A DNA stretch of 64,000 bases. It comes from a virus. The first letter of the stretch is position 1. Each line of letters opens with the position of its first letter. The notes under the pieces were generated by a model. The model was not told the origin of the DNA and made no database searches. It saw only the letters and a program-made list of their open reading frames with translations. The translations under genes were made by a program, and so were the position numbers. The stretch lies in the IMG/VR virus record IMGVR_UViG_3300028800_000074, positions 1 to 64,000 of that record; one strand, given 5' to 3'. This document shows positions 1 through 64,000 of the stretch, one piece after another.

Positions 1-137
1 GGCCAGAACATCAGGAGGGAAACATAAACAAAGGCCTTTGCCGCCATACTGAACGATGACATCTTATGGTACTCGTGTATCACCCCGCAGAGGAAAACCC
101 CCGCGAGGAAATAGAGCCCAATCGCCCACTCAATCAC
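1..137 (-). CDS. small membrane protein, truncated by window edge
   Basis: Read by hand: GTG overlapping the stop of the 134..400 gene; VIEWAIGLYFLAGVFLCGVIH...AFVYVSLLMFW is hydrophobic. Confidence 0.55.
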   Translation of the reverse strand, partial: MIEWAIGLYFLAGVFLCGVIHEYHKMSSFSMAAKAFVYVSLLMFW

Positions 138-400
138 AGCGGCGCGCTCCCGGGCTGAGCCTTGGTCATGCGCTTCTTGAAGTCGCCGCGCTTGCGGCGA
201 GCAAGGCCGATCAGGTAGCCGACGCGCTCGATGGCATCGGCCAGCTCACCGCCCTCTTCAATGGCGGAAACGATCTGAGCCTTCTTCAGCCCGACCAAGA
301 CATCGGTCGCATGGTCTCGCTCGTAGGCGACGCACTCTTCCTTGACGGTGAACCGCGTCCCGTCGAAGGCCACATAGATTTCCGCTCGCTCGATCTTCAC
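134..400 (-). CDS. hypothetical phage protein
   Basis: 88-aa ORF, translationally coupled to both neighbours (4-nt overlaps). Confidence 0.7.
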   Translation of the reverse strand: MKIERAEIYVAFDGTRFTVKEECVAYERDHATDVLVGLKKAQIVSAIEEGGELADAIERVGYLIGLARRKRGDFKKRMTKAQPGSAPL

Positions 401-750
401 TTCACAGTCTCCCGCTCGCTGAGCTTCTTTTCCGCCGTCTCGCCGAGGATGAACTCGACGTCGATCACGTCGCCGTCTTTGATCTCGGACCAGTGGTCGA
501 TGATCCAGTTGTGTGCGACCGTGAAGGTGCGGCTATTCGACCACCAGTAGGGGTCGTTGGTTGCCGGGGAGCCATCCGCCGTCAGCTTCGTGAGAAGGAT
601 GTTAGGCAGACCGACGCACGAGTATCCGCATCGGCGAAGCAGATAGCGCTGCGCCTGCCCGGCATACCCGTCGCCGTCGGGGTTCATATCGACCGCCAGA
701 ACGGGGATAAACGTCATACGGTCTCGAACTTCGAGCGCCTTGGCTTCCAT
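397..750 (-). CDS. hypothetical phage protein
   Basis: ATG at 750 preceded by GGAAAGGG; MEAKALEVRDRMTFIPVLAV...DGDVIDVEFILGE. Confidence 0.75.
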   Translation of the reverse strand: MEAKALEVRDRMTFIPVLAVDMNPDGDGYAGQAQRYLLRRCGYSCVGLPNILLTKLTADGSPATNDPYWWSNSRTFTVAHNWIIDHWSEIKDGDVIDVEFILGETAEKKLSERETVK

Positions 751-797
751 GGGGTGAGTCCCTTTCCGAGGGAGAGAGAGACACAAACCAAAATCAT

Positions 798-832
798 GCG
801 CAAGAGAAAAATAAACACTTGCGTTACTTTTT
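798..832. promoter_or_regulatory. divergent promoter region with operator-like AACACnnGyGTTAC motif
   Basis: AT-rich gap between divergent genes; GCGCAAGAGAAAAATAAACACTTGCGTTACTTTTT closely matches 14588-14624. Confidence 0.6.
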
Positions 833-853
833 GAGATGAGGCACGTCGGGACC

Positions 854-1216
854 GTGGCAGACCAAATCACCAATCCGCTGCGCCTCTGGATGCAGCAAAA
901 GGAAGTCCGCCAGACGGATGTCGCGAAAAGTCTCGGCGTGGCCTCGCAGCTCGTCGCCCGCTGGATGAGGGAGGGGTACCTGCCATCTCTCAAGACGGCG
1001 GCAACCATCGAGAGGCTGACGGCCGGGGCGGTCAAACTCGACAGCTTCTTGAACCTCCCTCCGATCAAGGAAACCCCTGAGTACGAGGCGGGCCGCAAGA
1101 TGGTTGCTGAAAGGCGCGCAGCAACTCGCGCCAAAAAGAGAGAGGGTGCAAGTGGCGAAGAAACCAGCAGTGGCGAGAGGCGGAGCAAAGAAGGGCGGAA
1201 ACGTCGTCGCGCTTAA
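854..1216 (+). CDS. Cro/CI-type (XRE) helix-turn-helix regulator
   Basis: LRLWMQQKEVRQTDVAKSLGVASQLVARWMREGYLPSLKTAATIERLTAGAV is a Cro-like HTH; first gene after the divergent promoter. Confidence 0.8.
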   Translation: MADQITNPLRLWMQQKEVRQTDVAKSLGVASQLVARWMREGYLPSLKTAATIERLTAGAVKLDSFLNLPPIKETPEYEAGRKMVAERRAATRAKKREGASGEETSSGERRSKEGRKRRRA

Positions 1217-1802
1217 GCCGAAGACGAAGGCGGCGCAGCCCGGGGAGTCCGGACATAACAGCGCGGGCCTAAGCGAAGAGCAACGCCGGGGCCTGATGCT
1301 TCAAGGCATCGTCGAGCTTGAGAAGCTCAAGGGCAAGGCGACGGACGCGAACAACGCCGTCTCCCAGCAACGGGCGAAGATGAAGAAGCAGGGGTTCTCG
1401 AAGGACGAGATCGACCTCATGCTGCTCTTCAGGAAGCAGCCCGAGCAGAAGCTCAGGGCGATGTTCGCCGATCAGGCGAGGATGCTCCAGTACATGGCGC
1501 ACCCGATCAGCGCCCAGTTCTCCCTACTCGACCCGACCGAAGACCGGACGCCGTCCATCGACCGGGCCCGCGAGAAAGGCAAGGTCGCCGGTCTCGAAGG
1601 CAAGAAGTGCCAGCCCATGGAGATCGACAACTACGATCAGGCCAGCAAGCAAGGTCAGGCGTGGATCGAGGGCTGGAACGAGGGGCAGGCCGTGGTGCTC
1701 AAGGGGTTCAAGCCGCTCAAGGGCATGCCCGGGGCCGAGACCGCAGACGGCGGAGACGTCAGGCCGCGCTTCATGAAGAAGGAAGGCGAGCCCGTCCATT
1801 GA
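1152..1802 (+). CDS. GapR(DUF2312)-like DNA-binding protein with C-terminal RMF-like motif
   Basis: GHNS followed by ..IVELEKLK..AKMKKQGFSKDEIDLMLLFRKQ resembles GapR; AREKGKVAGLEGKKCQP..Y..AWIEGWNEG resembles ribosome modulation factor. Confidence 0.55.
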   Translation: MAKKPAVARGGAKKGGNVVALKPKTKAAQPGESGHNSAGLSEEQRRGLMLQGIVELEKLKGKATDANNAVSQQRAKMKKQGFSKDEIDLMLLFRKQPEQKLRAMFADQARMLQYMAHPISAQFSLLDPTEDRTPSIDRAREKGKVAGLEGKKCQPMEIDNYDQASKQGQAWIEGWNEGQAVVLKGFKPLKGMPGAETADGGDVRPRFMKKEGEPVH

Positions 1803-2524
1803 GCGAAGAGACCACCATAACGGTCACCGTGATCGATACGGAGACGACGGGGCTCGACCCCGCCGTCGACCGTGTCGTCCAGATCGCGGCCGTCGAGCTT
1901 CGTCGCTTCGGCAAGGGCAACTTTGCCATCGGCGTCCCGGCGCTCTCCCTCGTCAACCCCGGCATACCTATTCCGCCTCAGGCGAGCGGCGTTCATCATA
2001 TCGTCGACGAGGATGTGTCTGACGCTCCTAGCCTCGTCGAGGCGGTGGCGCTCAGCGTACCGCTCAATCCCAACCCAATCGCCGCACACAACGCCCGCTT
2101 CGACCGGCAGTTCCTGCCGATGCTGCGCGACCGTCCGTGGATCGACACCTATCGCTGTGCAATGCATCTCTATCCCGACGCGCCCGACTATAAGGTCGGC
2201 ACCCTGTTCTACTACCTCGGCTGCGGTAGATTGTTGTCTCGGTCTCCCCACTCCGCCCCGTTCGACGCACGCCTCGCCGCGAACATCCTTGCGCGTATGC
2301 TGGACGAGGCTCCGCTCGAAGAGTTGATCCGCCTCAGCACAAAGGCGGTCAAGCTCCGCACTATCCTCTTCGGCAAGCATGCAAATGAGAAGTGGGCCGA
2401 CGTCCCCAGCTCCTACCTGAAGTGGATTTTGGAGAAGTCAGCGAAGGGCGACGAGTTCGAGCCCGACGTGGTCTTCACGGCGAAGAAGCTACTGCAAGAG
2501 CGAGAGGAGCGCCTGCCGCTGTGA
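1799..2524 (+). CDS. DEDDh 3'-5' exonuclease (exodeoxyribonuclease X-like)
   Basis: VIDTETTG, AHNARFD, HSAPFD motifs; C-terminal FGKH..WADVPSSYLKWI domain. Confidence 0.9.
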   Translation: MSEETTITVTVIDTETTGLDPAVDRVVQIAAVELRRFGKGNFAIGVPALSLVNPGIPIPPQASGVHHIVDEDVSDAPSLVEAVALSVPLNPNPIAAHNARFDRQFLPMLRDRPWIDTYRCAMHLYPDAPDYKVGTLFYYLGCGRLLSRSPHSAPFDARLAANILARMLDEAPLEELIRLSTKAVKLRTILFGKHANEKWADVPSSYLKWILEKSAKGDEFEPDVVFTAKKLLQEREERLPL

Positions 2525-2654
2525 AGAAGCCTCACTATTGCCTGACCACCGACGGGATGATCTTCCACGCGGACTCTTGGGTCTTTGCGGGCTACCTCAA
2601 ATGGGGTTGCTGGTACGACATCTCAGGGTGCCTTTTCTGGAGGCCCGGGCGGTG

Positions 2655-3194
2655 ATGATCCTCGCGCTCGACCTGAGCCCTCGCTCGACCGGCGTATGCT
2701 TCGCCCCGGCCGACAAGATGCCAGACCCCTTCATCAAAGAGTTCCGTGACAAGGGCGAGGGCAACGACATCGCGGCCTCGAACTGCGGGAAGTGGATCAG
2801 GGACATCTGCGCTCGGCACTCCGATGGCGACCTGCTCGTCTGTGTAGAGGGATACGTCGCAGGAAGTCGCCCAGACATGATCTTCGACCGAGACGGTCAA
2901 CTCGCGCTCCACTTCGCCACGCTTGCGGTGTGCTCCTGCTACGGCGTCCGCTTCGAGTCGGTGGCGACCGCAACCTTGCGCAAGCATTTCATCGGCGTCC
3001 CCTTCATCAAGCCAGCCGAGAACGAGAGGGCCACCGGCCGTGAGCTGGCCAAGGCGGCGGTGCTCAAGCGGGCGAAACAGCTCGGGTACCTCGGTGCCGA
3101 CGTCCATAACGACAACCTCGGGGACGCCGCCATGGTGTTCGACTACGCGGTCTCCACATTCGCTCGGCGCTCGGCGTCGTTCAGGCTCACATGA
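2655..3194 (+). CDS. RuvC-like nuclease / Holliday junction resolvase
   Basis: MILALDLSPRSTG start, VCVEG, LRKHFIG, DNLGDAA RNase H-fold pattern. Confidence 0.75.
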   Translation: MILALDLSPRSTGVCFAPADKMPDPFIKEFRDKGEGNDIAASNCGKWIRDICARHSDGDLLVCVEGYVAGSRPDMIFDRDGQLALHFATLAVCSCYGVRFESVATATLRKHFIGVPFIKPAENERATGRELAKAAVLKRAKQLGYLGADVHNDNLGDAAMVFDYAVSTFARRSASFRLT

Positions 3195-3793
3195 GCCAGA
3201 AGCTCTACAAGCCCCTTCCGAGGGTCGCTGGCGGCTTTCGTCTCGTCTACGCTGATCCGGCTTGGGACCACCGCTCAAACTCGCTGGCGAGCCCCGGGCG
3301 CAATCCTAGACGGTATTACAAGACGATGTCTCTTGAGGCCATCGCCGATCTCCCTGTCCGAGGGGTCGTCGCTCCGGTCTCGGCGCTCCTCATGTGGGTG
3401 CCCGGGCAGTTCCTCGTGAAGGGGTTGCACCTTCCGATCTTCAAGAGCTGGGGGTTCACCCCAAGCTCGGTTTGGTTGACGTGGATTAAGACGCGTCGGC
3501 ATCTCGACGGGCACTCTTGGATCAGGGGCGACCAGCTCTCCGCCGAGCTGACCATCGGGACCGGTCACACGACACGCAAGACGACCGAGTTCCTCCTGAT
3601 CGGGAAGCGAGGACGCTCGGTGCGCGAGGTCAACGACATCATCGACGTTGCCTTTGCTCAGCGCCTTGAGCACTCGGCCAAGCCGGACGCGATCTATCCG
3701 ATCATCGAGCGATACAGCGACGGTCCCTATCTCGAACTCTTCGCCCGGAAGAGGCGCAAGGGGTGGCGTTCTTGGGGAGATCAACTTGAGTAA
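3191..3793 (+). CDS. MT-A70 family adenine methyltransferase
   Basis: VYADPAW, Y.TMSLEAI, EHSAKPD, YLELFAR..R.GW.SWGDQ. Confidence 0.92.
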   Translation: MSQKLYKPLPRVAGGFRLVYADPAWDHRSNSLASPGRNPRRYYKTMSLEAIADLPVRGVVAPVSALLMWVPGQFLVKGLHLPIFKSWGFTPSSVWLTWIKTRRHLDGHSWIRGDQLSAELTIGTGHTTRKTTEFLLIGKRGRSVREVNDIIDVAFAQRLEHSAKPDAIYPIIERYSDGPYLELFARKRRKGWRSWGDQLE

Positions 3794-4241
3794 GCAGAGG
3801 CCGATCTACGAGACCGCAGCGCATCGTCTCGAAGAGCGAAATATCGCCCTACAGGCTGCGGATGCGTGGGGTCTGGAGGCGCGCAAGCTTCCGAGCAAAT
3901 ACTGTCTCGACTATGCACTTCTTAAGGGAGCGGAGTTGAGGGCGATGGCGGAGGTCAAGCACCGCCCTCAGTGGGGCCTCGAATCGTTTGACCGCGCAGG
4001 CGGCTACATGCTGTCTCTTCATAAGTGGGTCTGGGCGAGAGCGTATTGCGGCGAAGCCGGATGCGCCTTCCTCATCCTGCTTAAGTGCGCTGACGGATTG
4101 TGCTGGGCAAATTTCACCGAGAGACCCAGCGGGGTGAGGGCTGGGTTCTTTAACGGGAACAATCTCCCGAGAGACGACGACGACAAAGAGCCGGTCCTCT
4201 ACCTACCAGCGTCCTCGTTCAGGGTCTTGATCCCAGCCTAA
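3786..4241 (+). CDS. putative PD-(D/E)XK nuclease-fold protein
   Basis: LDYALL...AEVKHR spacing of the D..ExK motif. Confidence 0.55.
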   Translation: MSKQRPIYETAAHRLEERNIALQAADAWGLEARKLPSKYCLDYALLKGAELRAMAEVKHRPQWGLESFDRAGGYMLSLHKWVWARAYCGEAGCAFLILLKCADGLCWANFTERPSGVRAGFFNGNNLPRDDDDKEPVLYLPASSFRVLIPA

Positions 4242-4552
4242 TGTACAACTCAATCCCCGACGGCCCTCCAAGCTTAGACGAGCTTGCGGCGAAGATGCTC
4301 TCCACCGCGCGCGAGGCCGCGCTCAAGGACGGCAAGCCCGGCATCGACGAGATGATCGAGCTGATGGATCAGCTCGCCTTCCAGATCGAGTCGACCACTA
4401 GAATCGCCTTCGAGGTCTACGGGCAAGACACCGTCCACGATAGCGTCGGCCGGAAGCTCGTGACCATCGAATCACTCAAGAAGTTTCTGGAACTGGTGAA
4501 GCTCAAGGAGCACTCCGTGAAACGGGTGCTCAGACACGAGGAGGAAAGGTGA
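4241..4552 (+). CDS. hypothetical phage protein
   Basis: 103-aa ORF with TAATG coupling. Confidence 0.7.
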   Translation: MYNSIPDGPPSLDELAAKMLSTAREAALKDGKPGIDEMIELMDQLAFQIESTTRIAFEVYGQDTVHDSVGRKLVTIESLKKFLELVKLKEHSVKRVLRHEEER

Positions 4553-4553
4553 C

Positions 4554-5069
4554 ATGGTTACGCCAACGTGGTCAGAAGAGGGTATTGAAGCCCTGAAGCA
4601 GGGGCTGGCGGATGGCAAATCTTTTGGGATGATCGCCACCGAATTGGGGGCGACAAGGAACTCGGTCATTGGTAAGGCGTTTAGGCTGGGCTTGAGAAAC
4701 CCGGCCCTTCGAAAGGGTCGGCCCAAGACCATCGGGACCGCAGTCGTCGTAGCGCTTCCACAAGCGCGCACTCTGCCGCGTCCGAACCCGAGAGCGCTGA
4801 TCGTGATGAAACCAATTGAAGACCGCAGGACCGAAGAGGTCTCAGCTCCCCCTCTCGAAGGTCGCTTGGGCGCTCAGGATGCCCACGTCCACCTTCAATC
4901 GAACATGTGCCGGTGGCCCATCGGTGACCCTCGGGAGGCCAATTTCCACTTCTGCTGCAAGCCAGCCAAGATTGATTCGCCCCAGCGCTACTGCGTCGCT
5001 CACGCCGCCATTCATGGCTCGGGAGCGTCGTGGGTCGACAGCAGGGCTAGGCGATTGAGGCTCGGCTGA
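4554..5069 (+). CDS. gcrA: GcrA-like cell-cycle regulator / transcription activator
   Basis: WSEE.IE.LK..L.DGKSFG.IA.ELG.TRNSVIGKAFRLGL N-domain and CRWPIGDP...F.FC...YC..H C-domain. Confidence 0.92.
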   Translation: MVTPTWSEEGIEALKQGLADGKSFGMIATELGATRNSVIGKAFRLGLRNPALRKGRPKTIGTAVVVALPQARTLPRPNPRALIVMKPIEDRRTEEVSAPPLEGRLGAQDAHVHLQSNMCRWPIGDPREANFHFCCKPAKIDSPQRYCVAHAAIHGSGASWVDSRARRLRLG

Positions 5070-5284
5070 CCACTATCCCTAGAGCCCGTTGGGTAGTGTC
5101 TCAGTTTGAAATTCGCGGGGCTTGACCGCACTCTCGCACTAGCTATCTGCTTCCGATATGCTTGACGGAAGAAAGCAGGAAGATAGGAGTGCTCAGCGCC
5201 AATTCTAAGTCATTGGAAATAAACGGTTTGAGCCATATTTGTGTGGCAAATCGAGGGAGTTCGGCGCCAACCCTTAATTGCTTC

Positions 5285-5404
5285 ACGCCTGCGATGGCCG
5301 CTGGCCTCTCCAAGACGCTGACGACGTGGGGGGACATTCTGGCGATCATGGACACCGAAGCACCAAAGTCCGGACCGCGCGGGCCTTACAAAAAACGCGG
5401 CTAA
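5285..5404 (+). pseudogene. C-terminal remnant of IS1-like transposase
   Basis: TPAMAAGLSKTLTTWGDILAIMD...GPRGPYKK matches the typical C-terminus of these transposases; catalytic core absent. Confidence 0.75.
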
Positions 5405-5634
5405 ATGTGGCGGTTTCCCCCCACCAACATATTGAACAGCTCCCGGGCGGAGTCTAGGCTTGTCGCCTTGGCAAGAACCTCAAAATTGTTTCCGCGCTCA
5501 CGGCTAATAAAGTAACCCGTTGCGCCGCCGAGATTATCGGCCTCCACGTATTCCGCGTAGGTCTGATCGTGGACGGGAGACACATAGACGGTTTCGCCAG
5601 AAAGCAATTTTGCAACAAGGGTGATGTCATTCAT
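5401..5634 (-). CDS. passenger hypothetical protein in IS remnant
   Basis: 77-aa ORF with GGGAG RBS inside the IRs, convergent with the transposase remnant. Confidence 0.65.
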   Translation of the reverse strand: MNDITLVAKLLSGETVYVSPVHDQTYAEYVEADNLGGATGYFISRERGNNFEVLAKATSLDSARELFNMLVGGNRHI

Positions 5635-5688
5635 GGCCGAAACTCCCAACTAACGGATTCAAATTTCAAACTGAGATACTACCGCCCG

Positions 5689-5717
5689 TTGACAGGGCTG
5701 AAATACCGAGCCATCGT
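5689..5717 (+). promoter_or_regulatory. sigma70-type promoter
   Basis: TTGACA-17 nt-CATCGT upstream of the 5846 ORF. Confidence 0.55.
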
Positions 5718-5845
5718 GGGGGCCTGCCGGTGATTCTCATCACCCAGCAGGCCCCTTTGTTTTTGGGGAAGTGCGGTCTCGACGCCTGAACTCGTCAGAC
5801 CGCGTGACAACCTCTCTGATGTGTTGACCCGGCAACGAGGTCGTA

Positions 5846-6280
5846 ATGGCAGATGTAACAAATTCCCCCCAAAACGGCAAGCCCGGCCTCGGGACGCCCC
5901 ATCTGACCCGGGTCGCCGGGGTCGATGACTTGATCGCCGGGTCGATGCCCGGCATGGCCCATTTCGCCCGCACGGGCCCGGACGGCCAGACCTGCCGCTC
6001 CTGCGTTCACTGGTCGACCCGGTTCTGGGAGACCGACCAGAACGGCTATCAGGTCGAGTCCGAAAAGCCGGTTGATTCGTGGAAGCGAGACGCAGACACA
6101 GGCGAGCTTAAGCCGCGCCGTTGCAAGAAGTTCTACCGCATGATGGGCCACACGCTTGGCCCAGCGGTCCCCGCCGAGACCCCGGCCTGCATGTTCTTCA
6201 CTCTCAACGAGAGCGCTCCGCCCATCGAGCGTCCGGCGCGCAAGAGGCCGAAGGAGAGGCCTCCACCCGACACGAGCTAA
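5846..6280 (+). CDS. hypothetical Cys-containing protein
   Basis: 144-aa ORF with CRSC..RC..AC pattern (possible Zn binding). Confidence 0.7.
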   Translation: MADVTNSPQNGKPGLGTPHLTRVAGVDDLIAGSMPGMAHFARTGPDGQTCRSCVHWSTRFWETDQNGYQVESEKPVDSWKRDADTGELKPRRCKKFYRMMGHTLGPAVPAETPACMFFTLNESAPPIERPARKRPKERPPPDTS

Positions 6281-6459
6281 CGCCCAACGTCCGCAGCGAA
6301 GAGCGAAGGACGGGGTGGCCGGGCCGTGTTGAGGCCAGTCGCGCCACCCCACTTTCCCTCCCTAGACATCGGCCTTTTTGACCGCTTCGGTGGTAACGGG
6401 GAACTGCATCCAATGTGGGATTCGTCGCCCTATTATGTATTATGCTCGCGCGCCCGGAG

Positions 6460-6543
6460 CCTTAGTGATGCTAGGTCTAACGATGAGGGATTAACCTCTC
6501 AGTTAGATCGTAGAGCACTGAGGGTGGTAGTTATCCTCCACCC
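6460..6543 (+). other. long imperfect hairpin plus overlapping second hairpin (candidate structured RNA or origin element)
   Basis: CCTTAGTG/CACTGAGG, GGTCTAAC/GTTAGATC and TGAG/CTCA arms with G-U pairs; GGGTGG/CCACCC follows. Confidence 0.5.
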
Positions 6544-6561
6544 ATGCGCGAGGGCCGACCG

Positions 6562-6828
6562 ATGAGGGCCCCAGCGCACGTCGCCGCCGTCGCCGACCGG
6601 TATGTGACCAAGTCCGGCGACAAGCTCGAACCCGAAGAAACCGCCTTCCAGCACCGCCTCACCAAGCTGAGCCGGTTCGAGGCTCGGAACTTCCTCCACG
6701 ACCTCGACGTCTACGTCGGCCCTCGTGGGGTACGGCCGGGCAGCAGCCCAGATTCCTTACGTCGTGAGGCCAAGCGCCAGAAGGCTCTCACCGCTCTCAG
6801 GGTTCTTCGACGGATGCTCGGGCTATGA
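6562..6828 (+). CDS. hypothetical protein
   Basis: ORF coupled (ATGA) to the helicase. Confidence 0.65.
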   Translation: MRAPAHVAAVADRYVTKSGDKLEPEETAFQHRLTKLSRFEARNFLHDLDVYVGPRGVRPGSSPDSLRREAKRQKALTALRVLRRMLGL

Positions 6829-8330
6829 ACGCTCCGATCCTGAACTCCCTCTTCGACCACCAGTCCGACGCGCTTCAACGCCTGAGACAGTCGGTTGGTT
6901 CCGGCCACAAGCGCCCGTTGGTCTCGATCCCGACGGCCGGTGGAAAGACGATCATCGGCTGTCACATCGTTCACGGCTCGCTCCGCAAAGGCAACCGGAT
7001 CGGGTTCACGGTTCCCAAGCTCTCGATCATCGACCAGACGTTCGAGCGGTTCATCGAGAACGGGATCGACCCGTCCGAGATCGACGTCATGCAGGGTAAC
7101 CATAGCTGGCACCGTCCGCATGCCCCGGTGAAGATCATCTCGGCTCAAACGCTCGGACGCCGGGAGAGGCCGCTGGTGGACGTGGTCTTGGTCGACGAGG
7201 CGCACATCGCGTTCAAGTCGATTCGGGACTGGATGCAGGACGAGCCTGAGAAAGTTTTCATCGGGCTCTCGGCGACGCCTTGGCGCAAAGGCATGCGCGA
7301 AGAGTACGACGACCTGATCCAGCCGACGTCGATCAGGGAGCTGATCAAGATCGGACGGCTGTGCAACTTCCGGGCGTTCGCTCCATCGAAGCCGGACTTG
7401 GACAAGATCAAGACCGTCGCCGGGGACTATCATCAGGGCGAGCTTGGTCAGGTCATGCGCAAGTCGCAGCTCGTCGCCGACGTGGTGCAGACGTGGCTTG
7501 AGAAGGCCGAGCGCAGGCCTACGCTCTGCTACGCGGTCGACCTCCCGCATGCGTCTCAGCTCCACGACCAGTTCTCCGGCATGGGCGTCCGTAGCGCCTA
7601 CGTGGACGGCGACACCGAGCGCGAAGAGCGCAACTCGCTGGTCAAGATGCTCGAAGATGGACGGCTCGAAGTCATCGTCAGCGTCGGCACAATGACCACC
7701 GGAGTGGACATCCCGTGCGTGAGCTGCATCAGCGACGCGAGGCCGACGAAGAGCGAGATGCTCTACGTGCAGATGATTGGTCGTGGGCTTAGAACGCATC
7801 CCGGCAAGGATCATCTCCTTATCCTCGATCACAGCTTCACCACGCTCAAGCTCGGCACCGTCGACAGCATCGGGCACGACGAGCTTCTGAGCGGAAAGCG
7901 ATGTGAGGATCGCGGAGTCGAGCGGCCGGAAAAGAAGATGCCGAGCCCGCGTGAGTGCCCGAGCTGTCAGGTCTTGATCCCGGCCTTGGATCGCGAGTGC
8001 CCCGGCTGCGGGTTCGTTCCAAAGATGCCGTCGCGTGTCTGCGTCGAGGACGGCGAGCTGGAGGAAGTCGGGATGACGGCCGCCCAGCGCAAGGCGAACC
8101 GTCACTGGGAGACCGACGACAAGGCGCGCTTCCATGGCGAGCTGAAGCTCTACTGCCACCAGAAGGGCTACAAGGAAGGCTGGGCGGCGGCAAAGTACCG
8201 GTCGAAGTTCGGCGTCTGGCCGAACATGCCGGAGATCAGGCACGCGCAGAGGGCGCGCAGCGTGAGCGACGCAACGCTGGCATGGATCAGGTCGCAGAAC
8301 ATCCGGTGGGCGAGGCGCAAGGAGGCGTAA
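6825..8330 (+). CDS. SF2 DEAH-box helicase with C-terminal Zn finger (RadD/YejH-like)
   Basis: PTAGGKT, DEAH, GLSATP, TTGVDIP, QMIGRGLR, CPSC..CPGC. Confidence 0.95.
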   Translation: MNAPILNSLFDHQSDALQRLRQSVGSGHKRPLVSIPTAGGKTIIGCHIVHGSLRKGNRIGFTVPKLSIIDQTFERFIENGIDPSEIDVMQGNHSWHRPHAPVKIISAQTLGRRERPLVDVVLVDEAHIAFKSIRDWMQDEPEKVFIGLSATPWRKGMREEYDDLIQPTSIRELIKIGRLCNFRAFAPSKPDLDKIKTVAGDYHQGELGQVMRKSQLVADVVQTWLEKAERRPTLCYAVDLPHASQLHDQFSGMGVRSAYVDGDTEREERNSLVKMLEDGRLEVIVSVGTMTTGVDIPCVSCISDARPTKSEMLYVQMIGRGLRTHPGKDHLLILDHSFTTLKLGTVDSIGHDELLSGKRCEDRGVERPEKKMPSPRECPSCQVLIPALDRECPGCGFVPKMPSRVCVEDGELEEVGMTAAQRKANRHWETDDKARFHGELKLYCHQKGYKEGWAAAKYRSKFGVWPNMPEIRHAQRARSVSDATLAWIRSQNIRWARRKEA

Positions 8331-8333
8331 GCG

Positions 8334-9368
8334 ATGTACGAGCGGGTCGACTTAAGGGATCGTGCGAGAGGGAAGTGGAAGTCGATCCTCGTGGCGCTCG
8401 GCATCCCCGAGTCCATCCTGACAACCAAGGGGTCGCCCTGCCCAATGTGCGGCGGCAAGGACCGCTTCAGTTGGTCTGATAAAGACTCGACGGGGAACTA
8501 TTTCTGCCACGGATGCGGGCCCGGGTCGGCGGTCACGCTCGTGATGAAGGTGAAGGGGGTGAACTTCACCGAGGCCGTGAGACTTATCGAGGGCACGCTC
8601 GGCGTCGCCAAGTTCTCACCGCCGAAGGCTGATCGTTCGACGCCGGAAGAGAAGGTCGAGCGCATGGCGGCTTTGTGGCGCAAGGCGAGGAAGCTCGACG
8701 GCAACGACCCTGCCTCGAAGTACCTCATCTCGCGCGGGATCACGAAGATGCCGCACTGGTCGGCGGTCCGGTGCCTGATGGAGACGGAGCACTACGCAGG
8801 ACGGATCAAATCGATAATGCCCGCGATGCTGTCTCGGTTCGTCGCACCGGACGGCCGGTCAGACACGTCGATGCTGCACGTGACCTACCTGACGATCAAT
8901 GGGGCCAAGGCCGACTTCGGCGACAGCCCGAACAAGAAGTTCATGCCGGGGTTTGTCCCGGCCGGTGGAGCGATAAGACTGTTCGAGGCTGAAGGCGATA
9001 CGCTCGGCGTAGCCGAGGGCGTCGAGACGGCGCTCAGCGCCTCCCAAATGTTCAACATACCGGTGTGGGCTTGCACTTCGACAGTGTGCTTGCTCAAATG
9101 GCTCCCGCCGAATCACATCAAGCGCGTCGTGATCTTTGCCGATACCGATGCGAATTTTGCCGGGATGTGCGCGGCGGCCAACCTCGCCAACAAGCTGTCC
9201 CTCCATCCGATCTCCATGCCAGAAGTCAAGGTCATGATGCTCACGCCGTCCATGGGGGTGAGCGAGTTCATCGGCGGGTCCGACGTGGCGGCGAAGGCCG
9301 ACTTCAACGACCGACTTCAGAGAGAGATCGAAAATGGAAGACCAAGCGCAACCGCAACCGCCGCCTGA
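8334..9368 (+). CDS. DNA primase (Zn ribbon + TOPRIM, P4-alpha/TraC type)
   Basis: CPMCGGKDRF..CHGCG zinc ribbon; VAEGVETALS and IFADTD TOPRIM motifs. Confidence 0.92.
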   Translation: MYERVDLRDRARGKWKSILVALGIPESILTTKGSPCPMCGGKDRFSWSDKDSTGNYFCHGCGPGSAVTLVMKVKGVNFTEAVRLIEGTLGVAKFSPPKADRSTPEEKVERMAALWRKARKLDGNDPASKYLISRGITKMPHWSAVRCLMETEHYAGRIKSIMPAMLSRFVAPDGRSDTSMLHVTYLTINGAKADFGDSPNKKFMPGFVPAGGAIRLFEAEGDTLGVAEGVETALSASQMFNIPVWACTSTVCLLKWLPPNHIKRVVIFADTDANFAGMCAAANLANKLSLHPISMPEVKVMMLTPSMGVSEFIGGSDVAAKADFNDRLQREIENGRPSATATAA

Positions 9369-9954
9369 GCAGGCCTTCGTCAAGTTCTGGTCGGACAACC
9401 CTCTGCCGGAAGGGTACTCGTTCGGAGGGAACGGCATCGTCATCCCGGTCGAGCTGGGAGAGCAGATGGTCGAGTCGTGGGTCGCGATCTCGTCGGCCCA
9501 GAAGGTGATCGACGTCGCCCACCGGTCGGCGCAGTCGCTGCTGATGGAAAGCATCCAGAAGCAGCAGAGGGCGTTCGAGACGGCGCTCGGAGCGCTCGGG
9601 GTCAACCTGATTCAGGCGCAGGGCATCGAGTACGACCGGACGACCCGCTCGCTCTACAAGCGGCCCCCGCCTCCGCCTCAGCCGATGCAGACGGGCGGCC
9701 CCCAGATGACACAGGGCCCGGCGATGGAGCCGACGCCGGAGCTGCTGGAAGCCCTCAGGAGGCGCGCTGAGGCCAGAGGGCTGTTCCCCCCTCAGGCGCA
9801 GCCCGGACCCCCGCCAGCGCCCGTCCCTGCGGTTCCTATGATCGACGGCAAGACTATCGAGGAATGGGCGGCGGAGGCGAAGGGGAAAGCTCCGGAGCAG
9901 ATCGAGGACGCGACAAACCGAGACAAGCAGATGGGCCTTGGGGCCTTGCGCTAG
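9334..9954 (+). CDS. hypothetical Pro/Gln-rich protein
   Basis: 206-aa ORF with GAGAGAG RBS; last gene of the rightward block. Confidence 0.7.
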   Translation: MEDQAQPQPPPEQAFVKFWSDNPLPEGYSFGGNGIVIPVELGEQMVESWVAISSAQKVIDVAHRSAQSLLMESIQKQQRAFETALGALGVNLIQAQGIEYDRTTRSLYKRPPPPPQPMQTGGPQMTQGPAMEPTPELLEALRRRAEARGLFPPQAQPGPPPAPVPAVPMIDGKTIEEWAAEAKGKAPEQIEDATNRDKQMGLGALR

Positions 9955-10043
9955 ATCAGTGAATGTGGTTCTCGTGTGCTTCCGCTGATTCTGGCGCGCT
10001 CGTTCCCTTTCCAGAGAGCATGCCGTCGGCGTCGTCAGCGGTG

Positions 10044-10074
10044 GACCCCCGGAGCTGCCCAGCATCCGGGGGTC
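10044..10074. terminator. GC-rich hairpin between convergent blocks
   Basis: GACCCCCGGA-11 nt-TCCGGGGGTC perfect 10-bp stem; only a weak U-tract. Confidence 0.5.
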
Positions 10075-10167
10075 TTGCATTTGAGGCCAGCGTGATCTTC
10101 GAGCGACGACCGGCGCGGGTACGCCGGTCGATCTTCGCCTCGGATGGCGTCCTACGGGTGCAACGGC

Positions 10168-11160
10168 TCACGCGCACGACTCAGCCTCCCGAACGATCAG
10201 CTCCGCAAACGAGTACGGACGCCGGTCCGCATCGTCTCCACCCGATAGGAAGTCAGGAGCTATGGCGGGAGGGTCGACGTCATGGGAGAAGTTCAGCGTC
10301 GACAGTGCATAGTTCTTCGCTGAAGCGATGCGGTCATGACGAGCTTTGTCGAAGCTGCCCTGAGCGCCCCAGATGTTCGGCTCGACGTTCCCGTACTCTC
10401 CGAGCGACGTCGTCCCTCCACGGGAGAAGGCGACCTTCTTGTGCTCGTCGAGCCATAGAGCGAGACCGGTAGCAGTATCGAATCGATGGAACGCGTTGTC
10501 GGCGAGACGGTGGACGTAGCCCTTTCCATCCCAGCAGAAATTGACGTCGTACTCGCACTCTTCAGAAAAGCCGTTCACCCATGGCGGGCACCATCGGTCA
10601 GAGAACGACAGAAGGCGGCGGCCACGAAGAGCCTCTTCGAGATCGACCTTGGTCTGCGTTCCTTGGCTCGTATCCTTGGCGACGAACCATTGGCCATCTC
10701 GGAAGCCCATGGCGTCCGGGTCGGCCGAGAGCGGAGGAAGGTATTTCCCGCCTCTCATGAGCCAGACGTAGGTGTATTCCTGACCGCAGTCGACGTCCCA
10801 CGCCTCAGCGAGCGACTCGTGGGCGCTGCCGGGGCAATCCTTCTCCTTCCGGTCGCGCATGTAGGCGCGACACTGAGAATAGATCGCCGAGTTCCTGCGC
10901 TCGAACTCGGCCTCGCTGATCTTCTTTGCGTGAAGTAGGTCGTAGAGCTTTCGACCGGCATCGAAGTCGACCTTCTTCCCGATCTCCCGACCGAGAGACG
11001 ACAGGTCGCCGAGAGCGACGAGCGCCTCGCACTTCTCCTGCGTGTCGTAATTGCCCCAGAGGATCAGCCCGTTGTGGCTGAGGTACCCGTCGCTGTGGCA
11101 ATATATGCGCTTGAACGTCCCGTCCCGGCGCTCGACGATTATGTTTGATCTCGTGCTCAT
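10168..11160 (-). CDS. hypothetical phage protein (YCHxDGY motif)
   Basis: MSTRSNI...IYCHSDGYLSHNG..L..NY...QEYTYVW pattern; GGAAAGGGAA RBS. Confidence 0.8.
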   Translation of the reverse strand: MSTRSNIIVERRDGTFKRIYCHSDGYLSHNGLILWGNYDTQEKCEALVALGDLSSLGREIGKKVDFDAGRKLYDLLHAKKISEAEFERRNSAIYSQCRAYMRDRKEKDCPGSAHESLAEAWDVDCGQEYTYVWLMRGGKYLPPLSADPDAMGFRDGQWFVAKDTSQGTQTKVDLEEALRGRRLLSFSDRWCPPWVNGFSEECEYDVNFCWDGKGYVHRLADNAFHRFDTATGLALWLDEHKKVAFSRGGTTSLGEYGNVEPNIWGAQGSFDKARHDRIASAKNYALSTLNFSHDVDPPAIAPDFLSGGDDADRRPYSFAELIVREAESCA

Positions 11161-11184
11161 GGTTGTTCCCTTTCCAGTGATGGT

Positions 11185-11236
11185 CTTGCCATCGTGGAAG
11201 GCGCGGTTCGCACCCCGCGCCCTCGGCGACATCAAG
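11185..11236 (-). repeat. intergenic hairpin element, copy 1
   Basis: CTTGCCATCGTGGAAGG..CCCTCGGCGAC.TCAAG shared with 14070-14116. Confidence 0.85.
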
Positions 11237-11474
11237 CGGCTTCGTCTCGAAGCCAGTCCGCCTTGCACAGCTCGGCGTTCCACCGGCAGACGACCGGCTC
11301 TTCGCTCTCGACCACGCCGCAATCGGCGGGAGCGGTCCAGACCATGAACCGGGCCCGGGCGCTCTTCAGCGCCTCGTCATGCGTGGCGTAGGCCTCGCCG
11401 TTGAGGCAGGGCCTCAGTGTCTTCCCGTCGGGGAGAAACTCGCCCTTGAAATAGAAACACGGTTTGAAGCTCAT
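11232..11474 (-). CDS. hypothetical phage protein
   Basis: 80-aa ORF with GGAG RBS in the leftward operon. Confidence 0.75.
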   Translation of the reverse strand: MSFKPCFYFKGEFLPDGKTLRPCLNGEAYATHDEALKSARARFMVWTAPADCGVVESEEPVVCRWNAELCKADWLRDEAA

Positions 11475-11477
11475 GGC

Positions 11478-11792
11478 TCACGCTCCTTCCAGCATCTGGG
11501 CCCAATCCTCGCCGTAATGTTCGACGACGAAAGCACGCGAGCCCTTTGTCCCGGCTTCAACCTCGGAGCGGGACGGTATCCGATTGCCCCAGTAGTCGAC
11601 CGCGTGGTCGAGCCCGAGCATGCACTGCCCGCACTCGATGGCGGCCATCATGGCGCGGCCGTAGCTGCCCTGAAGCGACCACATGCCGGAGTTGATGGCG
11701 CGTTGCAGCGCCATCACTTCCGCCTCGCCGCCGTCTTCGACGGTAGTCTCCCCTTCGAGCAGGAGAGCGTCTTCAAGAGTGAAGGCCGTCAC
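11478..11792 (-). CDS. hypothetical phage protein
   Basis: 104-aa ORF, AGGAGG RBS; LQRAINSGMWSLQGSYGRAM motif. Confidence 0.8.
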   Translation of the reverse strand: MTAFTLEDALLLEGETTVEDGGEAEVMALQRAINSGMWSLQGSYGRAMMAAIECGQCMLGLDHAVDYWGNRIPSRSEVEAGTKGSRAFVVEHYGEDWAQMLEGA

Positions 11793-12810
11793 GGCGATCC
11801 TCCTTGCTCGCGGTCCTACGGATAAGCTCGTTGGCGAGATCGTCTGTGTTCACGCCGCTCGCGAACTTTTCCATCAGCTCTTCCTCCGTGACGTCGATGC
11901 CGAACGACTTGAGCATCCCCATCAGTGCGTTATGAAGGGGGTCCTCCTTGACCTTTTTTAGGGTAGCGATCATCTGAAGTCGCTTAGACGCCTCGATTGC
12001 GTTGTAGGAGCTTGCGTAGACCTCGATGATCTCTTCCCGGGTGAGAAGACCGCCCTGTAGGAGGACTTTGCCTCTCTCCGAGTTGAGCATGTTGGCCGCA
12101 AGGACCCGGCGTTCGGTCAGCCAGTTCTCGCGGCCGATCTCGGCTTCGCGCTTACGGTTATGGCGCTCATGCCTAGCCGCGATGGTCTCGATGAGGTCGT
12201 CAAGCTCGGACTTCTCGCGGCTCTCTCCGATCCTCACCTCTTGTTCGACCTCGGCGATAACGCCGTCTCCGAGTTCGATCTTCTCGCCGGGCTTAAGGGC
12301 GGAGGCCTTCTCAAGGAACGGTTCGAGGGAGTCGTCGGCTGAGAGGCCAAGCGCTTCACGCAGTCCAGCTTCACCGCCCGGTCCCAAGACCTTGAAGGTC
12401 GAGACCTTGCCGCCGTCGCCAGCGTCTTCGCCGGTAAGCGTCATGAAGAGGTCGAACAGGTCGTCGCTGCCGAGATGCTTTATGAACTCGGTAACGGGGC
12501 CAGCGTTCGGAGCGAAGGCCTCGATCAGCGCTACATCGATGTTGCCATCGACGAACTGCTGAACGAGCTTGTCGGCCTTGTCGCCCTTTCCATCCTTTCG
12601 GAGGGCGTCGATCTTGGTGACGACCGCGCCCTTTGCGGCGTCGCACAGACCCGAGGCCCACACTTCGACCCAGTCGCGCTTGGTCAGCTCGATGTCTTCG
12701 AGAGTGTTCTTCGCAGCGACCTTGGCGTCGGTAAGGAAGGCCTCCGCCTCGGCTCGTCGCTTGGCGCACGATCTGAGGTACGCGGCCTGTCTTGTTGCTC
12801 TATCTTTCAT
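11773..12810 (-). CDS. hypothetical acidic helical protein
   Basis: 345-aa ORF from ATG 12810 with GGAAAGGGAA RBS. Confidence 0.75.
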   Translation of the reverse strand: MKDRATRQAAYLRSCAKRRAEAEAFLTDAKVAAKNTLEDIELTKRDWVEVWASGLCDAAKGAVVTKIDALRKDGKGDKADKLVQQFVDGNIDVALIEAFAPNAGPVTEFIKHLGSDDLFDLFMTLTGEDAGDGGKVSTFKVLGPGGEAGLREALGLSADDSLEPFLEKASALKPGEKIELGDGVIAEVEQEVRIGESREKSELDDLIETIAARHERHNRKREAEIGRENWLTERRVLAANMLNSERGKVLLQGGLLTREEIIEVYASSYNAIEASKRLQMIATLKKVKEDPLHNALMGMLKSFGIDVTEEELMEKFASGVNTDDLANELIRRTASKEDRRDGLHS

Positions 12811-12839
12811 GGTTTCAAGTTCCCTTTCCAAATGAAGCC

Positions 12840-13082
12840 TTAAGTGGCTTCGGGCGCGCGAGCTTGGGATCGCGCCTCCGAAACCGCTCTCCTGAGCAGA
12901 GCACGTAGGTTCAATGCCGAGCGCCTGTCGGACGGCGTTATGCTTGTGTGCAACGTGGTGATGAACCGGCCGTCTATCTCGATATCGAGATGGAGCGACC
13001 GACGACCGAAGCGCACGCCTACTGAACAACCCTCAGCCTCCGCCATGCGCTTCAGCTCGCTCACGTACTTGTTGATCCCCAT
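12840..13082 (-). CDS. HicA-like small protein
   Basis: GCSV...HL.....TPSDRRSALNLRALLRR resembles phage HicA-fold proteins; no HicB neighbour. Confidence 0.5.
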   Translation of the reverse strand: MGINKYVSELKRMAEAEGCSVGVRFGRRSLHLDIEIDGRFITTLHTSITPSDRRSALNLRALLRRAVSEARSQARAPEAT

Positions 13083-13134
13083 GGCGGTGGTCCGAAGCTG
13101 GGGCGGATTGCTCCGCCCCCTTGTCGGCCTCCTT

Positions 13135-14037
13135 TCACGCGGCCTGCCTGATCTTCGCCATTTCCTCCGCAAGAACCCAGAGGGCCTTGTTGAGCCTCAC
13201 GTCCTGATCGATCCCCTTGATCGCGCGGGTGGTGACCCGGCGCTCACGGTTGTTGGCGTCCCGGCCGATGCCGACCACGCCGCCCTTGATCGCGTTCTCC
13301 TGAACGACGTTGAAGACGTTCCAGAGGTTCGGGTTCGTGTCGACGGCGCGGCGAGGGATCAGGAGGGTCTCCGGATCGATAGCCTGAGCCGCAAGGCCGT
13401 CCTGATCTTCGAACCGAAGAACGTGGGCCGCCTTGGCAAACGCCTTCCGTTCCTCACCGACCAGATTGATGCGAGACCATTGATCGGGTGCGACGAGGGC
13501 CTTCTCGGCTTCCGTCAGCACGCGATACGTGCCCTCGATCACTTTGTCCTGCACGTTGCCGACGTGCCCGACCTTGACCTCGTCGATGGTGGCTGTCTTC
13601 ACGACCAGCGAGTTGTCGCAGGCCACACGGAACAGACCGGCCATCAGGCAGTATCGAGCGGTGCCGTCGTTAGCGTTCTTGAGCAGCGCCTCGACCGTCG
13701 TGTCGCCGACGCTCGGACGTTTGTCGTCGAGCCTGCGAAGGCGGATAAGGTGCTTGGTGAAGTCCGCCTTGCCCGGCTCCCGAGTTACCGCCTGCCGAAC
13801 CGCGACGGGGAAGAACCCCTCGTTGGCGAGGCCGCGAAGTATCTCGATGGTCGGGATCGGTCGGAAGCGCTCGGACCGGCTCTCGTGAGCCTCGGTGGCG
13901 AAGATCGAGGGAGCGGCTTTCCGCATCTCGTCTTCGGTCAGGGCTCGCGCGGTGCTGAACCGTGCGTTCGGGCTATATGTTCCGTTGATGTCGTTGAACC
14001 CGCGATTGGTGTCGTGCGGTCTGAAGTTGAAAGTCAT
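13135..14037 (-). CDS. DUF932 (DUF945/YubP-like) protein
   Basis: APSIFATEAHESRSERF..IPTIEIL, FTKHLIRLRR, NANDGT...AGLFRVACDN, LWNVFNVVQEN. Confidence 0.9.
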   Translation of the reverse strand: MTFNFRPHDTNRGFNDINGTYSPNARFSTARALTEDEMRKAAPSIFATEAHESRSERFRPIPTIEILRGLANEGFFPVAVRQAVTREPGKADFTKHLIRLRRLDDKRPSVGDTTVEALLKNANDGTARYCLMAGLFRVACDNSLVVKTATIDEVKVGHVGNVQDKVIEGTYRVLTEAEKALVAPDQWSRINLVGEERKAFAKAAHVLRFEDQDGLAAQAIDPETLLIPRRAVDTNPNLWNVFNVVQENAIKGGVVGIGRDANNRERRVTTRAIKGIDQDVRLNKALWVLAEEMAKIRQAA

Positions 14038-14069
14038 TTCGGTTCCTCTCTCTGAGTTGACGGCTTCTT

Positions 14070-14116
14070 CTTGCCATCGTGGAAGGGGCGACACGCGCCC
14101 CCTCGGCGACGTCAAG
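14070..14116 (-). repeat. intergenic hairpin element, copy 2
   Basis: Same outer sequence as 11185-11236 with a different inner stem. Confidence 0.85.
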
Positions 14117-14462
14117 CTGTCCCGCGAGCTTCGTCGATCTTGCTGATGATCTCGTCGAACTTGCCATCGACATTGTCGAGCGCATCGATGGCCTCGGTGA
14201 TCTCGTCCACCATGCCATCGACCTCGTCGAGCGCATCGATGGCCTCCTGCGCCGTGCTGCCCTTATCGCCGTTCTGGATCGACTCCGGCATGCCGTCGTA
14301 ATACTCCTGCTCTTCGTCCCTCGGGCCGGACACCAAATCCTTGAGGCCCTCTATCTCTTCCCTCAGGCCGTTGAGCGGTCCGACGAGTTCGCTCACCTTG
14401 GCCTTGAGCGCCTCGACGGCGTCTATGACCTCGCCGAGAGCTTTCCTGCGTTCCTTGTTCAT
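14112..14462 (-). CDS. coiled-coil phage early protein
   Basis: MNKERRK...EEQEYYDGMPESIQNGDKG pattern; AGGAAGG RBS. Confidence 0.8.
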   Translation of the reverse strand: MNKERRKALGEVIDAVEALKAKVSELVGPLNGLREEIEGLKDLVSGPRDEEQEYYDGMPESIQNGDKGSTAQEAIDALDEVDGMVDEITEAIDALDNVDGKFDEIISKIDEARGTA

Positions 14463-14587
14463 GGCCTTCCTTTCGTTGAACGCCCGCCCTTCCCAATCGG
14501 CCTTGCAAAGCATGTCAGGTGTCCGACTGTTTGGGACTTCAGGGCGGGCCGTTCGTCTTGCACACCATATGGCCCCGCCTAGATCGG

Positions 14588-14656
14588 GCGCAAGGGGAAA
14601 AATCAACACGCGTGTTACATTTTTCTCTTGACGCCGGGAGCGCCTTCCCCATATTG
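14588..14656. promoter_or_regulatory. divergent promoters with palindromic operator AACACGCGTGTT
   Basis: Rightward TTGACG-17 nt-CATATT; leftward TTGCGC..CATAT; perfect 12-bp palindrome at 14605-14616. Confidence 0.7.
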
Positions 14657-14661
14657 GCGGC

Positions 14662-14877
14662 ATGAAATTCACACCGAACGAGATCAAACTGCTGGTCGGG
14701 GCGCTTCGCCGGTCAGCGGACGAGTACGCGGAGCAGACTGAAGACGCCGCCTCCGTGCATGTGCGCTTCGAGTTCAGGCGCAATGCGCGAGAAGCTCGAA
14801 GGCTCGCCGACCTAATCGAGGCGTCCTTGGGCGACACGGATGAAGGGGCGTCAGCCCCCTCGGGAGGAAGCATATGA
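14662..14877 (+). CDS. hypothetical protein (possibly leaderless)
   Basis: ATG about 6 nt after the -10 box; coupled to the next ORF. Confidence 0.65.
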   Translation: MKFTPNEIKLLVGALRRSADEYAEQTEDAASVHVRFEFRRNAREARRLADLIEASLGDTDEGASAPSGGSI

Positions 14878-15119
14878 GAAAGTTCACCTGCAACGGCGCG
14901 ACCACTCAGGCGCGCGACATCACGGAAGCCGCTGGGCACTTCGCTCAACTGGCCGCCTTCGACCACTACGGAGAGGACGGCCTCTCACCGCTGCGCTTTA
15001 TGTGCAGGGTGGCTGGCGATGAGACGTCGGCCCGGTATGCCGCGCCAATAGGCGTCATGGAGTTCACCGGATCGACGAGAGGTCCGTGGATCAACCTCGA
15101 CGTACAGGAGGTCGCGTGA
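14874..15119 (+). CDS. hypothetical protein
   Basis: GGAGG RBS, 4-nt overlaps. Confidence 0.65.
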   Translation: MRKFTCNGATTQARDITEAAGHFAQLAAFDHYGEDGLSPLRFMCRVAGDETSARYAAPIGVMEFTGSTRGPWINLDVQEVA

Positions 15120-15307
15120 AGCAGACCTTCACAGTCAACGCCTATGACCGCAAGCTCAAAGACCGTCGCATGGTCACAGTGAGCGTCGACGCGGACCTGA
15201 TGGGCATAGCCAAGTCGCTTGCCCACAAGGCGCTCAACAACAAGAGCGGCAAGAGCAAGTACCTCGGCGGGCTCGTTGAGATCACCCTCGTCAAGGAGGC
15301 GAAGTGA
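15116..15307 (+). CDS. hypothetical protein
   Basis: AGGAGG RBS, GTGA coupling. Confidence 0.65.
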   Translation: MKQTFTVNAYDRKLKDRRMVTVSVDADLMGIAKSLAHKALNNKSGKSKYLGGLVEITLVKEAK

Positions 15308-15489
15308 GACAGAGCGTCAGCCGCCTTCGAGGCGCGATCAGCCGGGCGACCGGGCGCAGCTACCGCATCGACGTCGATAAGCTCGACGAAGTGAGCGTGG
15401 CCGAGTTCGAGCGCCTGTTGCGCGATATGGAATACGACAGCATGGCGCGAGCGCGCCGTGCGCAGACAATGCCGTGGAGGAGACCGTGA
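15304..15489 (+). CDS. hypothetical protein
   Basis: AGGAGG RBS, GTGA coupling. Confidence 0.65.
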   Translation: MRQSVSRLRGAISRATGRSYRIDVDKLDEVSVAEFERLLRDMEYDSMARARRAQTMPWRRP

Positions 15490-15550
15490 GCTGCGGCAAG
15501 TGCGACGAGCTGGTCGTCCTGCCAGCTCGCCTTAACGCGAGGAGACCGCG

Positions 15551-15691
15551 ATGACCCGGACTGGATCGATGCGCGTGACGAAGAAGACTTGGTACGCGCA
15601 GGGCGGGTTCGCCAATTCGAAGTGCTGGCGTCGTCAGGGCCGAAACGGCGGATGGTGCTACTACATCGTCGTTGACCGATGGGTGGACTGA
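15551..15691 (+). CDS. small hypothetical protein (46 aa)
   Basis: Read by hand: AGGAG RBS, MTRTGSMRVTKKTWYAQGGFANSKCWRRQGRNGGWCYY. Confidence 0.55.
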   Translation: MTRTGSMRVTKKTWYAQGGFANSKCWRRQGRNGGWCYYIVVDRWVD

Positions 15692-15888
15692 AGATGACCC
15701 CGTTGAGAGCTTTCAGGCTAGCGACCTTCGCCATGCTCGGCCTCGCACTGGCCGCCTCCTATCGGGCCGATCAGATAGCGACTGAGCGAGGGGTCATGGA
15801 CGGCTTCGTGCCCATGTTCCCATTTGCGGTCGGCGCAGCGTGCGTGATCGCGCTCTTCAATCTGCTCTTCGTCTGGGGGAAAAAATGA
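15679..15888 (+). CDS. small two-TM membrane protein
   Basis: Two hydrophobic stretches; start may be 15694. Confidence 0.6.
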   Translation: MGGLKMTPLRAFRLATFAMLGLALAASYRADQIATERGVMDGFVPMFPFAVGAACVIALFNLLFVWGKK

Positions 15889-16079
15889 CCACCATTCGAA
15901 ATGTGCCTGTCCATCGGGACGGCAAGACATATCGCGTCGCGTTCGAGACGAGGCTCTCCCCTCCAAAGCCTCTCGGAGTTTTTCTCAATAACCGTCGCGC
16001 TGGAGAGCGACCAATCAATCCAATCGGCCCAACGGGCAGGTTCGTGATTGCAGCGGCTCGCTCGGCCCTAAAGGCATGA
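15885..16079 (+). CDS. hypothetical protein
   Basis: ATGA-coupled ORF MTTIRNVPVHRDGKTYRV. Confidence 0.55.
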   Translation: MTTIRNVPVHRDGKTYRVAFETRLSPPKPLGVFLNNRRAGERPINPIGPTGRFVIAAARSALKA

Positions 16080-16100
16080 TATTGTCCACCCCGAATCATC

Positions 16101-16769
16101 ATGCCCGACGGATCAGCACTTGCCGCCATTCTCGCCGCCCCGCGTCAGTGGCGGCTTCTTCGCGTTGCTCCGAACTGCGAGGCCAAGGTAGCCGCCCGGT
16201 GCGAGGCGCTCGGTATCGAGGCCTTCTACCCGAAGGGCTCAAGGATGGCCTTGGGAGGCCGCAGGCTGCGCACGAACACGGTGCTCATGGTCACCCGCCC
16301 GGTGATGGCCGGATACGTCTTCGTGAGCCTCGTGAACGGCAAGGAGCATTTCTCGATCTTCCAGCCGGACCGGAACTACCGGGACAGGCCCGCGCCAATG
16401 CTCGACGTCGTCGTCGGCTCGCCGGTCTACGGGCCGCATGTCGTCAAGACGCCGCCTGTGGACGGATCGCTCGGCTTCGTGTCTGGTCCGCTGGGTCCGA
16501 AAATCGTAGACCGGATCATAGTCCTCGACCTCCAGTTGCGCGAGCAGGCCGGAGAGTTCGACGAGATCGTGCTGGCACCCGGTGGGCGCTTCTATGTGCC
16601 ACGCTGGATCAAGCGCGGTGCAGTTTGCGACGTCGTCGTGGGACCGTTCTCCGAGCAGCGATGCGAGATCAGAAAGATCAGAAACTCAAACGCCGTGGAC
16701 GTCTCGATGCAGGGACGCTGGCGCGGGCGAGTGACGCTCCCCATCGACTACCTCAGGAGGATTGAATGA
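16101..16769 (+). CDS. NusG/RfaH-family transcription antiterminator
   Basis: WRLLRVAPNCEAKV...GIEAFYP...PVMAGYVFV NGN domain; RGAVCDVVVGPFS KOW motif. Confidence 0.85.
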   Translation: MPDGSALAAILAAPRQWRLLRVAPNCEAKVAARCEALGIEAFYPKGSRMALGGRRLRTNTVLMVTRPVMAGYVFVSLVNGKEHFSIFQPDRNYRDRPAPMLDVVVGSPVYGPHVVKTPPVDGSLGFVSGPLGPKIVDRIIVLDLQLREQAGEFDEIVLAPGGRFYVPRWIKRGAVCDVVVGPFSEQRCEIRKIRNSNAVDVSMQGRWRGRVTLPIDYLRRIE

Positions 16770-16999
16770 GGTTCTTTCTAGACAAGCCTCCAAAGCCCAC
16801 GACGCCGGTCAAGCGTCCTGTGCCGGAAGAAGAAGTCCGGCATGTACGCAGGTCGCCAAAGCCACGCCCGCTTGACGGAGCGCTGAGGCGTCAGATGCTC
16901 ATCGAGGTAGCGCGCGGTCCGAGAGCGAACGCCGGGGCAGGATGGAACGCATGGGCAAACCACGGGCCAGACGCATACGAGCCGCAAGAGGAAAGCTGA
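16766..16999 (+). CDS. hypothetical protein
   Basis: AGGAGG RBS, ATGA coupling. Confidence 0.6.
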   Translation: MRFFLDKPPKPTTPVKRPVPEEEVRHVRRSPKPRPLDGALRRQMLIEVARGPRANAGAGWNAWANHGPDAYEPQEES

Positions 17000-17000
17000 G

Positions 17001-17312
17001 ATGGAGCCGACACCCCCAACGCCGGAAGAGCAGGCGCAGTTCGAGCGCTACCTGATCGCCGCGCACGCGGTCCAGAGCGGCGTCGCCGCGCTCATGAAGC
17101 TTGATCCCAAGCTGGTCGAAGAAAAGCATATGCGGACCGGTATCGACATGCAGAAGGCAGAGATGGCTGGCTTTGCCGATCTGTTGATCAACAAGGGCGT
17201 CTTCACCCGGCTCGAATACATGACCGCCATGGCCAATGCCGCAGAAGACGAGAAGGCCCGCTACGAGGCGGCGGTCTCGGAGAAGTGGGGTAAGCCGGTG
17301 ACGCTGGCATGA
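17001..17312 (+). CDS. hypothetical phage protein
   Basis: 103-aa ORF; AHAVQSGVA..KHMRTGID..LLINKGVFT. Confidence 0.75.
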   Translation: MEPTPPTPEEQAQFERYLIAAHAVQSGVAALMKLDPKLVEEKHMRTGIDMQKAEMAGFADLLINKGVFTRLEYMTAMANAAEDEKARYEAAVSEKWGKPVTLA

Positions 17313-17509
17313 GCCTTGAGGATCAATTCGCAGCGATCCAGAAAGAGGAGGCGGAGCGCTGGGGATCGCTGGAGAACCTTCGTCTTAGAAGGTTGCTAGA
17401 AGGGGCCCTGTGCGCCTGCTGCGGCGAGCCAATAGCTGACGCCAACGACGCCTTCGACGCTGAAGAAGGGACGGTCCATAAAGCCTGCCTCGCCAGCGAT
17501 GGAGCTTGA
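17309..17509 (+). CDS. small Zn-finger-like protein
   Basis: CACCGEPI...HKAC. Confidence 0.65.
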   Translation: MSLEDQFAAIQKEEAERWGSLENLRLRRLLEGALCACCGEPIADANDAFDAEEGTVHKACLASDGA

Positions 17510-17622
17510 CGAAATCCAGAAAAACGCTCTAAGCGGGTAGTGCGTCACCCGAAGTGATTCGGGTCCGGGTCCGTGGCGCACGGCGGGGAGCGGCGAGCGA
17601 TTACGCCCGATGCCTCTGTAAC

Positions 17623-17652
17623 AGCCTCCACGATGTCAACGTGGGGGCTTTT
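17623..17652 (+). terminator. intrinsic terminator in late leader
   Basis: AGCCTCCACG-ATGTCAA-CGTGGGGGCT followed by T-run, between TTGACG (17506) and terS. Confidence 0.7.
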
Positions 17653-17695
17653 GTATGCGCTCATGTTTGATTGCTAAAGTAGCAATGGAATAGCA

Positions 17696-18040
17696 ATGGC
17701 GGGTAAGGGTTCAGCACCCGGAGAGAGACGCGGCGGACGCCAGAAGGGCACGCCGAACCTCTCGACGCGAGAGATGAAGGCGAAGGCCCAAGGCTACGCC
17801 GAAGCGACCCTCGAAGCGCTGTTCGCAATGGTCAACAAGGTGGATGAGCCTATCCCCGGTCGGGTGATGGCGGCGCGAGAGCTTCTTGATCGAGGGTTCG
17901 GCAAAGCTGCCCAGCCTCTGAAGGTCAGCCACGAGAGCGAGCGCTATGACTGGACGAAGATACCGATTGAGAAGGCGAGGCTAGTCGCCGACGCTCTTCG
18001 TCTCGCCCAGCGTGATGGTCTGGTGATCGAGCATGAGTAG
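17696..18040 (+). CDS. terS: terminase small subunit
   Basis: GERRGGRQKGTPN..AARELLDRGFGK; directly upstream of terL. Confidence 0.8.
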   Translation: MAGKGSAPGERRGGRQKGTPNLSTREMKAKAQGYAEATLEALFAMVNKVDEPIPGRVMAARELLDRGFGKAAQPLKVSHESERYDWTKIPIEKARLVADALRLAQRDGLVIEHE

Positions 18041-18049
18041 CGTCAGCTA

Positions 18050-19585
18050 ATGGCCCTCGCCGCTCCGGTCATGTCTGACGAGGCGGTTTACGACCTGCTC
18101 CGCCGCCACGCCCCCGCGTCCGTGGTTGGCTACCTAACCTCCACCGCTCGTGAGCAGGAGGAAGAGGGCAACGCAAGGCTCGCGGAACAGTTTCGTCGTC
18201 AATGTGCGACGATGATCGGTTTCACAGAGTATCGCTATGCGCGATACGTCACAGCGCCGCATCACAAGCTCGTCTCTGAACAGCTTGAGCGCGTCGAGCG
18301 TCGAGAGATCGACCGGCTCATCATCGAGATGCCTCCCCGACATGGGAAGTCGGAGCTGGCCTCGAAGAGCTACCCGTCATGGTGCTTGGGCCGCAACCCG
18401 ACGAAACAGATCATCTCCGCCTCGGCCGCGAACGATCTGGCGCAGGACTGGGGCAAGTGGGTCCGCAACATTGTCGCCAGTGACGAGTTCAGATTGGTCT
18501 ACCCCGGCGTCGAGCTTGCCGAGGACAGCCGGGCCGCAGGAAAGTGGCAGACAAAGCAGGGCGGCATCTATGTCGCCGCGTCGGTTGGCACCGCGATCTT
18601 GGGCCGTGGCGCAGACGAGTATCTAATCGACGACGCGTTCGGGAGCATGCAGGACGCCCGCAGCGAGACGATCCGAAACTCGGTGTGGGAGTGGTACAAC
18701 GGCACCGTCTACAATCGGCTCCAGCCGGGCGGAGCAATCATCATCATCGGCCACCGCATGCACGAGGACGATCTCGCCGGGCGGCTCATTGAGCGCATGA
18801 AGGCTGGAGACGGCGCGGATCAGTGGACGATCATCCGGCTCCCCGCCGTCGCGGAAGCGCCGACGAAGGAATATCCCGAGCCCGACCCTCTGGGCCGCAA
18901 GCCCGGCGAGGCGCTCTGGCCAGCCTCCTATCCGATCAAGGCGCTCGAACGCATCCGAGCGAACACGCAGCCGCCGCGCAACTGGTTCGCGCTCTATCAG
19001 CAGCGGCCGACGCCTGACGAGGGCGCGATGTTCATGCCGGACAAGATCACGATCCGGAAGAACTCGAACACGTCCGACGTGGTGGTCTGGGTCCGAGCGT
19101 GGGACTTGGCGGCGAGCGTGGATGGGGACTGGACGGTCGGCGTGCAGATGGGGCGCACCAGTAGCGGGAAGATCGTCATCGGGCACGTGCGACGCCTCAG
19201 GGGCCGCCCAGAGGCGGTTTCAGAGGCCATTGCAGCTCAGGCCCGGCTTGACACGATCAGGGTCAAGATTGCGCTTCCGATTGACCCCGGTCAGGCCGGG
19301 CTCGCGCAGAAGTCCGCCTTCGTCAAACTGCTCAACGGCTTCCGGGTCGACTTCAGCCCGGAGAGCGGCGACAAGGAGACGAGGGCCGAACCGTTCGCGG
19401 TGCAGGTCAACAACGATAACGTCGAGATGATGGAAGGCGACTGGAACGCCGCCTACGTCGAAGAGCTTCGCAGCTTTCCCGACGGGAAGTACAAGGATCA
19501 GGTCGACGCATCGAGCCGGGCACACATGGTGCTCATGGCGTCGGGCATGCCGATCAGGATCAACCCGGCGCTGCTGGAGCGCTGA
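18050..19585 (+). CDS. terL: terminase large subunit
   Basis: MPPRHGKS Walker A, LIDD Walker B, YQQRP, RAWDLA, FPDGKYKDQVDA nuclease. Confidence 0.97.
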   Translation: MALAAPVMSDEAVYDLLRRHAPASVVGYLTSTAREQEEEGNARLAEQFRRQCATMIGFTEYRYARYVTAPHHKLVSEQLERVERREIDRLIIEMPPRHGKSELASKSYPSWCLGRNPTKQIISASAANDLAQDWGKWVRNIVASDEFRLVYPGVELAEDSRAAGKWQTKQGGIYVAASVGTAILGRGADEYLIDDAFGSMQDARSETIRNSVWEWYNGTVYNRLQPGGAIIIIGHRMHEDDLAGRLIERMKAGDGADQWTIIRLPAVAEAPTKEYPEPDPLGRKPGEALWPASYPIKALERIRANTQPPRNWFALYQQRPTPDEGAMFMPDKITIRKNSNTSDVVVWVRAWDLAASVDGDWTVGVQMGRTSSGKIVIGHVRRLRGRPEAVSEAIAAQARLDTIRVKIALPIDPGQAGLAQKSAFVKLLNGFRVDFSPESGDKETRAEPFAVQVNNDNVEMMEGDWNAAYVEELRSFPDGKYKDQVDASSRAHMVLMASGMPIRINPALLER

Positions 19586-19648
19586 AACCCTCTTGCGGAC
19601 CGTTTTCAGTTGTGCTTCCGATGATCGCGGAAAGGGCGAATCATCATC

Positions 19649-19786
19649 ATGCTGGAGACGTGGCAGTTTTGGGCAGCCGTGGCCGTGGTCGTCGTGATCG
19701 TCGTCTACGTCGTTGCGGCTATACGAGCCCCGGATGACCCGGACGAGCCGAACCCGCATTACGACGACGAGTGGGACCGGTCATGA
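19649..19786 (+). CDS. small single-TM protein
   Basis: Read by hand: MLETWQFWAAVAVVVVIVVYVVAAIRAP plus acidic tail. Confidence 0.55.
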   Translation: MLETWQFWAAVAVVVVIVVYVVAAIRAPDDPDEPNPHYDDEWDRS

Positions 19787-20115
19787 CCGTATATCCACTG
19801 AAGGGCCAGAAGATCGTCTGCATCGACGATGATTGGGGCGAATTTAGCCTTCTGTACCCCGGGTGTCAGACGCCTAAGGTCGGGGACAGGTTCATCATCG
19901 AGGGTGTGACGAAGGGCATCCCGAGAAAGGCCCTCAAGAAGGTGGCCCACATCATGCTCGTCGGGGTACGCATCCCCGATTGCAAAAATCTGTGGTGGGC
20001 CAGCGACCAGTTCCGCCCTCTCGACCAGATCGACGAGTTGCAGGACCAGCTCGCGTCGATCCCGAAGACTAAGAACACCGAGAAGGCCCGCGTGCTAGAG
20101 TTCGCTCGGAGATGA
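19783..20115 (+). CDS. hypothetical phage protein
   Basis: GQKIVCIDDD...FRPL pattern; ATGA coupling. Confidence 0.7.
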   Translation: MTVYPLKGQKIVCIDDDWGEFSLLYPGCQTPKVGDRFIIEGVTKGIPRKALKKVAHIMLVGVRIPDCKNLWWASDQFRPLDQIDELQDQLASIPKTKNTEKARVLEFARR

Positions 20116-20312
20116 CCGACTGGCGTCACCGCCTCATCATCGAGGAAAGCACGCTCAACGAACGCATCGAGGCGCTTGAGGCCTTTCGCGGGACGAACGT
20201 CTACCGCGATCTGCCGGGCACCGACCAAGACCTGCTCACGATGCAGCTTCTGGCCATGCGCTCGTACATCTATGCGCTGCGGGCTCGCATGAAGAGGACG
20301 CCGCCGCTGTGA
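20112..20312 (+). CDS. crAss001_48-like small helical protein
   Basis: RL..E...L.ERI..L..F....DQ.LL..QL.AM..Y...L..R. Confidence 0.7.
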   Translation: MTDWRHRLIIEESTLNERIEALEAFRGTNVYRDLPGTDQDLLTMQLLAMRSYIYALRARMKRTPPL

Positions 20313-20388
20313 AGGGCCTATGGCGAGACAATGTTCGAAAGTGCGCCGCCCAACGTAAGCTTCCACCCGAGTTCCAGAGAGAGAGACG

Positions 20389-22530
20389 ATGAAGGCCAGT
20401 CAGCTTCTTGCCGCTGCGTCCCTCCTCCTCGCCATTGGCGCGGAGACGCCAGCCTTCTCATATCCAGCAGGCTACGGCCCTCCAGCTTTGCCGTCAGCCT
20501 CGTTGCCGATCAGGCCGGAGTGCCTTCAGCCGCCGACGAGCTTCACCAACGTCTGGCACTTCGACGCGGTGAACGGCAAGCCGCCGAACTACCTTCAGGT
20601 CGCGGGCGCTTACGGCCCGATCATCATGTCGCCGACGACTGTCCCTACCGGGCAGACCATGAAGGCCTATATCGCCACATGGAACGGCTCAGCTTGGACG
20701 CAGGTGCTGACCACGTTCACCGCTGGTCAGGTCATCCCGGTCAGCGGCAACGGCTCTCTGGCCGCGCCTTGGAACGACGTGTCGGCCGTCATGTGGGCGA
20801 GCGCGAACGCCAAGGCTGGATACAGGTGGCCGCTGCTCGCGACCGTCCCGAGCTACCAGTACGTGGTCGGCAAGGGCTATGTCTATGCCAACGGCGGCGT
20901 GAACGGCGGCGTCCAGCAGTCGGGCCCGATCCTGCCCGGGGACGAGATTTTACTCGCGACCGGGAACTATGGCGCGGTCAGCTTCAATCTTCCGACCATC
21001 GAGGTCGTCAACAGCGGCTTCGTGACGATGGCCGCCGAGCCGGGGCAATCGCCCGTGATCGCGTCGCTTGTCCTCGCCGACACCAACAAGTGGCATTTCG
21101 ACGGGATCAAGTTTCAGTCGATGGCGGGCGTCCTTGCCAGCGTGAACGACGGCGGCGGCGCGGCTGACCAGTTCGGCAACCCGCTGGTCACCAGCGACAT
21201 CATCTTCACTGCAACTGACTTCTCCAACGTCGACGACTTGGTCGCGAACGGGTGGACGCAGGTCCAGTGGCGCAGCGCAACGAGCGGCTTCCAGTCGCAG
21301 GGGAGCAACGACGGCGCGAATACGAGATGCGTCTCGGTCCTCGCCAGCCATGCCCACAATCTGCATGAGGGCATCACGATCAATTCGAACTACTCGGTCG
21401 CGTCCTATGACGAGATCAACCGGTTCACTGACAACGCCCTGAGCCACGATGGCTCGTATCAGATTTTCGACGTCAACTTCACGCATGACCCGGTCGACGT
21501 TGGGCTCGCGTACCACGTTGACGGCTCGCAGCAGGAGGGCTTCGCGCTTCTCCCCGGGCAGACGTGGATCACCTACACCGACATCGAGAAGAACAACGGC
21601 CTCTTCATCGATCATTACGATCCGACGAGCCCGTTCGCCACGATCTGCATGACGGGGATGGATGACTACTCCGGCGTCGGCTACGTCATCGTCAAAAATC
21701 TGCGCATCCAAAACAATGTTCATATCTCGTGCGGGACTGGTGAACTCTACGAGCTGAACATCCAAGACTCGATCATCTCGAACAACACGGTTGTCCCAAC
21801 GAACCCGGCGCAGAACCCCCTCCCGGGTATCTCGCTGACGCTGACGAACAATTCAAACAGCCGGGTTTGCAACAACATCGCGCCGAACATCGTCGTCGCC
21901 AACAATCAGCCCGGCGTCACGTTCGACAACAACGTCGCCGTTCAGTATGCGGCCTATATCCAGAACGCCGACGGCTCATGGCCCGCGAGCGCGAGCTTCC
22001 TTCAGGCCTATGGCTGGTGGGACACGACCGGCCACTACAGCGCGACGCAGACGGCCGCCGCCAACAACCAGACGATGTCGATTGCGTCGTTCATGGCGCT
22101 CTTCAATCAGGCTCCGACCGGCGTCCCTCCGACCTATGACGTCTCGCTCAAGCCGGGCGCAACGACCAACGGGTCGGCGAGCTGCGGTCCGCAGACGAAC
22201 ACGGCCGGGCAGCTTCGCGCCTACTGGGTGAACTACACTGCGGCCGAGACGGCGGCGATGGCGCAGGACGCGATCTCGGCTGGAGACCTTACTGCGGCCA
22301 ATGTGGCGACGCAGACGGCGAACGCGTCGGCCTCGACGGCGGCGACGGACGATCAGGCCACGGCTGCGGCCAAGGCGATCTCGGACGCTGCCGACGCTCA
22401 GGCGGCGACGGACGCTCAGACGGCGGCTCAGGCAGTCACCACGTCGAACGCGGCTCAGGCTCAGGCCGCCACGCTTGACAACGCGGCGGCTGCGGCCGGT
22501 GCCGCGCCTATGGCCCCCGGCGCATACTGA
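20389..22530 (+). CDS. signal-peptide right-handed beta-helix (pectin-lyase fold) protein
   Basis: N-terminal signal peptide ending PAFS; PGDEILLATGNYG cap; Asn-rich IQNN/ISNNT/VCNNI/FDNNV repeats; Ala-rich tail. Confidence 0.75.
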   Translation: MKASQLLAAASLLLAIGAETPAFSYPAGYGPPALPSASLPIRPECLQPPTSFTNVWHFDAVNGKPPNYLQVAGAYGPIIMSPTTVPTGQTMKAYIATWNGSAWTQVLTTFTAGQVIPVSGNGSLAAPWNDVSAVMWASANAKAGYRWPLLATVPSYQYVVGKGYVYANGGVNGGVQQSGPILPGDEILLATGNYGAVSFNLPTIEVVNSGFVTMAAEPGQSPVIASLVLADTNKWHFDGIKFQSMAGVLASVNDGGGAADQFGNPLVTSDIIFTATDFSNVDDLVANGWTQVQWRSATSGFQSQGSNDGANTRCVSVLASHAHNLHEGITINSNYSVASYDEINRFTDNALSHDGSYQIFDVNFTHDPVDVGLAYHVDGSQQEGFALLPGQTWITYTDIEKNNGLFIDHYDPTSPFATICMTGMDDYSGVGYVIVKNLRIQNNVHISCGTGELYELNIQDSIISNNTVVPTNPAQNPLPGISLTLTNNSNSRVCNNIAPNIVVANNQPGVTFDNNVAVQYAAYIQNADGSWPASASFLQAYGWWDTTGHYSATQTAAANNQTMSIASFMALFNQAPTGVPPTYDVSLKPGATTNGSASCGPQTNTAGQLRAYWVNYTAAETAAMAQDAISAGDLTAANVATQTANASASTAATDDQATAAAKAISDAADAQAATDAQTAAQAVTTSNAAQAQAATLDNAAAAAGAAPMAPGAY

Positions 22531-22541
22531 CCATCTGATCG

Positions 22542-25500
22542 ATGGCAGCGCGTAAGCGGCCGACCTCATCCCCCCGGGTGAGGCCCGGCATCCATATCTC
22601 GGCGGCCCTCCAGTCCCGTATCCTGCGGGCCAAGGACGGTCCGAGCTACGACCCGTTCAAGCCCTACGTTCACGATCAGGCGCTGCACCCGCCCGGCGTA
22701 ACGATGGCGATGGACGACGCCTACAACTCCTTCAGCCCGACGGCTGGGTGGTCGGTCCGCAGCCTCGGCAGCGCTATCGCCGAGGGGCAGGTCTTCCTCG
22801 GCTACCCGACCTTGGCCGCGTTGCTTCAACGCGTCGAGTACATGAACGCGGTCATGTCCTACGCCGACGACATGACGCGGAAGTGGATCGAGTTCAAGGC
22901 GAGCGCCGGGACCGACAAGCAAGAGCGCATCGACGCGATTACAGACAAGTGGGACGCGCTTCAGGTGCAGGCGCGGATGAAGGATCATATCGCGCAGGCT
23001 CTCGGCTTCGGACGGGCGCACGTCTATCTCGACACGGGCGACACCGATAATCCGGACGAGCTGAAGAAGGACATTGGCGACGGCGCTCGGTCTGCCGCCA
23101 CGGCGTTCAAACTCCCGGGCAAGAAGGTGCTCGGGCTCAGGACGATTGAGCCGGTCTGGGTCAGCCCGCACGACTACGAGACCTCGAACCCGCTCAAGCC
23201 GAACTGGTACAAGCCCAACGCTTGGCACGTCATGGCGCGCGAGGTTCATGCGAGCCGTCTTCTGACGACCATCCCGTTCCCGGTCTCCGACTTGCTCAAG
23301 CCCGCCTACTCGTTCGGCGGCATCCCGCTCATCCAGATGGGCAAGCCATACGTCGACAACTGGCTGAACGTCAGACAGTCGACGACCGACATCGCCGAGG
23401 CCTACTCGATCTTCGTGCTTGCGACGAAGTTGCAGGACACGATGGCTGGCGGCAACGGAGACCAAGAAGTCCTCAACCGCGTGGCGCTCTTCAATCGATA
23501 CCGCTCTAACAAGGGCACGATGGTCATCGACAAGGAGACCGAGGACTTCAAGAACATCTCGGCCAATGTGTCCGGCATCGAGGCGATCCAAGCCGCGTCG
23601 CAGGAGCATATGAGCGCCGCATGGCGCATCCCGCTGGTCAAGCTCACCGGCATCTCGCCGTCCGGGCTCAATGCATCGAGCGAGGGCGAGATCAGGGTCT
23701 ATTACGACCTGATCCGGAGCATGCAGGAAGGCCTCATCCGCCCCCTGCTCCAGATCGTCCTCGACTTCACGAGCATCGAGCTGTTCGGCGACGTCGATCC
23801 GGATATCACGTTCGACTTCGTCAAGCTCTTCGAGGTCACCGAGGTTGAGGCGGCCCAGATCAGGTCGGCCGATGCGCAGACCGGCACGGCGCTCATCCAG
23901 TCCGGCGTGATCTCGACCGAGGAAGAGCGGGCCCGCGTCTCCAACGACCCGGACAGCCCGTACATCGACCTCAAGGACACGCCGATCCCAGTCATGCCGG
24001 GCCCAGCCCCGGGTGAAGAGGGCTACGTCGGCGATCCGGATAACTGGCAGACCGCCCTCGAAGGGATCAACAAGCTCGGCGGCCTCCTGCCAGCGCCGGA
24101 GCCCGAGCAGCGCGCCTCACCCGGCGCATGGGAAGGGGTGCTCAAGGGCGTTCTCGCCAACGGTGGGCTTGAGAACCCGGACAACGACGGCATCGTGGCC
24201 TCCCCCGAGGCATGGAAGGCCGTGGGGGCGGGTTTGTCCGCTTCCGGGGGTCTCAGCACCCCAGACGGCTCCGAGGCCGTCCAGCAGCCTCTTGAGCCCG
24301 CCATAAGGCAGGTGTTCGGCAAGGACGCGCTCGAAGACGAGCCGCGCAAGGGTGCCGGGCAGGCTGGCGGTGGCGAATGGACGGCTCAGAGCGGCGGCGG
24401 CGCTCAGAAGTCCGCGCCCGGGAAAAATGGCATTATTGCCGGTAATAATCCGGCCAAGCGTCCCCACGTCGCGCACTATGATCCGAAGGCGACGCAGGTC
24501 GACGCACAGGGCGTGGTTCACACCACGTCGGTCGTCGACGCCGCCCGGGCGCTCTATGACGGCAAGAAGGTCGACCTCAATCAGCCGAGAGAGGTCGCAA
24601 CACTCGTCGACCATCTGGGCCAAGTCGCGAAGCATATGATCGCGATGGGCGATGCTGCGCCGAACTTCAACCTGTGCAACGTCAGCGTCGACAACACGAA
24701 CATCTTCTGTGCGGTGAGCGAGGGCATCCCTCGCATCGACATGCCGCAGCTCCCGCCGAACCTGCACCCGTTCTTGTCGTTCCTCGGCGAGAAGGGTCTC
24801 GGCTTCCAGCCCGCGATGGAAAAGGCTGGCTACCTCAGGGCGACGCAGAACGAGCTGATCGGCGCTAAGGTCGCGGCTATCGCCAAGGCGTTGCAGAACA
24901 TCGATCCGCGCAAGCTCGACCCGCTCGTGGTCAGCAAGGACAACTATATCGTCGACGGTCACCATCGCTGGTCGGCGGAAGTGGCGATCTCGGCTGAGCA
25001 AGGCAACTTCGACCGGCCGCTCGAAATCTATCGCGTCAACAGCGACATCTTGCCGCTGCTCAAGCTCGCCAACGACTTCACGGGCGGCAAGGGACATGTC
25101 GCCGGATCGCTCAAGCCGGGCGAGGCTGCGCTGAACCTGAAGACCGAGAACCATTTCCTTGATGGGGAGACCCACGCGCACGACGGCCGCCCTTTTGGCC
25201 TTGACGAGGCTCGACCGAATCAGGCCATGGATGACTTCAGCCCGTCAGAACCGCGCAAGGGCGTGGGACAGGCTGGTGCAGGGGAGTGGACGGCGGAGGG
25301 TGGGGCTGCGGCTCCTTTTGGCAAAGGCAAGCAATCCGAGCCTTCCGCCGCTTCTCTAAGCGACAAGATCGTCTCAACCCGGAACGTGACAGCCAAGTCC
25401 ACCAAGGGCGAGGCCGAGGGCAAGTACCTCCGCATCGACACCGATGCGATGAAGGCTGACCCTGAGCTGTTCAAGCACAACGTCGGCCTCTTCAAGCGCG

Positions 25501-26627
25501 GCGACCTCTACCCCGGTATGAAGCCCGACGAACTGAAGGGCTCCGAGCAAGAGGTCGCCAAGGCCGTCATCGAGCGCATGCGCGACAACCTCGACTTCCT
25601 CGTCGGGATGGTGCCGAAGGACAAGATCAAGGCGTGGGCGCACTGGTATGAGGGGGCGCACAAATTCGCAGAGGACTTCGGCAAGAAGTATGGCGTCGAC
25701 ACGGCGAGCGCGGCAGGCGTGATCGCGGCCCTCTCGCCGCAGAGGCCGTGGGACGAGAACGTCTACTTCGCGGATCGCGTGATGGACATCATGAAGAACC
25801 ATCCCCACGACAAGTGGGACGACGCGATGAAGTCGACCGGCGAGAGGATTTGGACGAGCGCCAAGAACGCGCCGATCCTGAAGGCCATCGAAGGCAAGCG
25901 CCTCGACGAACTTGACGACCCAGTCGCTCAGGCGGCGTGGATCAGGACGTGGAACGAGGCGCACGAAGACCGCAAGTTCGAGATCGCGAAGCCGGACGGC
26001 ACGTTCGGCGGCAAGATGAAGACGGCGGCCGGAGGCTATGACACCGCGTCATGGGGATCGCTTGCGCAGACCGTGAACGCGATCCACGCTTTCCAGAGCG
26101 GCGGCGACCCGAAGAAGCTCTCCGCAATCTTGGGTGAGAGACACAAGGTTCGCAGCTTCTACAACAACATCATCGCCCCTGATGATCCTAACGGCGACGT
26201 GACGGTCGATACGCATGCTGTTGGAGCGGCGTGGTTGCAGCCGACCTCGGGGACTTCCGCTTCGGTCTGGCACAACCTAGCTAACAATCCGGGCGCAGAG
26301 GGCAAGGACCCGTTCCGGCCGAAGAACTGGGTAGCAGCCAAGGGCTCGGCGAAGCTCGGCGTGAGAGGCACGTATCCGCTCTATGCCGACGCCTATCGAG
26401 AGGCGGCGAAGGATTTGGGGCTCAAGCCCCGCGAGGTTCAGTCGGTCGCGTGGGAGATGAAGCAGCGCCTGTTCAGCGACAAGCTGACCGGCGAGAGGGT
26501 TCAGAAGGCCGTCAACGAGGTCTGGGAAGACTACCGTGACGGCAAGCTCTCGCTGAAGGATGCGCGAGAGAAGGTAGTCTCGGTCGCGACGGCTATGCGC
26601 CCCGACCACAAGATCGACTTCAACTGA
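22542..26627 (+). CDS. DUF1073 portal protein fused to long cargo extension (ParB-like and DUF7178-like domains)
   Basis: FLGYPTLAAL, VHASRLL, IPLVKLTGISPSGLNASSEGEIRVYYD portal motifs in the first ~480 aa; later LRATQ..IVDGHHRW and WY..IAALSPQ..KVRSFYNNI..VTVDTHA..EVQSVAW. Confidence 0.9.
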   Translation: MAARKRPTSSPRVRPGIHISAALQSRILRAKDGPSYDPFKPYVHDQALHPPGVTMAMDDAYNSFSPTAGWSVRSLGSAIAEGQVFLGYPTLAALLQRVEYMNAVMSYADDMTRKWIEFKASAGTDKQERIDAITDKWDALQVQARMKDHIAQALGFGRAHVYLDTGDTDNPDELKKDIGDGARSAATAFKLPGKKVLGLRTIEPVWVSPHDYETSNPLKPNWYKPNAWHVMAREVHASRLLTTIPFPVSDLLKPAYSFGGIPLIQMGKPYVDNWLNVRQSTTDIAEAYSIFVLATKLQDTMAGGNGDQEVLNRVALFNRYRSNKGTMVIDKETEDFKNISANVSGIEAIQAASQEHMSAAWRIPLVKLTGISPSGLNASSEGEIRVYYDLIRSMQEGLIRPLLQIVLDFTSIELFGDVDPDITFDFVKLFEVTEVEAAQIRSADAQTGTALIQSGVISTEEERARVSNDPDSPYIDLKDTPIPVMPGPAPGEEGYVGDPDNWQTALEGINKLGGLLPAPEPEQRASPGAWEGVLKGVLANGGLENPDNDGIVASPEAWKAVGAGLSASGGLSTPDGSEAVQQPLEPAIRQVFGKDALEDEPRKGAGQAGGGEWTAQSGGGAQKSAPGKNGIIAGNNPAKRPHVAHYDPKATQVDAQGVVHTTSVVDAARALYDGKKVDLNQPREVATLVDHLGQVAKHMIAMGDAAPNFNLCNVSVDNTNIFCAVSEGIPRIDMPQLPPNLHPFLSFLGEKGLGFQPAMEKAGYLRATQNELIGAKVAAIAKALQNIDPRKLDPLVVSKDNYIVDGHHRWSAEVAISAEQGNFDRPLEIYRVNSDILPLLKLANDFTGGKGHVAGSLKPGEAALNLKTENHFLDGETHAHDGRPFGLDEARPNQAMDDFSPSEPRKGVGQAGAGEWTAEGGAAAPFGKGKQSEPSAASLSDKIVSTRNVTAKSTKGEAEGKYLRIDTDAMKADPELFKHNVGLFKRGDLYPGMKPDELKGSEQEVAKAVIERMRDNLDFLVGMVPKDKIKAWAHWYEGAHKFAEDFGKKYGVDTASAAGVIAALSPQRPWDENVYFADRVMDIMKNHPHDKWDDAMKSTGERIWTSAKNAPILKAIEGKRLDELDDPVAQAAWIRTWNEAHEDRKFEIAKPDGTFGGKMKTAAGGYDTASWGSLAQTVNAIHAFQSGGDPKKLSAILGERHKVRSFYNNIIAPDDPNGDVTVDTHAVGAAWLQPTSGTSASVWHNLANNPGAEGKDPFRPKNWVAAKGSAKLGVRGTYPLYADAYREAAKDLGLKPREVQSVAWEMKQRLFSDKLTGERVQKAVNEVWEDYRDGKLSLKDAREKVVSVATAMRPDHKIDFN

Positions 26628-26649
26628 ACCTCGGGAGTTTTCGTGCGAC

Positions 26650-27096
26650 ATGACCACAGAGGATGCGAAGGCGGGTCTTAATCTGGTGATGGCCTACGCC
26701 GGTAGGTGGGCGCTGGGCGTCATTGCCTCGGCGCTTGTCTCAATAGGGCTTTACGCCGTCCACCAGAACAACGACATCACGGGCCTCCTGTCGTCGCACA
26801 CGCAAAACTTCGTGAGCATGCAGCGCGAGATCGACGAGATTAAGGGCGACATCGCCAACCACAACAAGCAGATCGACGATACGCAGAGGCAGATCAAGTC
26901 GGACCTGAGCGAGGCGCAGAAAGAGTCGCAGACGCAACTGGAGCGTCGGCAGGACGAGATCATGAGCGCGGTGCATGACGTAACGCGCGCCGTAATCGCC
27001 GCGCACTCCGACCTGATGTCTCTTCGGGCTGGTCTTTTGAACGCGAAGCCGGGTATTGTCATCCCGTTCGAAGATTCGAGCCGGGCCGAGAAATGA
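26650..27096 (+). CDS. single-TM coiled-coil protein
   Basis: WALGVIASALVSIGLYAV TM segment then heptad-rich region; possible lysis accessory. Confidence 0.65.
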   Translation: MTTEDAKAGLNLVMAYAGRWALGVIASALVSIGLYAVHQNNDITGLLSSHTQNFVSMQREIDEIKGDIANHNKQIDDTQRQIKSDLSEAQKESQTQLERRQDEIMSAVHDVTRAVIAAHSDLMSLRAGLLNAKPGIVIPFEDSSRAEK

Positions 27097-27440
27097 GATC
27101 GCAACTGATCATCGTGTTCACGGTCGCCTCTCTGGGCCAATCGGCCTCAGCGCACGCTGGCGACTGGACCGCGCAGGTCGTCGAGCGAACGCAAGGCGGG
27201 CCAGCGGCGGTCTGTAACGGTGAGCAGAGGATCGTCGTCACGAAGAAGCGTGACGGCACCTTCGTCATCGACGGGCCGACCTGCCTTGTTCCAAGAGCGC
27301 CTGCAAATAGCTGGGCTCCTCCGCCTCCGAGGCCGCCGAGCAAGACGGTCCCTCGAAGGGTCTACCACGAGCGCTATGAGCGGCCTCACCACAAGGGTCG
27401 CGCAGGGCTGTTCGACTTCCTGTTCGGTAAGCACCAATGA
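27093..27440 (+). CDS. secreted Pro-rich hypothetical protein
   Basis: Signal peptide ending ASAHA; Cys pair. Confidence 0.6.
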   Translation: MRSQLIIVFTVASLGQSASAHAGDWTAQVVERTQGGPAAVCNGEQRIVVTKKRDGTFVIDGPTCLVPRAPANSWAPPPPRPPSKTVPRRVYHERYERPHHKGRAGLFDFLFGKHQ

Positions 27441-29107
27441 ACACGCCCGGCTCCATCGCCGTCCTCAAGTTCATGACGGAGAACGACATCCCGCTCACCC
27501 GGGAGAACTTCGTCAACACGAACTGGGGCGGCAACCCGCCTCGCCCGTGGGACGCCGAGGCCGAAGAAGAGATACCACTGGAGCTGGCCGAGTTCGGCGA
27601 GCCGGAAGAGAACCGCGAGCTTCTGGAAGACCGTGGCGACCTCGCTGGCGACGACTGGGCCGTGATGGCATCCGGCAAGATCGTCGAAGTCCCCGCTGGC
27701 ACCAAGGCTGGCGACACAGCCCCGGACATCTGGGCCAAGGACGCCTTCGACCCGCAGGAGCCGCGCAAGGACGACGGCGAGTGGACGTCGGGAGGCGGGG
27801 GCGGCGGAGCGAAGGCTGAGAAGGAGCCGGTCGTCGACGTGCCCGCATATGAGTGGGCGAAGCGTCAGATCGACAAGCACACGAAGAACAGCAAGCTGCG
27901 CGCCAAGCAGCACGAGTGGATGGCGCGGCACAAGCAGAACGTCGACGCCTTCTTCAAGAAGAGCGACATCAAGGTCGCGCTCGACAAGGTCGCCAAGGAT
28001 GCGACATCGACCACGTCGTTCACCGTCGGCGCGGCGCTCAATAAGGGCGCGGACGTCGTCTCTGATGCGCTTCAGGACGCCTTGATCGCGGTGGCGGTCG
28101 GAGCTGGCGTCGCAGCCTTCGGCGTCGGAGGTTGGCAGGTCGCAGGATCGGCGGCGCTCGCTTACGCGGTCGAAGAGCTTGGCGACTGGCTCGGGCTCAC
28201 GCCGGAGAACGCGGTCAAGCTCATCAAGGCCGGAGTGCAGGAGATCGGGAAGGCGCTGAAGAAGCGCCCCCAGAAGGACGAGAACGACGACGGGATGTTC
28301 AGCCTTCTGTCGGCTCTCCCGTGGGATCACCCGGTCGACCCGAAGACGAACCCGTTCATCGAAGGCGAAGAGTTCGTGTCTCCGAACGTCAAGACTGGTC
28401 TCGATCTTCAGGACGCGATCAAGGAGACGACGTCGCCGCGCCACAAGACGATGATCAAGGCGGCGCGCGACATCAACAAGCTCATCGGCTTCGAGAGCGA
28501 AGAACACTCAGCGATTGGCGCTTGGCTCGACGGCGCAGAGAACAGCGTGATGTCTGTCACGCACGGCGCGACCATGGCTCAGCTCAGGACGGCGGCGGCG
28601 ATGGAGGGGGCGCTTGCAAACCAGCGCTCGGTGATGATCGTCAACGAGAACGTCGGCGGCAAGGGGCTGCTCTATCACTTCGACGTCAAGGGCGACGTTC
28701 AGTCGATCCACGACGGCTTGCTGGCGAGCGGCGTCGAGTTCCACACCATCGTTCCTTCCGCCGACGGCAAGTTCACGGTATATGTCGCCTCGGCTGATTC
28801 GTCACAACGAGAGTTCAAGGCGGTTCAGAAGGCGGCGGAGCGCTTCAATGCCAAAGTCGAGTACCACAGGGTCGACGCCGAACTCGTCGGATCGGACAAA
28901 GAAGACGGCACCGACGCCGAGCAGCGAGAAGACGCCCAGTCCCGTTACGGATCAATCATTGAAGGCGGCGGGGTTCAAGGAGCCAAAGCCATCTGGGGCC
29001 GGGTTTATTCTCGGTACAAGGCCGCCTTCGAAGACAGAGCCGTAAAGAAGCCTCGTGAAGAGAGGCCGCCGTGGCGGACGCAACAGGCTGAGGGGGCGAG
29101 AGCGTGA
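27437..29107 (+). CDS. multidomain head-associated (putative cargo) protein
   Basis: 556-aa ORF with AKDAFDPQEPRKDDGEWT tag, a hydrophobic central segment and a GAW..GAENS...NQRSV domain. Confidence 0.75.
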   Translation: MNTPGSIAVLKFMTENDIPLTRENFVNTNWGGNPPRPWDAEAEEEIPLELAEFGEPEENRELLEDRGDLAGDDWAVMASGKIVEVPAGTKAGDTAPDIWAKDAFDPQEPRKDDGEWTSGGGGGGAKAEKEPVVDVPAYEWAKRQIDKHTKNSKLRAKQHEWMARHKQNVDAFFKKSDIKVALDKVAKDATSTTSFTVGAALNKGADVVSDALQDALIAVAVGAGVAAFGVGGWQVAGSAALAYAVEELGDWLGLTPENAVKLIKAGVQEIGKALKKRPQKDENDDGMFSLLSALPWDHPVDPKTNPFIEGEEFVSPNVKTGLDLQDAIKETTSPRHKTMIKAARDINKLIGFESEEHSAIGAWLDGAENSVMSVTHGATMAQLRTAAAMEGALANQRSVMIVNENVGGKGLLYHFDVKGDVQSIHDGLLASGVEFHTIVPSADGKFTVYVASADSSQREFKAVQKAAERFNAKVEYHRVDAELVGSDKEDGTDAEQREDAQSRYGSIIEGGGVQGAKAIWGRVYSRYKAAFEDRAVKKPREERPPWRTQQAEGARA

Positions 29108-29313
29108 CGCTCGAAGAAGAGCTTTTCAAAAGAGCGCAGCTTGAGGCTGAGGCGGATCGCATCCTCAGCATCGGCATCGCGCATAATCGAAAGGTGCAGC
29201 GAAACGCCAAGCGCCTTAAGCACTGGACTGGGGGCCGCCTCACCACGGCCGAGATCAATCAGATGACGGCTGAGATGAGGGCGAGGGCTGGTGACGGCAA
29301 GGTTCTCGGGTAA
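29104..29313 (+). CDS. hypothetical protein
   Basis: GTGA-coupled 69-aa ORF. Confidence 0.55.
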   Translation: MTLEEELFKRAQLEAEADRILSIGIAHNRKVQRNAKRLKHWTGGRLTTAEINQMTAEMRARAGDGKVLG

Positions 29314-30214
29314 GTGGTGCGGGCAGCCTTACGGCAAGCCCAGCGTGCTGCTCACCCTTCCAAACCTCATGGGTCTCGACGCCAAGGCGTCAGGGAAGCC
29401 CGCTGGCGGCCGTCGGCCGTCCGTCGCGGTAGGCAGGCCCCTGCATCCGAACCTCGGTCTGGCGGCCTCCTATGGGGCGCGGCTGACCTCTCTGATCGAC
29501 GAGATGCACCGGAGCGTTATCTATTGGCTCAAGGCCGAGTATCGAGCTAACCCACCAGCGACCATGGCGTTCGACGATCTCGCATCGAAGACACTGGCCG
29601 AGACGATGAAGGGTTTGGCGAAGCGGTGGCTAGGACGCTTCGATGAAATGGCGGAGAGGCTGGCCCGTTATTTCGCCCAGTCCGTATCCAAGCGGACCGA
29701 CGACGCGCTCAGGAAGATTTTGAGCGACGGCGGCATGGCGCTCAGGGACTGGAAGACGACCGCCGCCCAGAAGGATGCGCTCGCGGCCATCGTCCACGAG
29801 AACGTGTCGCTGATCAAATCGATCCCGCGCGAGTATCTCGGCAAGGTCGAGCGCGACGTGATGCGGTCGGTCGCGGCCGGTCGAGACCTGAAGCAGCTCG
29901 AAGACGATCTTCAGGCACACTTCGGGGTGACCCGAGACAGGGCTAGGCTGATCGCGGTCGACCAGAACAACAAGGCGACGGCGATGCTGCGCCGCGTCCG
30001 CGCCGTCGAGGCGGGCACGTTCACATGGGAGTGGATGCACTCCAGCGCAGGCAAGACGCCGCGCCCGACGCATCTCGCGGCCGGACGTCGTGGCCAGCGG
30101 TTCGACATCCGAGAGGGATGGTTCGATCCGCATGAGGGCCGCAAGGTTCAGCCGGGCGAATTGATCCGGTGCCGATGTACTTGCCGACCGGTTTTCCCCG
30201 GCCTACCGTCCTGA
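29291..30214 (+). CDS. MuF / SPP1 gp7-like head morphogenesis protein
   Basis: ENVSLIKSIP, RARLIAVDQNNKA, WMHS...PRPTH, PGELIRCRC; true start may be downstream. Confidence 0.92.
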   Translation: MTARFSGKWCGQPYGKPSVLLTLPNLMGLDAKASGKPAGGRRPSVAVGRPLHPNLGLAASYGARLTSLIDEMHRSVIYWLKAEYRANPPATMAFDDLASKTLAETMKGLAKRWLGRFDEMAERLARYFAQSVSKRTDDALRKILSDGGMALRDWKTTAAQKDALAAIVHENVSLIKSIPREYLGKVERDVMRSVAAGRDLKQLEDDLQAHFGVTRDRARLIAVDQNNKATAMLRRVRAVEAGTFTWEWMHSSAGKTPRPTHLAAGRRGQRFDIREGWFDPHEGRKVQPGELIRCRCTCRPVFPGLPS

Positions 30215-30259
30215 AAGGTGATTCGGCGTTGCCGACACCACGTTGGAAGGAGAGAGCCA

Positions 30260-30646
30260 ATGCCGCGTGGAAAAGCGAAGATGCCGATGAGGCTGAGACA
30301 TCCGCCGACCCAGAACTATCACCGGGATGAGCCAGCGCCGCCGACGCACCGGCCTCCACCCAGCGCCGGGGCCGAAGGCAAGAGCACTGGACTTCACTCG
30401 GTCCAGTACGACTTCGATATTCGCGTAAGCGAACTGGTTCGCTTCAACGAGCGTCTTGAGCGCCTTCGCAACGAGTTGCTGGGGGTGGCGGACATGAGCG
30501 GCGAAGGACAGGAGCAGAAGCCCGAGCCGATGGGCATCCTCCCAAGGTCGCAAGCGTCGTGTGCTGCAATCGGGGGTCAGATCGTTCACGCGAACGACGT
30601 CCTTGATGACATTATGACCGCGTGCGGCGTCGTGGAGAATTATTGA
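30260..30646 (+). CDS. hypothetical protein
   Basis: AGGAGAGAG RBS before ATG 30260. Confidence 0.6.
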   Translation: MPRGKAKMPMRLRHPPTQNYHRDEPAPPTHRPPPSAGAEGKSTGLHSVQYDFDIRVSELVRFNERLERLRNELLGVADMSGEGQEQKPEPMGILPRSQASCAAIGGQIVHANDVLDDIMTACGVVENY

Positions 30647-30657
30647 AGGGTTTCGAC

Positions 30658-30774
30658 ATGAAACTGGCGCTCGCGGTCTTCTTCATCTTCACGCTCGCAG
30701 GCTGCGCGGCCGGTCCGGGCTCGACGCAGAACTGCTTTCTGTCTCCGGGGCAGCAGGGCTGCTTCACGCCGTGA
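30658..30774 (+). CDS. small lipoprotein (38 aa)
   Basis: Read by hand: MKLALAVFFIFTLAGC has an LAGC lipobox, followed by a Cys pair. Confidence 0.65.
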   Translation: MKLALAVFFIFTLAGCAAGPGSTQNCFLSPGQQGCFTP

Positions 30775-30974
30775 CGACGCCAGACTTCGATGAGCGCCAG
30801 TTCCTGCTCAACATCTACTCCGGGCCGCGCGTCAGTCTGGAGTGGGTCAATGACTTCGAGTCGGCGCGGGCCCGCGCCGACGCTCTTCTTCGTGCTGGCG
30901 GGGTTGATCGCGTTGTCGTTCATGGGCCGGACGTCGCTGGCCCGTTCGAGGCCCGGACCCCCTACCATGGCTGA
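30771..30974 (+). CDS. hypothetical protein
   Basis: GTGA-coupled 67-aa ORF. Confidence 0.55.
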   Translation: MTTPDFDERQFLLNIYSGPRVSLEWVNDFESARARADALLRAGGVDRVVVHGPDVAGPFEARTPYHG

Positions 30975-31236
30975 GACTGAGCAGCCGCTGATCGGCACCT
31001 TCTGCGAGACGTACAGGATCAAGAACGCGACGAGCGAGATCGGCGGCTTCTGGCGTATCGGCATGTTCTTCTGCGATGCGCAGGACGCCGCGACGGCCGA
31101 GAAGGTGGCGAAGTACAAGGCGATGCAGAAGCACGGCCTCATGCCCTATTTTCTGTCGACGGCGAGGGTGATCCCGTTCGGGTTGCCTGACCCCGGCCAA
31201 GCGCTGCGCAAGAAGGTCGAGAAGAAAACCAAATGA
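30967..31236 (+). CDS. hypothetical protein
   Basis: MAETEQPLIG.. overlaps both neighbours. Confidence 0.55.
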   Translation: MAETEQPLIGTFCETYRIKNATSEIGGFWRIGMFFCDAQDAATAEKVAKYKAMQKHGLMPYFLSTARVIPFGLPDPGQALRKKVEKKTK

Positions 31237-31430
31237 GCCGGAAGCTGGCGGTCCTGTTCGACCTCTTGGAAACCGTGGTCATCGACAAACAGGTTGAGGC
31301 GAAGATCGTCGAGATCACGGCCCTCCCAGCTCAGAACGGTGAGGTCCGCATCCTCTACCACGTCGAATGGTTCAACAACGGCGCGCTCCTTTCAGCGAAC
31401 ATCGACGAGGACAGGCTGACCGCGAAATGA
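31233..31430 (+). CDS. hypothetical protein
   Basis: 65-aa coupled ORF, Y.VEWF motif. Confidence 0.6.
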   Translation: MSRKLAVLFDLLETVVIDKQVEAKIVEITALPAQNGEVRILYHVEWFNNGALLSANIDEDRLTAK

Positions 31431-31696
31431 GCTTCGGCTGGCGCAAGGCTTTACGCGAAATGTTCGGTCTCAAGTCGCCGGATGATGCCCGGTCCGAGCA
31501 GTCCCAGCCGAAGCTCTTCGCCGATGGGACATGGGCTCCAAGGGTCTTCACGAGGGTGTGGAGGTCGTCGAACGGGAACACGACGCTTATTCTCAACTTC
31601 GACGAAGACCCGAACCGAGATGGGTGGAACTGGGGCCGACCGTGGACGAGGCTGACCGAGATCGCGCCCGGCATGTTTCGAGGCGATGATCGATGA
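31427..31696 (+). CDS. hypothetical protein
   Basis: ATGA-coupled MSFGWRKALREMFG. Confidence 0.55.
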   Translation: MSFGWRKALREMFGLKSPDDARSEQSQPKLFADGTWAPRVFTRVWRSSNGNTTLILNFDEDPNRDGWNWGRPWTRLTEIAPGMFRGDDR

Positions 31697-31938
31697 TTCG
31701 TCCTGCCTGCTACATCTGCCTGCAAGAGCTTCCAGAGAGCTTCACCTTCACGAAGGGCGAGCCGCCGCCGCGTGACGCTTGGTACTGGACGAACGTAACG
31801 CCAGACGCCTCACCGCCTCCGTTTGGTAGTGGGCCCGTGATGCGACCGGTGCATGACCGGTGCAAGCCGCTGCCTACGCTAGTCGCCAGTGCGAGAACGG
31901 TGGCGGGGGATCGCGGGGCTCAGGGGCTGGCGGAGTAG
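31693..31938 (+). CDS. hypothetical Zn-finger-like protein
   Basis: CYIC...HDRC. Confidence 0.55.
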   Translation: MIRPACYICLQELPESFTFTKGEPPPRDAWYWTNVTPDASPPPFGSGPVMRPVHDRCKPLPTLVASARTVAGDRGAQGLAE

Positions 31939-32173
31939 CACCAATGGCCTTGCGCGCGATTGCCGTGATTTCCATGATCGCCGCTATGTCCGCCTGAACC
32001 AAGCGCGGACTGAGAAGGAGTTGCAATTCGATTGATGCGATGCGCTGCTCTACCGCTTGGTTGTTTGTCATCGGGCTCTCTCTTTCGCTCAATGGCCAAA
32101 GATAATCGGACTACGTCCGAGCCGGATAGTTGTCACCCCTCGGAAACTACTCAAACGTCGCCACGGAGCTTGT

Positions 32174-32525
32174 GATGTCTCTCAGCCCGCTCGTCGCGCT
32201 CTTGGTGTTGCTGGCCGCGTCTTCAGCTCACGCCGAGAGCTACTGCGGGAAGCCTGAGAACGATGCGGTTCTCAAGCTCATCCCAGACGCCAAGATCGAG
32301 ACGCTCACGAAGAGCCAGTTCTACTACGCGCTCGGCATCTGGAACGGACAACCTCCGATTGGGCGTGGACCGGACGACGTGGACGGCGCTGAGATCGTGA
32401 CAAGCCCGGACGGCAAGAGAGCAGCGGTCTTGTTCACGCTGGGGCCGCTGTTGTGTGGAGGGATTGCTCCGGCTCCGCCTCAGGTCATCGAGATGATCCG
32501 AAAGATTGATGGAGGGGAGCTGTGA
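32174..32525 (+). CDS. secreted hypothetical protein
   Basis: Signal peptide MSLSPLVALLVLLAASSAHA; Cys pair; GGAG RBS. Confidence 0.7.
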
Positions 32526-32899
32526 TCCGCTGGGCCGTCGCGTTCTTGCTTCTTGCGTCGCCTGCCGTTGCGCATACGAACTGCGACGGGTCGAGCGCGA
32601 GCAAGGTCCAAGGGTGCTGCGGTCCGGAAGACTCGCTCCATGTGAGTCCCGGCGACGTGAGCCGCGACGGCGACGTCTGGTACGTCAAGATCGATGGCGC
32701 GATGCACGCGCTGATCAACGGAGCTGGCAACCCCATCCAGCTCATGCCGCAGGACGATCAGGGCCACGGCTCCTGCTACACGGTCTGGTACCGGCGCGAG
32801 GTCACGAAGGGCAGCAGCTCTTTCGATCCCAACAATACGCACGGCGGAAGCGGTGATGTGTACCACTTCTACTGCTTCCAAGGACCATACACCTTTTAA
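32522..32899 (+). CDS. secreted Cys-rich hypothetical protein
   Basis: Signal peptide ending PAVA; GCCGPED...YCF. Confidence 0.7.
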   Translation: MIRWAVAFLLLASPAVAHTNCDGSSASKVQGCCGPEDSLHVSPGDVSRDGDVWYVKIDGAMHALINGAGNPIQLMPQDDQGHGSCYTVWYRREVTKGSSSFDPNNTHGGSGDVYHFYCFQGPYTF

Positions 32900-32937
32900 G
32901 ACCTTCTGAAGGAGAGAGCAGAAGTGGACACACGACA

Positions 32938-33402
32938 GTGAAGAACGACGAAGAATGGGTTTCGCTGAACCCGCCTAGGGGTGGACGAGCTCCGTCCCTG
33001 CCTCCTGACTGGATCAGGGTGTCGATGAACATCGCTGATGCAGGGAACGAGGCCTTCATCCGCTTCGGTGGAAGGTGGGCCGCGTGGGCGCTCAAGGCGA
33101 AGAGCATCGCCGTCATGCTCGGCGGCACGAAGCTCAACAAGCTCAAGCTCACGCCAGATGAGAACGGTTTCCGCGTAAGCAAGGGCAACCCGAAGAGCGT
33201 CACGGCGGTTGTCCGGCTACGCCACGTAGGCCAGTGGCCACGCGAAGAGCGTCCGCTCACCTTCGCCGAGGTCAAGGTGCTCGACGACGGTTCGCTCATC
33301 ATCTTCCTCCCCGAGACGTTCGGGCAGAAGAAGATCGTCGCCGCGATGGCGGGTCGCCCGGCAATCCCGGCCGGAGCCATGGGCGGTGGAAACAGGCGGT
33401 GA
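32938..33402 (+). CDS. hypothetical protein
   Basis: 154-aa ORF. Confidence 0.6.
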   Translation: MKNDEEWVSLNPPRGGRAPSLPPDWIRVSMNIADAGNEAFIRFGGRWAAWALKAKSIAVMLGGTKLNKLKLTPDENGFRVSKGNPKSVTAVVRLRHVGQWPREERPLTFAEVKVLDDGSLIIFLPETFGQKKIVAAMAGRPAIPAGAMGGGNRR

Positions 33403-33605
33403 GCCTAGCTGACCGCTATATCGGCGAGGACGGAGGTCCGCCTACCGGCAAGCCGAAGAAGCGGTTGCCGAAGTCCGATATTGACAACCTGATCAACAAG
33501 GTCTTTCGAGGCTTCAACATCGGGGCGTCCATCTCGGATCGATTCGAGGCGCACGACGCGATGGCGAAGCTAGCCAAGGTCTTGAGAAACGAACATGTCG
33601 CCTGA
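33399..33605 (+). CDS. hypothetical protein
   Basis: GTGA-coupled VSLADRYIGEDGGPP. Confidence 0.5.
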   Translation: MSLADRYIGEDGGPPTGKPKKRLPKSDIDNLINKVFRGFNIGASISDRFEAHDAMAKLAKVLRNEHVA

Positions 33606-33882
33606 GCACACACCGGCTCGACCCTCGAAGTGCTGCCCCGCTCTATCCCGTCGCCTCATGGGCGCGGTCGGGTTTCATGCCTACCCCATGATGAACGCCT
33701 ACGCCGGATGGTTCGAGCCGATCTCTGGGCGGATCAACGTCGAGTGGCTCTCGCCGGAAGAGGTTAAGGTCCGGCACGATAAGCTCGTAGCAGAGGGTCA
33801 GAAGCGGACCTTCCAGATGGTCAACGGCATCGTCGTGGAGGCCAACGTCGACGATCTCAATGCAATCTCGGAGCGCGTGTGA
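33595..33882 (+). CDS. hypothetical protein
   Basis: 95-aa ORF in tight operon. Confidence 0.55.
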   Translation: MSPEHTPARPSKCCPALSRRLMGAVGFHAYPMMNAYAGWFEPISGRINVEWLSPEEVKVRHDKLVAEGQKRTFQMVNGIVVEANVDDLNAISERV

Positions 33883-34100
33883 TGGCTGACCCCGTGGTGA
33901 CCCTCGTGCAGGGCGACAAGGTCTCCGACAAAGAGCGCGCCGAGTGGCACAAGCAGAACATCGCCAAGGCGGCAGAGACGCTCTTCGCCGCCATGGACCT
34001 CGCGGTCAGCGAGGACTTCGTCATCAACTTCCAGCCCACCATAAACATAGCGATCAAAAAGCACATGATCGCGGTGCTGGGCGTCGGGAGGATGTGGTGA
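33879..34100 (+). CDS. hypothetical protein
   Basis: 73-aa coupled ORF. Confidence 0.6.
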   Translation: MMADPVVTLVQGDKVSDKERAEWHKQNIAKAAETLFAAMDLAVSEDFVINFQPTINIAIKKHMIAVLGVGRMW

Positions 34101-34396
34101 CGGCGATTGGCGGATGGGACATCGTCCACGAGTGCGATGACGGCTATCACGTCGTCTGGCTCCTGAGCAACGACAAGGGCGAAGAGCTGGCGCACGCCGA
34201 GGGCTTCCGGCGCGGGGAGAACGGCGGGTACGTCTGGTACCCCTACGCGATGGACCCGAGCGACCCCGAGCATCTGATCCGTCTCGGTCCGTCGGCGCAC
34301 AGCGACATCGAACTCGTGAAGAAACAGTGCGAGGCAGTCATCGAGGGGTCCAAGAGCCCTTACGCGGACAGCGTCGCCTACGTGATCGGAGGTTGA
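34097..34396 (+). CDS. hypothetical protein
   Basis: GGAGG RBS, GTGA coupling; VTAIGGWDIVHECDDG. Confidence 0.55.
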   Translation: MTAIGGWDIVHECDDGYHVVWLLSNDKGEELAHAEGFRRGENGGYVWYPYAMDPSDPEHLIRLGPSAHSDIELVKKQCEAVIEGSKSPYADSVAYVIGG

Positions 34397-34399
34397 GGC

Positions 34400-35107
34400 G
34401 TGGGCAGCAACGGCAAACTCGGCATGGACGCTTGGAAGAAGGCGTTCGCGAAGGACTGCTGGATGAAGGGCGCGAAGGACGACAACGAGTCCATGGCGGC
34501 CGAGCAGGACGACAGCGGCGGCATGACCGGCGACGTCCCCGGCTTCGAGACCTCGCATGTGCCAACCTTCAGCCCCGAGGACTTCGAGCGCTTGGGCGCA
34601 CGGAAGGCCAAGGGCAACGACGACGCCTATCGCGGATGGACGCCCGGTGGCGGTGCGCCACAGCCGATCACGACCAGATCAACTCCGGCAGCGCCTAAGC
34701 GCCCGGAGTACCGTGGGTGGACCCCGGGTGGTGGCGCACCGATGTCGAAGGACGGCATCGTGAGCGGCATCAAGAGCGCGGCGAAGTCGGCGTTCGCGGC
34801 AGCGAGGAAGCCTTACCCGTCGTCAACTCCGGGCGACCCGTTTCACCTTCCGAGCGCGACGCCGAAGAACGGCTTCTCGATGCGGAACGGTCGCGGCGCT
34901 CATGACTCGCCGACCGACAAGACGCCCGATCAACCGTCCGGCTTCGACAAGGGCGGCATGGTGCGCGGCATGGATTACCTGAAGAAGGGCCAGAGGCGTC
35001 TCGGCAAGGCTGGCGCGATGGACGTCATCCTGAAGACGAAGCGCCCCAGTAGTGGCGTCAGCACTTCGCTCCGGCACGAAGTAGAGGACTTGCAGGACTC
35101 GGTGTGA
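34400..35107 (+). CDS. low-complexity protein with many x-x-D motifs (putative internal head polyprotein)
   Basis: GMD, AKD (x2), SKD, AHD, GMD, AMD motifs; YRGWTPGGGAP twice. Confidence 0.7.
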   Translation: MGSNGKLGMDAWKKAFAKDCWMKGAKDDNESMAAEQDDSGGMTGDVPGFETSHVPTFSPEDFERLGARKAKGNDDAYRGWTPGGGAPQPITTRSTPAAPKRPEYRGWTPGGGAPMSKDGIVSGIKSAAKSAFAAARKPYPSSTPGDPFHLPSATPKNGFSMRNGRGAHDSPTDKTPDQPSGFDKGGMVRGMDYLKKGQRRLGKAGAMDVILKTKRPSSGVSTSLRHEVEDLQDSV

Positions 35108-35129
35108 GTCCTGAAGCGAGGAGAGAGAG

Positions 35130-35369
35130 ATGCTGAATCACATCGAAGTCAACGACCGCCTTACCCGCCTTGAGCGCTTCGTCGCCGAGATCGGCTCGCA
35201 CATCTCGTCGGACAGTATTTCGCCAGAGCTGGAGCAGTTCGTCGCGGCCGATCAGGCGAGGATCGACAAGGAGCGTGAAGAGCAGTCGGCGAATGAGCCC
35301 GGCGAGGCCCACGACGGCGGCCCGATGCCGCCCGAGGGCGACGGCACCGACCCTGACGCGCCTCGTTGA
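35130..35369 (+). CDS. hypothetical acidic protein
   Basis: GAGGAGAGAG RBS; 79 aa. Confidence 0.65.
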   Translation: MLNHIEVNDRLTRLERFVAEIGSHISSDSISPELEQFVAADQARIDKEREEQSANEPGEAHDGGPMPPEGDGTDPDAPR

Positions 35370-35460
35370 CGATCAGGCACGTCTGCGCCTTCTGTTCGAC
35401 GAATAACGCGATGCAGATGGGCTCGACCGCGACCAAGAACGGGCGGACCGGCGTCGTGAA

Positions 35461-35682
35461 GTGGTGGAACTTGCTCCACTGCATCAAGTGCCGCCGCTCG
35501 TATCGGATCGGTCGAACATGAACTGGGCGCTCGCTCACTTGCGCCATAAGATGCGCGTCAAGGGCTATGGCCTCGTTCGAGACCGGCGCAGATGGCGGAA
35601 CGAGCGCAATCACTGGCGCGTGCGGCGACAGATGATGTCGCTCTTCGAGGCGGCGGGATTTTTCGAGGCCGAGAGCCAATGA
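35461..35682 (+). CDS. hypothetical basic protein
   Basis: 73-aa ORF coupled to the next gene. Confidence 0.45.
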   Translation: MVELAPLHQVPPLVSDRSNMNWALAHLRHKMRVKGYGLVRDRRRWRNERNHWRVRRQMMSLFEAAGFFEAESQ

Positions 35683-35921
35683 GCTTCAATGTTCAAGGAT
35701 GGTCGAAGTGCTTCTCGCATGATTGCTGGAAGCCGAAGACTGCCGCGAAGGACGATTGGGGCGACTATCATCGGGTCGGTGGGATGAACTTCCCGACCGC
35801 GAAGACGGCCGAGCGCATCGATCACGCTGGTCTCAATAAGGAGACGCGCACTCCCGGGAACATGCGCGAAGACGAAGGTCTCGGCCAGTCCATCAGGGAC
35901 GACCGGGACATGAGCTGGTAA
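35679..35921 (+). CDS. small protein sharing its N-terminal motif with the 34400 ORF
   Basis: WSKCFSHDCWKPKTAAKDD versus WKKAFAKDCWMKGAKDD. Confidence 0.65.
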   Translation: MSFNVQGWSKCFSHDCWKPKTAAKDDWGDYHRVGGMNFPTAKTAERIDHAGLNKETRTPGNMREDEGLGQSIRDDRDMSW

Positions 35922-35940
35922 CCGCAGCTCTCCCTTTCAG

Positions 35941-38397
35941 ATGCGTCGACCTGTCGGGTTCGCCCGAGCGCTTGCGCTCGACGACTTCAATGCGGCTGAG
36001 CCTCGCGCCAACAATGGCCAGTGGGCAGCGGCTCCGGGCGGGGGCTTCACGCTCAGGCCAGACGCGGCCAGTGCCGCTACCCGTTACAGAAGGGCAACGG
36101 AGCGAGCGCAGTCTGCTCTGCCTGACGACGACGAATATCAGCGTCTTCTGGAGCAGGGGCGGAAGCTCGAAGGCCTGAAGGCCGCCGTCCGCGATCCCCT
36201 GACCGGGAAGATCATGACCGGGCGTGATCACAACGCGGCGTTCTACTCGCACGATAAGGATGCGCAGGCGCGCATCAAGGCGACACTGACGCCCGGACGA
36301 GACCCGGTGACGAACGTCGCGACCAATAGGTGGAACTACGAAGGGCCAAACGTCGGCTTTACTCGTGGTGGATCATTTTTCTCGCGTCAGCAGGTCGAGG
36401 ACATGCTTAAGGCGCGCGATGATCAGGATTTATCCGAAGCGCTTCACGGTGCCTCCTACGAGGATGTGCGCTCGAAGCGCAGTTCAATCGCCAGCACCAT
36501 CGCCCGCTTCCATAATCGTGAGGGCGGAGAACCCATGTTCGGTGGAGATCGAAGGAAAGTGTTCGCGCACGACGCAATCGATGCAGAGATGGCGTTCGAT
36601 GAAGCCCAGACCACGCGATCTTATGATCCGTTCGGTCGGCTCAACCTCGACCTGACGCCGATCTCGAAGGCGACCGTCAATCCATATCAGGGGAAGGAAA
36701 TCCCCGACTGGCAGAAGCTCAAGCTTGACCCCGAAAAGGTCTACATGCTGCTTCGCCATCCCGACGAACTGAAGCGCGCAGCCGCGAGCTTCAACAATGT
36801 GCCGCTGCTCTATCGTCACAAGCCGACGAGCGCCGAGAACCATCCACGCGATCTCGTTGTGGGGACGACCGGCGAGCGCGCAGTTTATCAGCACCCCTAC
36901 CTCTACAACTCGATGTCCGTCTGGGACGACAACGACGGCATCGAGGGCATCGAGAACAACAAGGCTCGCGCTCTCTCGTGTGGCTACGCCTATGACCCGG
37001 ACATGAGGCCGGGCGTCTACGAGGGGCAGCGTTACGACGGCGTGATGCGCAACATCAGGGGCAATCACGTCATCCTCACAAAGGAAGGCCGCGCCGGGCC
37101 GGACATCATCGTTGGCGACTCAATGGAGAACCTCAACATGGCAACTGCACCGAAGCTTTCTCCGGTGGCATTGGTCGCTCGAAGGGCGGTCAGGCAGCAC
37201 CTTACGCCGCTCATGGCGGCCGACGCGGCGATTGACATCACGCCCGCCTTCGTCGGCCTCAAGCAGCTCGACGAGCGATCCCAGCAGATCGTTCACGCGC
37301 GGGTCGGCCAGCTCGTGCGCGGCAAGCTCAACGCGGCGCTGGCGATGGACGATGTGAGCGCCGGGCTCCGTGCGCTGCTCGAAGCGCTTGGCGGAGGCGG
37401 CGAGCCCGACATGGGCGGCGGCGTCGACGACGTCTCCCCTCCCGGGACCGAGGCCGAGGGCATGCCCGAGACCGACCTCGCGACCGGCGCAGAGCCGGAC
37501 ACGATGCAGCTCGAAACCGACGCCGCTCCCCCGGAGGATACCTCTGGCGGCAACGACCCGCCTCCGATGCAGGGCGCTGGCGGCGATCCGGCTGCGATGG
37601 AGCAGGCGGGTCCGGCACCGCAGGGCGGCGAAGGCGCGGCAGGACCGATTGAGAAGGTCCGCAGCTACCTCATGACCGTCCTGAACCCCGCCGAGATGCA
37701 GCATCTCGAACTCCTCATCTCCGAAGTCGACAGCGGCGACGGAGGGGAGCCGGACCCGACCATGCAGGCGGGAGGCTCAGAGAAGCCCGGTGGCGGCCAT
37801 CCGCCGATGGCCGGTGCTGGTGGACCTCCCGGCCCCGACAAGGGCGCTGGCGGGCCTCCTATGGCCGCTGGCGGCCCTCCCAAGCCTCCCGGCGCTGGCG
37901 GACCTCCGCCGAAGCCCGGCGCGGGTGGGCCTCCCGATCCCAAGAAGCAAACCGGGGATAACCCCCCTCGAACCGCAGGAACGCCGCAGGTCGGCGGAAA
38001 GGACAGAAACATGGCAGGTGATCAGGCCTTCGTCAGCCGGGCCGACCTTCAGGCTGCGCTCGCGGCGAACGACAAGCTCCATCGTGAGCGTGCGGAAGCC
38101 CGGGCTTTCATCCGACCGTTTGTCGGGGAACTCACCGGGCTCGCGATGGACGCGGCTCCGAACGACGTCATCAAGGCCGCGCTCAAGATCAAGGGCATGT
38201 CCGACGCCGACCTGAAGCCAATTCAGGACACGGCCGCGCTCAAGCTCCTGCTCGGCGCTCAGTCGAAGGCCGAAGCGTCGCGTGAGAGAGCGCCCCGCAT
38301 GGCGCTCGATTCGAAGGCGACGTCGAAGGACGAGCCCTTCAGCATCGAGGCCGTCACCGGTCTCAAGAACTTCGGAAGGATCGGACGCGCGGCCTAA
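35941..38397 (+). CDS. DUF2213 prohead protease-scaffold fusion with N-terminal extension
   Basis: ISKATVNPYQGKEIP, LSCGY.Y, GNHVILTKEGRAG; Pro/Gly-rich scaffold region; about 216 extra N-terminal residues. Confidence 0.9.
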   Translation: MRRPVGFARALALDDFNAAEPRANNGQWAAAPGGGFTLRPDAASAATRYRRATERAQSALPDDDEYQRLLEQGRKLEGLKAAVRDPLTGKIMTGRDHNAAFYSHDKDAQARIKATLTPGRDPVTNVATNRWNYEGPNVGFTRGGSFFSRQQVEDMLKARDDQDLSEALHGASYEDVRSKRSSIASTIARFHNREGGEPMFGGDRRKVFAHDAIDAEMAFDEAQTTRSYDPFGRLNLDLTPISKATVNPYQGKEIPDWQKLKLDPEKVYMLLRHPDELKRAAASFNNVPLLYRHKPTSAENHPRDLVVGTTGERAVYQHPYLYNSMSVWDDNDGIEGIENNKARALSCGYAYDPDMRPGVYEGQRYDGVMRNIRGNHVILTKEGRAGPDIIVGDSMENLNMATAPKLSPVALVARRAVRQHLTPLMAADAAIDITPAFVGLKQLDERSQQIVHARVGQLVRGKLNAALAMDDVSAGLRALLEALGGGGEPDMGGGVDDVSPPGTEAEGMPETDLATGAEPDTMQLETDAAPPEDTSGGNDPPPMQGAGGDPAAMEQAGPAPQGGEGAAGPIEKVRSYLMTVLNPAEMQHLELLISEVDSGDGGEPDPTMQAGGSEKPGGGHPPMAGAGGPPGPDKGAGGPPMAAGGPPKPPGAGGPPPKPGAGGPPDPKKQTGDNPPRTAGTPQVGGKDRNMAGDQAFVSRADLQAALAANDKLHRERAEARAFIRPFVGELTGLAMDAAPNDVIKAALKIKGMSDADLKPIQDTAALKLLLGAQSKAEASRERAPRMALDSKATSKDEPFSIEAVTGLKNFGRIGRAA

Positions 38398-38446
38398 GCG
38401 CGTCCATTTCGTCCGCCCCTCAAACTCAGCATAGAGGAGAGACCCG

Positions 38447-39415
38447 ATGTCGGGCTTCCAGACCCAAGTCAATATCCAGCCCGCACTGGGTGTCGCGGGC
38501 GACTTTTGCAGCGCCAACACCCACAACACCTTCCAGTCCGGCGCAGGCGGCCTCGTCGCGGGCCCGGCTGGCGTGACCGTCGCCGCGTTCGCGTGGGTGA
38601 CCTATCAGACGACGGATGACGCCTACGCTCCGGGCACGGTCAACAGCTTCGGCTTTGGACCACCGAGCGGCTTCATCCATCGCGAGATGCAGTCGCTGAA
38701 CACCGTCTATCCGCCTTACGTCACCCCGGCTGGCGACAACACGATCCCGTCTGGCTTCCAGATCGGCTCGCTGTTCCGCTCCGGCGACTTCTTCATGACG
38801 AACAACGGGACCACGCAGGCGCAGCCGGGCCAGACGGCCTATGCGTTCCTCGCGACCGGCCTCGTCCGCTTCGGCTCGGCGAACACCACGACGTCGTCGA
38901 CGACCTCGACCGTCTCGGCGCAGACCTTCAGCGTCACCGCGACGCTGAACAACAACATCATGACCGTCTCGAACGTCAGCTCGGGCTCGATCTACGCGGG
39001 CGCGACCATCTCGGGTTCGGGCGTGATCGGGTGCCAGATCGTCGGTCAGGTGACCCCGCTACTCGCGGGCGAGACCCTCGCTGGCGTCGGCCGCTACTAC
39101 GTCAGCGCGGCCGAGCAGAACGTCGCCGTCGGCGTCACCGTCTCGGGCACCTACGGGTTGCTCACGCTCGGCGGCGCTCCAGCCACGCCGATCCCGATTG
39201 GCGCGTTCGTGAGCGGCGGCACCGTCGGCAACCCCTGCTATGTCCGGCAGCTCATCTCGGGCACGGGCGGCGCGGGCTCGACCTACTCGGTCGACAACAA
39301 CACCGTCTCTTCGTCGGCCACGCTCACCTTCACGCTCGACGTGGCGACGAGCTGGGTTGCGGACTCGGCGGGAGCGCCCGGCGAAGTCGTCAAGACCCGC
39401 TGCCTGATCCCGTAA
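38447..39415 (+). CDS. head cement/decoration protein
   Basis: MSGFQTQVN.QPA.GVAGDF.S.N, GFIHRE.Q, GDFF; lies between protease and capsid genes. Confidence 0.85.
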   Translation: MSGFQTQVNIQPALGVAGDFCSANTHNTFQSGAGGLVAGPAGVTVAAFAWVTYQTTDDAYAPGTVNSFGFGPPSGFIHREMQSLNTVYPPYVTPAGDNTIPSGFQIGSLFRSGDFFMTNNGTTQAQPGQTAYAFLATGLVRFGSANTTTSSTTSTVSAQTFSVTATLNNNIMTVSNVSSGSIYAGATISGSGVIGCQIVGQVTPLLAGETLAGVGRYYVSAAEQNVAVGVTVSGTYGLLTLGGAPATPIPIGAFVSGGTVGNPCYVRQLISGTGGAGSTYSVDNNTVSSSATLTFTLDVATSWVADSAGAPGEVVKTRCLIP

Positions 39416-39471
39416 GGCGGCTGACACAACCATAAAGCCCAAGCGGCTAACCTCTGTAGGAGAACCCTCAC

Positions 39472-40575
39472 ATGACCGTTCACATGAACCCGCAAGAGGC
39501 ACGCGCCGCTTGGGCTCTGCATGCGCCCGAGTTCGCTCGCCTCGGTTTTATCGCGCCGGAAATCCAGTCCTACTACCCCTCTGGGATGAAGGAAGACTGG
39601 ACGCTGGCGTTCGACGCGCAGCCTTCGCTCCAGTCCGACCCGAACTCGGCGCTGCCGGTGATGCTCACGACGATGATCGACCCAGAAGTCGTTCGCTTCG
39701 TCTTCGCGCCGACCGAGTTCGCCGACATCTGCGGCGAAGTCCGGAAGGGTACGTGGCTCGACGAGACGATCCTCTTCCCGGTCGTTGAACACACCGGCGA
39801 GGTCGCGCCCTACGGCGACGACTTCAACAGCGGCGCGTCCGGGGTCAACATGAACTGGCCCCCGAGGCAGAGCTACCTGTTCCAGATCATCAAGCAGTAC
39901 GGACAGCGTGCGCTTGAGCGGGCGGGGCTCGGCAAGATCGACTACGTGAGCGAGATCGACAAGGCTGCGGCCGACGTCGTGAACCGCTTCCACAACCTCG
40001 CCTACGCGTTCGGCATCCTAGGCCTCATCAACTACGGCATGTTGAACGACCCGGCGCTCCCGGCGTCGCTCACCCCGGGCGTCAAGGCGAACGGAAACGG
40101 CAACGTCTGGATTTTCAACAATCTGCCGAACGCCAGCGCCAACGAGGTCTACAACGACATCCTCGCCCTCTACCAGTCGCTCATCTCGCGCACCTACGGC
40201 CTCGTCAACAAGAAGTCGAAGCTGACGCTCGTGATGTCGCCGGGTTCCGAGATGGCGATGGACTTCGCCAACGGCTTCAACGTCCACACGAGCGACATCC
40301 TCGCGAAGGCGTTCCCGAACCTCACGATCAAGACCGCGCCGCAGTACGGCGTGCTCTCTGCGGCCAACCCGCAGGGGATCACCGGGGGCAACTTCGTGCA
40401 GCTCTTCGCCGAGGAGTTCGAGGGGACCAAGACCGTGATGGCCGCCTTCAACGAGAAGCAGCGCGCCTTCCCCATCATCAAGGAGATGTCGTCCTTCAAG
40501 CAGAAGGTCGCCTCCGGCGTGTGGGGCACCGTGATCCGACGGCCGCTCGCCGTCGCATCCATGATCGGGGTGTAA
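39472..40575 (+). CDS. major capsid protein (DUF2184)
   Basis: LAFDAQP.L, TTMIDP, GEVAPYGD, RQSYLFQ, YGMLNDP, GTVIRRPLAVASMIGV. Confidence 0.95.
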   Translation: MTVHMNPQEARAAWALHAPEFARLGFIAPEIQSYYPSGMKEDWTLAFDAQPSLQSDPNSALPVMLTTMIDPEVVRFVFAPTEFADICGEVRKGTWLDETILFPVVEHTGEVAPYGDDFNSGASGVNMNWPPRQSYLFQIIKQYGQRALERAGLGKIDYVSEIDKAAADVVNRFHNLAYAFGILGLINYGMLNDPALPASLTPGVKANGNGNVWIFNNLPNASANEVYNDILALYQSLISRTYGLVNKKSKLTLVMSPGSEMAMDFANGFNVHTSDILAKAFPNLTIKTAPQYGVLSAANPQGITGGNFVQLFAEEFEGTKTVMAAFNEKQRAFPIIKEMSSFKQKVASGVWGTVIRRPLAVASMIGV

Positions 40576-40644
40576 CCCCGGCCATATCGCACCGGGTCGG
40601 CGAGAGAGAGCGACCCAAACTTCCAAAACTGAAAGCAGGACATC

Positions 40645-41214
40645 ATGCCTCAAGCCGCAAGGCGGGAGCAGTCGATTGCGCACGCAGGCGCGACCGGCAC
40701 CGCCACCGTAACCGTCGCCTCGAAGCACCCGCAAGACATCGAGCTGCGGGTGATGGAGAAGTACACGCAGCGCGTCACCTATCAGTCGATGACTGTCGAC
40801 GAAGAGCACTGGCGCTCGAAGGGCCGACACTACGTCGTCAAGGGCAACTCGAAGCCGACGAACGGCAACTATCGAGCCCCGATTGCAGGCGGCTACGCGC
40901 TTACTCGCGGCATCCCGGCCGAGTTCTGGGATGAGTGGTGCAAGCAGAACGAGGGCAGTCCGCTGCTCAAGCCGGACGGCTTCGACGGCCAGCCTATCCT
41001 CCACGCTCTTGAGCGACCGCGCGAGGTCGCCGCATGGGCCAAGGATCACGCGTTCGTCCGCTCGAACATGGAGCCTATGTCGCCGGAGGACGATCCGCGC
41101 AACCCGAAGAACCCCTACGGCATCAAGGTCAAGCCGGACGAAGACGGCGGCAACGAGTTCTTCTTCGACGAAGAAGGCGAAGAAATCGCCGACAAGGCCG
41201 CGCGTCAGGCCTGA
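40645..41214 (+). CDS. conserved post-capsid hypothetical structural protein
   Basis: VTVASK.P, GGYALTRGIPAEFWDEW; synteny. Confidence 0.75.
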   Translation: MPQAARREQSIAHAGATGTATVTVASKHPQDIELRVMEKYTQRVTYQSMTVDEEHWRSKGRHYVVKGNSKPTNGNYRAPIAGGYALTRGIPAEFWDEWCKQNEGSPLLKPDGFDGQPILHALERPREVAAWAKDHAFVRSNMEPMSPEDDPRNPKNPYGIKVKPDEDGGNEFFFDEEGEEIADKAARQA

Positions 41215-41696
41215 TGGGCGTCGTCGTCCCGTCGTTCGACTATGCGGGGTGGGCTCTGGCCTACCCCGAACTCGCGCGTGCCGACGGCGTCTACCCAGAC
41301 GGCACGCCGTGGTCGATGAGCGACACTGTCGCGACCATGCTGTGGAAGGACGCCGGTCTGCCGGGCGGTTACTTCCGAAACGACGGCGGCGGCCGATGCA
41401 ACGACGTCGCCACGGCGGCGTCGATCCTCTTCAAGGTCACGGCGCATCTCGCGGCTCTGTGGATCAGACGGCAGCGAGACGTCGAGACCGGCTTCGTGGT
41501 CGGCAGGATCGCCTCAGGAGGCCAAGGAGGCGTGTCCGGCTCGATCCAGAACGATTATCCGCCCGGGACGCCGCAGTGGTGGCAGCAGACCTCCTACGGC
41601 TCTGACGCGTGGTCGCAGATGGCTCCATTCCGGGGCTTCGCCTACGTGCCCGGCCACAGTCGAAATATGAACCCTTGGTGGCCTTGGGCCTACTGA
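41214..41696 (+). CDS. DUF4054 head-tail adaptor
   Basis: FDY..W...YPE, TAHLAAL, VGRIASG..G.VS, WWQQTSYG. Confidence 0.88.
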   Translation: MGVVVPSFDYAGWALAYPELARADGVYPDGTPWSMSDTVATMLWKDAGLPGGYFRNDGGGRCNDVATAASILFKVTAHLAALWIRRQRDVETGFVVGRIASGGQGGVSGSIQNDYPPGTPQWWQQTSYGSDAWSQMAPFRGFAYVPGHSRNMNPWWPWAY

Positions 41697-41714
41697 CCGA
41701 AAGGAACATCGATC

Positions 41715-42347
41715 ATGAGCGGCGGACAATTCCCTTTCATCCCGACCATCCTCACGTCCATGGGCGACATGCCCCTCAACTTCCAGCCGTCGTTCAGTGC
41801 GACGCAGGTCGGCTCGGCCGCGCAGGGAGCTGCGAACTCGTCCGTGCGCGAGAGCGGCAACATGTATATCTACTCCGGCCCGACGATCTCGCCGACCGGC
41901 ACTGGCGGTGCCAAGGTCGTGGCCTTCTTCGCCATCCCGGCGAACGCCTTCGACATCGCAGGGCGCACGCTCACGCTTATGGCGAGCGGCGGCTTCGCGG
42001 TGAACGCGAACACGAAGGCCATCACCCTCGTCGTCACCGCGACGTTGCCGGTTCTCAATTCGAACGCTCCCTCCGGCACGACCATCGCCTCGACCGGCGC
42101 GGTGACGACGAGCGGCGCGGGATGGGCAATCGGCGCTCAGATCACGAAGTACGGCAACCCGGGCTCGAACACGCAGACCGCCGTCCACAATGCGGCGCAG
42201 TGCGGCGCGGCCGTCGAGGCGCTGACGCTTCCGTCGGCGCTGACCTTGAACGAGAGCGTGGTCAACTATGTCGCGGTCTGTCTCAACAACACGACCACGA
42301 ACACCGACTCGACCCTCGCCCTCTTCGAGGCGACGTGGAACAACTAA
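41715..42347 (+). CDS. beta-rich virion-associated protein
   Basis: 210-aa Ala/Thr/Gly-rich ORF in the neck region. Confidence 0.7.
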   Translation: MSGGQFPFIPTILTSMGDMPLNFQPSFSATQVGSAAQGAANSSVRESGNMYIYSGPTISPTGTGGAKVVAFFAIPANAFDIAGRTLTLMASGGFAVNANTKAITLVVTATLPVLNSNAPSGTTIASTGAVTTSGAGWAIGAQITKYGNPGSNTQTAVHNAAQCGAAVEALTLPSALTLNESVVNYVAVCLNNTTTNTDSTLALFEATWNN

Positions 42348-42410
42348 GGGACGTCGCGGGCTGGGTCTTCTTCGCCTTCATCGTCATCGGCCTCGCCCTT
42401 ATGTGGGTCC

Positions 42411-42857
42411 ATGGTTAAGGCGTCCGGTGGTGACCGTTGGCGTCACCGCATGGACGCCGTCAGGACCGCGCTAGAAGAGGCGAAGGCGGTCGACGTCGGC
42501 TTCATGCCCGGCGCGAAGTATCCAGACGGAACCCCGGTCGCGCTCGTCGCGGCGGTGCAGAACTTCGGCGCTCCGTCGCGTGGCATCCCTCCACGTCCCT
42601 TCTTCACCGAGATGATCCGAGAGCGCAGCGGCGAGTGGCCGCAGGCGATCAAGGAGTTCCTGAAGGTCGGCGACTTCAACACGAAGGACGCGCTGGAGCA
42701 CATGGGCGAGTTGATCAAGGGCGAGCTGCAACAGAAGATCAACACCTTCCAAGGCGTCCCGCTCGCGGCGGCGACGATCAAGAAGAAGGGCTTCGACAAG
42801 CAGCTCGTCGACACGTCGCACATGATCAACAGCGTCGACTATCAGGTGGTAAAATGA
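42411..42857 (+). CDS. neck / tail-completion protein
   Basis: VGF..GAKYPDGTPVA.VA..NFG..IPPRPFF, TIKKKGFDKQLVDT. Confidence 0.85.
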   Translation: MVKASGGDRWRHRMDAVRTALEEAKAVDVGFMPGAKYPDGTPVALVAAVQNFGAPSRGIPPRPFFTEMIRERSGEWPQAIKEFLKVGDFNTKDALEHMGELIKGELQQKINTFQGVPLAAATIKKKGFDKQLVDTSHMINSVDYQVVK

Positions 42858-43186
42858 ACGGTCGCATGCTCACTGACGGCTCACCGGTCCCAGAGGACGG
42901 ATCGCATATCGAGCTGAAGCCCAATGGCCAGCAGAAGGACTACATCGTCCTAACGCCGGAAGAGCGAGCGAAGGGGTTCGTTCGCCCTGTCCGCAGGAAG
43001 TACATCCACCTGAAGTGCGGCAGCGTGACGTCCATGGGGCCGTCCATCGCCGAGACCTATGCGCGTGATCCGCACTTCTACAGCGGAACCTTCTGCGTCG
43101 CGTGCGGCAAGCACTTCCCGGTCGGCCCTCTCGATATGGGCGGTGAGTTCGTCTGGGACGGCACCGAAGAGGCGGTCGGAACTTAA
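42854..43186 (+). CDS. Zn-finger hypothetical protein
   Basis: H.KCG..T.M...IAETYARDP.FY..TFCVAC.KHFP. Confidence 0.75.
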   Translation: MNGRMLTDGSPVPEDGSHIELKPNGQQKDYIVLTPEERAKGFVRPVRRKYIHLKCGSVTSMGPSIAETYARDPHFYSGTFCVACGKHFPVGPLDMGGEFVWDGTEEAVGT

Positions 43187-43615
43187 GTGGTCGACTTCGC
43201 CCTCGTAACCGCAGGCGTCGCCAGCGCCATCAATCCGCGCGAGACGGTGATGATCACGCCGTCGACCGGGCCGAGCGCGCCGAACACGGCAGCTCAGCGC
43301 ACGCCGACGTTCGGCACCCCGCGCAATGCTCAGGCTCAGTTTCAGCGCCTGTCGTACAACGATCTCCAGCAGATCGAGTCGTCCGGCATCAACATTCAAG
43401 GCGCTCGATTCAAGATCATCGTCCACGGGCCCATCGACGGCATCAACCGTTCGACCGGTCAGGGCGGCGATCTCGTCACGCGCATCCGCGTCGACCAGAC
43501 CGTGTGGAAGTGCGTGCTCGTCCTTGATCGCTTCTACGGCACGCATGGCGAGGTTCGCTGGACCTCGGCCGTGGTGACGCAGCAAGACGCCGCACCGGTC
43601 TTCCAGAACAACTGA
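43187..43615 (+). CDS. head-closure / head-tail joining protein
   Basis: AQ.Q.LS..DLQQ...NIQG, GINR..GQGGDL; synteny. Confidence 0.75.
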   Translation: MVDFALVTAGVASAINPRETVMITPSTGPSAPNTAAQRTPTFGTPRNAQAQFQRLSYNDLQQIESSGINIQGARFKIIVHGPIDGINRSTGQGGDLVTRIRVDQTVWKCVLVLDRFYGTHGEVRWTSAVVTQQDAAPVFQNN

Positions 43616-44352
43616 TGCTCCTTCCGTCGCCAAATCAGGTCACGGCGCAATCGGACATGGTCTCGTTTCTCGGGACGATGTTCTCGGGCGTCGAAGTGAT
43701 CGAAGGCCTCGACAATCGAGTGCCGGAGCCCGCTGGGTCAGACTTCATCGTCGTGACCCCGACCACGCGTCAGGCGCTCGGCTCGAACCTCGAAGTCTGG
43801 TCGGACGTCGTCTTCACCGCGACGATCTCCGGCAACACGCTCACCGTTTCGGCGGTCTCGTTCGGGACTATCGATCTCTCGAACAGCAATCAGCCTTCAC
43901 TGTGGGGCGTTGGGGTCGCCGATGCAACGCCGATCCTTTCACAGGTCAGCGGAACGCCGGGCGGCGTTGGCGTCTACACGCTCGGAGGATCGGCGCAGAC
44001 GGTCTCGACGCCGACCACCATGGCGGCCGGAGAGATCATTGTGATGCGCCCGATGGCGATCACGATGCAGCTCGACTTCCATACCGCCAACGTGACCGAC
44101 GCCGCCGATATGTCGGCCGCCTTCTCGGTCCTGTTCGGCACGCTGCAATCGACCGACGCTTTCAGAGGCTACGGCCACGGCGTCGGACCTCTCTACGCCG
44201 ACGACCCTCATCTCGCTCCGTTCGTCAACGCCGAACAGGAGTGGGAGCAACGATGGGTCGTCAACGCGACCGTTCAGGCCTTCCAGCAGGTCGAGTGGCC
44301 GCAACAGTTCATGTCTCAAGTTCAGGTGACGTTCGTCCGTGCGGGCGTCTGA
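43615..44352 (+). CDS. tail terminator protein with inserted beta module
   Basis: NRVPEP, QLDFH, PLYADDP...F.NAEQEWEQRW. Confidence 0.8.
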   Translation: MLLPSPNQVTAQSDMVSFLGTMFSGVEVIEGLDNRVPEPAGSDFIVVTPTTRQALGSNLEVWSDVVFTATISGNTLTVSAVSFGTIDLSNSNQPSLWGVGVADATPILSQVSGTPGGVGVYTLGGSAQTVSTPTTMAAGEIIVMRPMAITMQLDFHTANVTDAADMSAAFSVLFGTLQSTDAFRGYGHGVGPLYADDPHLAPFVNAEQEWEQRWVVNATVQAFQQVEWPQQFMSQVQVTFVRAGV

Positions 44353-44371
44353 GCGATAGGAGAGCCGAAAA

Positions 44372-46348
44372 GTGACCACGATCCCGGTTTCGTTTATCGC
44401 CAACGTCATCCCCTCCGTCATTCAAGCGGGCGGAGCGGCGTTGGTTCTCAACGGCCTGATGCTGACGACCTCTCAGCGTCTTCCGACTGGCACCGTGCAG
44501 GGCTACGGCTCGGCGGCCAACGTCGGCACCTATTTCGGGCTCAGCTCGAACGAGTATTTGAAGGCGCAGCAATACTTCAACTCGTACCTGCTCGCATCGC
44601 AGTACCCGGGGCAGATTCTCGTCGCGCAGTTCACGCCGACCGACGTCCCCGGATGGGTGCGAGGCGGATCGATTGCCGGTTTGACGGTGCCTCAGGTCGC
44701 GGCGCTCACCGGCAACATCTCCATCGCCATCGGCGGCGGCACCTACACGGCGACCGGCTTGTCGCTGTCGAGCGCGACCTCCTACAGCGCGGCGGCGACG
44801 CTGATCCAGACCGCGCTCAACACGACCTTGCCCACCGGCTTCACGAGCACCGCCACGTCGGGCTCAATCGTCGCGGTGTCGTCGACCTTCCAAGGTTCGA
44901 TTGCAGGCAACGTGCTCACCGTCACCAGCGCGCCGTCGAACCTGCTTGTTCGAGGCGCGATCATCACGGTCGGCGCGTCGGTCGGCACGCAGATCACGGA
45001 GCAGCTCACTTCGACCGGCGCGGCGAACGGCGGCGTCGGCACCTACGCGGTCTCGATCTATCAGTCGGTCCCGCTGGGCACGAACTTCACCGCGACCTAC
45101 GGCACGCTCACCCTGTCGGCCCCTCCGGCGTCGGGCACGGCGTCGATTGGGATGCAGATTTCCGGCACGGGCGTGACGGCCGGGACGCAGCTCATGCAGG
45201 CGGGGCCGGGAACGGCCGGACAATCGTTCTACGTCTCGCCGTCGCAGACCGTGACCAATCAGACGATCACGGGCGTGTGGCCGCCTCTCACGGTGACCTA
45301 CGACTCGATCTCTGGCGGCATCCTGATCACGGCGGGCAATGTTGGAGCGATCTCGACCGCCGCAGCGGCGACCGGCTCGCTTGCGACGTCTCTCAACCTC
45401 ACGACCGCGACCGGCGCAACCGTCAGTCAGGGCGCAGCCGGTGTGACGCCGGGCGCGTTCATGCCGAACATCGTCTCGGCGACCCAGAACTGGGCGAGCT
45501 TCTTCACGCTCTACGATCCGGACGACGCTGGCGCTAACACCGGACAGTGGGCCTCGAAGGTCGCATTTTCTTCGTGGGCGACGGCGCAGAACAACCGGTA
45601 CCTCTACCTCGGGTGGGATACCGACATTCAGCCGACGCTCCAGTTTAGCTGCACCACGTCGTTCGCTTACGCGGTCGGTCCGAACGGGACGAACTCTTCG
45701 GGCACGATGCCGATCTACGATCCCAACAATACGGGCAAGGCGGCGTTCGTCGCGGGCTGCATCGCGAGCATCAACTTCGGCGCGCTCAACGGCCGAACCA
45801 CGATGGCGTTCAGGCAGCAGAGTGGTCAGGTCGCCGACGTCACGACCGGCACCGCCTACACGAACCTGCTCAACAACGGCTACAACTTCTACGGCGCTTA
45901 TTCGACCGCCAATCAGGGGTACACGTTCCTCTACAACGGGTCGGTCACCGGGCCGTATCTGTGGGCTGATTCCTATGTGAACCAGATCTACATGAACGCG
46001 GCATTTCAGGTCGACATGATCAGCCTCATGACGACCGTTCCGTCGATCCCGTACAACACCACGGGTGCGACGATGGTCGAGACCTCGCTGCTCCCGACCA
46101 TCAATCAGATGGTCAACTTCGGAGCCGTCGTTCCCGGCATTTCGCTGAGCGGCAACGAGATCGCGGCGGTCAACGCCATCGCGGGCTTCGACGTCTCCGG
46201 CATCCTCTTCAACGCCGGATGGTACTTCCAGATGCAGCCCGCGATCCCGTCGACGAGACGCGCTCGCACGACGCCGCCGATCTACTTCTTTTATTGCGAT
46301 GGCGGTTCCATTCAGCAGATGACGCTTAACAGCGTCGAGCTTCAGTAA
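44372..46348 (+). CDS. contractile tail sheath (DUF3383)
   Basis: IP.S.I..V.P.V..AGG, TQNWASF, NGYNFYG, WADSYVNQI, SIPYN, YCDGGSIQ. Confidence 0.93.
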   Translation: MTTIPVSFIANVIPSVIQAGGAALVLNGLMLTTSQRLPTGTVQGYGSAANVGTYFGLSSNEYLKAQQYFNSYLLASQYPGQILVAQFTPTDVPGWVRGGSIAGLTVPQVAALTGNISIAIGGGTYTATGLSLSSATSYSAAATLIQTALNTTLPTGFTSTATSGSIVAVSSTFQGSIAGNVLTVTSAPSNLLVRGAIITVGASVGTQITEQLTSTGAANGGVGTYAVSIYQSVPLGTNFTATYGTLTLSAPPASGTASIGMQISGTGVTAGTQLMQAGPGTAGQSFYVSPSQTVTNQTITGVWPPLTVTYDSISGGILITAGNVGAISTAAAATGSLATSLNLTTATGATVSQGAAGVTPGAFMPNIVSATQNWASFFTLYDPDDAGANTGQWASKVAFSSWATAQNNRYLYLGWDTDIQPTLQFSCTTSFAYAVGPNGTNSSGTMPIYDPNNTGKAAFVAGCIASINFGALNGRTTMAFRQQSGQVADVTTGTAYTNLLNNGYNFYGAYSTANQGYTFLYNGSVTGPYLWADSYVNQIYMNAAFQVDMISLMTTVPSIPYNTTGATMVETSLLPTINQMVNFGAVVPGISLSGNEIAAVNAIAGFDVSGILFNAGWYFQMQPAIPSTRRARTTPPIYFFYCDGGSIQQMTLNSVELQ

Positions 46349-46386
46349 CCTAGCGCCAATCGAGCCCCGTTAAGGAGAACTGTCTC

Positions 46387-46857
46387 ATGGCAACGCAGAT
46401 CACGTCGCTCGATTGCATCTTCATGCTCGGGGTGACGAACGTCTACAACAACCCCATCAAGCTCTCGAACTTCTCGGCCGACGACATCTTCACCACCGAG
46501 AACTTGGCGGTCGGCGAGTTCGTGATGGGCATCGACGGCTTCCTGACGGGCGGCGCGCTCAACGTGCCGACCCCGATGACGATCTCGCTGCAAGCCGACT
46601 CGCCGTCCATCGTCCTCTTCGACGACTGGTACCTCTACATGAAGCAGAACGACACGCTGGCGTGGGCGTTCGGAACCGTGGCCTTCCCGTCGCTCGGTAA
46701 GAAGTTCACGCTCGATAGGGGCGGCCTTCGAAACTACAAGATGATCGCCGACGCACGGAAGACGCTCCAGCCGGTGCAGTACACCATCATCTGGCAGAAC
46801 CCGCTTCCAGCGCCGTCGGCGCAGGCGACGCTCGCCGTCCCGCCTGCCGGGCACTAA
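46387..46857 (+). CDS. tail tube protein
   Basis: FSADDIF, MGIDG.LTGG, ISLQADSPS; follows the sheath gene. Confidence 0.85.
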   Translation: MATQITSLDCIFMLGVTNVYNNPIKLSNFSADDIFTTENLAVGEFVMGIDGFLTGGALNVPTPMTISLQADSPSIVLFDDWYLYMKQNDTLAWAFGTVAFPSLGKKFTLDRGGLRNYKMIADARKTLQPVQYTIIWQNPLPAPSAQATLAVPPAGH

Positions 46858-46862
46858 GCCGT

Positions 46863-48110
46863 ATGATCAGGCGTATTGTCGCGGCGCTCGTCGCCGCATC
46901 CCTCGCGGTCGCCTGCGCCACCGCGAGGTCGTCGTCTCCTTCCGTCGGAAAGGGATACCAGCGGGTCACTCAGGATTGGACCGGCTCGTCGACATCCGGC
47001 CACTTCGTCGACCCGAGCCTGTCGTCGCAGTCTGCGAACCTGTGGAACCACTATCAGGGCATCGCGGTCCTCTACGCCGAGTGGAAGACGAATCAGCCTC
47101 AGGCGAGCGATGCGCTGAGCCGCATCAAGGCGGAGGCCGCGTGGGTCAAAGCTACGTGGCCAAACGCCTCGACGTGGTCAAGTTGCGGCACCGGGGCAAT
47201 GCTCCCGGCCCTCGACGACGTCGCATGGACCGCGCATGCCTTCCTCGTCTTCAACGAGGTCACTGGCGACAAGTTCTGGCTCACGGCGGCGAAGAACGCC
47301 ATCGATTGCTCGGGCAACCGCTGGTACGACCCGAACTGGGGCGGCCTCTGGTACAACGACGCCAAGGTCTCGAAGCGCAGCTACACAGCCGAACTCGTCT
47401 TCGACATGCTGCGCTACGACGAGCTGGCGCACGTCAGCGACTATCTCGGCGACGCCCAGTACACCTATCAGTGGGCGACCACGAACGTCGCCCCTTGCGG
47501 CTCGGGCGTCATCGCCGGGGTCAGCTCGAACTGCCTCTACCGCAGCGATGGAGGCTTCTGGGACGGCGTCGGCGCGAACGGCAATGCGGTCTTGCCAACG
47601 ACGCAGACTTCGCCCACGCCTCCACCCGCCGACGCGACGGGGACGCCCTACCAGATTCAGCTAGCGGCGACGCTTCCCTCGTGGGGCTGGAGCGTCACCT
47701 TCCTCGAAGGCAACATGATGTGGAGCGTCGTCGCGGCGAAGCTCAACGCCATCTCGCCGAACCCTGCCTTCGCCGCACAGATCAACGCCACGGCCGCGTT
47801 CATGGCGGCGCATGAGAGCTATCAGGGCGGCTTCCTCGATGATCAGGACGCCAACACCGACGCCGCAGCGGCCTACTTCTACCGGACGTTCGCCGAGCCG
47901 CTCCTGACCAGCGCCAACAAGACGAAGATCGACGCGATGTACGCGGCGACCGCAAGCGGCGTCGTGGCAGGGAACTGGAGCTGGGATTGGCAGCTTCCCG
48001 CGTCGTGCGGCGTCTGGTGCAATCAGGGGTTCGGTTCATCGGCCGACCCGAAGGCTCCGCTCGCGCCAATCGCGAACTCGACCATGTGGGCCGTGATGGG
48101 AGGCCTCTGA
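46863..48110 (+). CDS. secreted GH76-like (alpha/alpha)6 glycoside hydrolase
   Basis: Signal or lipoprotein peptide; LDDVAW acidic pair; EVTGDKFWLTAAK; WYDPNWGGLWY. Confidence 0.8.
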   Translation: MIRRIVAALVAASLAVACATARSSSPSVGKGYQRVTQDWTGSSTSGHFVDPSLSSQSANLWNHYQGIAVLYAEWKTNQPQASDALSRIKAEAAWVKATWPNASTWSSCGTGAMLPALDDVAWTAHAFLVFNEVTGDKFWLTAAKNAIDCSGNRWYDPNWGGLWYNDAKVSKRSYTAELVFDMLRYDELAHVSDYLGDAQYTYQWATTNVAPCGSGVIAGVSSNCLYRSDGGFWDGVGANGNAVLPTTQTSPTPPPADATGTPYQIQLAATLPSWGWSVTFLEGNMMWSVVAAKLNAISPNPAFAAQINATAAFMAAHESYQGGFLDDQDANTDAAAAYFYRTFAEPLLTSANKTKIDAMYAATASGVVAGNWSWDWQLPASCGVWCNQGFGSSADPKAPLAPIANSTMWAVMGGL

Positions 48111-48147
48111 CCTTTCCCCTCAAACAAGCCAACGGAAGGAGAGAGCC

Positions 48148-48678
48148 GTGGCGCTTCAAGAAGTACGTGTCATAGTCCCCAAGCTCGGGGGCAAGAACCG
48201 CGACGAAGGCAAGGCGTTCCTCTTGAAGGAGATGACCGCCTACGATGCCGAATACTGGGGCGGCGAGATCGGCGATCTCTTCATCCAGTACGGGCTCGCC
48301 GAAGTGGTCGAGTCCGGCATGGCCGGTGTCGCGCAGAACATCGGCAAGGTGTTCAACAGCGGCGGGCGCATCCCGTTCGCCGAGGCTCACCGCAAGACCG
48401 AGCGCCTGATGCAGTGCGTCTACGTGATCCCAGACAAGTCGAAGCCGGACTTCGTGCGTCAGCTCCACGAGACCGACATCGAAGACCCGGACACGCGCAT
48501 CTGGCTCAAGCGGCAGGTTCTCGAACTGCACGTAAATTTTTCGACGCTCTTGAGCCGATTGGTCGCGGCTTTAGGGCTTTCTTCGACGACCTTGGCGTCG
48601 AGCCTGTCGGATACCCAAACGTCCCCGACACCATCGCCGCCTGCCTATCGGCCAGCACGTCACCAGCCGAGACGTTGA
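48148..48678 (+). CDS. tail assembly chaperone (gpG-like)
   Basis: RDEGKAFLLKEM.A, DIED..T...LK..VLELH.NF; precedes the tape measure genes. Confidence 0.8.
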   Translation: MALQEVRVIVPKLGGKNRDEGKAFLLKEMTAYDAEYWGGEIGDLFIQYGLAEVVESGMAGVAQNIGKVFNSGGRIPFAEAHRKTERLMQCVYVIPDKSKPDFVRQLHETDIEDPDTRIWLKRQVLELHVNFSTLLSRLVAALGLSSTTLASSLSDTQTSPTPSPPAYRPARHQPRR

Positions 48679-48815
48679 TCGCTCTCCAGACGGTCCTCAG
48701 CGTCAAGGACTTATATGTCCTGCTCGAAGTCATGACCGTCGACACCTACAACAAGCGCCAGTACCAAGAGGCTTGGAAGGCAAAGTTAGAGCGCGAACGT
48801 GCCAACGGTTCTTGA
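48534..48815 (+). CDS. -1 frameshift extension of tail chaperone (gpGT-like)
   Basis: In-frame slippery heptamer A AAT TTT at 48534-48540; the -1 frame is open to 48815 (YPNVP..LQTVLSVKDLY.LLEV). Confidence 0.8.
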   Translation, partial: KFFDALEPIGRGFRAFFDDLGVEPVGYPNVPDTIAACLSASTSPAETLIALQTVLSVKDLYVLLEVMTVDTYNKRQYQEAWKAKLERERANGS

Positions 48816-50820
48816 TCAGCTTTCATTCGAGCTAGGCCTCGACCCCTCTCAGTTTGAAGAGGGATTGAAGAAGGCTGTCCAAGCCTCGCTGAAGCTGCAC
48901 GACGAGACGATCAAACACTCGAAGGAAATCCAGCACGAGGTCGGCGAGAACCTGACCGAGGCTTTCCGCAAGGCGCGTGATCACATCATCGAGTTCACCG
49001 CCGCGTTGCTCGGCGCTCGAACCGTGGTCGACTTCACGGCCGACACCGTCTCGGCCGGGTCGGCGATGTCCACGCTCTCGACGCAGCTCGGGATGGCTCC
49101 CGAGAAGATCAGCGCCTTCCAGATGGCGATGGAGCGCGTCACCGGTTCGACGCAGGGCGCTACCGCCGCGCTGGTCGCGGTCAACGGCGCGGTCGAGCGC
49201 AGCAAGGTGTTCGGCGAAACGCCGGGCCCGTACCTCGTCTTCGACAAGGATGCGGACGCGCTCGAAAACATCCTGAAGACCGTCGAGAACCTCAACCATG
49301 GGACCGGCGAGGGGACTGGCGACATCCAAGACCGCGTCGCCAAGCTTCAATCGGTCGTTCAGGACGCAGGCGTCGCGACGCAACTGATCACCCTCGGCGC
49401 AGCTCGCGTCCGCGAGATGATGAAGGACGCGGGGCCGAACGTCTGGACCCAGAAGCAGGTCGACGACGCGAACAAGCTCCTCGATAGCTGGGTGCAGCTC
49501 AAGGGCGCAGCGACCAGCTTTGCCCGCTCAATCCTTGGAGACGTCGAGCCCGCGCTCAGCGCGCTCCTACTCGATCTCAAGAGCCTCTTCGACGCAAACC
49601 GGGAGGGGATCAAGGACTGGGTCGGCGACAAGATCAAAGCCATCGACGAGTGGATCAAGACGCCGGGCTGGCAAAAGGTCGCCGACGACTTCGAAGAGCA
49701 CCTTCGGCAGATCAACGCCATCGTGAAGGCCATAGGAGGCTGGCAGACAGCCATTGAGGCTCTGGCCGCCCTCTTCATCGCCGACAAGATCGCCAACGTC
49801 GTGCTGGGCCTCATCGCCATTGCCCGGGCGCTCGCCTTGATCTCCGGCGTCAGCGCACTATCTGCGGTCTTTGGAGGAGGGGTCGCCGCAACCGCAGCCA
49901 AGGGCGCAGGCGGCGCAGGATTGATGTCGATGATCTGGCAGGGAATCAAGAACGGCTCAATCGCTGTTGGCGGCCTCGCGGCTCTGGCGGCTGGCTCGTT
50001 GGTCTACGGCGACATCAGCGGGCAGCAGGGCTTCATGAAGAAGTTCTACGCCAACGAGCCTATGACGCCAAAGGAGGAGGCCGACCTCCACACGTGGATC
50101 GACGCTCAGATCGGCGCTAAGATCGGCGGCAACTCTGGCCCTCACCCGCGCAACGCTGAAGTCGCAATCACCGCCGACGGTCGCCCAGTGACGACGTCGA
50201 GCCCGCTCCCCGTCATCTCCGTCAGCCCGACCGACTCGCTCGGGATCATCCCGTTCCAGTCGGGAAGCTCATCGAGCGGCTCCGACTCATCGTCAGACTC
50301 TTCGCCGATCACCGTCGTCAAAGACGCGGCCCACTCGGTCGTCAACGCGGCGAAGAACTTCGGCAATTGGCTGATCGGCGGCGACAAGGCCAAGGCCTCG
50401 ACGGGCCCGGCGTCATCAAGACCGGCGTTCCCCGTTTCACCGTCAGGGCCGCACCCGAGAAATCAACCGGCTTCAACAACCGGTGCTGGCTTCACCTATG
50501 AGACGCGTCCCGAGGCGACGCCTCTTCCGCCCGGGGCCGCGCCGAGGTCCGACAGCAACACCGTCGAGTATCACGGCAAGCACTATCATCAGAACGCCGA
50601 CGGCACGCTCGGCGCGGAAGTCCATGCTTGGATGCAGAGCAGCACCCGCTACGCGAGCGAGATGCATGCCCACGCCGGAGACCGTTCGAAGAGCGTCTCG
50701 ATTGCGGCGCTGCATATCCACGGCTCGTCGAACAGCGAAAAGACGTCAGATCGAGACGTGGTGCTTCGAGCGATCAAGCGCGACCTCCTGACGCTCAACA
50801 TGGACGTCGGTCTTGCCTAA
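48799..50820 (+). CDS. tape measure-like protein 1
   Basis: MPTVLDQL..ELGLDPSQF start, helical Ala-rich body with hydrophobic segment; directly after the chaperone. Confidence 0.8.
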   Translation: MPTVLDQLSFELGLDPSQFEEGLKKAVQASLKLHDETIKHSKEIQHEVGENLTEAFRKARDHIIEFTAALLGARTVVDFTADTVSAGSAMSTLSTQLGMAPEKISAFQMAMERVTGSTQGATAALVAVNGAVERSKVFGETPGPYLVFDKDADALENILKTVENLNHGTGEGTGDIQDRVAKLQSVVQDAGVATQLITLGAARVREMMKDAGPNVWTQKQVDDANKLLDSWVQLKGAATSFARSILGDVEPALSALLLDLKSLFDANREGIKDWVGDKIKAIDEWIKTPGWQKVADDFEEHLRQINAIVKAIGGWQTAIEALAALFIADKIANVVLGLIAIARALALISGVSALSAVFGGGVAATAAKGAGGAGLMSMIWQGIKNGSIAVGGLAALAAGSLVYGDISGQQGFMKKFYANEPMTPKEEADLHTWIDAQIGAKIGGNSGPHPRNAEVAITADGRPVTTSSPLPVISVSPTDSLGIIPFQSGSSSSGSDSSSDSSPITVVKDAAHSVVNAAKNFGNWLIGGDKAKASTGPASSRPAFPVSPSGPHPRNQPASTTGAGFTYETRPEATPLPPGAAPRSDSNTVEYHGKHYHQNADGTLGAEVHAWMQSSTRYASEMHAHAGDRSKSVSIAALHIHGSSNSEKTSDRDVVLRAIKRDLLTLNMDVGLA

Positions 50821-53080
50821 CGGCATGATCGAAGCTCTCTACCTTGAGCTTCGGATCGACGACAGCAAGTTCAAGGACGACGAGGATAAGCACGACGCGA
50901 AGCTGAAGGCGACGCGCCAGCGCATCGTCCGCGAAGCCGAGATTGTCGAGGCCGAGATCGCCGCCCGGTTCGCCGAGACTTTCAAAAAGCTCCGAGACGA
51001 AGTGCTCGGGGTGTTCGGCATCCTGATCGGCGCGACGACGATCACGGGGTTTCTCACGTCGACGACCGGGCTTGCGACGTCGCTCGATTTGATCTCGAAG
51101 GCGACCGGGGAGTCAGTCCATTCCCTTCACGCCTTCGATCTTGCCGTGCAGGCTGCGGGCGGCGCTCCCGGCGAGGCGGCCGACTTCATGGCCCGGCTCT
51201 CGACCGAGCTGGCAAACCAGCGCGTCCTCAATACGCCGATGGCGGACTGGTGGTACAAGTTCGGTCTCGGAGCCGAGCAGGCCAAGAACCCGATTGAGGC
51301 CTATCTCAAGCTCGTCGAGAAGGTCGAGCAGGCGAACCTTTCGCGTCCTGAGAAGTCGGCGGCGCTCCAGTCCCTCGGCATGAGCCCGGCGCTCATTCAG
51401 GAAACCCTGAAGGGCTCCGAGCAGGTCAAGGCCGACATCGCCAAGTTCGGACCCTACGCGCTGACGGACAGAGACGCCGAAGTCGTCGTCAAGATGCGCG
51501 AGTCATGGGGCGAGCTTCGGGCCTCCGTCGAGGGCTTCGCCCGGGCGGTGCTCGGCCTCACCAACGACGACATCGTCGGCATCCTCGACAAGCTGAAGAC
51601 GTGGGTCGACGAACTGCGCCAGACCGCCCTCCCATGGCTCCATGAGCGAGCCAAGGAGCTGCGGGACATCATCGACCATATCGACTGGGGGTCGCTGAAG
51701 GACGGGATCAGGACCGCAACCCAGAGCATCCGGAACGTCATCGACGCGCTCGGAGGGTGGAAGTTCGCCACCGAGGTCATCATCGGGCTGCTCGTGGCCA
51801 ATTCGTTCGCCCCCATCCTTCGGGGCATGCTGTCCTTGACCGGCGCGCTCGGGATTGGCGGGCCTCTTCTGGCGGCGGCGCTCGCCCTCGGGGCGGCGTT
51901 CGAGCTGTATCAGCACCTGAAGGGTGAACAGACCCAGCCGAAGCACCCGGCGTCCGGTGTTGGCGCGGGTGACATCCCAAGTCGAGCCGCAGCGCCGGAA
52001 GAAGCCACTACGGCGGTCAAGGGCGGCGGTTTTGCCATCCCCGGGTCCAATGACACGTCCGGAAGCCAAAAGCCGCCAGCGGCCTCCTATGGGGCTCCTG
52101 AGGCCTATGGGTCAAAAGGCGTCGAGATGGAGGTCGGCGGCTCCCCGATCTCGGCCGGGCACCCGATGCCGGTCTACGTGGTCAATCAGGTGACTGCCGA
52201 AGACGACGACGCGTGGTCACTCCTGACGAAGTTCTTCGGCAAGGCCTACGGCGGGGTGACCAATTGGTGGCACGGCGGCAGCAGGTCGAGCGTCGGCGGC
52301 GGAGGCGGGGCTGGCCCACGCGACTTCTCCGGCTACGCAGGGGCTGGCACGGCCGGGTCTGGCCACGGTTTCAATTACGAGGGCGGCCGGAAGCTCTTCG
52401 GCATGTTCAAGCTCCTTGGCATGAGCGACGAGGCGGCGGCCGGGGCGGTCGGCGGCGTCATGGGGGAGTCCTTCACGTCGCTCGACCCGAACGCCTTCCA
52501 CGCCAACGACGTTCGCCCGGGCATCGGCTCCGGTGGTCTGGCGCAGTGGAACCGGGAGCGTATCCAAGGCCTCTGGCGCTTCGCCAACGAGGCCGACCCC
52601 AGCTTGGGGCTCGATACGAGCGTGATCGACAACGATGGCATCCGACGCCAGCTCATGCGCGTGAACGCGGACGTCCAGATGCGCTACATCGTCTGGGAGC
52701 TTCAGAATACGGCCGCAGGGCGTAGCACCTTGGCGAGGCTGCGCTCGACGAAGAGCGTCGGCGAGGCAGCGGCGATCTGGGCGCAGATTTACGAGGGCGC
52801 GGTCGGCGGGTCCGAGGGAAGGCGGGCCGACTACGGGGCGACCTTTCTCAAGCACATGAACGATTCAATCCGAGCGCCATCGGTGTTCCCGCCCCCGGAT
52901 GCGTCAAAGACGAAGTCTCTATCCGGCGCGATGTCGGCGCTCAGCTACCACCGCTTCGCCGCCGCGCAGGCGATCCATCATCACACCGAGATCGCAAACG
53001 TGAGCGTCCACACTCAGGCGACGACGCCGGAAGCCATCGCGCAGGACATCAGGGTCGCGGTCGAGCGCGAGGTCGCCTGA
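50813..53080 (+). CDS. tape measure-like protein 2 with tail lysozyme (Phage_lysozyme2-like) domain
   Basis: N-half paralogous to protein 1; GMSDEAAAGAVGGVMGES..LDP.A..GLAQWN..R..Q..YI.WEL. Confidence 0.85.
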   Translation: MPNGMIEALYLELRIDDSKFKDDEDKHDAKLKATRQRIVREAEIVEAEIAARFAETFKKLRDEVLGVFGILIGATTITGFLTSTTGLATSLDLISKATGESVHSLHAFDLAVQAAGGAPGEAADFMARLSTELANQRVLNTPMADWWYKFGLGAEQAKNPIEAYLKLVEKVEQANLSRPEKSAALQSLGMSPALIQETLKGSEQVKADIAKFGPYALTDRDAEVVVKMRESWGELRASVEGFARAVLGLTNDDIVGILDKLKTWVDELRQTALPWLHERAKELRDIIDHIDWGSLKDGIRTATQSIRNVIDALGGWKFATEVIIGLLVANSFAPILRGMLSLTGALGIGGPLLAAALALGAAFELYQHLKGEQTQPKHPASGVGAGDIPSRAAAPEEATTAVKGGGFAIPGSNDTSGSQKPPAASYGAPEAYGSKGVEMEVGGSPISAGHPMPVYVVNQVTAEDDDAWSLLTKFFGKAYGGVTNWWHGGSRSSVGGGGGAGPRDFSGYAGAGTAGSGHGFNYEGGRKLFGMFKLLGMSDEAAAGAVGGVMGESFTSLDPNAFHANDVRPGIGSGGLAQWNRERIQGLWRFANEADPSLGLDTSVIDNDGIRRQLMRVNADVQMRYIVWELQNTAAGRSTLARLRSTKSVGEAAAIWAQIYEGAVGGSEGRRADYGATFLKHMNDSIRAPSVFPPPDASKTKSLSGAMSALSYHRFAAAQAIHHHTEIANVSVHTQATTPEAIAQDIRVAVEREVA

Positions 53081-53194
53081 TCACTTCAGGTGGCTCGCGA
53101 GGTAGAGCACGCCTATGAGGACGCCGAGCATGAACGGCCCGCGCCCCATGAGCATGATCAGGATGATGACGACGAGCAGGAAGGCGATGATCAT
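53081..53194 (-). CDS. 37-aa hydrophobic membrane peptide, antisense to the late operon
   Basis: Read by hand: MIIAFLLVVIILIMLMGRGPFMLGVLIGVLYLASHLK fills the intergenic gap. Confidence 0.65.
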   Translation of the reverse strand: MIIAFLLVVIILIMLMGRGPFMLGVLIGVLYLASHLK

Positions 53195-53218
53195 GGGCGA
53201 AAGGCGTTCACGATGTTA

Positions 53219-53232
53219 AACACGGGTGTTAC
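53219..53232. promoter_or_regulatory. operator-like motif, copy 3
   Basis: AACACGGGTGTTAC, about 25 nt upstream of the antisense peptide gene. Confidence 0.6.
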
Positions 53233-53236
53233 ATAG

Positions 53237-53992
53237 GTGGCCTATGTCGTTCCGCAAGTCCCCGGCGTCCCGCCTCTGACGGGAGGCTTCGCATCGGTCG
53301 CGAGCTTCGGCTTCCCGGCCGTGTCGGGCGCAATCGTGGACATCTCGAACTCGCTGCCGGGGTCGCTCGGGCCGCAGTGGGGCATCTTCCTCAACGGCGC
53401 GCCAGTGGTCACCGCCGACGTGGTCGTGGCGCAGGACTTCCGTGAAGAGTGGGTCATCGCCGACTATCCGATTGAGAACGGCGGCTTCGAGAGCTACGAC
53501 AAGGTCTGGCGTCCGTTCGACGTCCGGATGACGTTCGTCTCCGGCGAGAGCGTGCAGAACCGGGCCGCGCTGATCGACTCGATTGCCGCCATCGCTGGCG
53601 ACATGAACCTCTATGACTTCGTCACGCCGGAGGTCATCTATCAGTCGGTCTCCATCGCCCACGACGACTATCACCGCGAGACGACGAGAGGCGCTGGCGC
53701 GCTCCCGGTCTCGGTCTGGGGATGGCAGATCAGCATCAACACGACGAGCGGGCTCACGAACGCCGCGAACTCAGCGCCGGGCGGCAACGACCCGAGCTTC
53801 GTCGGCCCGACGCAGGCGACCGATCTCGGCGCTCCAGCCTATGGCGTATCGCCGACGAACGCGACGAGCGGGTCTCAGGTCGGGACGAGCCTCGGCATCC
53901 CCCAGATCGCCGGACCGGCCAGCTACCCGGCGACCACCAATGGCGTGACGAACGCCCCCTACAATTCAGTCAGCGGGGCGTACAGCCCTTAA
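53237..53992 (+). CDS. baseplate / tail-tube initiator protein
   Basis: VPQVPGVPPL, QWGIF, DYPIE.GGF.SYDKV..P, YDFVTPE. Confidence 0.85.
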   Translation: MAYVVPQVPGVPPLTGGFASVASFGFPAVSGAIVDISNSLPGSLGPQWGIFLNGAPVVTADVVVAQDFREEWVIADYPIENGGFESYDKVWRPFDVRMTFVSGESVQNRAALIDSIAAIAGDMNLYDFVTPEVIYQSVSIAHDDYHRETTRGAGALPVSVWGWQISINTTSGLTNAANSAPGGNDPSFVGPTQATDLGAPAYGVSPTNATSGSQVGTSLGIPQIAGPASYPATTNGVTNAPYNSVSGAYSP

Positions 53993-53995
53993 GCA

Positions 53996-54364
53996 ATGCT
54001 GCTCATCCCCCTCGCCACAGTCCCGAACCAAATCCGGACGGTCGTCCTCAACAACCAGCAATGCTCGTTGTCGGTCTATCAGAAGTCGACCGGCATGTTC
54101 ATGGACATCGTCTCGAACAATAAGATCATCCTGAGCGGCGTGCTTTGCCGCAACCAGTGCTACCTCGTGATGAACTCCTACTTGGGCTTCATCGGCGACT
54201 TCATGTGGGTCGACACGCTCGGCGGCAACGCCGACCCGGTCTACACCGGCATTGGCGGCCCGACGGCGCGCTTCCAGCTCGTCTACCTCTTCCCGGCCGA
54301 CATCCCGCCGAACGCCCTCTTCGCTGGCCCTCAGTCGGCCGAGCTTAATCCGCCTCCGGCCTGA
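53996..54364 (+). CDS. baseplate plug-like protein
   Basis: IPL..VPNQ...V.LNNQ.C, YLGFIGD..WVDT.G..DP.YTG.G. Confidence 0.85.
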   Translation: MLLIPLATVPNQIRTVVLNNQQCSLSVYQKSTGMFMDIVSNNKIILSGVLCRNQCYLVMNSYLGFIGDFMWVDTLGGNADPVYTGIGGPTARFQLVYLFPADIPPNALFAGPQSAELNPPPA

Positions 54365-54367
54365 TCC

Positions 54368-55288
54368 ATGGCGTGGACGCAGAAGATCATCGTCGCCACC
54401 ATCGGGTCGGTGACGCTTCAGGGCTTGCGCATGTCGGTCGAGATCGATCAGGCGGGCGCGGTCGACGCTGGAGCCACGCTCAACGCGCTCATCATCTACG
54501 GCATGACGAAGTCGCAGATGAACCAGCTCTCGAACGTCGGCAACAAGTGGAACACCTATTCTCAGTTGAACGACAGCCAGAAGCCGACCGTCACCATTCA
54601 GGCGGGAGATAAGAACGGCCTTTCCACGATCTACAGCGGGATCGTCAGCCACGCGATGATCGACGCGATGTCGGAGCCGCAGGTCCGGTTCATCGTCGCA
54701 GGCAACGCTCAGGCTGCCGCCGCAAGGAAAGCGACGAACGTCATCTCTCAGCCGGGCGCGGTGCAGTCTCAGACGCTCTTCCAGCAGATCGCCCAGTCGA
54801 TGGGCTTTCAACTCGAAAACAATGGCGTGAACGCGGTCATCCGCAACCCGTACCTCTGGGGAACGGACATCACGAAGATGCGTCACCTCGCGGAAGCCGC
54901 GAAGGCGCAGTGGTGCATCGACACGACGAAGGGTGTTGTCGCGGTCTGGCCATCGGGAGGCGGAAGGCAAAGTCAGACGCCAACGATCTCGAAGAAGACC
55001 GGCATGGTGACGTCGCCGAGCGTGCAGACGAACACGATCATCGTGAAGACGCTCTTCAACCCGAGCATCGTGTTCGGCGCTTTTATCAACGTGCAGAGCG
55101 ACGTCGTCGAGGCGGCGAACGGTCAGTGGAACGTCAACGGCATCCACACCGAACTGGATTGCATGGTCCCTCGCGGCCGATGGTTTCAAACCATCAGGGG
55201 CGTTAACCCGTCACCAAGCGGAGGGTCGACGGCGTCGAGCGGGACGGCGTCGGCGGGTAACGCAGCGCCAAGCGGAGCGAACCCGTGA
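54368..55288 (+). CDS. baseplate hub protein
   Basis: GLRMSV.I, IYGM, QAGD, FQLENNGV, ISKKTGM, ANGQW. Confidence 0.85.
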   Translation: MAWTQKIIVATIGSVTLQGLRMSVEIDQAGAVDAGATLNALIIYGMTKSQMNQLSNVGNKWNTYSQLNDSQKPTVTIQAGDKNGLSTIYSGIVSHAMIDAMSEPQVRFIVAGNAQAAAARKATNVISQPGAVQSQTLFQQIAQSMGFQLENNGVNAVIRNPYLWGTDITKMRHLAEAAKAQWCIDTTKGVVAVWPSGGGRQSQTPTISKKTGMVTSPSVQTNTIIVKTLFNPSIVFGAFINVQSDVVEAANGQWNVNGIHTELDCMVPRGRWFQTIRGVNPSPSGGSTASSGTASAGNAAPSGANP

Positions 55289-56502
55289 CGGACGCTGTCG
55301 GCTTTGCTGGCCTACCGGAGCTTGGCGGCACCGAGCTTTCGGACGCCGTCTTCATCGCCAAGCAGATCATCATGCACGTCAGGACGCTGACGCATGTGAA
55401 GGTCACCGCCGTCTACCCCGGCAACTATAACCCTACGCCGACCTTCGTCGATGTGACGCCGGTCATCGATCAGGTCAACAGCGAAGGCACGCGGCAGCAG
55501 CACGGCACGATCTACCGCATCGCCGTTCCTCGTATCCACAATGGGTCGAGCGCGATCCTGATGGACCCGGTCGTCGGCGACGTTGGTCCGATGTGGGTCA
55601 GCGACCGCGACCACTCTCAAATGATTGCCAACAATGGCGGCAGATCAGCGCCGGGCTCTGGCCGGATCATGAGCTTGGCGGACGGCCTCTTCATGGGGAG
55701 CCTGTTCGCTCAGAACCCGACAAACTACACTGACCTTCGGAACGGCAACCACAATTCAACGTCGACGAAGGTCGTCTCGCACAACGTCAGCGGGCCGGAC
55801 GCCAAGATCGCAGACACGGCGACGAGCGGCTCGACGACGAACACGAGAACTAACGATCCGAACGCCAAGTCAATCGTCGACCAGTCTTCGACCGGATCAA
55901 ACGACGCCACGCACACCGTCGACTCGACGACGCCAAAGGTTCAGTCGATGGCGACCGACGGTGTCCACACCAGCTCGATTGACGTGACGCCAACGGCCGT
56001 AAGCATCGGTGGAGCGCTGGCGACGGCGGCGGGTGGGATCGGCTCATCGTCGGGCGGCGGAGGGACCGCCAATCTCGCGCCCTCCGACGGCACGACAACG
56101 CCGACAGCAGCGCAAATCGGCGGTCGGGTGTCGTCAGGCCTCCAGACGGTCACGGCAACAGGGGCGTGGCAGACTGTCGCGTCGATCCCGCTCACGGCTG
56201 GCTATTGGCTGATCTTCGCGAACATCAGCGTCTTTGCTGGCGGCGGCGGCGCGACCATGATCGAATTTGACGCCGTCATATCGACGACGTCGGGGAGCCC
56301 GTTGTCGATCTCAGGCGAAGTCGGCATCGCCTTTCAGGACATCAGCATCGTTATGGCCGCTGGCGACGGCTGGCAAAGCCCGCTCGGCGTCACGACGCTC
56401 ACAATCGCGACGTCGGAAACGCTCTACCTCAACGTCTTTGCCGGGGCGAGCGCCGGGACGCTGTCGGCCGAAGGCATCATCACCGCGATCAGGATGGGAT
56501 AG
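55285..56502 (+). CDS. baseplate spike (Gp138-like N-terminus) with C-terminal extension
   Basis: VDVTP, AILMDPVVGDVG..VSDRD.S, PGSGR..SLADG. Confidence 0.85.
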   Translation: MTDAVGFAGLPELGGTELSDAVFIAKQIIMHVRTLTHVKVTAVYPGNYNPTPTFVDVTPVIDQVNSEGTRQQHGTIYRIAVPRIHNGSSAILMDPVVGDVGPMWVSDRDHSQMIANNGGRSAPGSGRIMSLADGLFMGSLFAQNPTNYTDLRNGNHNSTSTKVVSHNVSGPDAKIADTATSGSTTNTRTNDPNAKSIVDQSSTGSNDATHTVDSTTPKVQSMATDGVHTSSIDVTPTAVSIGGALATAAGGIGSSSGGGGTANLAPSDGTTTPTAAQIGGRVSSGLQTVTATGAWQTVASIPLTAGYWLIFANISVFAGGGGATMIEFDAVISTTSGSPLSISGEVGIAFQDISIVMAAGDGWQSPLGVTTLTIATSETLYLNVFAGASAGTLSAEGIITAIRMG

Positions 56503-56506
56503 TCGC

Positions 56507-56911
56507 ATGACCGCTTACGCCTCCCTCCTACTCGATCTCGTCAACTGGGACTTGTGCGTCGATGCATCGGGGAACATCGCCACCTGCCAAGAGCCCTATC
56601 GCCTTGCGCAGGACGCGGCGTGCCAGACCCGTCTTTGGTCTGGAGAGCTTCGCTACGACACGACGCAGGGTGTGAACTATTCCGGCCTGATCCTCGGCCA
56701 CTGGTCACCGCCAGCGTTGATCAAGGCGAACATCGCGTTCGAGGCCATGCGCGCGACCGGAGTGGGTAACGCTCAGGTCTACTTCACGGGGTGGAGCAAC
56801 GCGACGCGTAAACTGACAGGAGTGATCACGGTCGTCCCCGAGGAGACGACGCCCACGGGCGTGATCCCTCCAATCCCATTCTCCGTGTCGCCTGCGGTGC
56901 AGGCTTACTAA
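56507..56911 (+). CDS. baseplate wedge / sheath initiator
   Basis: LLLD..WDL.VDASGNIA....Y..AQD.A...RL..GE..YDTTQGV.Y. Confidence 0.85.
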   Translation: MTAYASLLLDLVNWDLCVDASGNIATCQEPYRLAQDAACQTRLWSGELRYDTTQGVNYSGLILGHWSPPALIKANIAFEAMRATGVGNAQVYFTGWSNATRKLTGVITVVPEETTPTGVIPPIPFSVSPAVQAY

Positions 56912-57002
56912 CCGCCCTCTCGCGCGGGGAAGTGTCGGCGGGTCCGTCGCGAGACTCTCTCTCCCGCCGACAGCCCTTTCCGAAAAAAATCAGGAGACGA
57001 TT

Positions 57003-57536
57003 ATGGCTGGACCTACTCTGGTGACGAACCGCTCTGCCCCGCTTCTGGCTTCAGTCAGGCCGCTCGTTGCGTGGCCTGATCCGAAGGCGATGCCGCAGTT
57101 CTACGACGTCGCCGACGAGATCGCGATGGCGTTCAAGTCCTACGGCGTGACCAAGAACTTCATGCTCGGCGGCCTCGCTCGCGCAGAGCTGGAGTCTTCG
57201 CTGAGGCTCGTCGTCGTTGGCGACAAGGACGCGGCGCAGGGCCCGGCGCACGGCCTCTGGCAGTGGGACTTGGCTCGCTGTGCCGAGATTCACCAGCATC
57301 TCGACATCGACATCATCAACGGTGCCTCGGTCGAGGATCAGGTCAAGTCGGTCATGTGGGAGCTGGAGACGTTCCCCTACTACGGGCTGAAGCAGATTCA
57401 GGCCGCGCCGGACCCCAACACGAGCGGCATGATGTGGTGCGAGTTCTACGACCGACCCGAGCGGGCGGACGAGCCGACCCGCACCGGCATGGCGGCAGTC
57501 AGATGGGCCACGCAGTGGACGTTCCCCGGCTGGTGA
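57003..57536 (+). CDS. stand-alone Phage_lysozyme2-like muramidase (candidate endolysin)
   Basis: A..ESSL....VGD....AHGLWQW...R...DQV..VMWEL...YDRP. Confidence 0.75.
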   Translation: MAGPTLVTNRSAPLLASVRPLVAWPDPKAMPQFYDVADEIAMAFKSYGVTKNFMLGGLARAELESSLRLVVVGDKDAAQGPAHGLWQWDLARCAEIHQHLDIDIINGASVEDQVKSVMWELETFPYYGLKQIQAAPDPNTSGMMWCEFYDRPERADEPTRTGMAAVRWATQWTFPGW

Positions 57537-57589
57537 GCCGGGTCTCAAAATCTACTCAATAATCACTCAGATTTGAGGATTGGCGCTTT

Positions 57590-59131
57590 ATGGCGACCAA
57601 CGTCCCGCCGCTTGTCTTCACGCCGACCGGTATCATCGCGCCGCTTGAGAGCGCGATTGAAGCTGGAGTGCAGGCCGACTTCCAAGCGGCCTTCACCGTC
57701 CTCGGCGGTCCTCCGCTCAACTTCACCACGAACACGGGCGCGAACACCAACGCGACACCGCAGTCGATGCTTGCCGACGCCGAGACGGCGATCATCGGAC
57801 AGACCAACGACCTCTTCCTGCTCTACGCCAACCTGTTCGACCCGGCGCTTTCGTTCGGCAGGTTTCATGACGCCTTGGCGCGCATCTATTACATCACGAG
57901 GTTCTCCGGCACGCCGACGCTCGTGCTGGTGCAGTGCATCGGCGCGATCAACACCCAGATTCCTCTCGGCGCGCTGATTCAGGACATCAACGGATTTCAG
58001 TACGTCGCAACTCAGGCTGCGACGATCCCGTACTCCGGGTCGGTGATCATCCCGTTCGCATGCACGACGGTCGGTCCGATCCCATGCGCCGCCAATGCCC
58101 TATCGAGCGCAGATGGCGCAGAGATCGTGCAGACGATCTCCGGGTGGGACGCGATCTCGAACTCGGCGGCCGGGATCACGGGTCTCAATGCGGAGAGCGA
58201 TCAAGCCCTCGAAGTCAGGCGGTACAATTCGACCGCGATCAACGCCCACGGGACCGAGCCTTCGCTGCGCTCGAACCTTCTCGCCGTCCCGGGTGTCATC
58301 GACGCCTATGTCGTTTCGAACAGGACGTCAGGCGTGACGACGTTCATGGGCGTCACCCTCGGGCCCTATTCGATCTGGATTTCGGTCGAAGGCGGAAGCG
58401 CTGCGGCAATCGCCGCCGCGATCCTCGCGCAAGCCCCGCCGTGCCCGATGAACGGGAACACGAGCTACACCATTCAGGACACGCAGCAGGGCCAGCAGGC
58501 TCCGTATCCATCCTACGTCATGACGTGGGAGACGCCGACGCCGCTGCCGATCATCGTCGCCGTGACGATTGCAAACCTCCCGAACATTCCAAGCAATGCG
58601 CAGTCGCTGATCTCGGCGGCCATCGTCGCCGCGTGGTCAGGCCTCGATCTTCAGGGCTACAATTCCGTCAGCCAGCCGGTCTACGGGCCGAGGGTGTCAT
58701 GGCCAGCGATCTTCGCTCAACGACTTGCGAACGCGATCAACGCGTACACGTGCTGGGTCGGCATCCAAGTCGTCGCCGTTCAGCTCGGCTCCCCGAACGA
58801 CGCCAACACCGTGACGCTCCAAGGCACGGTCGCGACCAGCGGTGGGAACACGACGCTGACCGTGACCTCGGTCTCGTCGGCCGGCATCGCTCCGGGCCAG
58901 TGGCTCGCGGATACGCTCGGAAATGTTCCGGGCGGAGTGCAGATTCTGAGTCAGCTCAGCGGCGTGGCGGGAGGTACCGGAACCTACGCGCTCACTGGAG
59001 CTGGCAAAATCTTCTCCATCGGCGTCAGCCAGACGATCTACTCGATCACGCCTCTCTCTGACGAAGAGTCGATCAACCTCAACCAGTTTCCGACGATCAA
59101 CGCCGCCAACGTCGGTCTCGCCACGCAATGA
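57590..59131 (+). CDS. baseplate J/gp47-like protein
   Basis: TNVP...FTPTG, TPQ, DALARIYYITR, GPIPC.A, VPGVIDAYV. Confidence 0.9.
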   Translation: MATNVPPLVFTPTGIIAPLESAIEAGVQADFQAAFTVLGGPPLNFTTNTGANTNATPQSMLADAETAIIGQTNDLFLLYANLFDPALSFGRFHDALARIYYITRFSGTPTLVLVQCIGAINTQIPLGALIQDINGFQYVATQAATIPYSGSVIIPFACTTVGPIPCAANALSSADGAEIVQTISGWDAISNSAAGITGLNAESDQALEVRRYNSTAINAHGTEPSLRSNLLAVPGVIDAYVVSNRTSGVTTFMGVTLGPYSIWISVEGGSAAAIAAAILAQAPPCPMNGNTSYTIQDTQQGQQAPYPSYVMTWETPTPLPIIVAVTIANLPNIPSNAQSLISAAIVAAWSGLDLQGYNSVSQPVYGPRVSWPAIFAQRLANAINAYTCWVGIQVVAVQLGSPNDANTVTLQGTVATSGGNTTLTVTSVSSAGIAPGQWLADTLGNVPGGVQILSQLSGVAGGTGTYALTGAGKIFSIGVSQTIYSITPLSDEESINLNQFPTINAANVGLATQ

Positions 59132-59907
59132 CCGACCCTTCAGGGCCGCAATATCCCAAGCCTCCGGGCCCGGGCTCAAATGCGCTTGGAACGTGGAACG
59201 TCGGCGTCAGTCAGATTGGGGACATCAAGCTCCTTCGAGCCTTTGATGTCATCACGTCGCAGTTTGGCAACTCGCCGATCATGGACAAGCTCATGGTCTC
59301 GACCAACGAGGCCATCGACCAGACGCTCAACTTCGACGCCTTCTTCGACGCCGTGGTCAACGTCGACACCGCATCCGGCTGGGGCCTCGACATCTGGGGA
59401 CGCATTGTCGGCATCCAAAGGACCGTAAGCGTCCCCTCAGTCGCTCCGCCGACGCCATACTTCGGATGGACGCAGGCGAAGCAGCCGGGATGGAGCCAAG
59501 GCGCTCCTTGGTACTCAGGAGAGGGCGCTGCGGCTCCGATCATCAACAGCTACGTGCTGAGCGACTCACAGTTCCGAAGGCTGATCTACGCCAAGGCGCT
59601 CGCCAACATCAGCAACGGTTCGATCCAGTCGATCAACAAGTGCCTGTTCACGCTCTTCCAAGGGCGAGGCCGGTGCTGGGTGTCGCTGCTTGCAAGCACG
59701 CAGACCTACTTCGGGTGGACGCAGGCGCAAGCCCCCGGCTTCAATCAGGGGTCGCCGTTTTATTCAGGGGCGCTCCCGGCGACGACCTTGGGCCTCCAGT
59801 TCAACTTCACCTTCCCGCTCACGGCGACTGACTACGGGATGATGCTCTCCGGCGTCATGCCCGTTCCTCCGCACATCCCCACCGCAATCGTCTTCGTTTC
59901 CGCATAA
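59128..59907 (+). CDS. DUF2612 baseplate wedge protein
   Basis: SQ..NSP, NVDTA.GWGLDIWGRIVG..R, LSD..FR.LI.AKALANI; duplicated YFGWTQ motif. Confidence 0.9.
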   Translation: MTDPSGPQYPKPPGPGSNALGTWNVGVSQIGDIKLLRAFDVITSQFGNSPIMDKLMVSTNEAIDQTLNFDAFFDAVVNVDTASGWGLDIWGRIVGIQRTVSVPSVAPPTPYFGWTQAKQPGWSQGAPWYSGEGAAAPIINSYVLSDSQFRRLIYAKALANISNGSIQSINKCLFTLFQGRGRCWVSLLASTQTYFGWTQAQAPGFNQGSPFYSGALPATTLGLQFNFTFPLTATDYGMMLSGVMPVPPHIPTAIVFVSA

Positions 59908-59922
59908 GAGGGACCACCCAAA

Positions 59923-61083
59923 ATGCTGGCCTCAGGCATCCCGACAAAGTTTCCTCTCTATTGGGCGCAGAACGCCTCGTCGAGCTACGTGAGGCAAGTC
60001 CCGTCTCCATCGCAGACCGGCGTCAACGTCCTCAACGCAAGCTTCAACGACGGCTTCCCTCCGGCCACGTTTCAGATTGGTGGAGCACCCGACGGCCGAG
60101 ATGCGAACGGCGTCCTCCAGCAGCTCTCTCAGTGGGCTCAGTGGGATCAGGCGAAGGGCCCGGTCTATTGGGACTCGGCCTTCGCGACCGCAATCGGAGG
60201 ATACCCGCACGGGGCGTTCTTGAACGCGGTCGGCATCGACGCGGGATACTGGTTCTGCACGGTCGACAACAATCTCACGAACCCTGACGCGAGCGGAGCC
60301 GGGTGGACGTTCTGCCAGTTCGGGGCGCAGTCCGGCAGGCTCCTGAAGACGACCGTCTACGCCATCGTCGGCGGTGTTCAGCAAGTCAGCGTCAACGGCG
60401 GCGCGTTCACGACGTCCGGCGCGACGGTGTTCACGAGCGGAGGCGGAACGAACGCTATCCGAGCGAGGGTCCAAGGCGGCGGCGGCGCAGGCGGCAGCGT
60501 GCCAGCCGGGTCCAGCTCTGGACCCACCGGCTACGCCAGCGGCGGCGGCGCTGGAGGTAATTACGGAGAGTCTTGGTTCACGACCGGCTTCACTGGCGGC
60601 ATCGCGACCACCGTGGGGACTGGGGGGTCGCCGGGGGCAGCCGGTAACAATGCTGGCGGCAACGGAAATACCAGCAGCCTCGGCGCGCTCATGTCGATGG
60701 GCGGCGGGACAGGCGGCGGAAGCGGCGGAGCCTTCCAGAGCAACGACTGGACGACGTCAGGATCGGTAGGAACGCCAAGCGCCACCGCGAGTGGCGCGAA
60801 CATCATGTCCGTTGTCGGGCAAGGCGGCTTCTTCGGTATGTTCGCCAGCTCGTCGGGGTGCACTCAGGGTGCAGCCATGAGCGGCGCGGGCGGGGACTCG
60901 TTCCTCGGGAGGGGTGGTTACAGCTTGGCGAGCCAGATTGGCCCAGTCGCCAGCCAGACGGGCGTTGCGGGAACGGGATACGGAGCGGGGGGCGGCGGCT
61001 GCTACGCCATCGGCGGAGGCAGCTCAGCTCGCCAAGGCGGAGCCGGGGCGGCCGGAATCATCATCATCGAGGAGTGGGCCTAA
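59923..61083 (+). CDS. tail fibre protein with glycine-rich domain
   Basis: ASFNDGFPP.T...PDG.D.NG.L, IGGYP.GA N-domain; GGGG.GG...GGAGAAGIIIIEEW C-domain. Confidence 0.85.
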   Translation: MLASGIPTKFPLYWAQNASSSYVRQVPSPSQTGVNVLNASFNDGFPPATFQIGGAPDGRDANGVLQQLSQWAQWDQAKGPVYWDSAFATAIGGYPHGAFLNAVGIDAGYWFCTVDNNLTNPDASGAGWTFCQFGAQSGRLLKTTVYAIVGGVQQVSVNGGAFTTSGATVFTSGGGTNAIRARVQGGGGAGGSVPAGSSSGPTGYASGGGAGGNYGESWFTTGFTGGIATTVGTGGSPGAAGNNAGGNGNTSSLGALMSMGGGTGGGSGGAFQSNDWTTSGSVGTPSATASGANIMSVVGQGGFFGMFASSSGCTQGAAMSGAGGDSFLGRGGYSLASQIGPVASQTGVAGTGYGAGGGGCYAIGGGSSARQGGAGAAGIIIIEEWA

Positions 61084-61084
61084 G

Positions 61085-61633
61085 ATGCTCTGGCATATTG
61101 ATCCAAACGGCGTCGTGGACGAGGCGGTTTCGTCCACGCATGACGAGAACGGCAAGCCGAGGTTCCACAAGGACTTCATCGAGAGGGTCGTAAACGACGG
61201 AGGGGCCGCTGGCGTCTCCATCGGATGGGTGTGGAAGAACGGGTCGTTCTCTCCCCCAGCGGCTCGCCAGTACACGCCAACACAGCTTCTCGACTACGGC
61301 TCCGACAAGGTCTCGTTGCTTCACGCCACGGCTCGACCATACGCGGTCTCTGGATTGAAGGAGCCGATCTTCGACGACATCGCCAATTCGACGCACGACG
61401 GCCTCAACAAGATTTACGCCGCACGGGACGTCATCGAGTGGCCCTTGTCCTACACGGACGAAAACTACGCTCGCCTTTCCCTGACCGAAGACCAGTTCAC
61501 CGATTTTTACAAGCAGGCGGTCGCCTACTGGCAGAAGGTCTGGGGCTTCTACAACGACACCGTCGTCGACGCGGTCAAAGCGGGGAAGGTGAAGTCGCCC
61601 GAGGACATCGACGCGCTGGGGTGGCCGAAATGA
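61085..61633 (+). CDS. tail fibre assembly-like protein
   Basis: V.IGWVW.NGSFSPP and IDALGWP termini; follows the fibre gene. Confidence 0.7.
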   Translation: MLWHIDPNGVVDEAVSSTHDENGKPRFHKDFIERVVNDGGAAGVSIGWVWKNGSFSPPAARQYTPTQLLDYGSDKVSLLHATARPYAVSGLKEPIFDDIANSTHDGLNKIYAARDVIEWPLSYTDENYARLSLTEDQFTDFYKQAVAYWQKVWGFYNDTVVDAVKAGKVKSPEDIDALGWPK

Positions 61634-62772
61634 TCAAGCGCCGCACCGCGTCATTTCTTGCCGCCGCTGCGATAGCGCTTTCGCCGTTCTCGGCGGAAGC
61701 GAAGCGGGAGACGAAACCGCACATCGGTTTCCATCTCCCTCCGATGCACTCGCTGATCGTTCAGTCTGCGCCGATCTATCCATACTCGGCGCAGACTGTA
61801 TGGACGCCCCTCCAGTGGGCGGCGATCTTCGCTGCGAAGCAGGACTGGCTCGGAGCGAACCCGTGCATCATCACCGGTTGCCAGATGCAGGGGAAGATTT
61901 ACCTCAACCCCTCGACCAACGTCTTCGGAGCGAGCATCAACTTCTGGGGCGGACCTAGCGGAGGGACGCCGGGGGTCGCTCCTGCAAACCCTCAGCCGGG
62001 AGATATGTGGCTGACGACGGTCGGCCTCTACTACTACAACGGCTCAAGCATCATTGGCCCGCTCACGTCGCAGCCGACGCTGACATTCCCCGGAACGGTC
62101 GCGACCGGCGCGACAAGCGGCGGCGTCCTATGCGCAACGAGCACGACCGCCATCGCGATGAGCGGGCTTCTTCCGCTCAATGCGCTACTCGTTGGCGGCG
62201 GTGCCGGAGCCTGCCCAGCGAGCATCACCACGCCAGCAAGCGTCCTCGCCGCGCTTCAGCTCGTCACCAATTCCAATCCCGGTGGCATCCTCACATACGG
62301 GTCAGCTCCGGTCGCTGGACTTACCGGCATTAACGCGACCGTCCAGACCGACGTCGCGAACACGCCGAACACCGCGACCGGTCTCGTCGCCTACAATGGG
62401 GCGGCTGCGGGCAATCCTCCGGTCACCGTCAACTGCACCATCCCCGATGTCGCCGCAGCGTCGACGAACTGGTGTACATGGAAGTTCGCGAACACCGGCC
62501 TCGTTCAGCCGTTCTTCGACACGTTGATGGTGCAGACGCAGGCGACCTGCTCGACCACCTTCCCCGTTTATGAGGTCTTCGACGTAACGACCTCGACGGT
62601 GATCGGGTCGACCCTGACCGCCGTCAACGGCCTCGCCACGCTCTCGATAAACGCCGCCGCTGGGTCCGCCACTGACACCTTTGCGATCCGCGTCACGGTT
62701 CTCGGTAGCGGCTGCGGCGCGACCATCGCGAACGAGTTCAACACCATTTCTCTAACCCTCAGGGGAGGCTGA
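61630..62772 (+). CDS. fibre-like Thr/Ala/Gly-rich protein with apparent signal peptide
   Basis: MIKRRTASFLAAAAIALSPFSAEA; PANPQPGDMWLTT.GLY motif. Confidence 0.7.
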   Translation: MIKRRTASFLAAAAIALSPFSAEAKRETKPHIGFHLPPMHSLIVQSAPIYPYSAQTVWTPLQWAAIFAAKQDWLGANPCIITGCQMQGKIYLNPSTNVFGASINFWGGPSGGTPGVAPANPQPGDMWLTTVGLYYYNGSSIIGPLTSQPTLTFPGTVATGATSGGVLCATSTTAIAMSGLLPLNALLVGGGAGACPASITTPASVLAALQLVTNSNPGGILTYGSAPVAGLTGINATVQTDVANTPNTATGLVAYNGAAAGNPPVTVNCTIPDVAAASTNWCTWKFANTGLVQPFFDTLMVQTQATCSTTFPVYEVFDVTTSTVIGSTLTAVNGLATLSINAAAGSATDTFAIRVTVLGSGCGATIANEFNTISLTLRGG

Positions 62773-62776
62773 TCCA

Positions 62777-63691
62777 ATGGCCGGTCTTGCCGACTTCGCC
62801 GCTATGCGGCAACTGAATGACGCGCTCGGCGTCATCCCGCTCAACGTCGCGAGCGCGAGCCGCTTCGCCGCCCTCTTCGTCACGATGCCTGCCGACACGG
62901 GCGCTGGCGGAACGGAGGTCAGCGGCGGGTCATATGCTCGCGTCCAATTCGCAGGCACGATCACGGTCAACGGCTCGACAACGACCGCGAGCCCGACGCT
63001 GCATGTCGCCTCCGTCCCGGCGTGGCTTGCGGCCCTCGGGTCGGCGGCCAACGGCGCAGGCGTCAACGTCTATGACACGACCACCGGGCAGCAGATCGGC
63101 ACCATCTCGACCTGCACGAGCGGCGGCACCACGATCACGCTGACCGCGAACGCGGCAAACGCCGTCGGCGCAACCGACGTACTCGCGTTCTCGGCCTTCT
63201 CTCCTGCGGTGGCGTCTTCCGGAGCCGAGCCTGCCACGACGCCTTGCTCCGCGACGCTCAACTCGCAGATCAACTACGCAGTGTCGAGCGGGTCGTGGGG
63301 CACGATCCCCGGCTTGGGCGTCTACGATGCGCTGACGAGCGGCAACCTCTATGCGTTCGACTACCTCAACCTGACCGGCGCTGGGAAGTATTCCCCCTGC
63401 TCGATCACGTCGGCTTCTCCCGGCGTCGTCACCTGCACCGACCAGACCTTCACCAACGGAAACTCGGTCGTCTTCTCGAACAAGATCGGCGGTTCTCTGC
63501 CGACGCTGTCGAGCGGTTCGTGGTCTGGACTGCAAACGGTCGCTGGCGTCTCTGGGAACACCTTCAACGTCGGCCTCAATACGACGTCCATCGGCGACGG
63601 TTTGGTGCGCCCCGTGACCCCGCTGACGGTCGGAGCCAGTCCGACCAACGTGTTCTTTCCCTCGTCGTCAATCGTCATGGCAGCAGCGTAA
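62777..63691 (+). CDS. virion structural (tail fibre-type) protein with insertions
   Basis: ALF...P.D.G.GGTEVSGGSYARV...WGTI..GVYDALTSGN. Confidence 0.8.
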   Translation: MAGLADFAAMRQLNDALGVIPLNVASASRFAALFVTMPADTGAGGTEVSGGSYARVQFAGTITVNGSTTTASPTLHVASVPAWLAALGSAANGAGVNVYDTTTGQQIGTISTCTSGGTTITLTANAANAVGATDVLAFSAFSPAVASSGAEPATTPCSATLNSQINYAVSSGSWGTIPGLGVYDALTSGNLYAFDYLNLTGAGKYSPCSITSASPGVVTCTDQTFTNGNSVVFSNKIGGSLPTLSSGSWSGLQTVAGVSGNTFNVGLNTTSIGDGLVRPVTPLTVGASPTNVFFPSSSIVMAAA

Positions 63692-63702
63692 GAGAGAGAC
63701 CG

Positions 63703-63939
63703 ATGGTTTCAAGACTTCTAACCACCGTTCCCGACGTCCCCGACGTCCCCATCGAGATGGTGGCTTTCGACGTCGGCACGGCCGCGTGGCAGATGTATCT
63801 CGCCAAGGCCAGACGCGACAAAGGCATGATCTCGGACAAGGAGATGGCCGTCGTCGAGCGCGTCGCCGGGCCGCTCGCGAAGCGATCCTATTCAATGTTC
63901 AATCCCTTTACCGGCGAGCGCAAGCGGGTGACCGTGTGA
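63703..63939 (+). CDS. hypothetical protein
   Basis: GAGAGAG RBS, 78 aa. Confidence 0.6.
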   Translation: MVSRLLTTVPDVPDVPIEMVAFDVGTAAWQMYLAKARRDKGMISDKEMAVVERVAGPLAKRSYSMFNPFTGERKRVTV

Positions 63940-64000
63940 CCTACACGTTGATCCACAACTCCGACAATTCAATCGACACCGGCTCTGTCATCCTCGATGC
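63936..64000 (+). CDS. start of a further ORF, truncated by window edge
   Basis: GTGA coupling, frame open to the end of the window. Confidence 0.4.
   Translation, partial: MTYTLIHNSDNSIDTGSVILD

What the first reader, a model, noticed from the sequence alone, without database searches (positions are those of the whole stretch)
22542..39625. Putative capsid-cargo system: an x-x-D cleavage motif plus an EPR..G.W tag shared by portal, protease and stand-alone ORFs
Seen: four copies of a tag in three genes: GKDALEDEPRKGAGQAGGGEWT (~24318-24383) and AMDDFSPSEPRKGVGQAGAGEWT (~25224-25292) in the portal, AKDAFDPQEPRKDDGEWT (~27734-27787) in the 556-aa ORF, and ALDDFNAAEPRANNGQW (~35974-36024) at the start of the protease gene. 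Each tag directly follows an [A/G]-x-D triplet and opens a new, unrelated domain. The same triplet occurs at domain borders across the head module: portal N-terminus (AKD, AMDD), MuF (GLD, AFDD), both ends of the protease domain (AHD, AFD; VGD), scaffold (AAD, AMD, AGD, AMD, ALD) and capsid protein (LAFDAQP). Known: prohead proteases cut short recurrent motifs, and T4 loads internal proteins through a short capsid-targeting peptide. Inference: DUF2213 cuts at x-x-D, releasing tagged domains inside the head for co-ejection with DNA. That would be a modular effector-delivery code built into essential morphogenesis genes.
Basis: partly seen in the sequence, partly recalled or inferred. Interest (0 to 1): 0.92.

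Follow-up and report, generated by a model that had tools for sequence, protein, structure and literature searches.

The report
Tagged, protease-cut enzyme cargo in phage head
This uncultured 79-kb phage strings extra enzyme domains onto its portal and head-protease genes, and each domain starts with the same short peptide placed just after a likely cut site for the phage's own head protease. The peptide recurs in many unrelated phages and appears undescribed, so it may mark proteins that are packed into the head and injected with the DNA.

Summary
The four tags are real, in frame and at the stated coordinates. They are the only such matches in six frames of the 79-kb genome. A profile built only from tags of other genomes ranks three of them as its top three hits.

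The tag ([FWY]-x3-4-[EQH]-P-R-loop-G-x-[WF], then a Gly-rich linker) is widespread. It sits before unrelated cargo domains (ParB-like, HhH-glycosylase-like DUF7178, zeta-toxin kinase, HNH; NUDIX and ADP-ribosyltransferase occur in the same proteins). It occurs behind three portal families and ahead of MuF and two protease families. AlphaFold2 models it as a free, disordered peptide.

The loose [AG]-x-D triplet is not enriched (71 observed, 63 expected). A narrower A-[MLF]-D-[DAS] motif is enriched about 10-fold in capsid proteins and 5-fold in protease-scaffolds. It is near-invariant at the N-termini of the capsid protein, portal and protease. It also coincides with the first residue seen in the phage E217 capsid structure.

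In DUF2213 phages, 24 of 25 tags have Asp just upstream, against 5 of 17 in other head types.

Cleavage, packaging and the tag's function remain inferred. This is a new variant of known polyvalent or internal head proteins. This scan found the same kind of tag before on other DNA (e1-6049379).

The parts
22542..26627 (+). Portal polyprotein (1361 aa, 148 kDa): N-peptide, portal core, tagged ParB-like module, tagged DUF7178 module
   Evidence: Open frame. PF06381 covers residues 90-447 at E 7e-73, and DUF7178 is C-terminal. Related portals with tagged C-terminal extensions occur in 7 loci and in P0106.
22707..22715 (+). Predicted protease site A56-M57-D58 at the portal N-terminus (TMAMD|DAY)
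   Evidence: An A-x-D triplet sits at this place in most of 34 related portals. 21 fit the strict A-[MLFIV]-D-[DAS] form and 9 more a looser small-x-D form. LBL3/E217 has SVAMD|SAY and BcepNY3 has NALD|AAP.
24318..24383 (+). Junction 1: GKD site plus tag 1 (ALEDEPRKGAGQAGGGEWT)
   Evidence: This is the weakest match to the tag profile.
24399..25211 (+). Cargo 1: ParB/Srx-like module (DGHHR motif)
   Evidence: Homologous modules occur in P0010, P0025 and P0036, each next to tags. The nearest ESM Atlas cluster is viral, with ParBc_2 in 57% of members, score 0.91. There is no Pfam hit.
25224..25292 (+). Junction 2: AMD site plus tag 2 (DFSPSEPRKGVGQAGAGEWT)
   Evidence: AlphaFold2 gives pLDDT of about 30 here, so it is modelled as a free peptide.
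25356..26624 (+). Cargo 2: DUF7178 domain with an HhH-GPD glycosylase-like fold
   Evidence: PF23802. 3222 representative homologues of 436-4452 aa. AlphaFold2 mean pLDDT 85.8. The top 22 VIA matches are all HhH-GPD enzymes, Z 8.8 to 4.0.
27437..29107 (+). Stand-alone tagged protein (556 aa): roughly 100-aa leader, AKD site, tag 3, Gly/Ala-rich segment, C-domain
   Evidence: The C-domain (28304-29104) recurs in 23 of 151 DUF7178 proteins. Its model is a double ferredoxin-like fold, with phage SAM lyases among the tied best matches.
27734..27787 (+). Junction 3: AKD site plus tag 3 (AFDPQEPRKDDGEWT)
   Evidence: Best match to the tag profile built from other genomes, E 8e-8.
29291..30214 (+). 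MuF-like head morphogenesis protein; candidate site TMAFD|D at 29567-29575
   Evidence: PF04233 and phrog_324. Motif enrichment in related MuF proteins is weak: 10 observed against 4.9 expected.
35941..38397 (+). Protease-scaffold polyprotein (818 aa): ALD site, tag 4, unknown N-domain, DUF2213 protease, Pro/Gly-rich scaffold
   Evidence: DUF2213 covers residues 226-394 at E 4.7e-42. It is syntenic with the annotated BcepNY3 prohead protease and nested scaffold. Six related loci carry tagged cargo N-terminal to DUF2213.
35974..36024 (+). Junction 4: ALD site plus tag 4 (DFNAAEPRANNGQW)
   Evidence: E 6e-5.
36565..36600 (+). Site cluster AHD/AID/AFD at the N-terminal edge of the protease domain
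   Evidence: [LI]-A-[FLM]-D immediately precedes the DUF2213 domain in most of the 22 related sequences shown. BcepNY3 starts MPEVCFAFD|K.
37342..38310 (+). Scaffold region with sites ALAMD|D (37342-37350), GLAMD|A (38143-38151) and RMALD|S (38302-38310)
   Evidence: In 68 related protease-scaffold ORFs the motif count is 139 against 28.2 expected, with 110 of them after the protease domain.
38447..39415 (+). Decoration or minor capsid protein (XM1 gp53-like N-domain); no sites
   Evidence: PF23982 and phrog_2122. The motif is not enriched in this family: 3 observed against 6.9 expected.
39472..40575 (+). Major capsid protein (DUF2184 type) with predicted maturation site L-A46-F-D48|A49-Q-P at 39607-39615
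   Evidence: phrog_264. Among 120 homologues, A46 is present in 118, D48 in all 120 and A49 in 117. The first modelled residue of E217 gp25 (residue 66, after AMD64-S65) aligns with A49/Q50.

Best explanation
The window is the head module of a complete, uncultured 79-kb myophage, probably of an alphaproteobacterium. Two essential head genes (the DUF1073-type portal and the DUF2213 protease-scaffold) and one stand-alone gene carry extra 'cargo' domains, in the manner of phage polyvalent proteins.

Each cargo module is built the same way. A small-x-Asp site comes first. A 16-25-residue acidic/aromatic peptide follows ([FWYL]-x3-4-[EQH]-P-R-loop-G-x-[WF]). A Gly-rich flexible linker comes next, and then the folded domain.

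Inferred mechanism, in steps:
1. The carriers bring the modules into the procapsid. The portal would supply 12 copies, and the protease-scaffold the copies of the inner core.
2. The DUF2213 serine protease cuts after Asp in A/G-x-D, best as A-[MLF]-D|[ADS]. The same motif trims the capsid protein, the portal N-terminus, the protease's own N-terminal edge and the scaffold.
3. This frees a 32-kDa ParB-like module, a 51-kDa HhH-glycosylase-like module, the protease N-domain and the body of the 556-aa protein. Each would then begin with the tag.
4. The freed proteins stay in the head and leave with the DNA to act early in the host, as takeover or anti-defence enzymes.

The tag is a free linear motif that marks the mature N-terminus of each cargo. 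Its most likely role is a handling signal for internal proteins, either holding or positioning them in the head or leading them out through the portal and tail channel.

Shown: the motif, its specificity, its distribution, and conservation of the sites. Inferred: cleavage at the junctions, packaging, ejection and the tag's role.
For: Tag is real and specific.

Tag is widespread and lies between domains:
- 88 matches in 52 of 150 DUF7178 proteins, against 7.1 +/- 2.4 in shuffles, with up to 7 per protein.
- Viral contigs selected by the tag alone show it between Portal_Mu and a zeta-toxin domain, between Phage_portal PF04860 and HNH, upstream of MuF, and upstream of Peptidase_S78.
- In 80 loci with a related capsid protein, 25 tags were found. 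Seven (in six portal ORFs) follow the portal core and six precede DUF2213 in the same ORF. Other domains in those proteins include NUDIX, Acb1, ADP-ribosyltransferase and a weak phosphoribosyltransferase match.

Cargo moves between carriers.

The tag is modelled as disordered while its domain folds well (pLDDT about 30 against more than 90).

Cleavage motif:
- A[MLFIV]D[DAS], observed against expected from shuffles: capsid protein 81/8.1, protease-scaffold 139/28.2, portal 25/11.8, decoration protein 3/6.9, other ORFs 91/83.2.
- LAMDAQP is near-invariant in 120 capsid proteins.
- The portal N-terminal A-x-D and the protease-edge LAFD are conserved.
- The same motif sits at the same places in BcepNY3 and in the PB1-like phage LBL3.
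- The E217 capsid model starts at residue 66, right after AMD64-S65, and the authors say residues 1-65 'could be cleaved' (PMC10329688).

Link between site and tag: Asp lies within 4 residues upstream of the tag's aromatic residue in 24 of 25 tags of the DUF2213 group. In tag-selected phages of other or unknown head type (S78 protease, Mu-type and HK97-type portals where identified) it does so in 5 of 17 (Fisher p=6e-6).

The cargo looks like conflict enzymes, as in Iyer et al. 2017 (PMC5512222).
Against: - There is no direct evidence of cleavage, packaging or ejection for this phage or any tagged protein.
- The narrower motif was defined after looking at the window. Its replication is in homologous proteins, so it shows conservation rather than independent recurrence.
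- Tags 1 and 3 follow G-K-D and A-K-D, not the strict A-hydrophobic-D form.
- The E217 N-terminus rests on missing density, not on sequencing. Its portal is modelled only from residue 97, 25 residues beyond its AMD.
- Some relatives fuse cargo to the portal with no tag (BcepNY3 portal-NUDIX). Giant DUF7178 polyvalent proteins and the cultured phage CRP-738 also lack it. The tag is therefore not required for carrying cargo.
- The tag's sequence is conserved across phages whose capsid, portal and protease belong to different families. That is hard to reconcile with a virion-protein partner and leaves its function open.
Confidence: 0.6

Rival explanations
1. The tag is a substrate-docking element on the P' side. 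It is recognised by prohead proteases of the herpesvirus/HK97-like kind (DUF2213, S78) to direct or speed cutting at the junction. It is not a label used after release.
For: The tag always lies just downstream of the presumed cut, followed by a flexible linker. It occurs in genes fused to either protease family.
Against: The best-conserved sites (capsid protein, portal N-terminus, scaffold) have no tag downstream, so the tag is not needed for cutting. Some proteins appear to start with the tag at residues 3-12, with nothing to cut off (P0026, P0028, P0037).
Confidence: 0.2
2. No cleavage occurs at the tags. The extra domains stay tethered to the portal and protease, and the Asp upstream is simply part of the local tag consensus in this phage group.
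For: Cleavage is not shown. Tags 1 and 3 do not fit the strict motif. Portal fusions without any tag or site exist.
Against: The same A-x-D motif marks the capsid protein, portal N-terminus and protease edge, where processing is expected. The upstream Asp tracks the DUF2213 head type and not the tag itself (24/25 against 5/17). A protease carrying a roughly 200-aa N-terminal cargo and a scaffold would normally be trimmed.
Confidence: 0.2
3. The tag acts in the host after injection. It might bind a conserved bacterial factor or protect or refold the incoming N-terminus.
For: The tag sequence is far better conserved than any virion protein across phages with different portal, protease and capsid families. 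That points to a conserved partner outside the virion. The tag is a free linear motif.
Against: No known host-binding motif matches it. There was no hit in PDB sequences and none in Pfam or NCBIfam. This is pure inference.
Confidence: 0.15
4. The tag is a passive seam. It would be a linker remnant that travels with shuffled modules, or marks recombination joints, and has no function of its own.
For: Modules clearly shuffle between carriers and gene orders. Polymorphic toxins use conserved pre-toxin seams (own knowledge).
Against: The peptide is kept among representatives of clusters built at 50% identity while its flanks are unalignable. The four copies in the window differ at synonymous sites and share at most about 12 identical bases, too little for homologous exchange.
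Confidence: 0.1

Closest known systems
Phage-type polyvalent proteins and portal- or MuF-fused effectors (Iyer, Burroughs, Anand, de Souza, Aravind 2017, PMC5512222)
   Same: Several unrelated enzyme domains sit in one polypeptide encoded in a portal-terminase head module. Fusions to portal and MuF are described there, and the proteins are proposed to be packaged and injected. DUF7178 co-occurs with ART-PolyVal, LPD22 and LPD38.
   Different: That paper proposes zincin metallopeptidase domains for self-processing. My term searches of the text (motif, cleav, linker, proteolytic and others) found no mention of a shared junction peptide or a prohead-protease site. Here no metallopeptidase was found. 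The modules are delimited by a small-x-D site plus the tag, and the protease gene itself is a carrier.
T4 internal proteins: capsid-targeting sequence plus gp21 cutting at L/I-x-E
   Same: A short recurrent motif with an acidic P1 residue is cut by the prohead protease. Enzymes are loaded into the head and injected with the DNA. The gp21 motif is cited in 10.64898/2026.03.04.709575; the rest is own knowledge.
   Different: The T4 targeting peptide is N-terminal and is removed by the cut. Here the tag lies downstream of the cut and would stay on the cargo, while entry is supplied by a covalent carrier or a leader. P1 is Asp, not Glu.
Giant phage (phiKZ, SPN3US) head maturation: protease cutting at S/A/G-x-E in many head and ejection proteins (PMC7411985, PMC10052503)
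   Same: The site has a small residue at P3, any residue at P2 and an acidic residue at P1. It is shared by capsid, portal-vertex and ejection proteins, and propeptides are removed. The S/A/G-x-E motif itself is from my own knowledge; I read only these papers' abstracts, which report cleavage by the prohead protease but not the motif.
   Different: The protease family differs (T4 gp21-like rather than DUF2213) and P1 is Glu. No conserved peptide after the cut is reported.
PB1-like (E217/LBL3) and Bcep781-like (BcepNY3) myophage head modules
   Same: The gene order is the same: portal(+fusion), MuF, DUF2213 protease-scaffold, decoration protein, DUF2184 capsid protein. A-M-D sites sit at the same places.
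   Different: These cultured phages lack the tag. BcepNY3 fuses NUDIX to its portal without it.
Pre-toxin seams of polymorphic toxins (VENN of CdiA, PxxxxDPxGL of Rhs) and encapsulin cargo-loading peptides (own knowledge)
   Same: Both are short conserved peptides. The toxin seams delimit swappable modules, and the encapsulin peptides address cargo to an HK97-fold shell.
   Different: The sequences are unrelated. Toxin seams precede only the last domain. Encapsulin peptides are usually C-terminal and bind the shell, and no such binding is shown here.

Membership tests
Phage polyvalent proteins (Iyer et al. 2017) | Two or more unrelated effector-type domains in one polypeptide | tested here: met
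   The portal carries a core, a ParB-like module and DUF7178. The protease ORF carries an extra N-domain.
Phage polyvalent proteins (Iyer et al. 2017) | Encoded in a portal-terminase head module, or fused to portal or MuF | tested here: met
   TerL is 18050-19585, the portal 22542-26627 and MuF 29291-30214.
Phage polyvalent proteins (Iyer et al. 2017) | Shares domains with recognised polyvalent proteins | tested here: met
   DUF7178 occurs with ART-PolyVal, LPD22 and LPD38 in proteins of 4096 and 4452 aa.
DUF2213 prohead protease | Match to PF09979 above the curated cut-off | tested here: met
   144.3 bits against a cut-off of 22, covering residues 226-394.
DUF2213 prohead protease | Position between MuF and capsid genes, with a scaffold part in the same gene | tested here: met
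   Syntenic with the annotated prohead protease and nested scaffold of BcepNY3 and with LBL3.
DUF2213 prohead protease | Catalytic activity, and cutting after Asp | not testable with these tools
   Only comparative site conservation and one cryo-EM N-terminus are available.
T4-type capsid-targeting sequence | N-terminal peptide that is removed by the prohead protease after loading | tested here: not met
   The tag lies downstream of the predicted cut at all four junctions, and in 24 of 25 related tags.
ParB/Srx-like nuclease domain (cargo 1) | Family profile match or fold | tested here: inconclusive
   No Pfam hit at E<=1. The DGHHR motif is visible by eye. The nearest ESM Atlas cluster has ParBc_2 in 57% of members, score 0.91.
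HhH-GPD DNA glycosylase superfamily (cargo 2, DUF7178) | Shared fold | tested here: inconclusive
   The top 22 VIA matches all belong to this superfamily (Z 8.8, rmsd 3.9, 187 aligned, down to Z 4.0). Z is middling for a helical protein, and Foldseek found nothing at E<=0.001.
Phage SAM lyase (C-domain of the 556-aa ORF) | Shared fold | tested here: inconclusive
   6znb gives Z 8.2, rmsd 3.1, 106 of 125 aligned, and 8bb1_E gives Z 7.3. These tie with AcrB porter subdomains (Z 8.8), so the result may reflect only a generic double ferredoxin-like fold.

The most novel reading that the evidence does not exclude
The [FWY]-x3-4-[EQH]-P-R-loop-G-x-[WF] peptide is a general signal of tailed phages that marks proteins carried inside the head and handed to the host with the DNA. 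It would work across portal, protease and capsid families. It could then be used as a sequence handle to list injected effectors in any phage genome, and as a portable tag for loading foreign proteins into capsids.
Probability: 0.3. Interest if true: 0.85.

Novelty: new variant of a known kind. Interest (0 to 1): 0.7.

Why it matters
Phages inject proteins that disarm host defences, but these proteins are hard to recognise from sequence.

A short peptide that precedes cargo domains across many phage lineages would give a simple search key for them. Examples seen here include ADP-ribosyltransferases, NUDIX enzymes, the anti-CBASS enzyme Acb1, zeta-toxin-like kinases and nucleases.

Separately, the A-[MLF]-D cut motif gives the first testable specificity for the widespread DUF2213 head proteases. 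These occur in PB1-like, Bcep781-like and AP22-like phages, some of which are in therapeutic use. The motif predicts the mature ends of their capsid, portal and scaffold proteins.

Tried and rejected
- A word-indexed search with the 4-tag alignment found only P0005. A second search with one tag region of P0047 found 3 proteins. That tool is too insensitive for a 20-residue motif.
- The search for related loci with the whole protease-scaffold found nothing in the viral contigs.
- A PDB sequence search with the tag profile found no match at E<=10.
- Pfam and NCBIfam have no model over the tag.
- Literature: my term searches inside Iyer 2017 and Jamet 2017 turned up no description of the tag. A word search for HPRD returned only noise, and a search on capsid targeting with polyvalent found nothing relevant. 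The Summer et al. 2006 Bcep781 paper, which may hold N-terminal sequences, is not held.
- Complex prediction with the DUF2213 domain and a junction peptide gave no verdict (score 0.02, controls not run). This is not evidence either way.
- No close relative exists in the cultured phage collection by DNA.
- The cultured phage CRP-738 has DUF7178 but no tag, so no ready laboratory model was found.
- The ESM Atlas gave nothing usable for the C-domain of the 556-aa ORF.
- The idea that the tags are recent DNA duplications or recombination seams was rejected on the DNA alignment.

Full report
CONTEXT

The window is the first 64 kb of a single 79,131-bp contig. The contig ends repeat about 130 bases, which indicates a complete, circularly assembled phage genome. 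No cultured phage is close at the DNA level.

Gene content marks a myophage:
- large terminase at 18050-19585
- DUF3383 sheath at 44372-46348
- Baseplate_J at 57590-59131

The head module runs in this order:
- portal, 22542-26627 (PF06381 over residues 90-447)
- two small ORFs
- a 556-aa ORF, 27437-29107
- MuF, 29291-30214
- about 15 small ORFs
- protease-scaffold, 35941-38397 (DUF2213 over residues 226-394)
- an XM1-gp53-like decoration protein, 38447-39415
- the DUF2184/phrog_264 major capsid protein, 39472-40575

Burkholderia phage BcepNY3 and the PB1-like phage LBL3 have the same order. Capsid homologues at 53-83% identity carry names from Phenylobacterium, Xanthobacter and Rhodospirillaceae. 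The host is therefore probably an alphaproteobacterium.

THE TAG IS REAL

All four copies are present in frame as described. The pattern EPR.{1,14}G.W occurs nowhere else in six frames of the genome, apart from one match that runs across stop codons.

A profile built only from 89 tags of other genomes puts tag 3, tag 4 and tag 2 at ranks 1-3 in the six-frame genome (E 8e-8, 6e-5, 4e-3). Tag 1 has Leu in place of the aromatic residue and a long loop, and it scores weakly. The four DNA copies differ at synonymous sites, so the conservation is at the protein level.

THE TAG IS WIDESPREAD AND MODULAR

The portal's last domain (DUF7178) has 3222 representative homologues of 436 to 4452 residues. 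Among the best 150, the tag pattern occurs 88 times in 52 proteins, against 7.1 +/- 2.4 in shuffles. One protein has seven copies.

There are two flavours:
- F-D-P-x-[EQ]-P-R-D-x2-G-[RK]-W-T
- [FW]-x-E-x-x-H-P-R-[DG]-loop-G-x-F

Both are usually followed by Gly-rich sequence.

The window's cargo domains reappear in other orders and behind other carriers:
- The ParB-like module is in P0010, P0025 and P0036.
- The C-domain of the 556-aa ORF is in 23 of 151 proteins.
- P0005 is a DUF2213 protease followed by three tagged modules, among them that C-domain and DUF7178.

Viral contigs selected by the tag alone (pattern for HPRDEHGRW) show it in several settings:
- between a Mu-type portal and a zeta-toxin-like kinase
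- between an HK97-type portal and an HNH nuclease
- upstream of MuF
- upstream of an S78 protease

In 80 viral loci with a related capsid protein, 68 have DUF2213, and 25 tags were found. Seven (in six portal ORFs) follow the portal core and six lie N-terminal to DUF2213 in the same ORF. Other domains in those proteins include NUDIX, Acb1, ADP-ribosyltransferases and a weak phosphoribosyltransferase match.

AlphaFold2 folds DUF7178 with high confidence. It leaves the 55 residues holding the site, the tag and the linker at pLDDT about 30. The tag therefore behaves as a free linear motif and not as part of its domain.

THE CUT SITE

A narrower form, A-[MLFIV]-D-[DA], is enriched in the head module (8 against 1.7) and not elsewhere in the genome (7 against 4.7). 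That definition was made after looking at the data, so I tested it, as A-[MLFIV]-D-[DAS], in relatives.

In the 80 related loci the counts against shuffles were:
- capsid protein: 81 against 8.1
- protease-scaffold: 139 against 28.2
- portal: 25 against 11.8
- MuF: 10 against 4.9
- decoration protein: 3 against 6.9
- all other long ORFs: 91 against 83.2

Conservation at fixed positions:
- In 120 capsid homologues, L-A-[M/L/F]-D-A-Q-P is nearly invariant. D48 is present in all 120, A46 in 118 and A49 in 117.
- An A-x-D triplet, mostly [LM]-A-[MLQ]-D, sits at the same place before the portal core in most of 34 related portals. 21 fit the strict form and 9 more a looser small-x-D form.
- [LI]-A-[FLM]-D sits at the N-terminal edge of the protease domain in most of the 22 related sequences shown.
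- BcepNY3 and LBL3, which are only 23-36% identical in the capsid protein, have A-M-D at the same three places.

In the cryo-EM model of the PB1-like phage E217, the capsid protein is visible from residue 66. The authors say residues 1-65 'could be cleaved' (PMC10329688). In the near-identical LBL3 capsid protein the sequence there is S-A-M-D64-S65-N66. The first modelled residue aligns with A49/Q50 of the window's protein, directly after A-F-D48.

The most economical reading is that DUF2213 proteases cut after Asp, with a small residue at P3 and a preference for Met, Leu or Phe at P2.

THE SITE AND THE TAG ARE SEPARATE ELEMENTS

In the DUF2213 group, 24 of 25 tags have Asp within four residues upstream of the tag's aromatic residue, and 19 have [AGS]-x-D. 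In the tag-selected phages of other or unknown head type, only 5 of 17 do, and the upstream residues are mostly basic or hydrophobic (Fisher p=6e-6). The tag is thus general, while the residues before it follow the head type.

If the window's portal is cut at D58, D595 and D897, it yields four pieces:
- a 6-kDa N-peptide
- a 58-kDa portal
- a 32-kDa ParB-like protein
- a 51-kDa DUF7178 protein

WHAT THE CARGO IS

- DUF7178: the 22 best structural matches all belong to the HhH-GPD glycosylase superfamily (Z 8.8 down to 4.0). Foldseek found nothing clear, so this is suggestive only.
- ParB-like module: supported by its DGHHR motif and by an ESM Atlas neighbour cluster with ParBc_2, but not by Pfam.
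- C-domain of the 556-aa ORF: a double ferredoxin-like fold. Phage SAM lyases are among the tied best matches, which is inconclusive.
- N-domain of the protease gene: unknown.

WHAT THE TAG DOES

This is the weakest step. In this window a carrier or a leader precedes each tag, and the tag stays on the released piece. A T4-style entry peptide therefore fits poorly. The conserved capsid and portal sites have no tag after them, so the tag is not needed for cutting.

I favour a handling signal on the mature N-terminus of internal proteins, for holding them in the head or leading them out. I cannot exclude a protease-docking role or a role in the host. The last of these is suggested by the tag being better conserved than any virion protein. 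A complex prediction of protease with junction peptide gave no verdict and counts for nothing.

NOVELTY

Polyvalent head proteins and portal or MuF fusions are published (PMC5512222). My term searches inside that paper and inside the MuF toxin paper (PMC5576092) found no mention of the tag or of a prohead-protease site. Pfam, NCBIfam and PDB sequences hold nothing for it. My literature access is partial, so 'undescribed' is provisional.

This scan noted the same kind of tag before in another, 110-kb phage (e1-6049379). I did not rely on that note, but my independent data agree with it.

VERDICT

The finding is a new variant of a known kind, with a testable protease motif and a portable search key for phage cargo.

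Noticed in passing
window 20389-22530 (+): A 713-aa ORF with strong coding bias lies between the large terminase (18050-19585) and the portal. It has no Pfam or PHROG match and no tag.
   Followed up: partly
window 34400-35107 (+): A 235-aa ORF just upstream of the protease gene has no family match. It carries three loose small-x-D sites (GMD, AKD, AHD). Other first-stage notes call it a peptide precursor. I did not test this.
   Followed up: no
window 1-130 and genome 79000-79131: The contig ends repeat about 130 bases with one or two mismatches. This indicates a circular or terminally redundant complete genome.
   Followed up: partly
window 38447-39415 (+): The decoration protein is twice the length of XM1 gp53. 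Only residues 4-169 match the family. The C-terminal 150 residues are Gly/Ser/Thr/Val-rich and of unknown nature.
   Followed up: no
window 37100-37125 (+); alignment A5: The sequence V-V-G-D-S at the C-terminal end of the DUF2213 domain is nearly invariant in 23 relatives. It could be a C-terminal self-cleavage site or simply part of the fold.
   Followed up: no
L084:2-4843 (+): A related 1614-aa portal carries Acb1 (anti-CBASS), NUDIX and an ADP-ribosyltransferase behind the portal core. Only one regex-detectable tag is present, after Acb1.
   Followed up: partly
L072:225-3545 (+): A related portal has a weak, sub-threshold Hint-domain match (23.7 bits, cut-off 28.4) at the point where its portal-core match is split, so it may carry an intein. 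A tag follows near its C-terminus.
   Followed up: no
window 28020-28220 (+), residues about 195-260 of the 556-aa ORF: A hydrophobic Gly/Ala/Val-rich stretch lies between tag 3 and the C-domain. It might be membrane-active or a second linker.
   Followed up: no

Follow-up and report, generated by a model that had tools for sequence, protein, structure and literature searches.

In solved phage portals the C-terminus faces the capsid lumen, and a C-terminal extension would therefore put any cargo modules that it carries inside the head. Effectors fused to portal and MuF proteins have been described among the polyvalent proteins of phages, for which packaging followed by injection has been proposed (Iyer, Burroughs, Anand, de Souza and Aravind 2017, PMC5512222; also PMC9503650). 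Such proteins combine several unrelated enzyme-type domains per polypeptide, lie among head genes with the portal as a head anchor, and exchange domains with one another, a ParB-superfamily domain included (PMC5512222). Enzymes with anti-defence or host-modifying roles are likewise incorporated into the capsid at assembly and delivered with the DNA in phages P1 (the Dar proteins DarB and DdrB, of which DdrB has a ParB-superfamily domain and undergoes proteolytic processing; PMC5512222) and T4 (Alt/IPI). The closest solved portal to the one described here, gp19 of the Pseudomonas phages Pa193 and E217 (PDB 9b41, 8fvh; PMC11456595, PMC10329688), also belongs to a myovirus with a head protease of the DUF2213-type family, and the C-terminal 237 residues of the Pa193 portal (529-765) are without density in the map (PMC11456595).

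Here we describe a portal gene (P0001) of an uncultured soil phage (79-kb IMG/VR virus record, CheckV 91%), analysed within the window formed by the first 64,000 nucleotides of that record (Table 1). Its product carries, behind the portal domain and in the same chain, two functionally unrelated effector-type domains, a ParB/Srx-fold module (M1) and a DUF7178 module (M2); genes for a terminase, a MuF protein and a protease are present in the genome, and M1 and M2 recombine freely, occurring in both orders and with many effector domains in related proteins. As in the polyvalent proteins, then, unrelated enzyme-type domains sit on a head-anchoring portal among head genes and shuffle between proteins, and the assignment of the portal-cargo protein to these already described, head-packaged phage effectors is well supported. 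By analogy with them, and with the P1 and T4 enzymes, the cargo may travel inside the virion and enter the host along with the DNA, although the P1 and T4 proteins come from genes of their own and are recruited to the head, with other enzymatic domains and no covalent portal extension. The ParB-type module differs from the DdrB-like ParB domain of PMC5512222 (PF18763 gives no match), and neither DUF7178 nor a glycosylase-type domain is mentioned in that paper. No MPTase self-processing domain was detected in the portal-cargo protein; a short junction motif bounds its modules instead.

Table 1. Features of the portal-cargo gene and of the surrounding head genes (window coordinates; residues are those of the portal-cargo protein).
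Feature	Coordinates	Strand	Basis or description
Terminase	18050-19585		
Whole portal-cargo gene, 1361 aa	22542..26627	+	One open frame; uniform GC3; no indels in contigs where covered
Portal domain, residues 50-492 (Phage_portal_3)	22689..24017	+	PF06381; PHROG 146; Pa193/E217 gp19 portals
Linker 1, residues 493-651	24018..24494	+	Gly/Ala/Pro/Ser-rich (46%)
Junction motif copy 1, FGKD-ALEDEPRKGAGQAGGGEWTA-GGG	24315..24401	+	Motif family
M1 N-terminal subdomain, residues 652-745	24495..24776	+	Invariant C712, C723, R731, P735 (163 sequences)
M1 ParB/Srx-fold core, residues 746-856	24777..25109	+	Foldseek; VIA top 8; invariant Q769, Y802, G806, H807, H808
Junction motif copy 2, QAMD-DFSPSEPRKGVGQAGAGEWTA-GG	25224..25298	+	Motif family
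M2 (DUF7178 module), residues 939-1355	25356..26606	+	PF23802; AF2 model; VIA; Foldseek
Putative active-site segment, H1201-K1202-x-R1204 ... T1221-x-D1223-T-H1225	26142..26216	+	Conservation; helix-hairpin-helix, loop and Asp in the model
Neighbouring ORF, 556 aa	27437..29107	+	Junction motif copy 3 at 27758; C-terminal domain M3 at 28328-29026
MuF	29291-30214		
DUF2213-type head maturation protease, 818 aa	35941..38397	+	PHROG 2229; PF09979 4.7e-42; junction motif copy 4 at the N-terminus (35998)

One reading frame from portal to cargo

The original prediction, made from the letters of the DNA, held that a portal protein runs on in one frame into a long cargo extension, and this observation is confirmed. 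The gene comprises 1361 codons without an internal stop, its GC3 stays at 0.85-0.88 across portal, M1 and M2 and resembles that of the genes around it, and all of the motifs on which the prediction relied lie in frame: NLCNV (24669), GIPRIDMPQL (24723) and LRATQ (24834) in the first module, followed by WYEGA (25644), AAGVIAALSPQ (25710), KVRSFYNNI (26145), VTVDTHA (26199) and EVQSVAW (26433). The M1 motif DGHHRW (24954) is in the same frame. Portal similarity, placed earlier as ending near residue 480, extends to about 490. PF06381 covers residues 90-447 (7e-73; 245.8 bits, cut-off 33.8; positions 3-354 of a 357-position profile), PHROG 146 covers residues 50-492 (2.9e-94), and residues 49-491 align with the solved portals of Pa193/E217 (E 1e-29), which at the level of sequence comparison confirms the N-terminal domain as a member of Phage_portal_3. 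Linker 1 matches no Pfam family.

Such a frame could conceivably arise if mis-assembly or a sequencing frameshift had linked an ordinary portal gene with a cargo gene that in fact lies separately downstream of it, the source being one metagenomic contig. Logan contigs from four rhizosphere runs, of which the best-covering run may itself be the source sample, cover 23700-25107, 25283-25727, 25838-26325 and 26522-26700, and 25108-25282 and 26326-26521 are two short stretches without contig coverage. The covered parts contain no insertion or deletion and a single substitution (T>G at 24972, S811A), and contigs from several runs span the portal-linker-M1 junction (23700-25107) without indels. Given also the continuous coding signal in a single frame and the same type of fusion in independent phages, with M2 (P0100, P0456, P0441, P0011, P0004) or M1 (P0239, P0426), we regard an artefact as very improbable.

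The novelty of the fusion was overrated in the original prediction, since fusions of portals with effectors have been described before (PMC5512222, PMC9503650) and are common among relatives of this portal. More than 550 long relatives carry other cargo, for example ART, Nudix, topoisomerase IB and Zeta domains. The gp19 portal of Pa193/E217 also bears a C-terminal extension, of 237 residues as against 870 here, in which our search found no similarity to M1 or M2.

Folds and conservation of the two modules

M1 (residues 652-856) belongs to a domain family that has no name and comprises 2,727 clusters, and is modelled as a two-part domain, the C-terminal half of which has a predicted ParB/Srx fold. 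The core, modelled at a pLDDT of 85-97, finds as its top Foldseek matches pNOB8 ParB-N, sulfiredoxin, Noc and ParB (5k5d, 3cyi, 7ol9, 6sdk; probability 0.97-1.00, E 3e-3 to 8e-2), and its eight best VIA matches all belong to the ParB/Srx superfamily (Z 4.6-7.1), in keeping with the ParB/Srx-like reading first proposed for this module. The N-terminal subdomain has no confident fold match, its VIA matches being mutually unrelated at Z of 4.2 or less. Sequence similarity is faint, with PHROG 1033 matching 39 residues at 3e-4 and an Atlas lead pointing to ParBc_2. Neither ParB_N (PF02195) nor the DdrB-like ParB model (PF18763) matches M1 at E<=10, either when the module is scanned with hmmscan or when the genome is searched in six frames, and the label must therefore remain "ParB-like". 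Nine residues are 100% conserved in 163 M1 sequences, and the position of the hallmark GxxR-motif Arg, which opens the helix behind the core strand (R809 of D-G-H-H-R809 here), is occupied by R in 57%, H in 24% and T in 12% of them. M1 may be an enzyme that binds or hydrolyses nucleotides, nicks DNA or binds DNA.

M2 is matched by PF23802 (5.8e-25; 88.8-94.4 bits, cut-off 27) and, at about 410 residues, is twice as long as the Pfam DUF7178 model. Its AF2 model (pLDDT 92) is predicted to adopt the two-lobed, all-helical fold common to HhH-GPD glycosylases (Ogg/AGOG, endonuclease III, MutY, MagIII) and the queuine-salvage enzyme Qng1/DUF2419. The best Foldseek match is Pa-AGOG (probability 0.77), and the top 22 VIA matches are all HhH-GPD glycosylases or DUF2419 (Qng1) proteins, with Z from 8.9 to 4.1 (3n0u, Z 8.9 over 189 residues; 7ugk, Z 8.7 over 230; 1xqp, Z 7.3), before unrelated structures follow at Z of 4.0 or less; these values are modest, as Z below about 13 in helical proteins may reflect a common arrangement. 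The DUF7178/HhH-glycosylase-like identity proposed at the outset is thus borne out by profile and structure matches. PF00730 (HhH-GPD), PF22175 (Ogg-HhH) and PF09171 (AGOG) give no match to M2 at E<=10, which is why "-like" is needed for this label as well; a profile search against PDB sequences gave no match either, and we detected no sequence relationship of M2 to HhH-GPD glycosylases or Qng1. M2 differs from the HhH-GPD enzymes in size (about 410 versus about 210 residues), adding an N-terminal extension, a beta-hairpin insertion and C-terminal helices, and in its virion-internal context.

In HhH-GPD enzymes a helix-hairpin-helix leads into a Gly/Pro-rich loop and a catalytic Asp, joined in the bifunctional ones by a Lys. 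M2 may share this arrangement: in its model an invariant Asp follows a helix-hairpin-helix and a loop, and an invariant Lys begins the second helix; in model numbering, helices 259-266 and 270-280 are followed by a loop and by D292, which caps helix 293-300. Among 263 M2 sequences of 30-70% identity, thirteen residues never vary, K1202, R1204, D1223 and H1225 being four of these. One hhalign run placed K1202 and D1223 on K120 and D138 of Nth at a probability below 1% and a second aligned a different segment; profile comparisons with Nth, MutY and AlkA are non-significant and discordant on the aligned segment. On the model, M2 may act as a base-flipping N-glycosidase on DNA or a nucleotide.

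These patterns also bear on whether the extension does anything enzymatic. It could be passive, either inherited cassette baggage or internal "stuffing" that tunes head pressure or serves as scaffold, with inactive enzyme-like folds; the failure of sequence models of active families to match M1 or M2 and the variable canonical ParB Arg of the M1 family would fit such a role. The invariant residues of both families argue against it, as do a GC3 and codon signal resembling that of essential genes and the repeated re-acquisition of the modules in new contexts, and we consider a passive extension improbable.

Occurrence of the modules in other phage proteins

M1 and M2 are mobile cassettes, present in many other giant phage proteins, where they appear in varying orders with ART, Nudix, Zeta and ATLF domains, an HK97 protease-capsid fusion, a DUF2213 protease and other portals. 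An M1-like segment lies within the giant gp60 of Pseudomonas phage H66, a protein annotated as verified by mass spectrometry. DUF7178 occurs in at least 538 IMG/VR contigs. Among the 80 best IMG/VR loci it lies within a protein of about 670 residues at 47, and at 35 of the 80 the genes on either side of it encode tail-tubular A/B, a gp16-like internal virion protein or both. The protein of about 670 residues occupies the T7-type ejection-protein slot, the gene position of the internal virion proteins gp14-gp16, in many podovirus contigs; M2 shows no fold or sequence similarity to the T7 core proteins and here, unlike in that slot, resides on a myovirus portal. In Roseobacter phage CRP-738, DUF7178 lies between the portal and coat genes.

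The genomic contexts are relevant to where the modules act. If the cargo were never released, M1 and M2 would stay tethered to the portal crown inside the head, with the phage's own DNA as their target. They might anchor or place its last-packaged (first-ejected) end, or else protect, repair or modify it, their HhH and ParB parts being mainly DNA binders. HhH-GPD and ParB/Srx are both DNA-handling folds, the fusion sets the modules beside the portal channel, and the Pa193 portal retains its 237-residue extension (PMC11456595). However, the same modules are found in non-portal proteins, including the T7-type internal-virion slot with its ejected products, and alongside host-directed ART, Nudix or Zeta effectors in giant polyvalent proteins, while the strict Lys/Asp conservation suggests catalysis over mere binding. 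Permanent tethering is in our estimation unlikely, though a more serious contender than a passive role.

The junction motif and the proposed fate of the cargo

The motif at the module borders belongs to the family [FW]-D-P-x-[EH]-P-R-D-x-x-G-[RK]-[WF]-T-GGG, of which 90 of 351 related proteins hold 141 unique copies between them, and recurs in two more head genes of this phage, that for the prohead protease included. The C-terminal domain M3 of the neighbouring motif-bearing ORF belongs to portal fusions of other phages (41-43% identity in tblastn searches of P0004 and P0011), and M3-M2 fusions occur at 9 of 80 loci. Of the 120 best long relatives of the portal, just 2 have the motif in its strict form, and it is therefore no general feature of portal fusions; its rarity also means that processing need not be the rule, a point in favour of the tethered cargo considered above.

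The reading that we favour, and hold to be probable, is that of a capsid-loading polyvalent portal protein whose cargo is packaged, cleaved free and delivered with the DNA to act early on the host. The N-terminal 490 residues would form the dodecameric portal ring, and the roughly 870 that follow would bring up to 12 copies of each enzyme-like module into each head on flexible Gly/Ala/Pro linkers; this copy number would follow from portal architecture and agrees with the polyvalent-protein literature. Packaging might be impeded by twelve tethered tails of 95 kDa each if these were left unprocessed. The DUF2213-type protease is a candidate processing enzyme and may cut at or near the junction motifs to free the cargo, cleavage at the motif itself being conjecture. 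Freed modules would then leave with the DNA, and their targets at the start of infection would be host DNA or nucleotide-based defence. Overall, the interpretation originally given to the fusion is supported.

A bolder form of this proposal is possible, and we offer it tentatively, as somewhat doubtful. DUF7178 would be a previously unrecognised, active branch of HhH-GPD N-glycosidases, carried in virions by portal or protease fusion or in an ejection slot and injected to strip bases from host DNA or destroy nucleotide immune signals, and the junction motif would serve generally as a tag-and-cut signal through which the prohead protease loads and releases interchangeable cassettes.

The general principle of portal-fused effectors is already known, the theme having been published in 2017 (PMC5512222); new here are the glycosylase-like reading of DUF7178 and the junction motif that borders the modules. 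The locus is a clean example of a portal extension as a route for loading enzymes into the phage head, and it provides a testable reading for two large uncharacterised families, DUF7178 and the unnamed ParB/Srx-type family. The junction motif offers a handle on how capsid cargo is loaded and released, and should DUF7178 prove to be a glycosidase that is injected, the enzymes that phages deploy early in infection would include a new class beside ARTs, 2H/Acb1 nucleases and Dar-type proteins.

The portal-cargo reading frame

The virus record is 79 kb in length and 91% complete according to CheckV. In the portal-cargo protein, P0001, the portal signal spans residues 50-492 (Pfam PF06381, 7e-73; PHROG 146, 2.9e-94), and the solved Pa193 and E217 gp19 portals match this domain at 1e-29. 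GC3 is 0.85-0.88 in the portal domain and in both cargo modules, M1 (ParB/Srx-like, residues ~652-856) and M2 (DUF7178, residues ~939-1355), and 0.66-0.77 in both linkers, which argues for a single coding frame throughout. A Gly/Ala/Pro/Ser-rich linker lies ahead of each module (46% and 45% of residues, respectively); in linker 1, at ~24100-24260 of the window (residues ~520-575), a loose internal repeat, SPGAWEGVLKGVLANGGL / SPEAWKAVGAGLSASGGL, is visible in translation.

Rhizosphere metagenome contigs from four runs cover 23700-25107, 25283-25727, 25838-26325 and 26522-26700 with zero indels; these contigs are fragmented and of low depth, leave out 25108-25282 and 26326-26521, and in the best run may derive from the source sample itself. 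Their sole substitution, T>G at 24972 (S811A), occurs in contigs of two runs and restores the M1 family consensus, which is Ala at residue 811 in 94% of sequences. The uninterrupted frame of the original prediction is thus borne out by its 1361 stop-free codons, by a one-frame GC3 signal and by indel-free contigs wherever the four runs provide coverage, and every motif quoted in that prediction was found where it had been placed.

Coordinates of the portal-cargo gene, its neighbors and related features (window positions unless a locus is named)
Feature	Position	Strand	Remarks
Large terminase	18050-19585		head-gene block
713-aa ORF	20389-22530	+	between large terminase and portal gene; no match in Pfam or PHROG
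Portal-cargo gene	22542-26627	+	1361 codons, stop-free
Junction motif copies	24339 and 25248; 27758; 35998		portal-cargo gene; 556-aa ORF; protease gene start
556-aa ORF	27437-29107	+	C-terminal domain 28328-29026; no match in Pfam or PHROG
MuF-like gene	29291-30214		head-gene block
DUF2213-type head maturation protease gene	35941-38397	+	head-gene block
DUF7178 protein (~670 aa)	L065:9395-11392		T7-like podovirus contig; 35 of loci L008-L087 alike; PHROG

Predicted folds and conservation of the two modules

BLASTP against related proteins divides the portal extension into two mobile units, M1 and M2. M1 matches no Pfam family (the best rows are HAMP and DUF1015, E 0.07-0.2), and a phmmer search of PDB sequences returned one chance match, a lincosamide nucleotidyltransferase at E=1. 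The family is nonetheless very common, comprising 2,727 clusters (50% identity) at E<=1e-3, mainly from proteins of 300-2,600 aa. Its AlphaFold model has a pLDDT of 80, rising above 85 in the C-terminal half, where the top structural matches of residues 746-856 all belong to the ParB/Srx superfamily (Foldseek probability up to 1.00; Z 4.6-7.1 in VIA, a Foldseek-independent structure search). These matches include pNOB8 ParB-N, sulfiredoxin, Noc, CTP-bound ParB, PadC, KorB and SbnI/serine kinase; the N-terminal half (residues 652-745) gave no convincing fold match in structure searches with the same model. Searches with ParB_N and with the DdrB-like ParB model from the polyvalent-protein paper gave no match to M1. 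Given that the top fold matches of its C-terminal half are exclusively ParB/Srx and that neither of these ParB models matches, the modeled M1 is ParB/Srx-enzyme-like at the fold level, yet constitutes a separate, unnamed family. The predicted ParB-like identity is accordingly right at the level of fold, with the ParB sequence models finding no match.

Across 163 unique M1 sequences, C712, C723, R731, P735, Q769, Y802, G806, H807 and H808 are invariant, and just 57% have the Arg of the classical G-x-x-R motif. The cysteines C712 and C723 (window 24675-24710) and the adjacent histidines H807 and H808 (24960-24965) are atypical of ParB proteins. As sequence features, these invariant pairs hint at a candidate metal-binding or redox site.

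M2 corresponds to Pfam DUF7178 but is twice as long as the model in Pfam. Modeling with A1, an alignment of 30 stand-alone M2 relatives, gave a pLDDT of 92 and a pTM of 0.91. The best Foldseek PDB match is Pa-AGOG, an archaeal 8-oxoguanine glycosylase (probability 0.77), and named Atlas clusters provide weak leads of 0.75-0.77, with AGOG and Ogg-HhH on 10-17% of members. In VIA, rows 1-22 are all HhH-GPD enzymes or the queuine-salvage glycosidase Qng1/DUF2419, headed by Tm Ogg (Z 8.9, 189 aligned) and human DUF2419 (Z 8.7, 230 aligned) and also including AGOG, EndoIII, MagIII, Mag1, MutY, OGG1, ROS1 and AlkA; unrelated rows begin at Z<=4.0. For a helical protein such Z values are modest; the argument for a glycosylase fold from the model rests on the exclusivity of this list.

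Thirteen residues are fully conserved in 263 unique M2 sequences (W1035, Y1036, A1062, S1065, W1070, N1073, K1202, R1204, F1206, N1209, T1221, D1223 and H1225). Residues 1190-1231 of the model form a helix, hairpin, helix and loop, followed by an Asp capping the next helix, an arrangement resembling that of HhH-GPD enzymes in which K1202 and D1223 appear placed like K120 and D138 of EndoIII. An hhalign run of A1 against E. coli Nth paired these same residues at a non-significant probability below 1%, and a run against Nth, MutY and AlkA aligned another segment, also below 1%; because the two runs aligned different segments at such probabilities, we do not claim the equivalence as shown. The A1 profile had zero matches among PDB sequences. 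M2 as a sequence-level member of a glycosylase family was rejected, as no glycosylase sequence model matches it. Taken with the conservation pattern, the exclusive structural matches show an HhH-GPD fold in the M2 model and make a putative glycosidase-type active site likely. The original assignment of M2 as DUF7178 and glycosylase-like holds, both by Pfam and by the restriction of the top 22 VIA rows to HhH-GPD and DUF2419 proteins.

Cassette contexts and the junction motif

P0001 is one of the phage-type polyvalent proteins. The paper on these (PMC5512222) describes portal and MuF proteins with fused effector domains, as well as ParB-superfamily domains in polyvalent proteins, and PMC9503650 covers the portal/MuF-fused effectors again. 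The fusion is real and of a known type, and its predicted domains are correct. PMC5512222 mentions no glycosylase, and our literature search found no published account of DUF7178, no paper containing the term, and nothing in print on the M1 family itself or on the junction motif. No cultured phage record has the whole portal-M1-M2 architecture.

By sequence comparison, both modules are cassettes. They occur together, in either order, in 10 proteins of the compared set, and separately with ART, ART-PolyVal, Nudix, Zeta toxin, ATLF peptidase, HK97 protease-capsid fusions, DUF2213 protease, Mu-type portal and peptidoglycan hydrolases. Other portals carry M2 (P0100, P0456, P0441, P0011 and P0004) or M1 (P0239 and P0426), and more than 550 relatives of the P0001 portal (40-50% identical) range from 748 to 2,382 aa and bear ART, Nudix, topoisomerase IB, Zeta, DdrB-ParB, GNAT, histidine phosphatase or inteins. 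NCBI gives two Xanthobacter portal relatives of 1160-1221 aa (P0396 and P0413) the name "anti-CBASS Acb1 family protein", perhaps on account of a fused Acb1/2H-type cargo domain.

DUF7178 is encoded in at least 538 IMG/VR contigs; related loci were retrieved using alignment A1 as the query, a single M2 sequence having returned nothing. Among the 80 best loci, DUF7178 lies within a ~670-aa protein in 47, and in 35 tail-tubular A/B and/or a gp16-like internal virion protein lie beside it, with neighbor calls propagated from the PHROG annotation of one contig (L065), as phmmer searches with proteins from the window lacked the sensitivity to annotate most of the loci. In these T7-like podoviruses, the DUF7178 protein occupies the ejection-protein slot, after tail-tubular A/B and before the gp16-like protein. 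In Roseobacter phage CRP-738, DUF7178 sits between the portal and coat genes, and a segment of gp60 in Pseudomonas phage H66 (NC_042342.1, 47645-59008; L006) is M1-like (28% identity, E 6e-6). These contexts are all virion-internal. H66 gp60 is ~3,800 aa long with a PLxRFG domain, and its record annotates mass spectrometry verification.

Each module of P0001 is preceded by a short motif, D-x-F-x-x-x-E-P-R-K-G-x-G-Q-A-G-x-G-E-W-T-A, followed by glycines. Its general form, [FW]-D-P-x-[EH]-P-R-D-x-x-G-[RK]-[WF]-T-GGG, has 141 copies spread over 90 of the 351 related proteins, usually directly ahead of a module. As a general feature of portal fusions the motif was rejected, being present in 2 of 120 other long portal relatives. 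The C-terminal domain of the 556-aa ORF shares 41-43% identity with a module found inside the portal fusions P0004 and P0011, and in 9 of the 80 IMG/VR loci it immediately precedes DUF7178 in a fused protein. On these sequences the domain resembles a third cargo cassette, unfused in this phage. The 818-aa head maturation protease carries the motif at residue ~20 and DUF2213 at residues 226-394, with ~190 unassigned residues before that domain and ~380 after it. In another DUF2213 protein, P0040, M1 occupies the equivalent N-terminal position.

Placement and possible fate of the cargo

In solved portals the C-terminus points to the capsid lumen, and the P0001 extension would therefore sit inside the head in as many as 12 copies, each of about 95 kDa and together an estimated 1.1 MDa. 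In the Pa193 portal, 237 residues beyond the C-terminal barrel lack density (PMC11456595). To exit with the DNA, the cargo would have to be cut free from the portal, and the junction motif, together with a DUF2213 protease tagged with it, makes such release plausible at the sequence level; the main rival explanation is that the cargo remains tethered and acts on the phage's own DNA end. Once released and ejected, the two modules, one predicted to be of ParB/Srx type and to act on DNA in an NTP-dependent way, the other of glycosidase type, could attack nucleotide signals or the host's DNA or, alternatively, guard the incoming phage genome.

Follow-up and report, generated by a model that had tools for sequence, protein, structure and literature searches.

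A modular protein from the head-assembly region of a myovirus carries a widespread phage domain with a predicted fold resembling that of SAM lyases

The head-assembly region of a 79-kb myovirus (IMG/VR record IMGVR_UViG_3300028800_000074) contains an ORF of 556 aa, whose product consists of four parts: an N-terminal mini-domain, an acidic linker with a tag, a helical mid-domain and a C-terminal domain (C-domain). Among structures of single domains, the SAM lyases of phages are the best neighbours of the high-confidence model of the C-domain. We consider it about an even chance (a probability of roughly 0.5) that the protein is a modular head cargo, probably packed into the capsid and released with the DNA, and that its C-domain is a divergent member or an offshoot of the PII-like SAM-lyase fold. 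To our knowledge, SAM lyases have been encountered in only two forms, namely small, free proteins that phages express early (T3, Svi3-3) and the SAM-AMP lyases associated with CRISPR. Since the C-domain is predicted to fold like these SAM-destroying phage enzymes, phages may also carry such enzymes ready-made in the virion.

The gene, its locus and the N-terminal modules

The ORF occupies positions 27437..29107 (ATG start, stop codon included) of the window, i.e. of the whole 64,000-nt stretch of DNA that was analyzed; all coordinates below refer to its plus strand. GC contents of 0.65/0.43/0.82 at the three codon positions are typical of a genuine coding sequence (genome GC 62%), and a full-length homologue of 523 aa (P0002) keeps the N-terminus. 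The start codon overlaps the stop of an upstream 115-aa ORF (ATGA), and the stop codon overlaps the GTG start of the following 69-aa ORF. The genes of the locus are arranged as TerL, 713-aa ORF, a fusion of portal, ParB-like and DUF7178 domains, two small ORFs, the 556-aa ORF and a MuF-like gene; behind them come the genes for the DUF2213 protease, minor head, major head and sheath. Searches of Pfam, PHROGs, NCBIfam and PDB sequences with the whole ORF gave no match, and neither did tblastn against 50,697 phage records. Every sequence feature listed in the original prediction is present in the protein: IPLTRENF begins at aa 18, WGG at aa 30, AGD at aa 70 and 91, AKD at aa 100 and EPR at aa 108, while AIGAWLDGAENSVM starts at aa 359 and AAAMEGALANQRSVMIV at aa 386.

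The N-terminal mini-domain (aa 1-55; 27437..27601) is predicted to be helical, with helices at aa 4-15 and 22-30 (pLDDT 60-68) in an AlphaFold model of aa 1-308, which was built on 7 sequences, reached pLDDT 56 and was read for secondary structure only. The mini-domain recurs solely at the N-termini of cargo or polyvalent proteins. It was matched by phmmer at aa 5-57 of five other proteins (P0002, P0014, P0021, P0026 and P0065), and in about 10 viral loci it is found at the start of ORFs located downstream of a polyvalent gene.

It is followed by an acidic disordered linker (aa 56-102; 27602..27742; pLDDT 30-44) with the AGD/AGD/AKD triplets. The protein had been described as a polyprotein, a label that implies a putative proteolytic processing. 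Triplets of the [AGS]-x-D type occur at chance level, with 15 in the ORF vs 11.5 ± 2.7 in shuffles (p = 0.14; no enrichment); their interpretation as a cleavage code was therefore dropped. Next comes the tag, FDPQ-EPRKDDGEW-T and then a Gly run (aa 103-124; 27743..27808). It represents the type PRxxGxW-GGG, found in 4 copies in the head genes of the window and in 161 copies in total, carried by 94 of 151 homologues, with T and G-rich linkers coming after it. In this head-region protein the tag stands at the N-terminal border of the mid-domain, and in 62 of 150 homologues a tag is located at most 60 aa upstream of the C-domain (median gap 11.5 aa). A literature search on the specificity of the DUF2213 protease yielded nothing.

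The mid-domain (aa 135-292; 27839..28312) is a rare all-helical module of six predicted helices (pLDDT 50-81), present, besides the 556-aa ORF, only in P0002, P0003, P0021 and L002. It had no family match and nothing above noise in the ESM Atlas, and a word-indexed search with the mid-domain alone retrieved only its own protein. It includes a Gly/Ala-rich hydrophobic helical hairpin (aa 205-252; 28049..28192; helices at aa 205-227 and 233-252). The hydrophobic Gly/Ala stretch noticed earlier was located within this hairpin, at aa 215-245, where the Kyte-Doolittle mean over 19 residues rises to 1.88, and the hydrophobicity of the hairpin is kept in P0002, P0003 and P0021.

A hydrophobic hairpin and long helices, encoded by a gene flanked by portal and MuF genes, would also suit a purely structural protein, i.e. 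an assembly or DNA-ejection factor (scaffold-like, pilot or ejection protein), whose hairpin enters the host membrane and whose C-domain is a non-enzymatic packing or DNA-contact module. The frequent direct fusions of the C-domain to portals are consistent with this explanation, but we regard it as improbable. The mid-domain is missing from nearly all members of the C-domain family, thus it is not needed for the role of the C-domain. Moreover, the C-domain shuffles between architectures and positions beside known enzymes, as effector modules do, and its conserved residues are polar and of the catalytic type.

A phage-restricted domain family with a tandem ferredoxin-like fold

The C-domain was modelled by AlphaFold with pLDDT 94.6 and pTM 0.90 as a tandem ferredoxin-like fold. 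The domain spans aa 309-533 (28361..29035), i.e. about 225 aa comprising two tandem ferredoxin-like halves and two helices, and not the segment of aa 305-440 delimited by the original prediction. The first half (aa 309-404; 28361..28648) has a β-α-β-β-α-β core and is the part that matches SAM lyases; DSSP assigned strands 309-314, 353-363, 366-376 and 398-404 and helices 334-350 and 380-393 in the model. The second ferredoxin-like half (aa 410-485; 28664..28891) carries the conserved residues H425, H436, T437 and P440, and no signal of an internal repeat was obtained when the first half was compared with the second. The two C-terminal helices (aa 493-532; 28913..29032), with the conserved D493, R497, Y504 and W520, are absent from SAM lyases. 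The protein ends with a basic, non-conserved tail of low confidence (aa 534-556; 29036..29104), along which the pLDDT drops to 56 at the end.

The C-domain had no match in Pfam (including the LPD families), PHROG, NCBIfam or PDB sequences, a PDB profile search with its alignment produced only chance matches (ribosomal protein S2, E ~0.5), and its look-up in the ESM Atlas gave nothing above noise. It defines an unnamed, widespread and phage-restricted family of at least 757 clusters (representatives at 50% identity, E ≤ 1e-3), nearly all of which are phage polyvalent or portal-fused proteins; 185,579 species genomes yielded only 2 MAG contigs with the domain, as opposed to 93 viral contigs that carry it. 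The domain takes an N-terminal, middle or C-terminal position in proteins of 199-3080 aa. In 80 viral loci, it shares an ORF with the portal in 20 cases, and a portal is encoded no further than 8 kb away in 44; hits in one ORF with DUF7178 (26) or a ParB-like domain (11) were also recorded in viral loci. Partners of the C-domain in 37 long homologues include portals, ART-PolyVal, NUDIX, Acb1, Zeta toxin, LigT, MuF and DUF2213.

Likeness to SAM lyases and candidate catalytic residues

An unbiased comparison of the C-domain model with 48,161 PDB chains put the SAM lyase Svi3-3 (6zm9_A) in first place (Z 7.7, rmsd 3.1, 107 of 129 residues); the T3 SAMase (7ock_L, Z 6.8) and a SAM-AMP lyase (9gab_D, Z 5.8) were both in the top seven, and ACT, S6 and other ferredoxin folds had Z of 5.6 or less. 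Other structures of the same enzymes gave Z 8.0 (Svi3-3, 6znb) and Z 7.2 (T3, 8bb1_E) at 15-17% identity, so that Svi3-3 and T3 as a whole align with the C-domain over 107-123 residues at Z 6.8-8.0 and 13-17% identity, where Z 7-8 is a range that the search tool itself treats as ambiguous and that models without true relatives often reach. Foldseek likewise placed the T3 SAM lyase first among PDB structures by TM (probability 1.00, TM 0.51 normalized to the target). In the BFVD, a run of small proteins of T7-like phages, several of them named SAM hydrolase, followed below the domains of polyvalent proteins (target-normalized TM 0.45-0.57). The suggestion of a SAM-lyase-like domain thus withstood the comparison of folds with T3 and Svi3-3, and the SAM lyases are its closest single-domain neighbours.

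The porter subdomains of RND efflux pumps (AcrB, AcrD, MexB and CusA) score equally high, with Z 7-8.5 over 154-171 residues, being themselves tandem β-α-β-β-α-β units that span both halves of the model. However, they are pieces of 1000-aa membrane transporters, show 6-12% identity and do not have the conserved residues in common with the C-domain, and this match is most likely a fold analogue.

At the profile level no significant similarity to SAM lyases was found: PF23780 (cut-off 28 bits) did not hit the C-domain even at E ≤ 10, while the T3 SAMase scored 143 bits, and hhalign of the C-domain family against a 15-sequence T3-type alignment, local and global, gave a probability of 0.3-0.4%, which is not significant. 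The T3 SAMase matched PF23780 only, hence the additional label "DUF3293-like" of the original prediction was abandoned. Known SAM lyases are themselves hardly alignable to one another (PMC7877911).

The C-domain shares with Svi3-3 (6ZM9/6ZNB) and the T3 SAMase (8BB1/7OCK; PF23780), all of them phage-encoded, the β-α-β-β-α-β ferredoxin-like core and, in the same order, a G-x-aromatic element, a turn, a Glu within E-x-S/T and a Gln between α2 and β4. In the motif GAWLDGAENS (aa 361-370; 28517..28546), G361 and W363 close strand β2, and after a tight turn E368, the candidate catalytic Glu, and S370 open β3. Q396 (28622..28624), in the loop between helix α2 and strand β4, is a candidate for the equivalent of the Gln that SAM lyases have in their B-loop (described in PMC12255297). 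Among 150 representatives of the family, E368 is conserved in 99%, Q396 in 100%, G361 and W363 in 99%, and S/T at position 370 in 95%; E368 and Q396 are the two most conserved polar residues of the domain. Judged from secondary-structure position and not from residue-level superposition, E368, the third residue of β3, stands where the catalytic Glu of SAM lyases is found (Svi3-3 E69, T3 E68, Cbo E71), and Q396, between helix 380-393 and strand 398-404, stands at the place of their B-loop Gln (Svi3-3 Q104, T3 Q94, Cbo Q108). A single local alignment to the T3 family was produced by hhalign; although not significant, it pairs Q396 with T3 Q94. The spacing from Glu to Gln is 28 residues in the C-domain, 26 in T3, 35 in Svi3-3 and 37 in Cbo.

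The motif G-x-W / E-x-S / Q-x-x-V of the original prediction does follow the order of T3 G55-x-Y57 / E68-x-T70 / Q94-x-x-V97, and it also agrees in order with G56, Y58, E69, S71 and Q104 of Svi3-3 (PMC7877911). Structural conservation across SAM and SAM-AMP lyases is confined to two residues, a Glu at the C-terminal end of the β2-β3 loop and the α2-β4 Gln, and mutation of this pair lowers activity (PMC7877911; PMC12255297; 10.1101/2023.02.27.530186).

Other features separate the C-domain from these enzymes. Its β2-β3 loop counts 2-4 residues in the model (364-365, at most 364-367), as against 10-12 residues in the substrate-enclosing T-loop hairpin of SAM lyases (PMC12255297). Beyond the ferredoxin-like core it has a second half and two conserved helices, neither of which is found in SAM lyases, and the near-invariant D365, H425, H436, R497 and Y504 are without counterpart there, which leaves room for a different chemistry. 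The original idea is thus borne out in part, for the fold neighbourhood and the conserved Glu and Gln, but not for a PF23780 or profile match or for the length of the T-loop, and the Z-scores are ambiguous.

These differences bear on another explanation, in which a tandem ferredoxin-like C-domain of the PII/ACT type binds or sequesters a signal, be it a small molecule or a nucleotide, or performs some other catalysis with its His, His, Arg and Asp residues, the likeness to lyases being that of an ancient fold; the protein would still be an effector delivered by the virion. PII-like folds accommodate numerous ligands in comparable clefts (PMC12255297), Z is 4.4 for a PII protein aligned to the second half and 5-5.8 for ACT domains, the invariant H425, H436, R497, D493 and Y504 are not part of the core that resembles SAM lyases, similarity to PF23780 is missing at the profile level, and the partners Acb1, NUDIX and LigT work on nucleotide signals. 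Yet SAM lyases rank above every other single ferredoxin-fold protein in the unbiased search, the two most conserved polar residues are precisely a Glu and a Gln at both lyase positions, and the G-x-aromatic and E-x-S/T elements agree in order too (PMC7877911). On balance, we consider the PII/ACT-type explanation rather unlikely.

Proposed role and comparison with delivered phage proteins

The reality of the gene, the modules of its product, the setting in head modules and portal fusions, the fold and the conserved residues were documented above; packaging, injection, substrate and chemistry are inferred. As a head cargo with a lyase-like C-domain, the protein could work as follows. The N-terminal mini-domain would dock the free-standing protein into the assembling head, as a stand-in for the covalent portal fusion of the same C-domain in other phages. 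The acidic linker and the PRxxGxW-GGG tag would mark the start of the cargo unit and could be a processing or recognition site, while the mid-domain with its Gly/Ala hairpin may aid exit or membrane association. The effector would be the C-terminal domain of 225 aa, in which E368 (start of β3) and Q396 (α2-β4 loop) may hold a sulfonium substrate, either SAM or a SAM-derived signal, e.g. SAM-AMP; the held substrate would cyclise and split without water, as in the Svi3-3, T3 and Cbo lyases. SAM lyases assemble from identical subunits as trimers (T3 as a dimer) and form their active site at the subunit interface. The second half of the C-domain together with the conserved C-terminal helices may play the part of the adjacent subunit by which the pocket of the trimeric enzymes is completed. 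SAM lyases are free early proteins of 125-150 aa, whereas the C-domain is a part of multi-domain proteins of the head module.

A dozen or so injected molecules working at ~10 turnovers per second could hardly empty the SAM pool of a cell, and a scarce signal is thereby favoured over bulk SAM as the target. The turnover assumed here is that of Svi3-3 (PMC7877911). SAM-AMP lyases of type III CRISPR-CorA systems and of phages (AcrIIIB4; 9GAB; PMC12255297), which have the same PII-like fold and Glu/Gln pair, act on such a scarce signal, a target that suits a low-copy injected enzyme. Their match to the C-domain (Z 5.8, 94 residues aligned) is below that of Svi3-3, with no sequence similarity detected. 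AcrIIIB4 is likewise fused to an additional N-terminal domain, but it has not been reported as a virion component. No canonical SAM lyase was found in the phage record, nor was any DNA methyltransferase of PF01555, PF00145 or PF02086, so nothing of the latter kind is present for a SAM-destroying enzyme to starve.

A broader proposal, which we put forward tentatively, is that a large unnamed branch of the SAM-lyase/PII fold rides in phage heads, either joined to the portal or as free cargo with a tag, and is injected to destroy SAM or a SAM-derived immune signal before phage genes are expressed. If true, the phage would bring along, already loaded, a means of countering SAM-dependent restriction, BREX or SAM-AMP signalling. 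Delivery of this kind would be new for SAM lyases, the enzyme being ready-made in the virion and often present in a fixed number of copies through its fusion to the portal. A very common module of phage polyvalent proteins that has had no annotation would also obtain a function open to testing, and the injected anti-defence enzymes would gain a new class. Should the C-domain be a working relative, the SAM-lyase family would grow far larger. Even with another chemistry, a well-modelled, phage-restricted, enzyme-like domain with few candidate catalytic residues has been defined.

The head-assembly proteins in which the C-domain occurs resemble phage-type polyvalent proteins, which are built of modules shuffled within large proteins and encoded next to portal and MuF genes or in fusion with them, and whose partner domains ART, NUDIX, ParB-like, 2H/LigT and Zeta are those of the C-domain homologues (PMC5512222). 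The 556-aa ORF likewise combines several (three) unrelated modules in shuffled sharing with a virion-gene context, although it is short for a polyvalent protein, with three modules of which one is enzyme-like. Delivery together with the DNA is presumed for polyvalent proteins (Iyer, Burroughs, Anand, de Souza, Aravind 2017; PMC5512222). A SAMase, a ferredoxin-fold module and a linker tag are not mentioned in that survey, and our literature search found no link between SAM lyases and polyvalent or virion proteins.

Proteins that are loaded into the head, in some cases proteolytically processed, and injected before expression to counter host defence include DarA, DarB and DdrB of phage P1 and the internal proteins of T4. 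The cargo role proposed here would follow the same concept, but the folds and targeting signals of these proteins are unrelated to those of the 556-aa protein. PMC5512222 also deals with the Dar proteins of P1.

A four-part protein encoded in a myovirus head module

The 556-codon ORF with an ATG start was confirmed at 27437-29107 (+), and its GC content at codon positions 1/2/3 (0.65/0.43/0.82) is a strong coding signature. Its ATG overlaps the stop codon of the preceding 115-aa ORF (ATGA) and its stop overlaps the GTG of the following 69-aa ORF, which places the gene in a tightly packed operon. The source record of the window is an IMG/VR virus of 79,131 bases (~91% complete), and the gene order around the ORF is that of the head module of a myovirus: large terminase (18050-19585), a 713-aa ORF (20389-22530), a 1361-aa portal protein (PF06381) with an extension made up of a ParB-like module and DUF7178 (22542-26627), two small ORFs (26650-27440), the ORF under study, the 69-aa ORF (29104-29313, +), a MuF-like head morphogenesis protein (29291-30214), a DUF2213-type head maturation protease (35941-38397, +), a minor head protein (38447-39415), the major head protein (39472-40575), a tail sheath (44372-46348) and two tape-measure-like ORFs (48799-53080, +).

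The encoded protein consists of four parts (aa 1-55, 56-124, 135-292 and 309-533) and a short basic tail. All strings quoted in the original prediction were located in it, i.e. IPLTRENF (aa 18), WGG (aa 30), AGD (aa 70 and 91), AKD (aa 100), EPR (aa 108), a Gly/Ala hydrophobic stretch (aa 215-245; 19-residue Kyte-Doolittle mean up to 1.88), AIGAWLDGAENSVM (aa 359) and AAAMEGALANQRSVMIV (aa 386). The AGD/AGD/AKD triplets, listed there as motifs, are present, but small-x-Asp triplets are not enriched in the ORF over shuffled sequences (15 vs 11.5 +/- 2.7; p = 0.14).

The N-terminal mini-domain (aa 1-55) is small and predicted to be helical. With phmmer, it was found to recur only at the extreme N-termini of five homologues (P0002, P0014, P0021, P0026 and P0065), and it also opens an ORF directly downstream of a portal/polyvalent gene in about 10 other viral contigs (loci L033-L035, L038-L040, L044, L067 and L076); this recurrence suggests a conserved leader for "free cargo". 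The acidic linker that follows (aa 56-124) is predicted to be disordered (pLDDT 30-44) and ends in the tag F-D-P-Q-E-P-R-K-D-D-G-E-W-T and six glycines. Elsewhere in the window the tag (PRxxGxW plus a Gly run) has two copies in the portal extension and one close to the N-terminus of the protease ORF (starting at window position 35998, aa ~20). A loose pattern detected 161 copies in 94 of the 151 homologues (P0001-P0151), in most cases with T and a run of Gly behind them. Two dialects were distinguished among these proteins, [FY][DN]Px[EQ]PRDxxG[RK]WT-GGG (FDPxEPRDxxGRWT-GGG) and WxExxHPRGQPENxG[EQ]F-GGGG (WxExxHPRGQPENxGxF-GGGG), which are sometimes mixed in one protein. The tag lies at most 60 residues upstream of the C-terminal domain in 62 of 150 instances (median gap, 11.5 residues). 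The mid-domain (aa 135-292) is predicted, with low confidence (mean pLDDT 56), to be all-helical, with helices 205-227 and 233-252 forming a Gly/Ala-rich hydrophobic hairpin. It is rare, having been found only in P0002, P0003, P0021 and the viral locus L002. L002 is the closest viral relative (C-terminal domain 56% identical), and there both domains come last in a 1338-aa protein that starts with a NUDIX domain (L002 4740-8756, +).

The C-terminal domain: family and fold

HMMER, run exhaustively against 1.84 billion representatives, returned 757 proteins at E<=1e-3 (411 at 1e-10, 113 at 1e-30). Almost all of them match only over residues ~309-533, the conserved C-terminal domain. The domain resides at any position along proteins of 199 to 3080 aa. 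Pfam domains co-resident in 37 long members include DUF7178 (12 cases), several portal families, ART-PolyVal, NUDIX, Acb1, Zeta toxin, LigT, MuF and DUF2213; in 20 of 80 viral contigs the domain lies in the portal ORF itself, and in 44 a portal gene is found within 8 kb. A pattern scan of prokaryotes (one genome per species, 185,579 species) returned only two short MAG contigs. This is a large, unnamed, phage-restricted family. In its varied positions, its co-residence with polyvalent and portal domains and its near-absence outside phages, the domain behaves like the effector modules that phage-type polyvalent proteins carry (PMC5512222), a study that describes neither a SAMase/ferredoxin-fold account of the domain nor the tag. 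A purely structural or ejection role of the whole protein, with which its place among head genes and its hydrophobic hairpin would agree, is improbable given this effector-like distribution.

The AlphaFold2 model of the domain, built with a 46-sequence alignment (mean pLDDT 94.6, pTM 0.90), comprises two b-a-b-b-a-b units (residues 309-404 and 410-485) and two long helices (residues 493-532). Foldseek against the PDB returned tandem ferredoxin-like proteins with poor TM (0.2-0.3), the top TM in the list being that of T3 SAM lyase (8bb1_E; probability 1.00, TM 0.51 on target). Re-scoring of this list with VIA-align gave RND-pump porter subdomains, spanning both halves, at Z 7.5-8.5, Svi3-3 SAM lyase (6znb) at Z 8.0 (107/125 residues, rmsd 3.0, 15% identity) and T3 SAM lyase at Z 7.2 (17% identity). 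When VIA-align was run without bias over 48,161 representative chains, Svi3-3 ranked first (6zm9_A, Z 7.7), T3 SAMase sixth (7ock_L, Z 6.8) and a SAM-AMP lyase seventh (9gab_D, Z 5.8); behind them, ACT, S6, RRM and other ferredoxin-fold proteins did not exceed Z 5.6. In BFVD, the top matches were domains of large polyvalent phage proteins, and after these came many T7-like-phage proteins of 125-165 aa, several of which carry the annotation SAM hydrolase. Since models that lack true relatives frequently score Z 7-8 as well, the fold match taken alone is suggestive, not decisive.

Candidate active site and proposed function

SAM and SAM-AMP lyases have a PII-like ferredoxin fold. Only two residues are structurally conserved among them: the b2-b3 "T-loop" has a Glu at its C-terminal end (Svi3-3 E69, Cbo E71), and the a2-b4 "B-loop" contains a Gln (Q104 and Q108, respectively); the Svi3-3 site is also lined by Gly56 and Tyr58 (on b2) and Ser71 (PMC12255297; PMC7877911). 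Mutation of the T3 equivalents, E68 and Q94, led to loss of activity (10.1101/2023.02.27.530186), and in an alignment of 15 T3-type sequences G55, T70, Q94 and V97 are invariant and Y57 and E68 near-invariant. Over 150 representatives of the C-terminal domain, the conserved residues are G361 and W363 (99% each; end of strand b2 in the model), D365 (97%), E368 (99%) and S/T370 (95%; start of b3), Q396 (100%; a2-b4 loop) and K/R397 (99%). With equivalences assigned by secondary-structure order, not superposed coordinates, E368 and Q396, the best-conserved polar pair of the family, are modelled at the two positions defining the lyase active site, 28 residues apart (T3, 26; Svi3-3, 35; Cbo, 37). 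The flanking patterns, G-x-aromatic and E-x-S/T, likewise match those of SAM lyases. No other argument for a real relationship is as strong as pair and flanks together, and they vindicate the G-x-W/E-x-S/Q motif put forward in the original prediction.

The possible SAM-lyase-like assignment made there is partly supported: it holds for fold and motif, not for sequence membership or T-loop length. Pfam PF23780 (S-AdoMet_lyase), which scores T3 SAMase at 143 bits, does not match the domain, and profile-profile comparison with the T3 family aligned no more than 13-20 columns, locally around Q396/Q94 (probability <1%). Strands b2 and b3 are joined by a tight turn of 2-4 residues, whereas SAM lyases have a 10-12-residue loop covering the substrate. 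The whole second half and the two helices are without counterpart in SAM lyases, and these extra parts contain near-invariant residues absent from them (H425, H436, T437, D493, R497, Y504 and W520). Such differences would suit a non-lyase ligand-binding or otherwise enzymatic ferredoxin-fold effector, against which the Glu/Gln pair speaks, and which we consider rather unlikely; true SAM-type lyase chemistry is itself a tentative, somewhat doubtful assignment. No canonical SAM lyase was found in the phage record, nor any DNA methyltransferase belonging to the three main Pfam families (PF01555, PF00145 and PF02086), which is weakly compatible with a SAM-destroying role. The turnover of Svi3-3 is ~10 per second (PMC7877911). 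The target is more plausibly a scarce signal, SAM-derived or nucleotide, than bulk SAM. By our own reckoning, about a dozen injected molecules working at the Svi3-3 rate would not quickly exhaust the cellular SAM pool, and it is this slowness that favours the scarce signal.

We give a probability of about 0.5 to the reading of the protein as a free-standing head cargo protein with a lyase-like C-terminal effector. The N-terminal mini-domain probably docks it into the procapsid, probably replacing the covalent portal fusion known for the same C-terminal domain elsewhere; the tag would mark the start of the cargo unit, with a possible cut there by the DUF2213 protease, and a helping role in exit or membrane association is possible for the helical mid-domain with its hairpin. 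The C-terminal domain would work in the newly infected cell as a putative PII-type lyase-like enzyme using E368 and Q396, and its second half may stand in for the contribution of the neighbouring subunit in trimeric lyases. A SAM-lyase-like fold inside virion-associated polyvalent proteins is what would be new about this domain; a literature search found no description of one.

Other ORFs of the head module

The 713-aa ORF (+) between the large terminase and portal genes has no Pfam or PHROG match, which is unusual for a conserved position. The two small ORFs upstream of the studied gene each overlap their neighbours by 4 bases: the first (26650-27096, +; 148 aa) encodes an N-terminal hydrophobic helix and a coiled coil and has weak Rz-like spanin PHROG matches (E 6e-5), and the second (27093-27440, +; 115 aa) has a signal-peptide-like N-terminus. 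The 69-aa ORF, without a family match, bridges the studied gene and the MuF-like gene, overlapping both. In the 818-aa protease, DUF2213 is limited to aa 226-394, with long unassigned extensions on either side. The tape-measure-like ORFs (48799-50820 and 50813-53080, +; 673 and 755 aa) are adjacent, with an 8-base overlap, and each matches phrog_9570 (tape-measure family) starting at its N-terminus; tandem paralogy is one possible explanation, a split or duplicated tape measure gene another.
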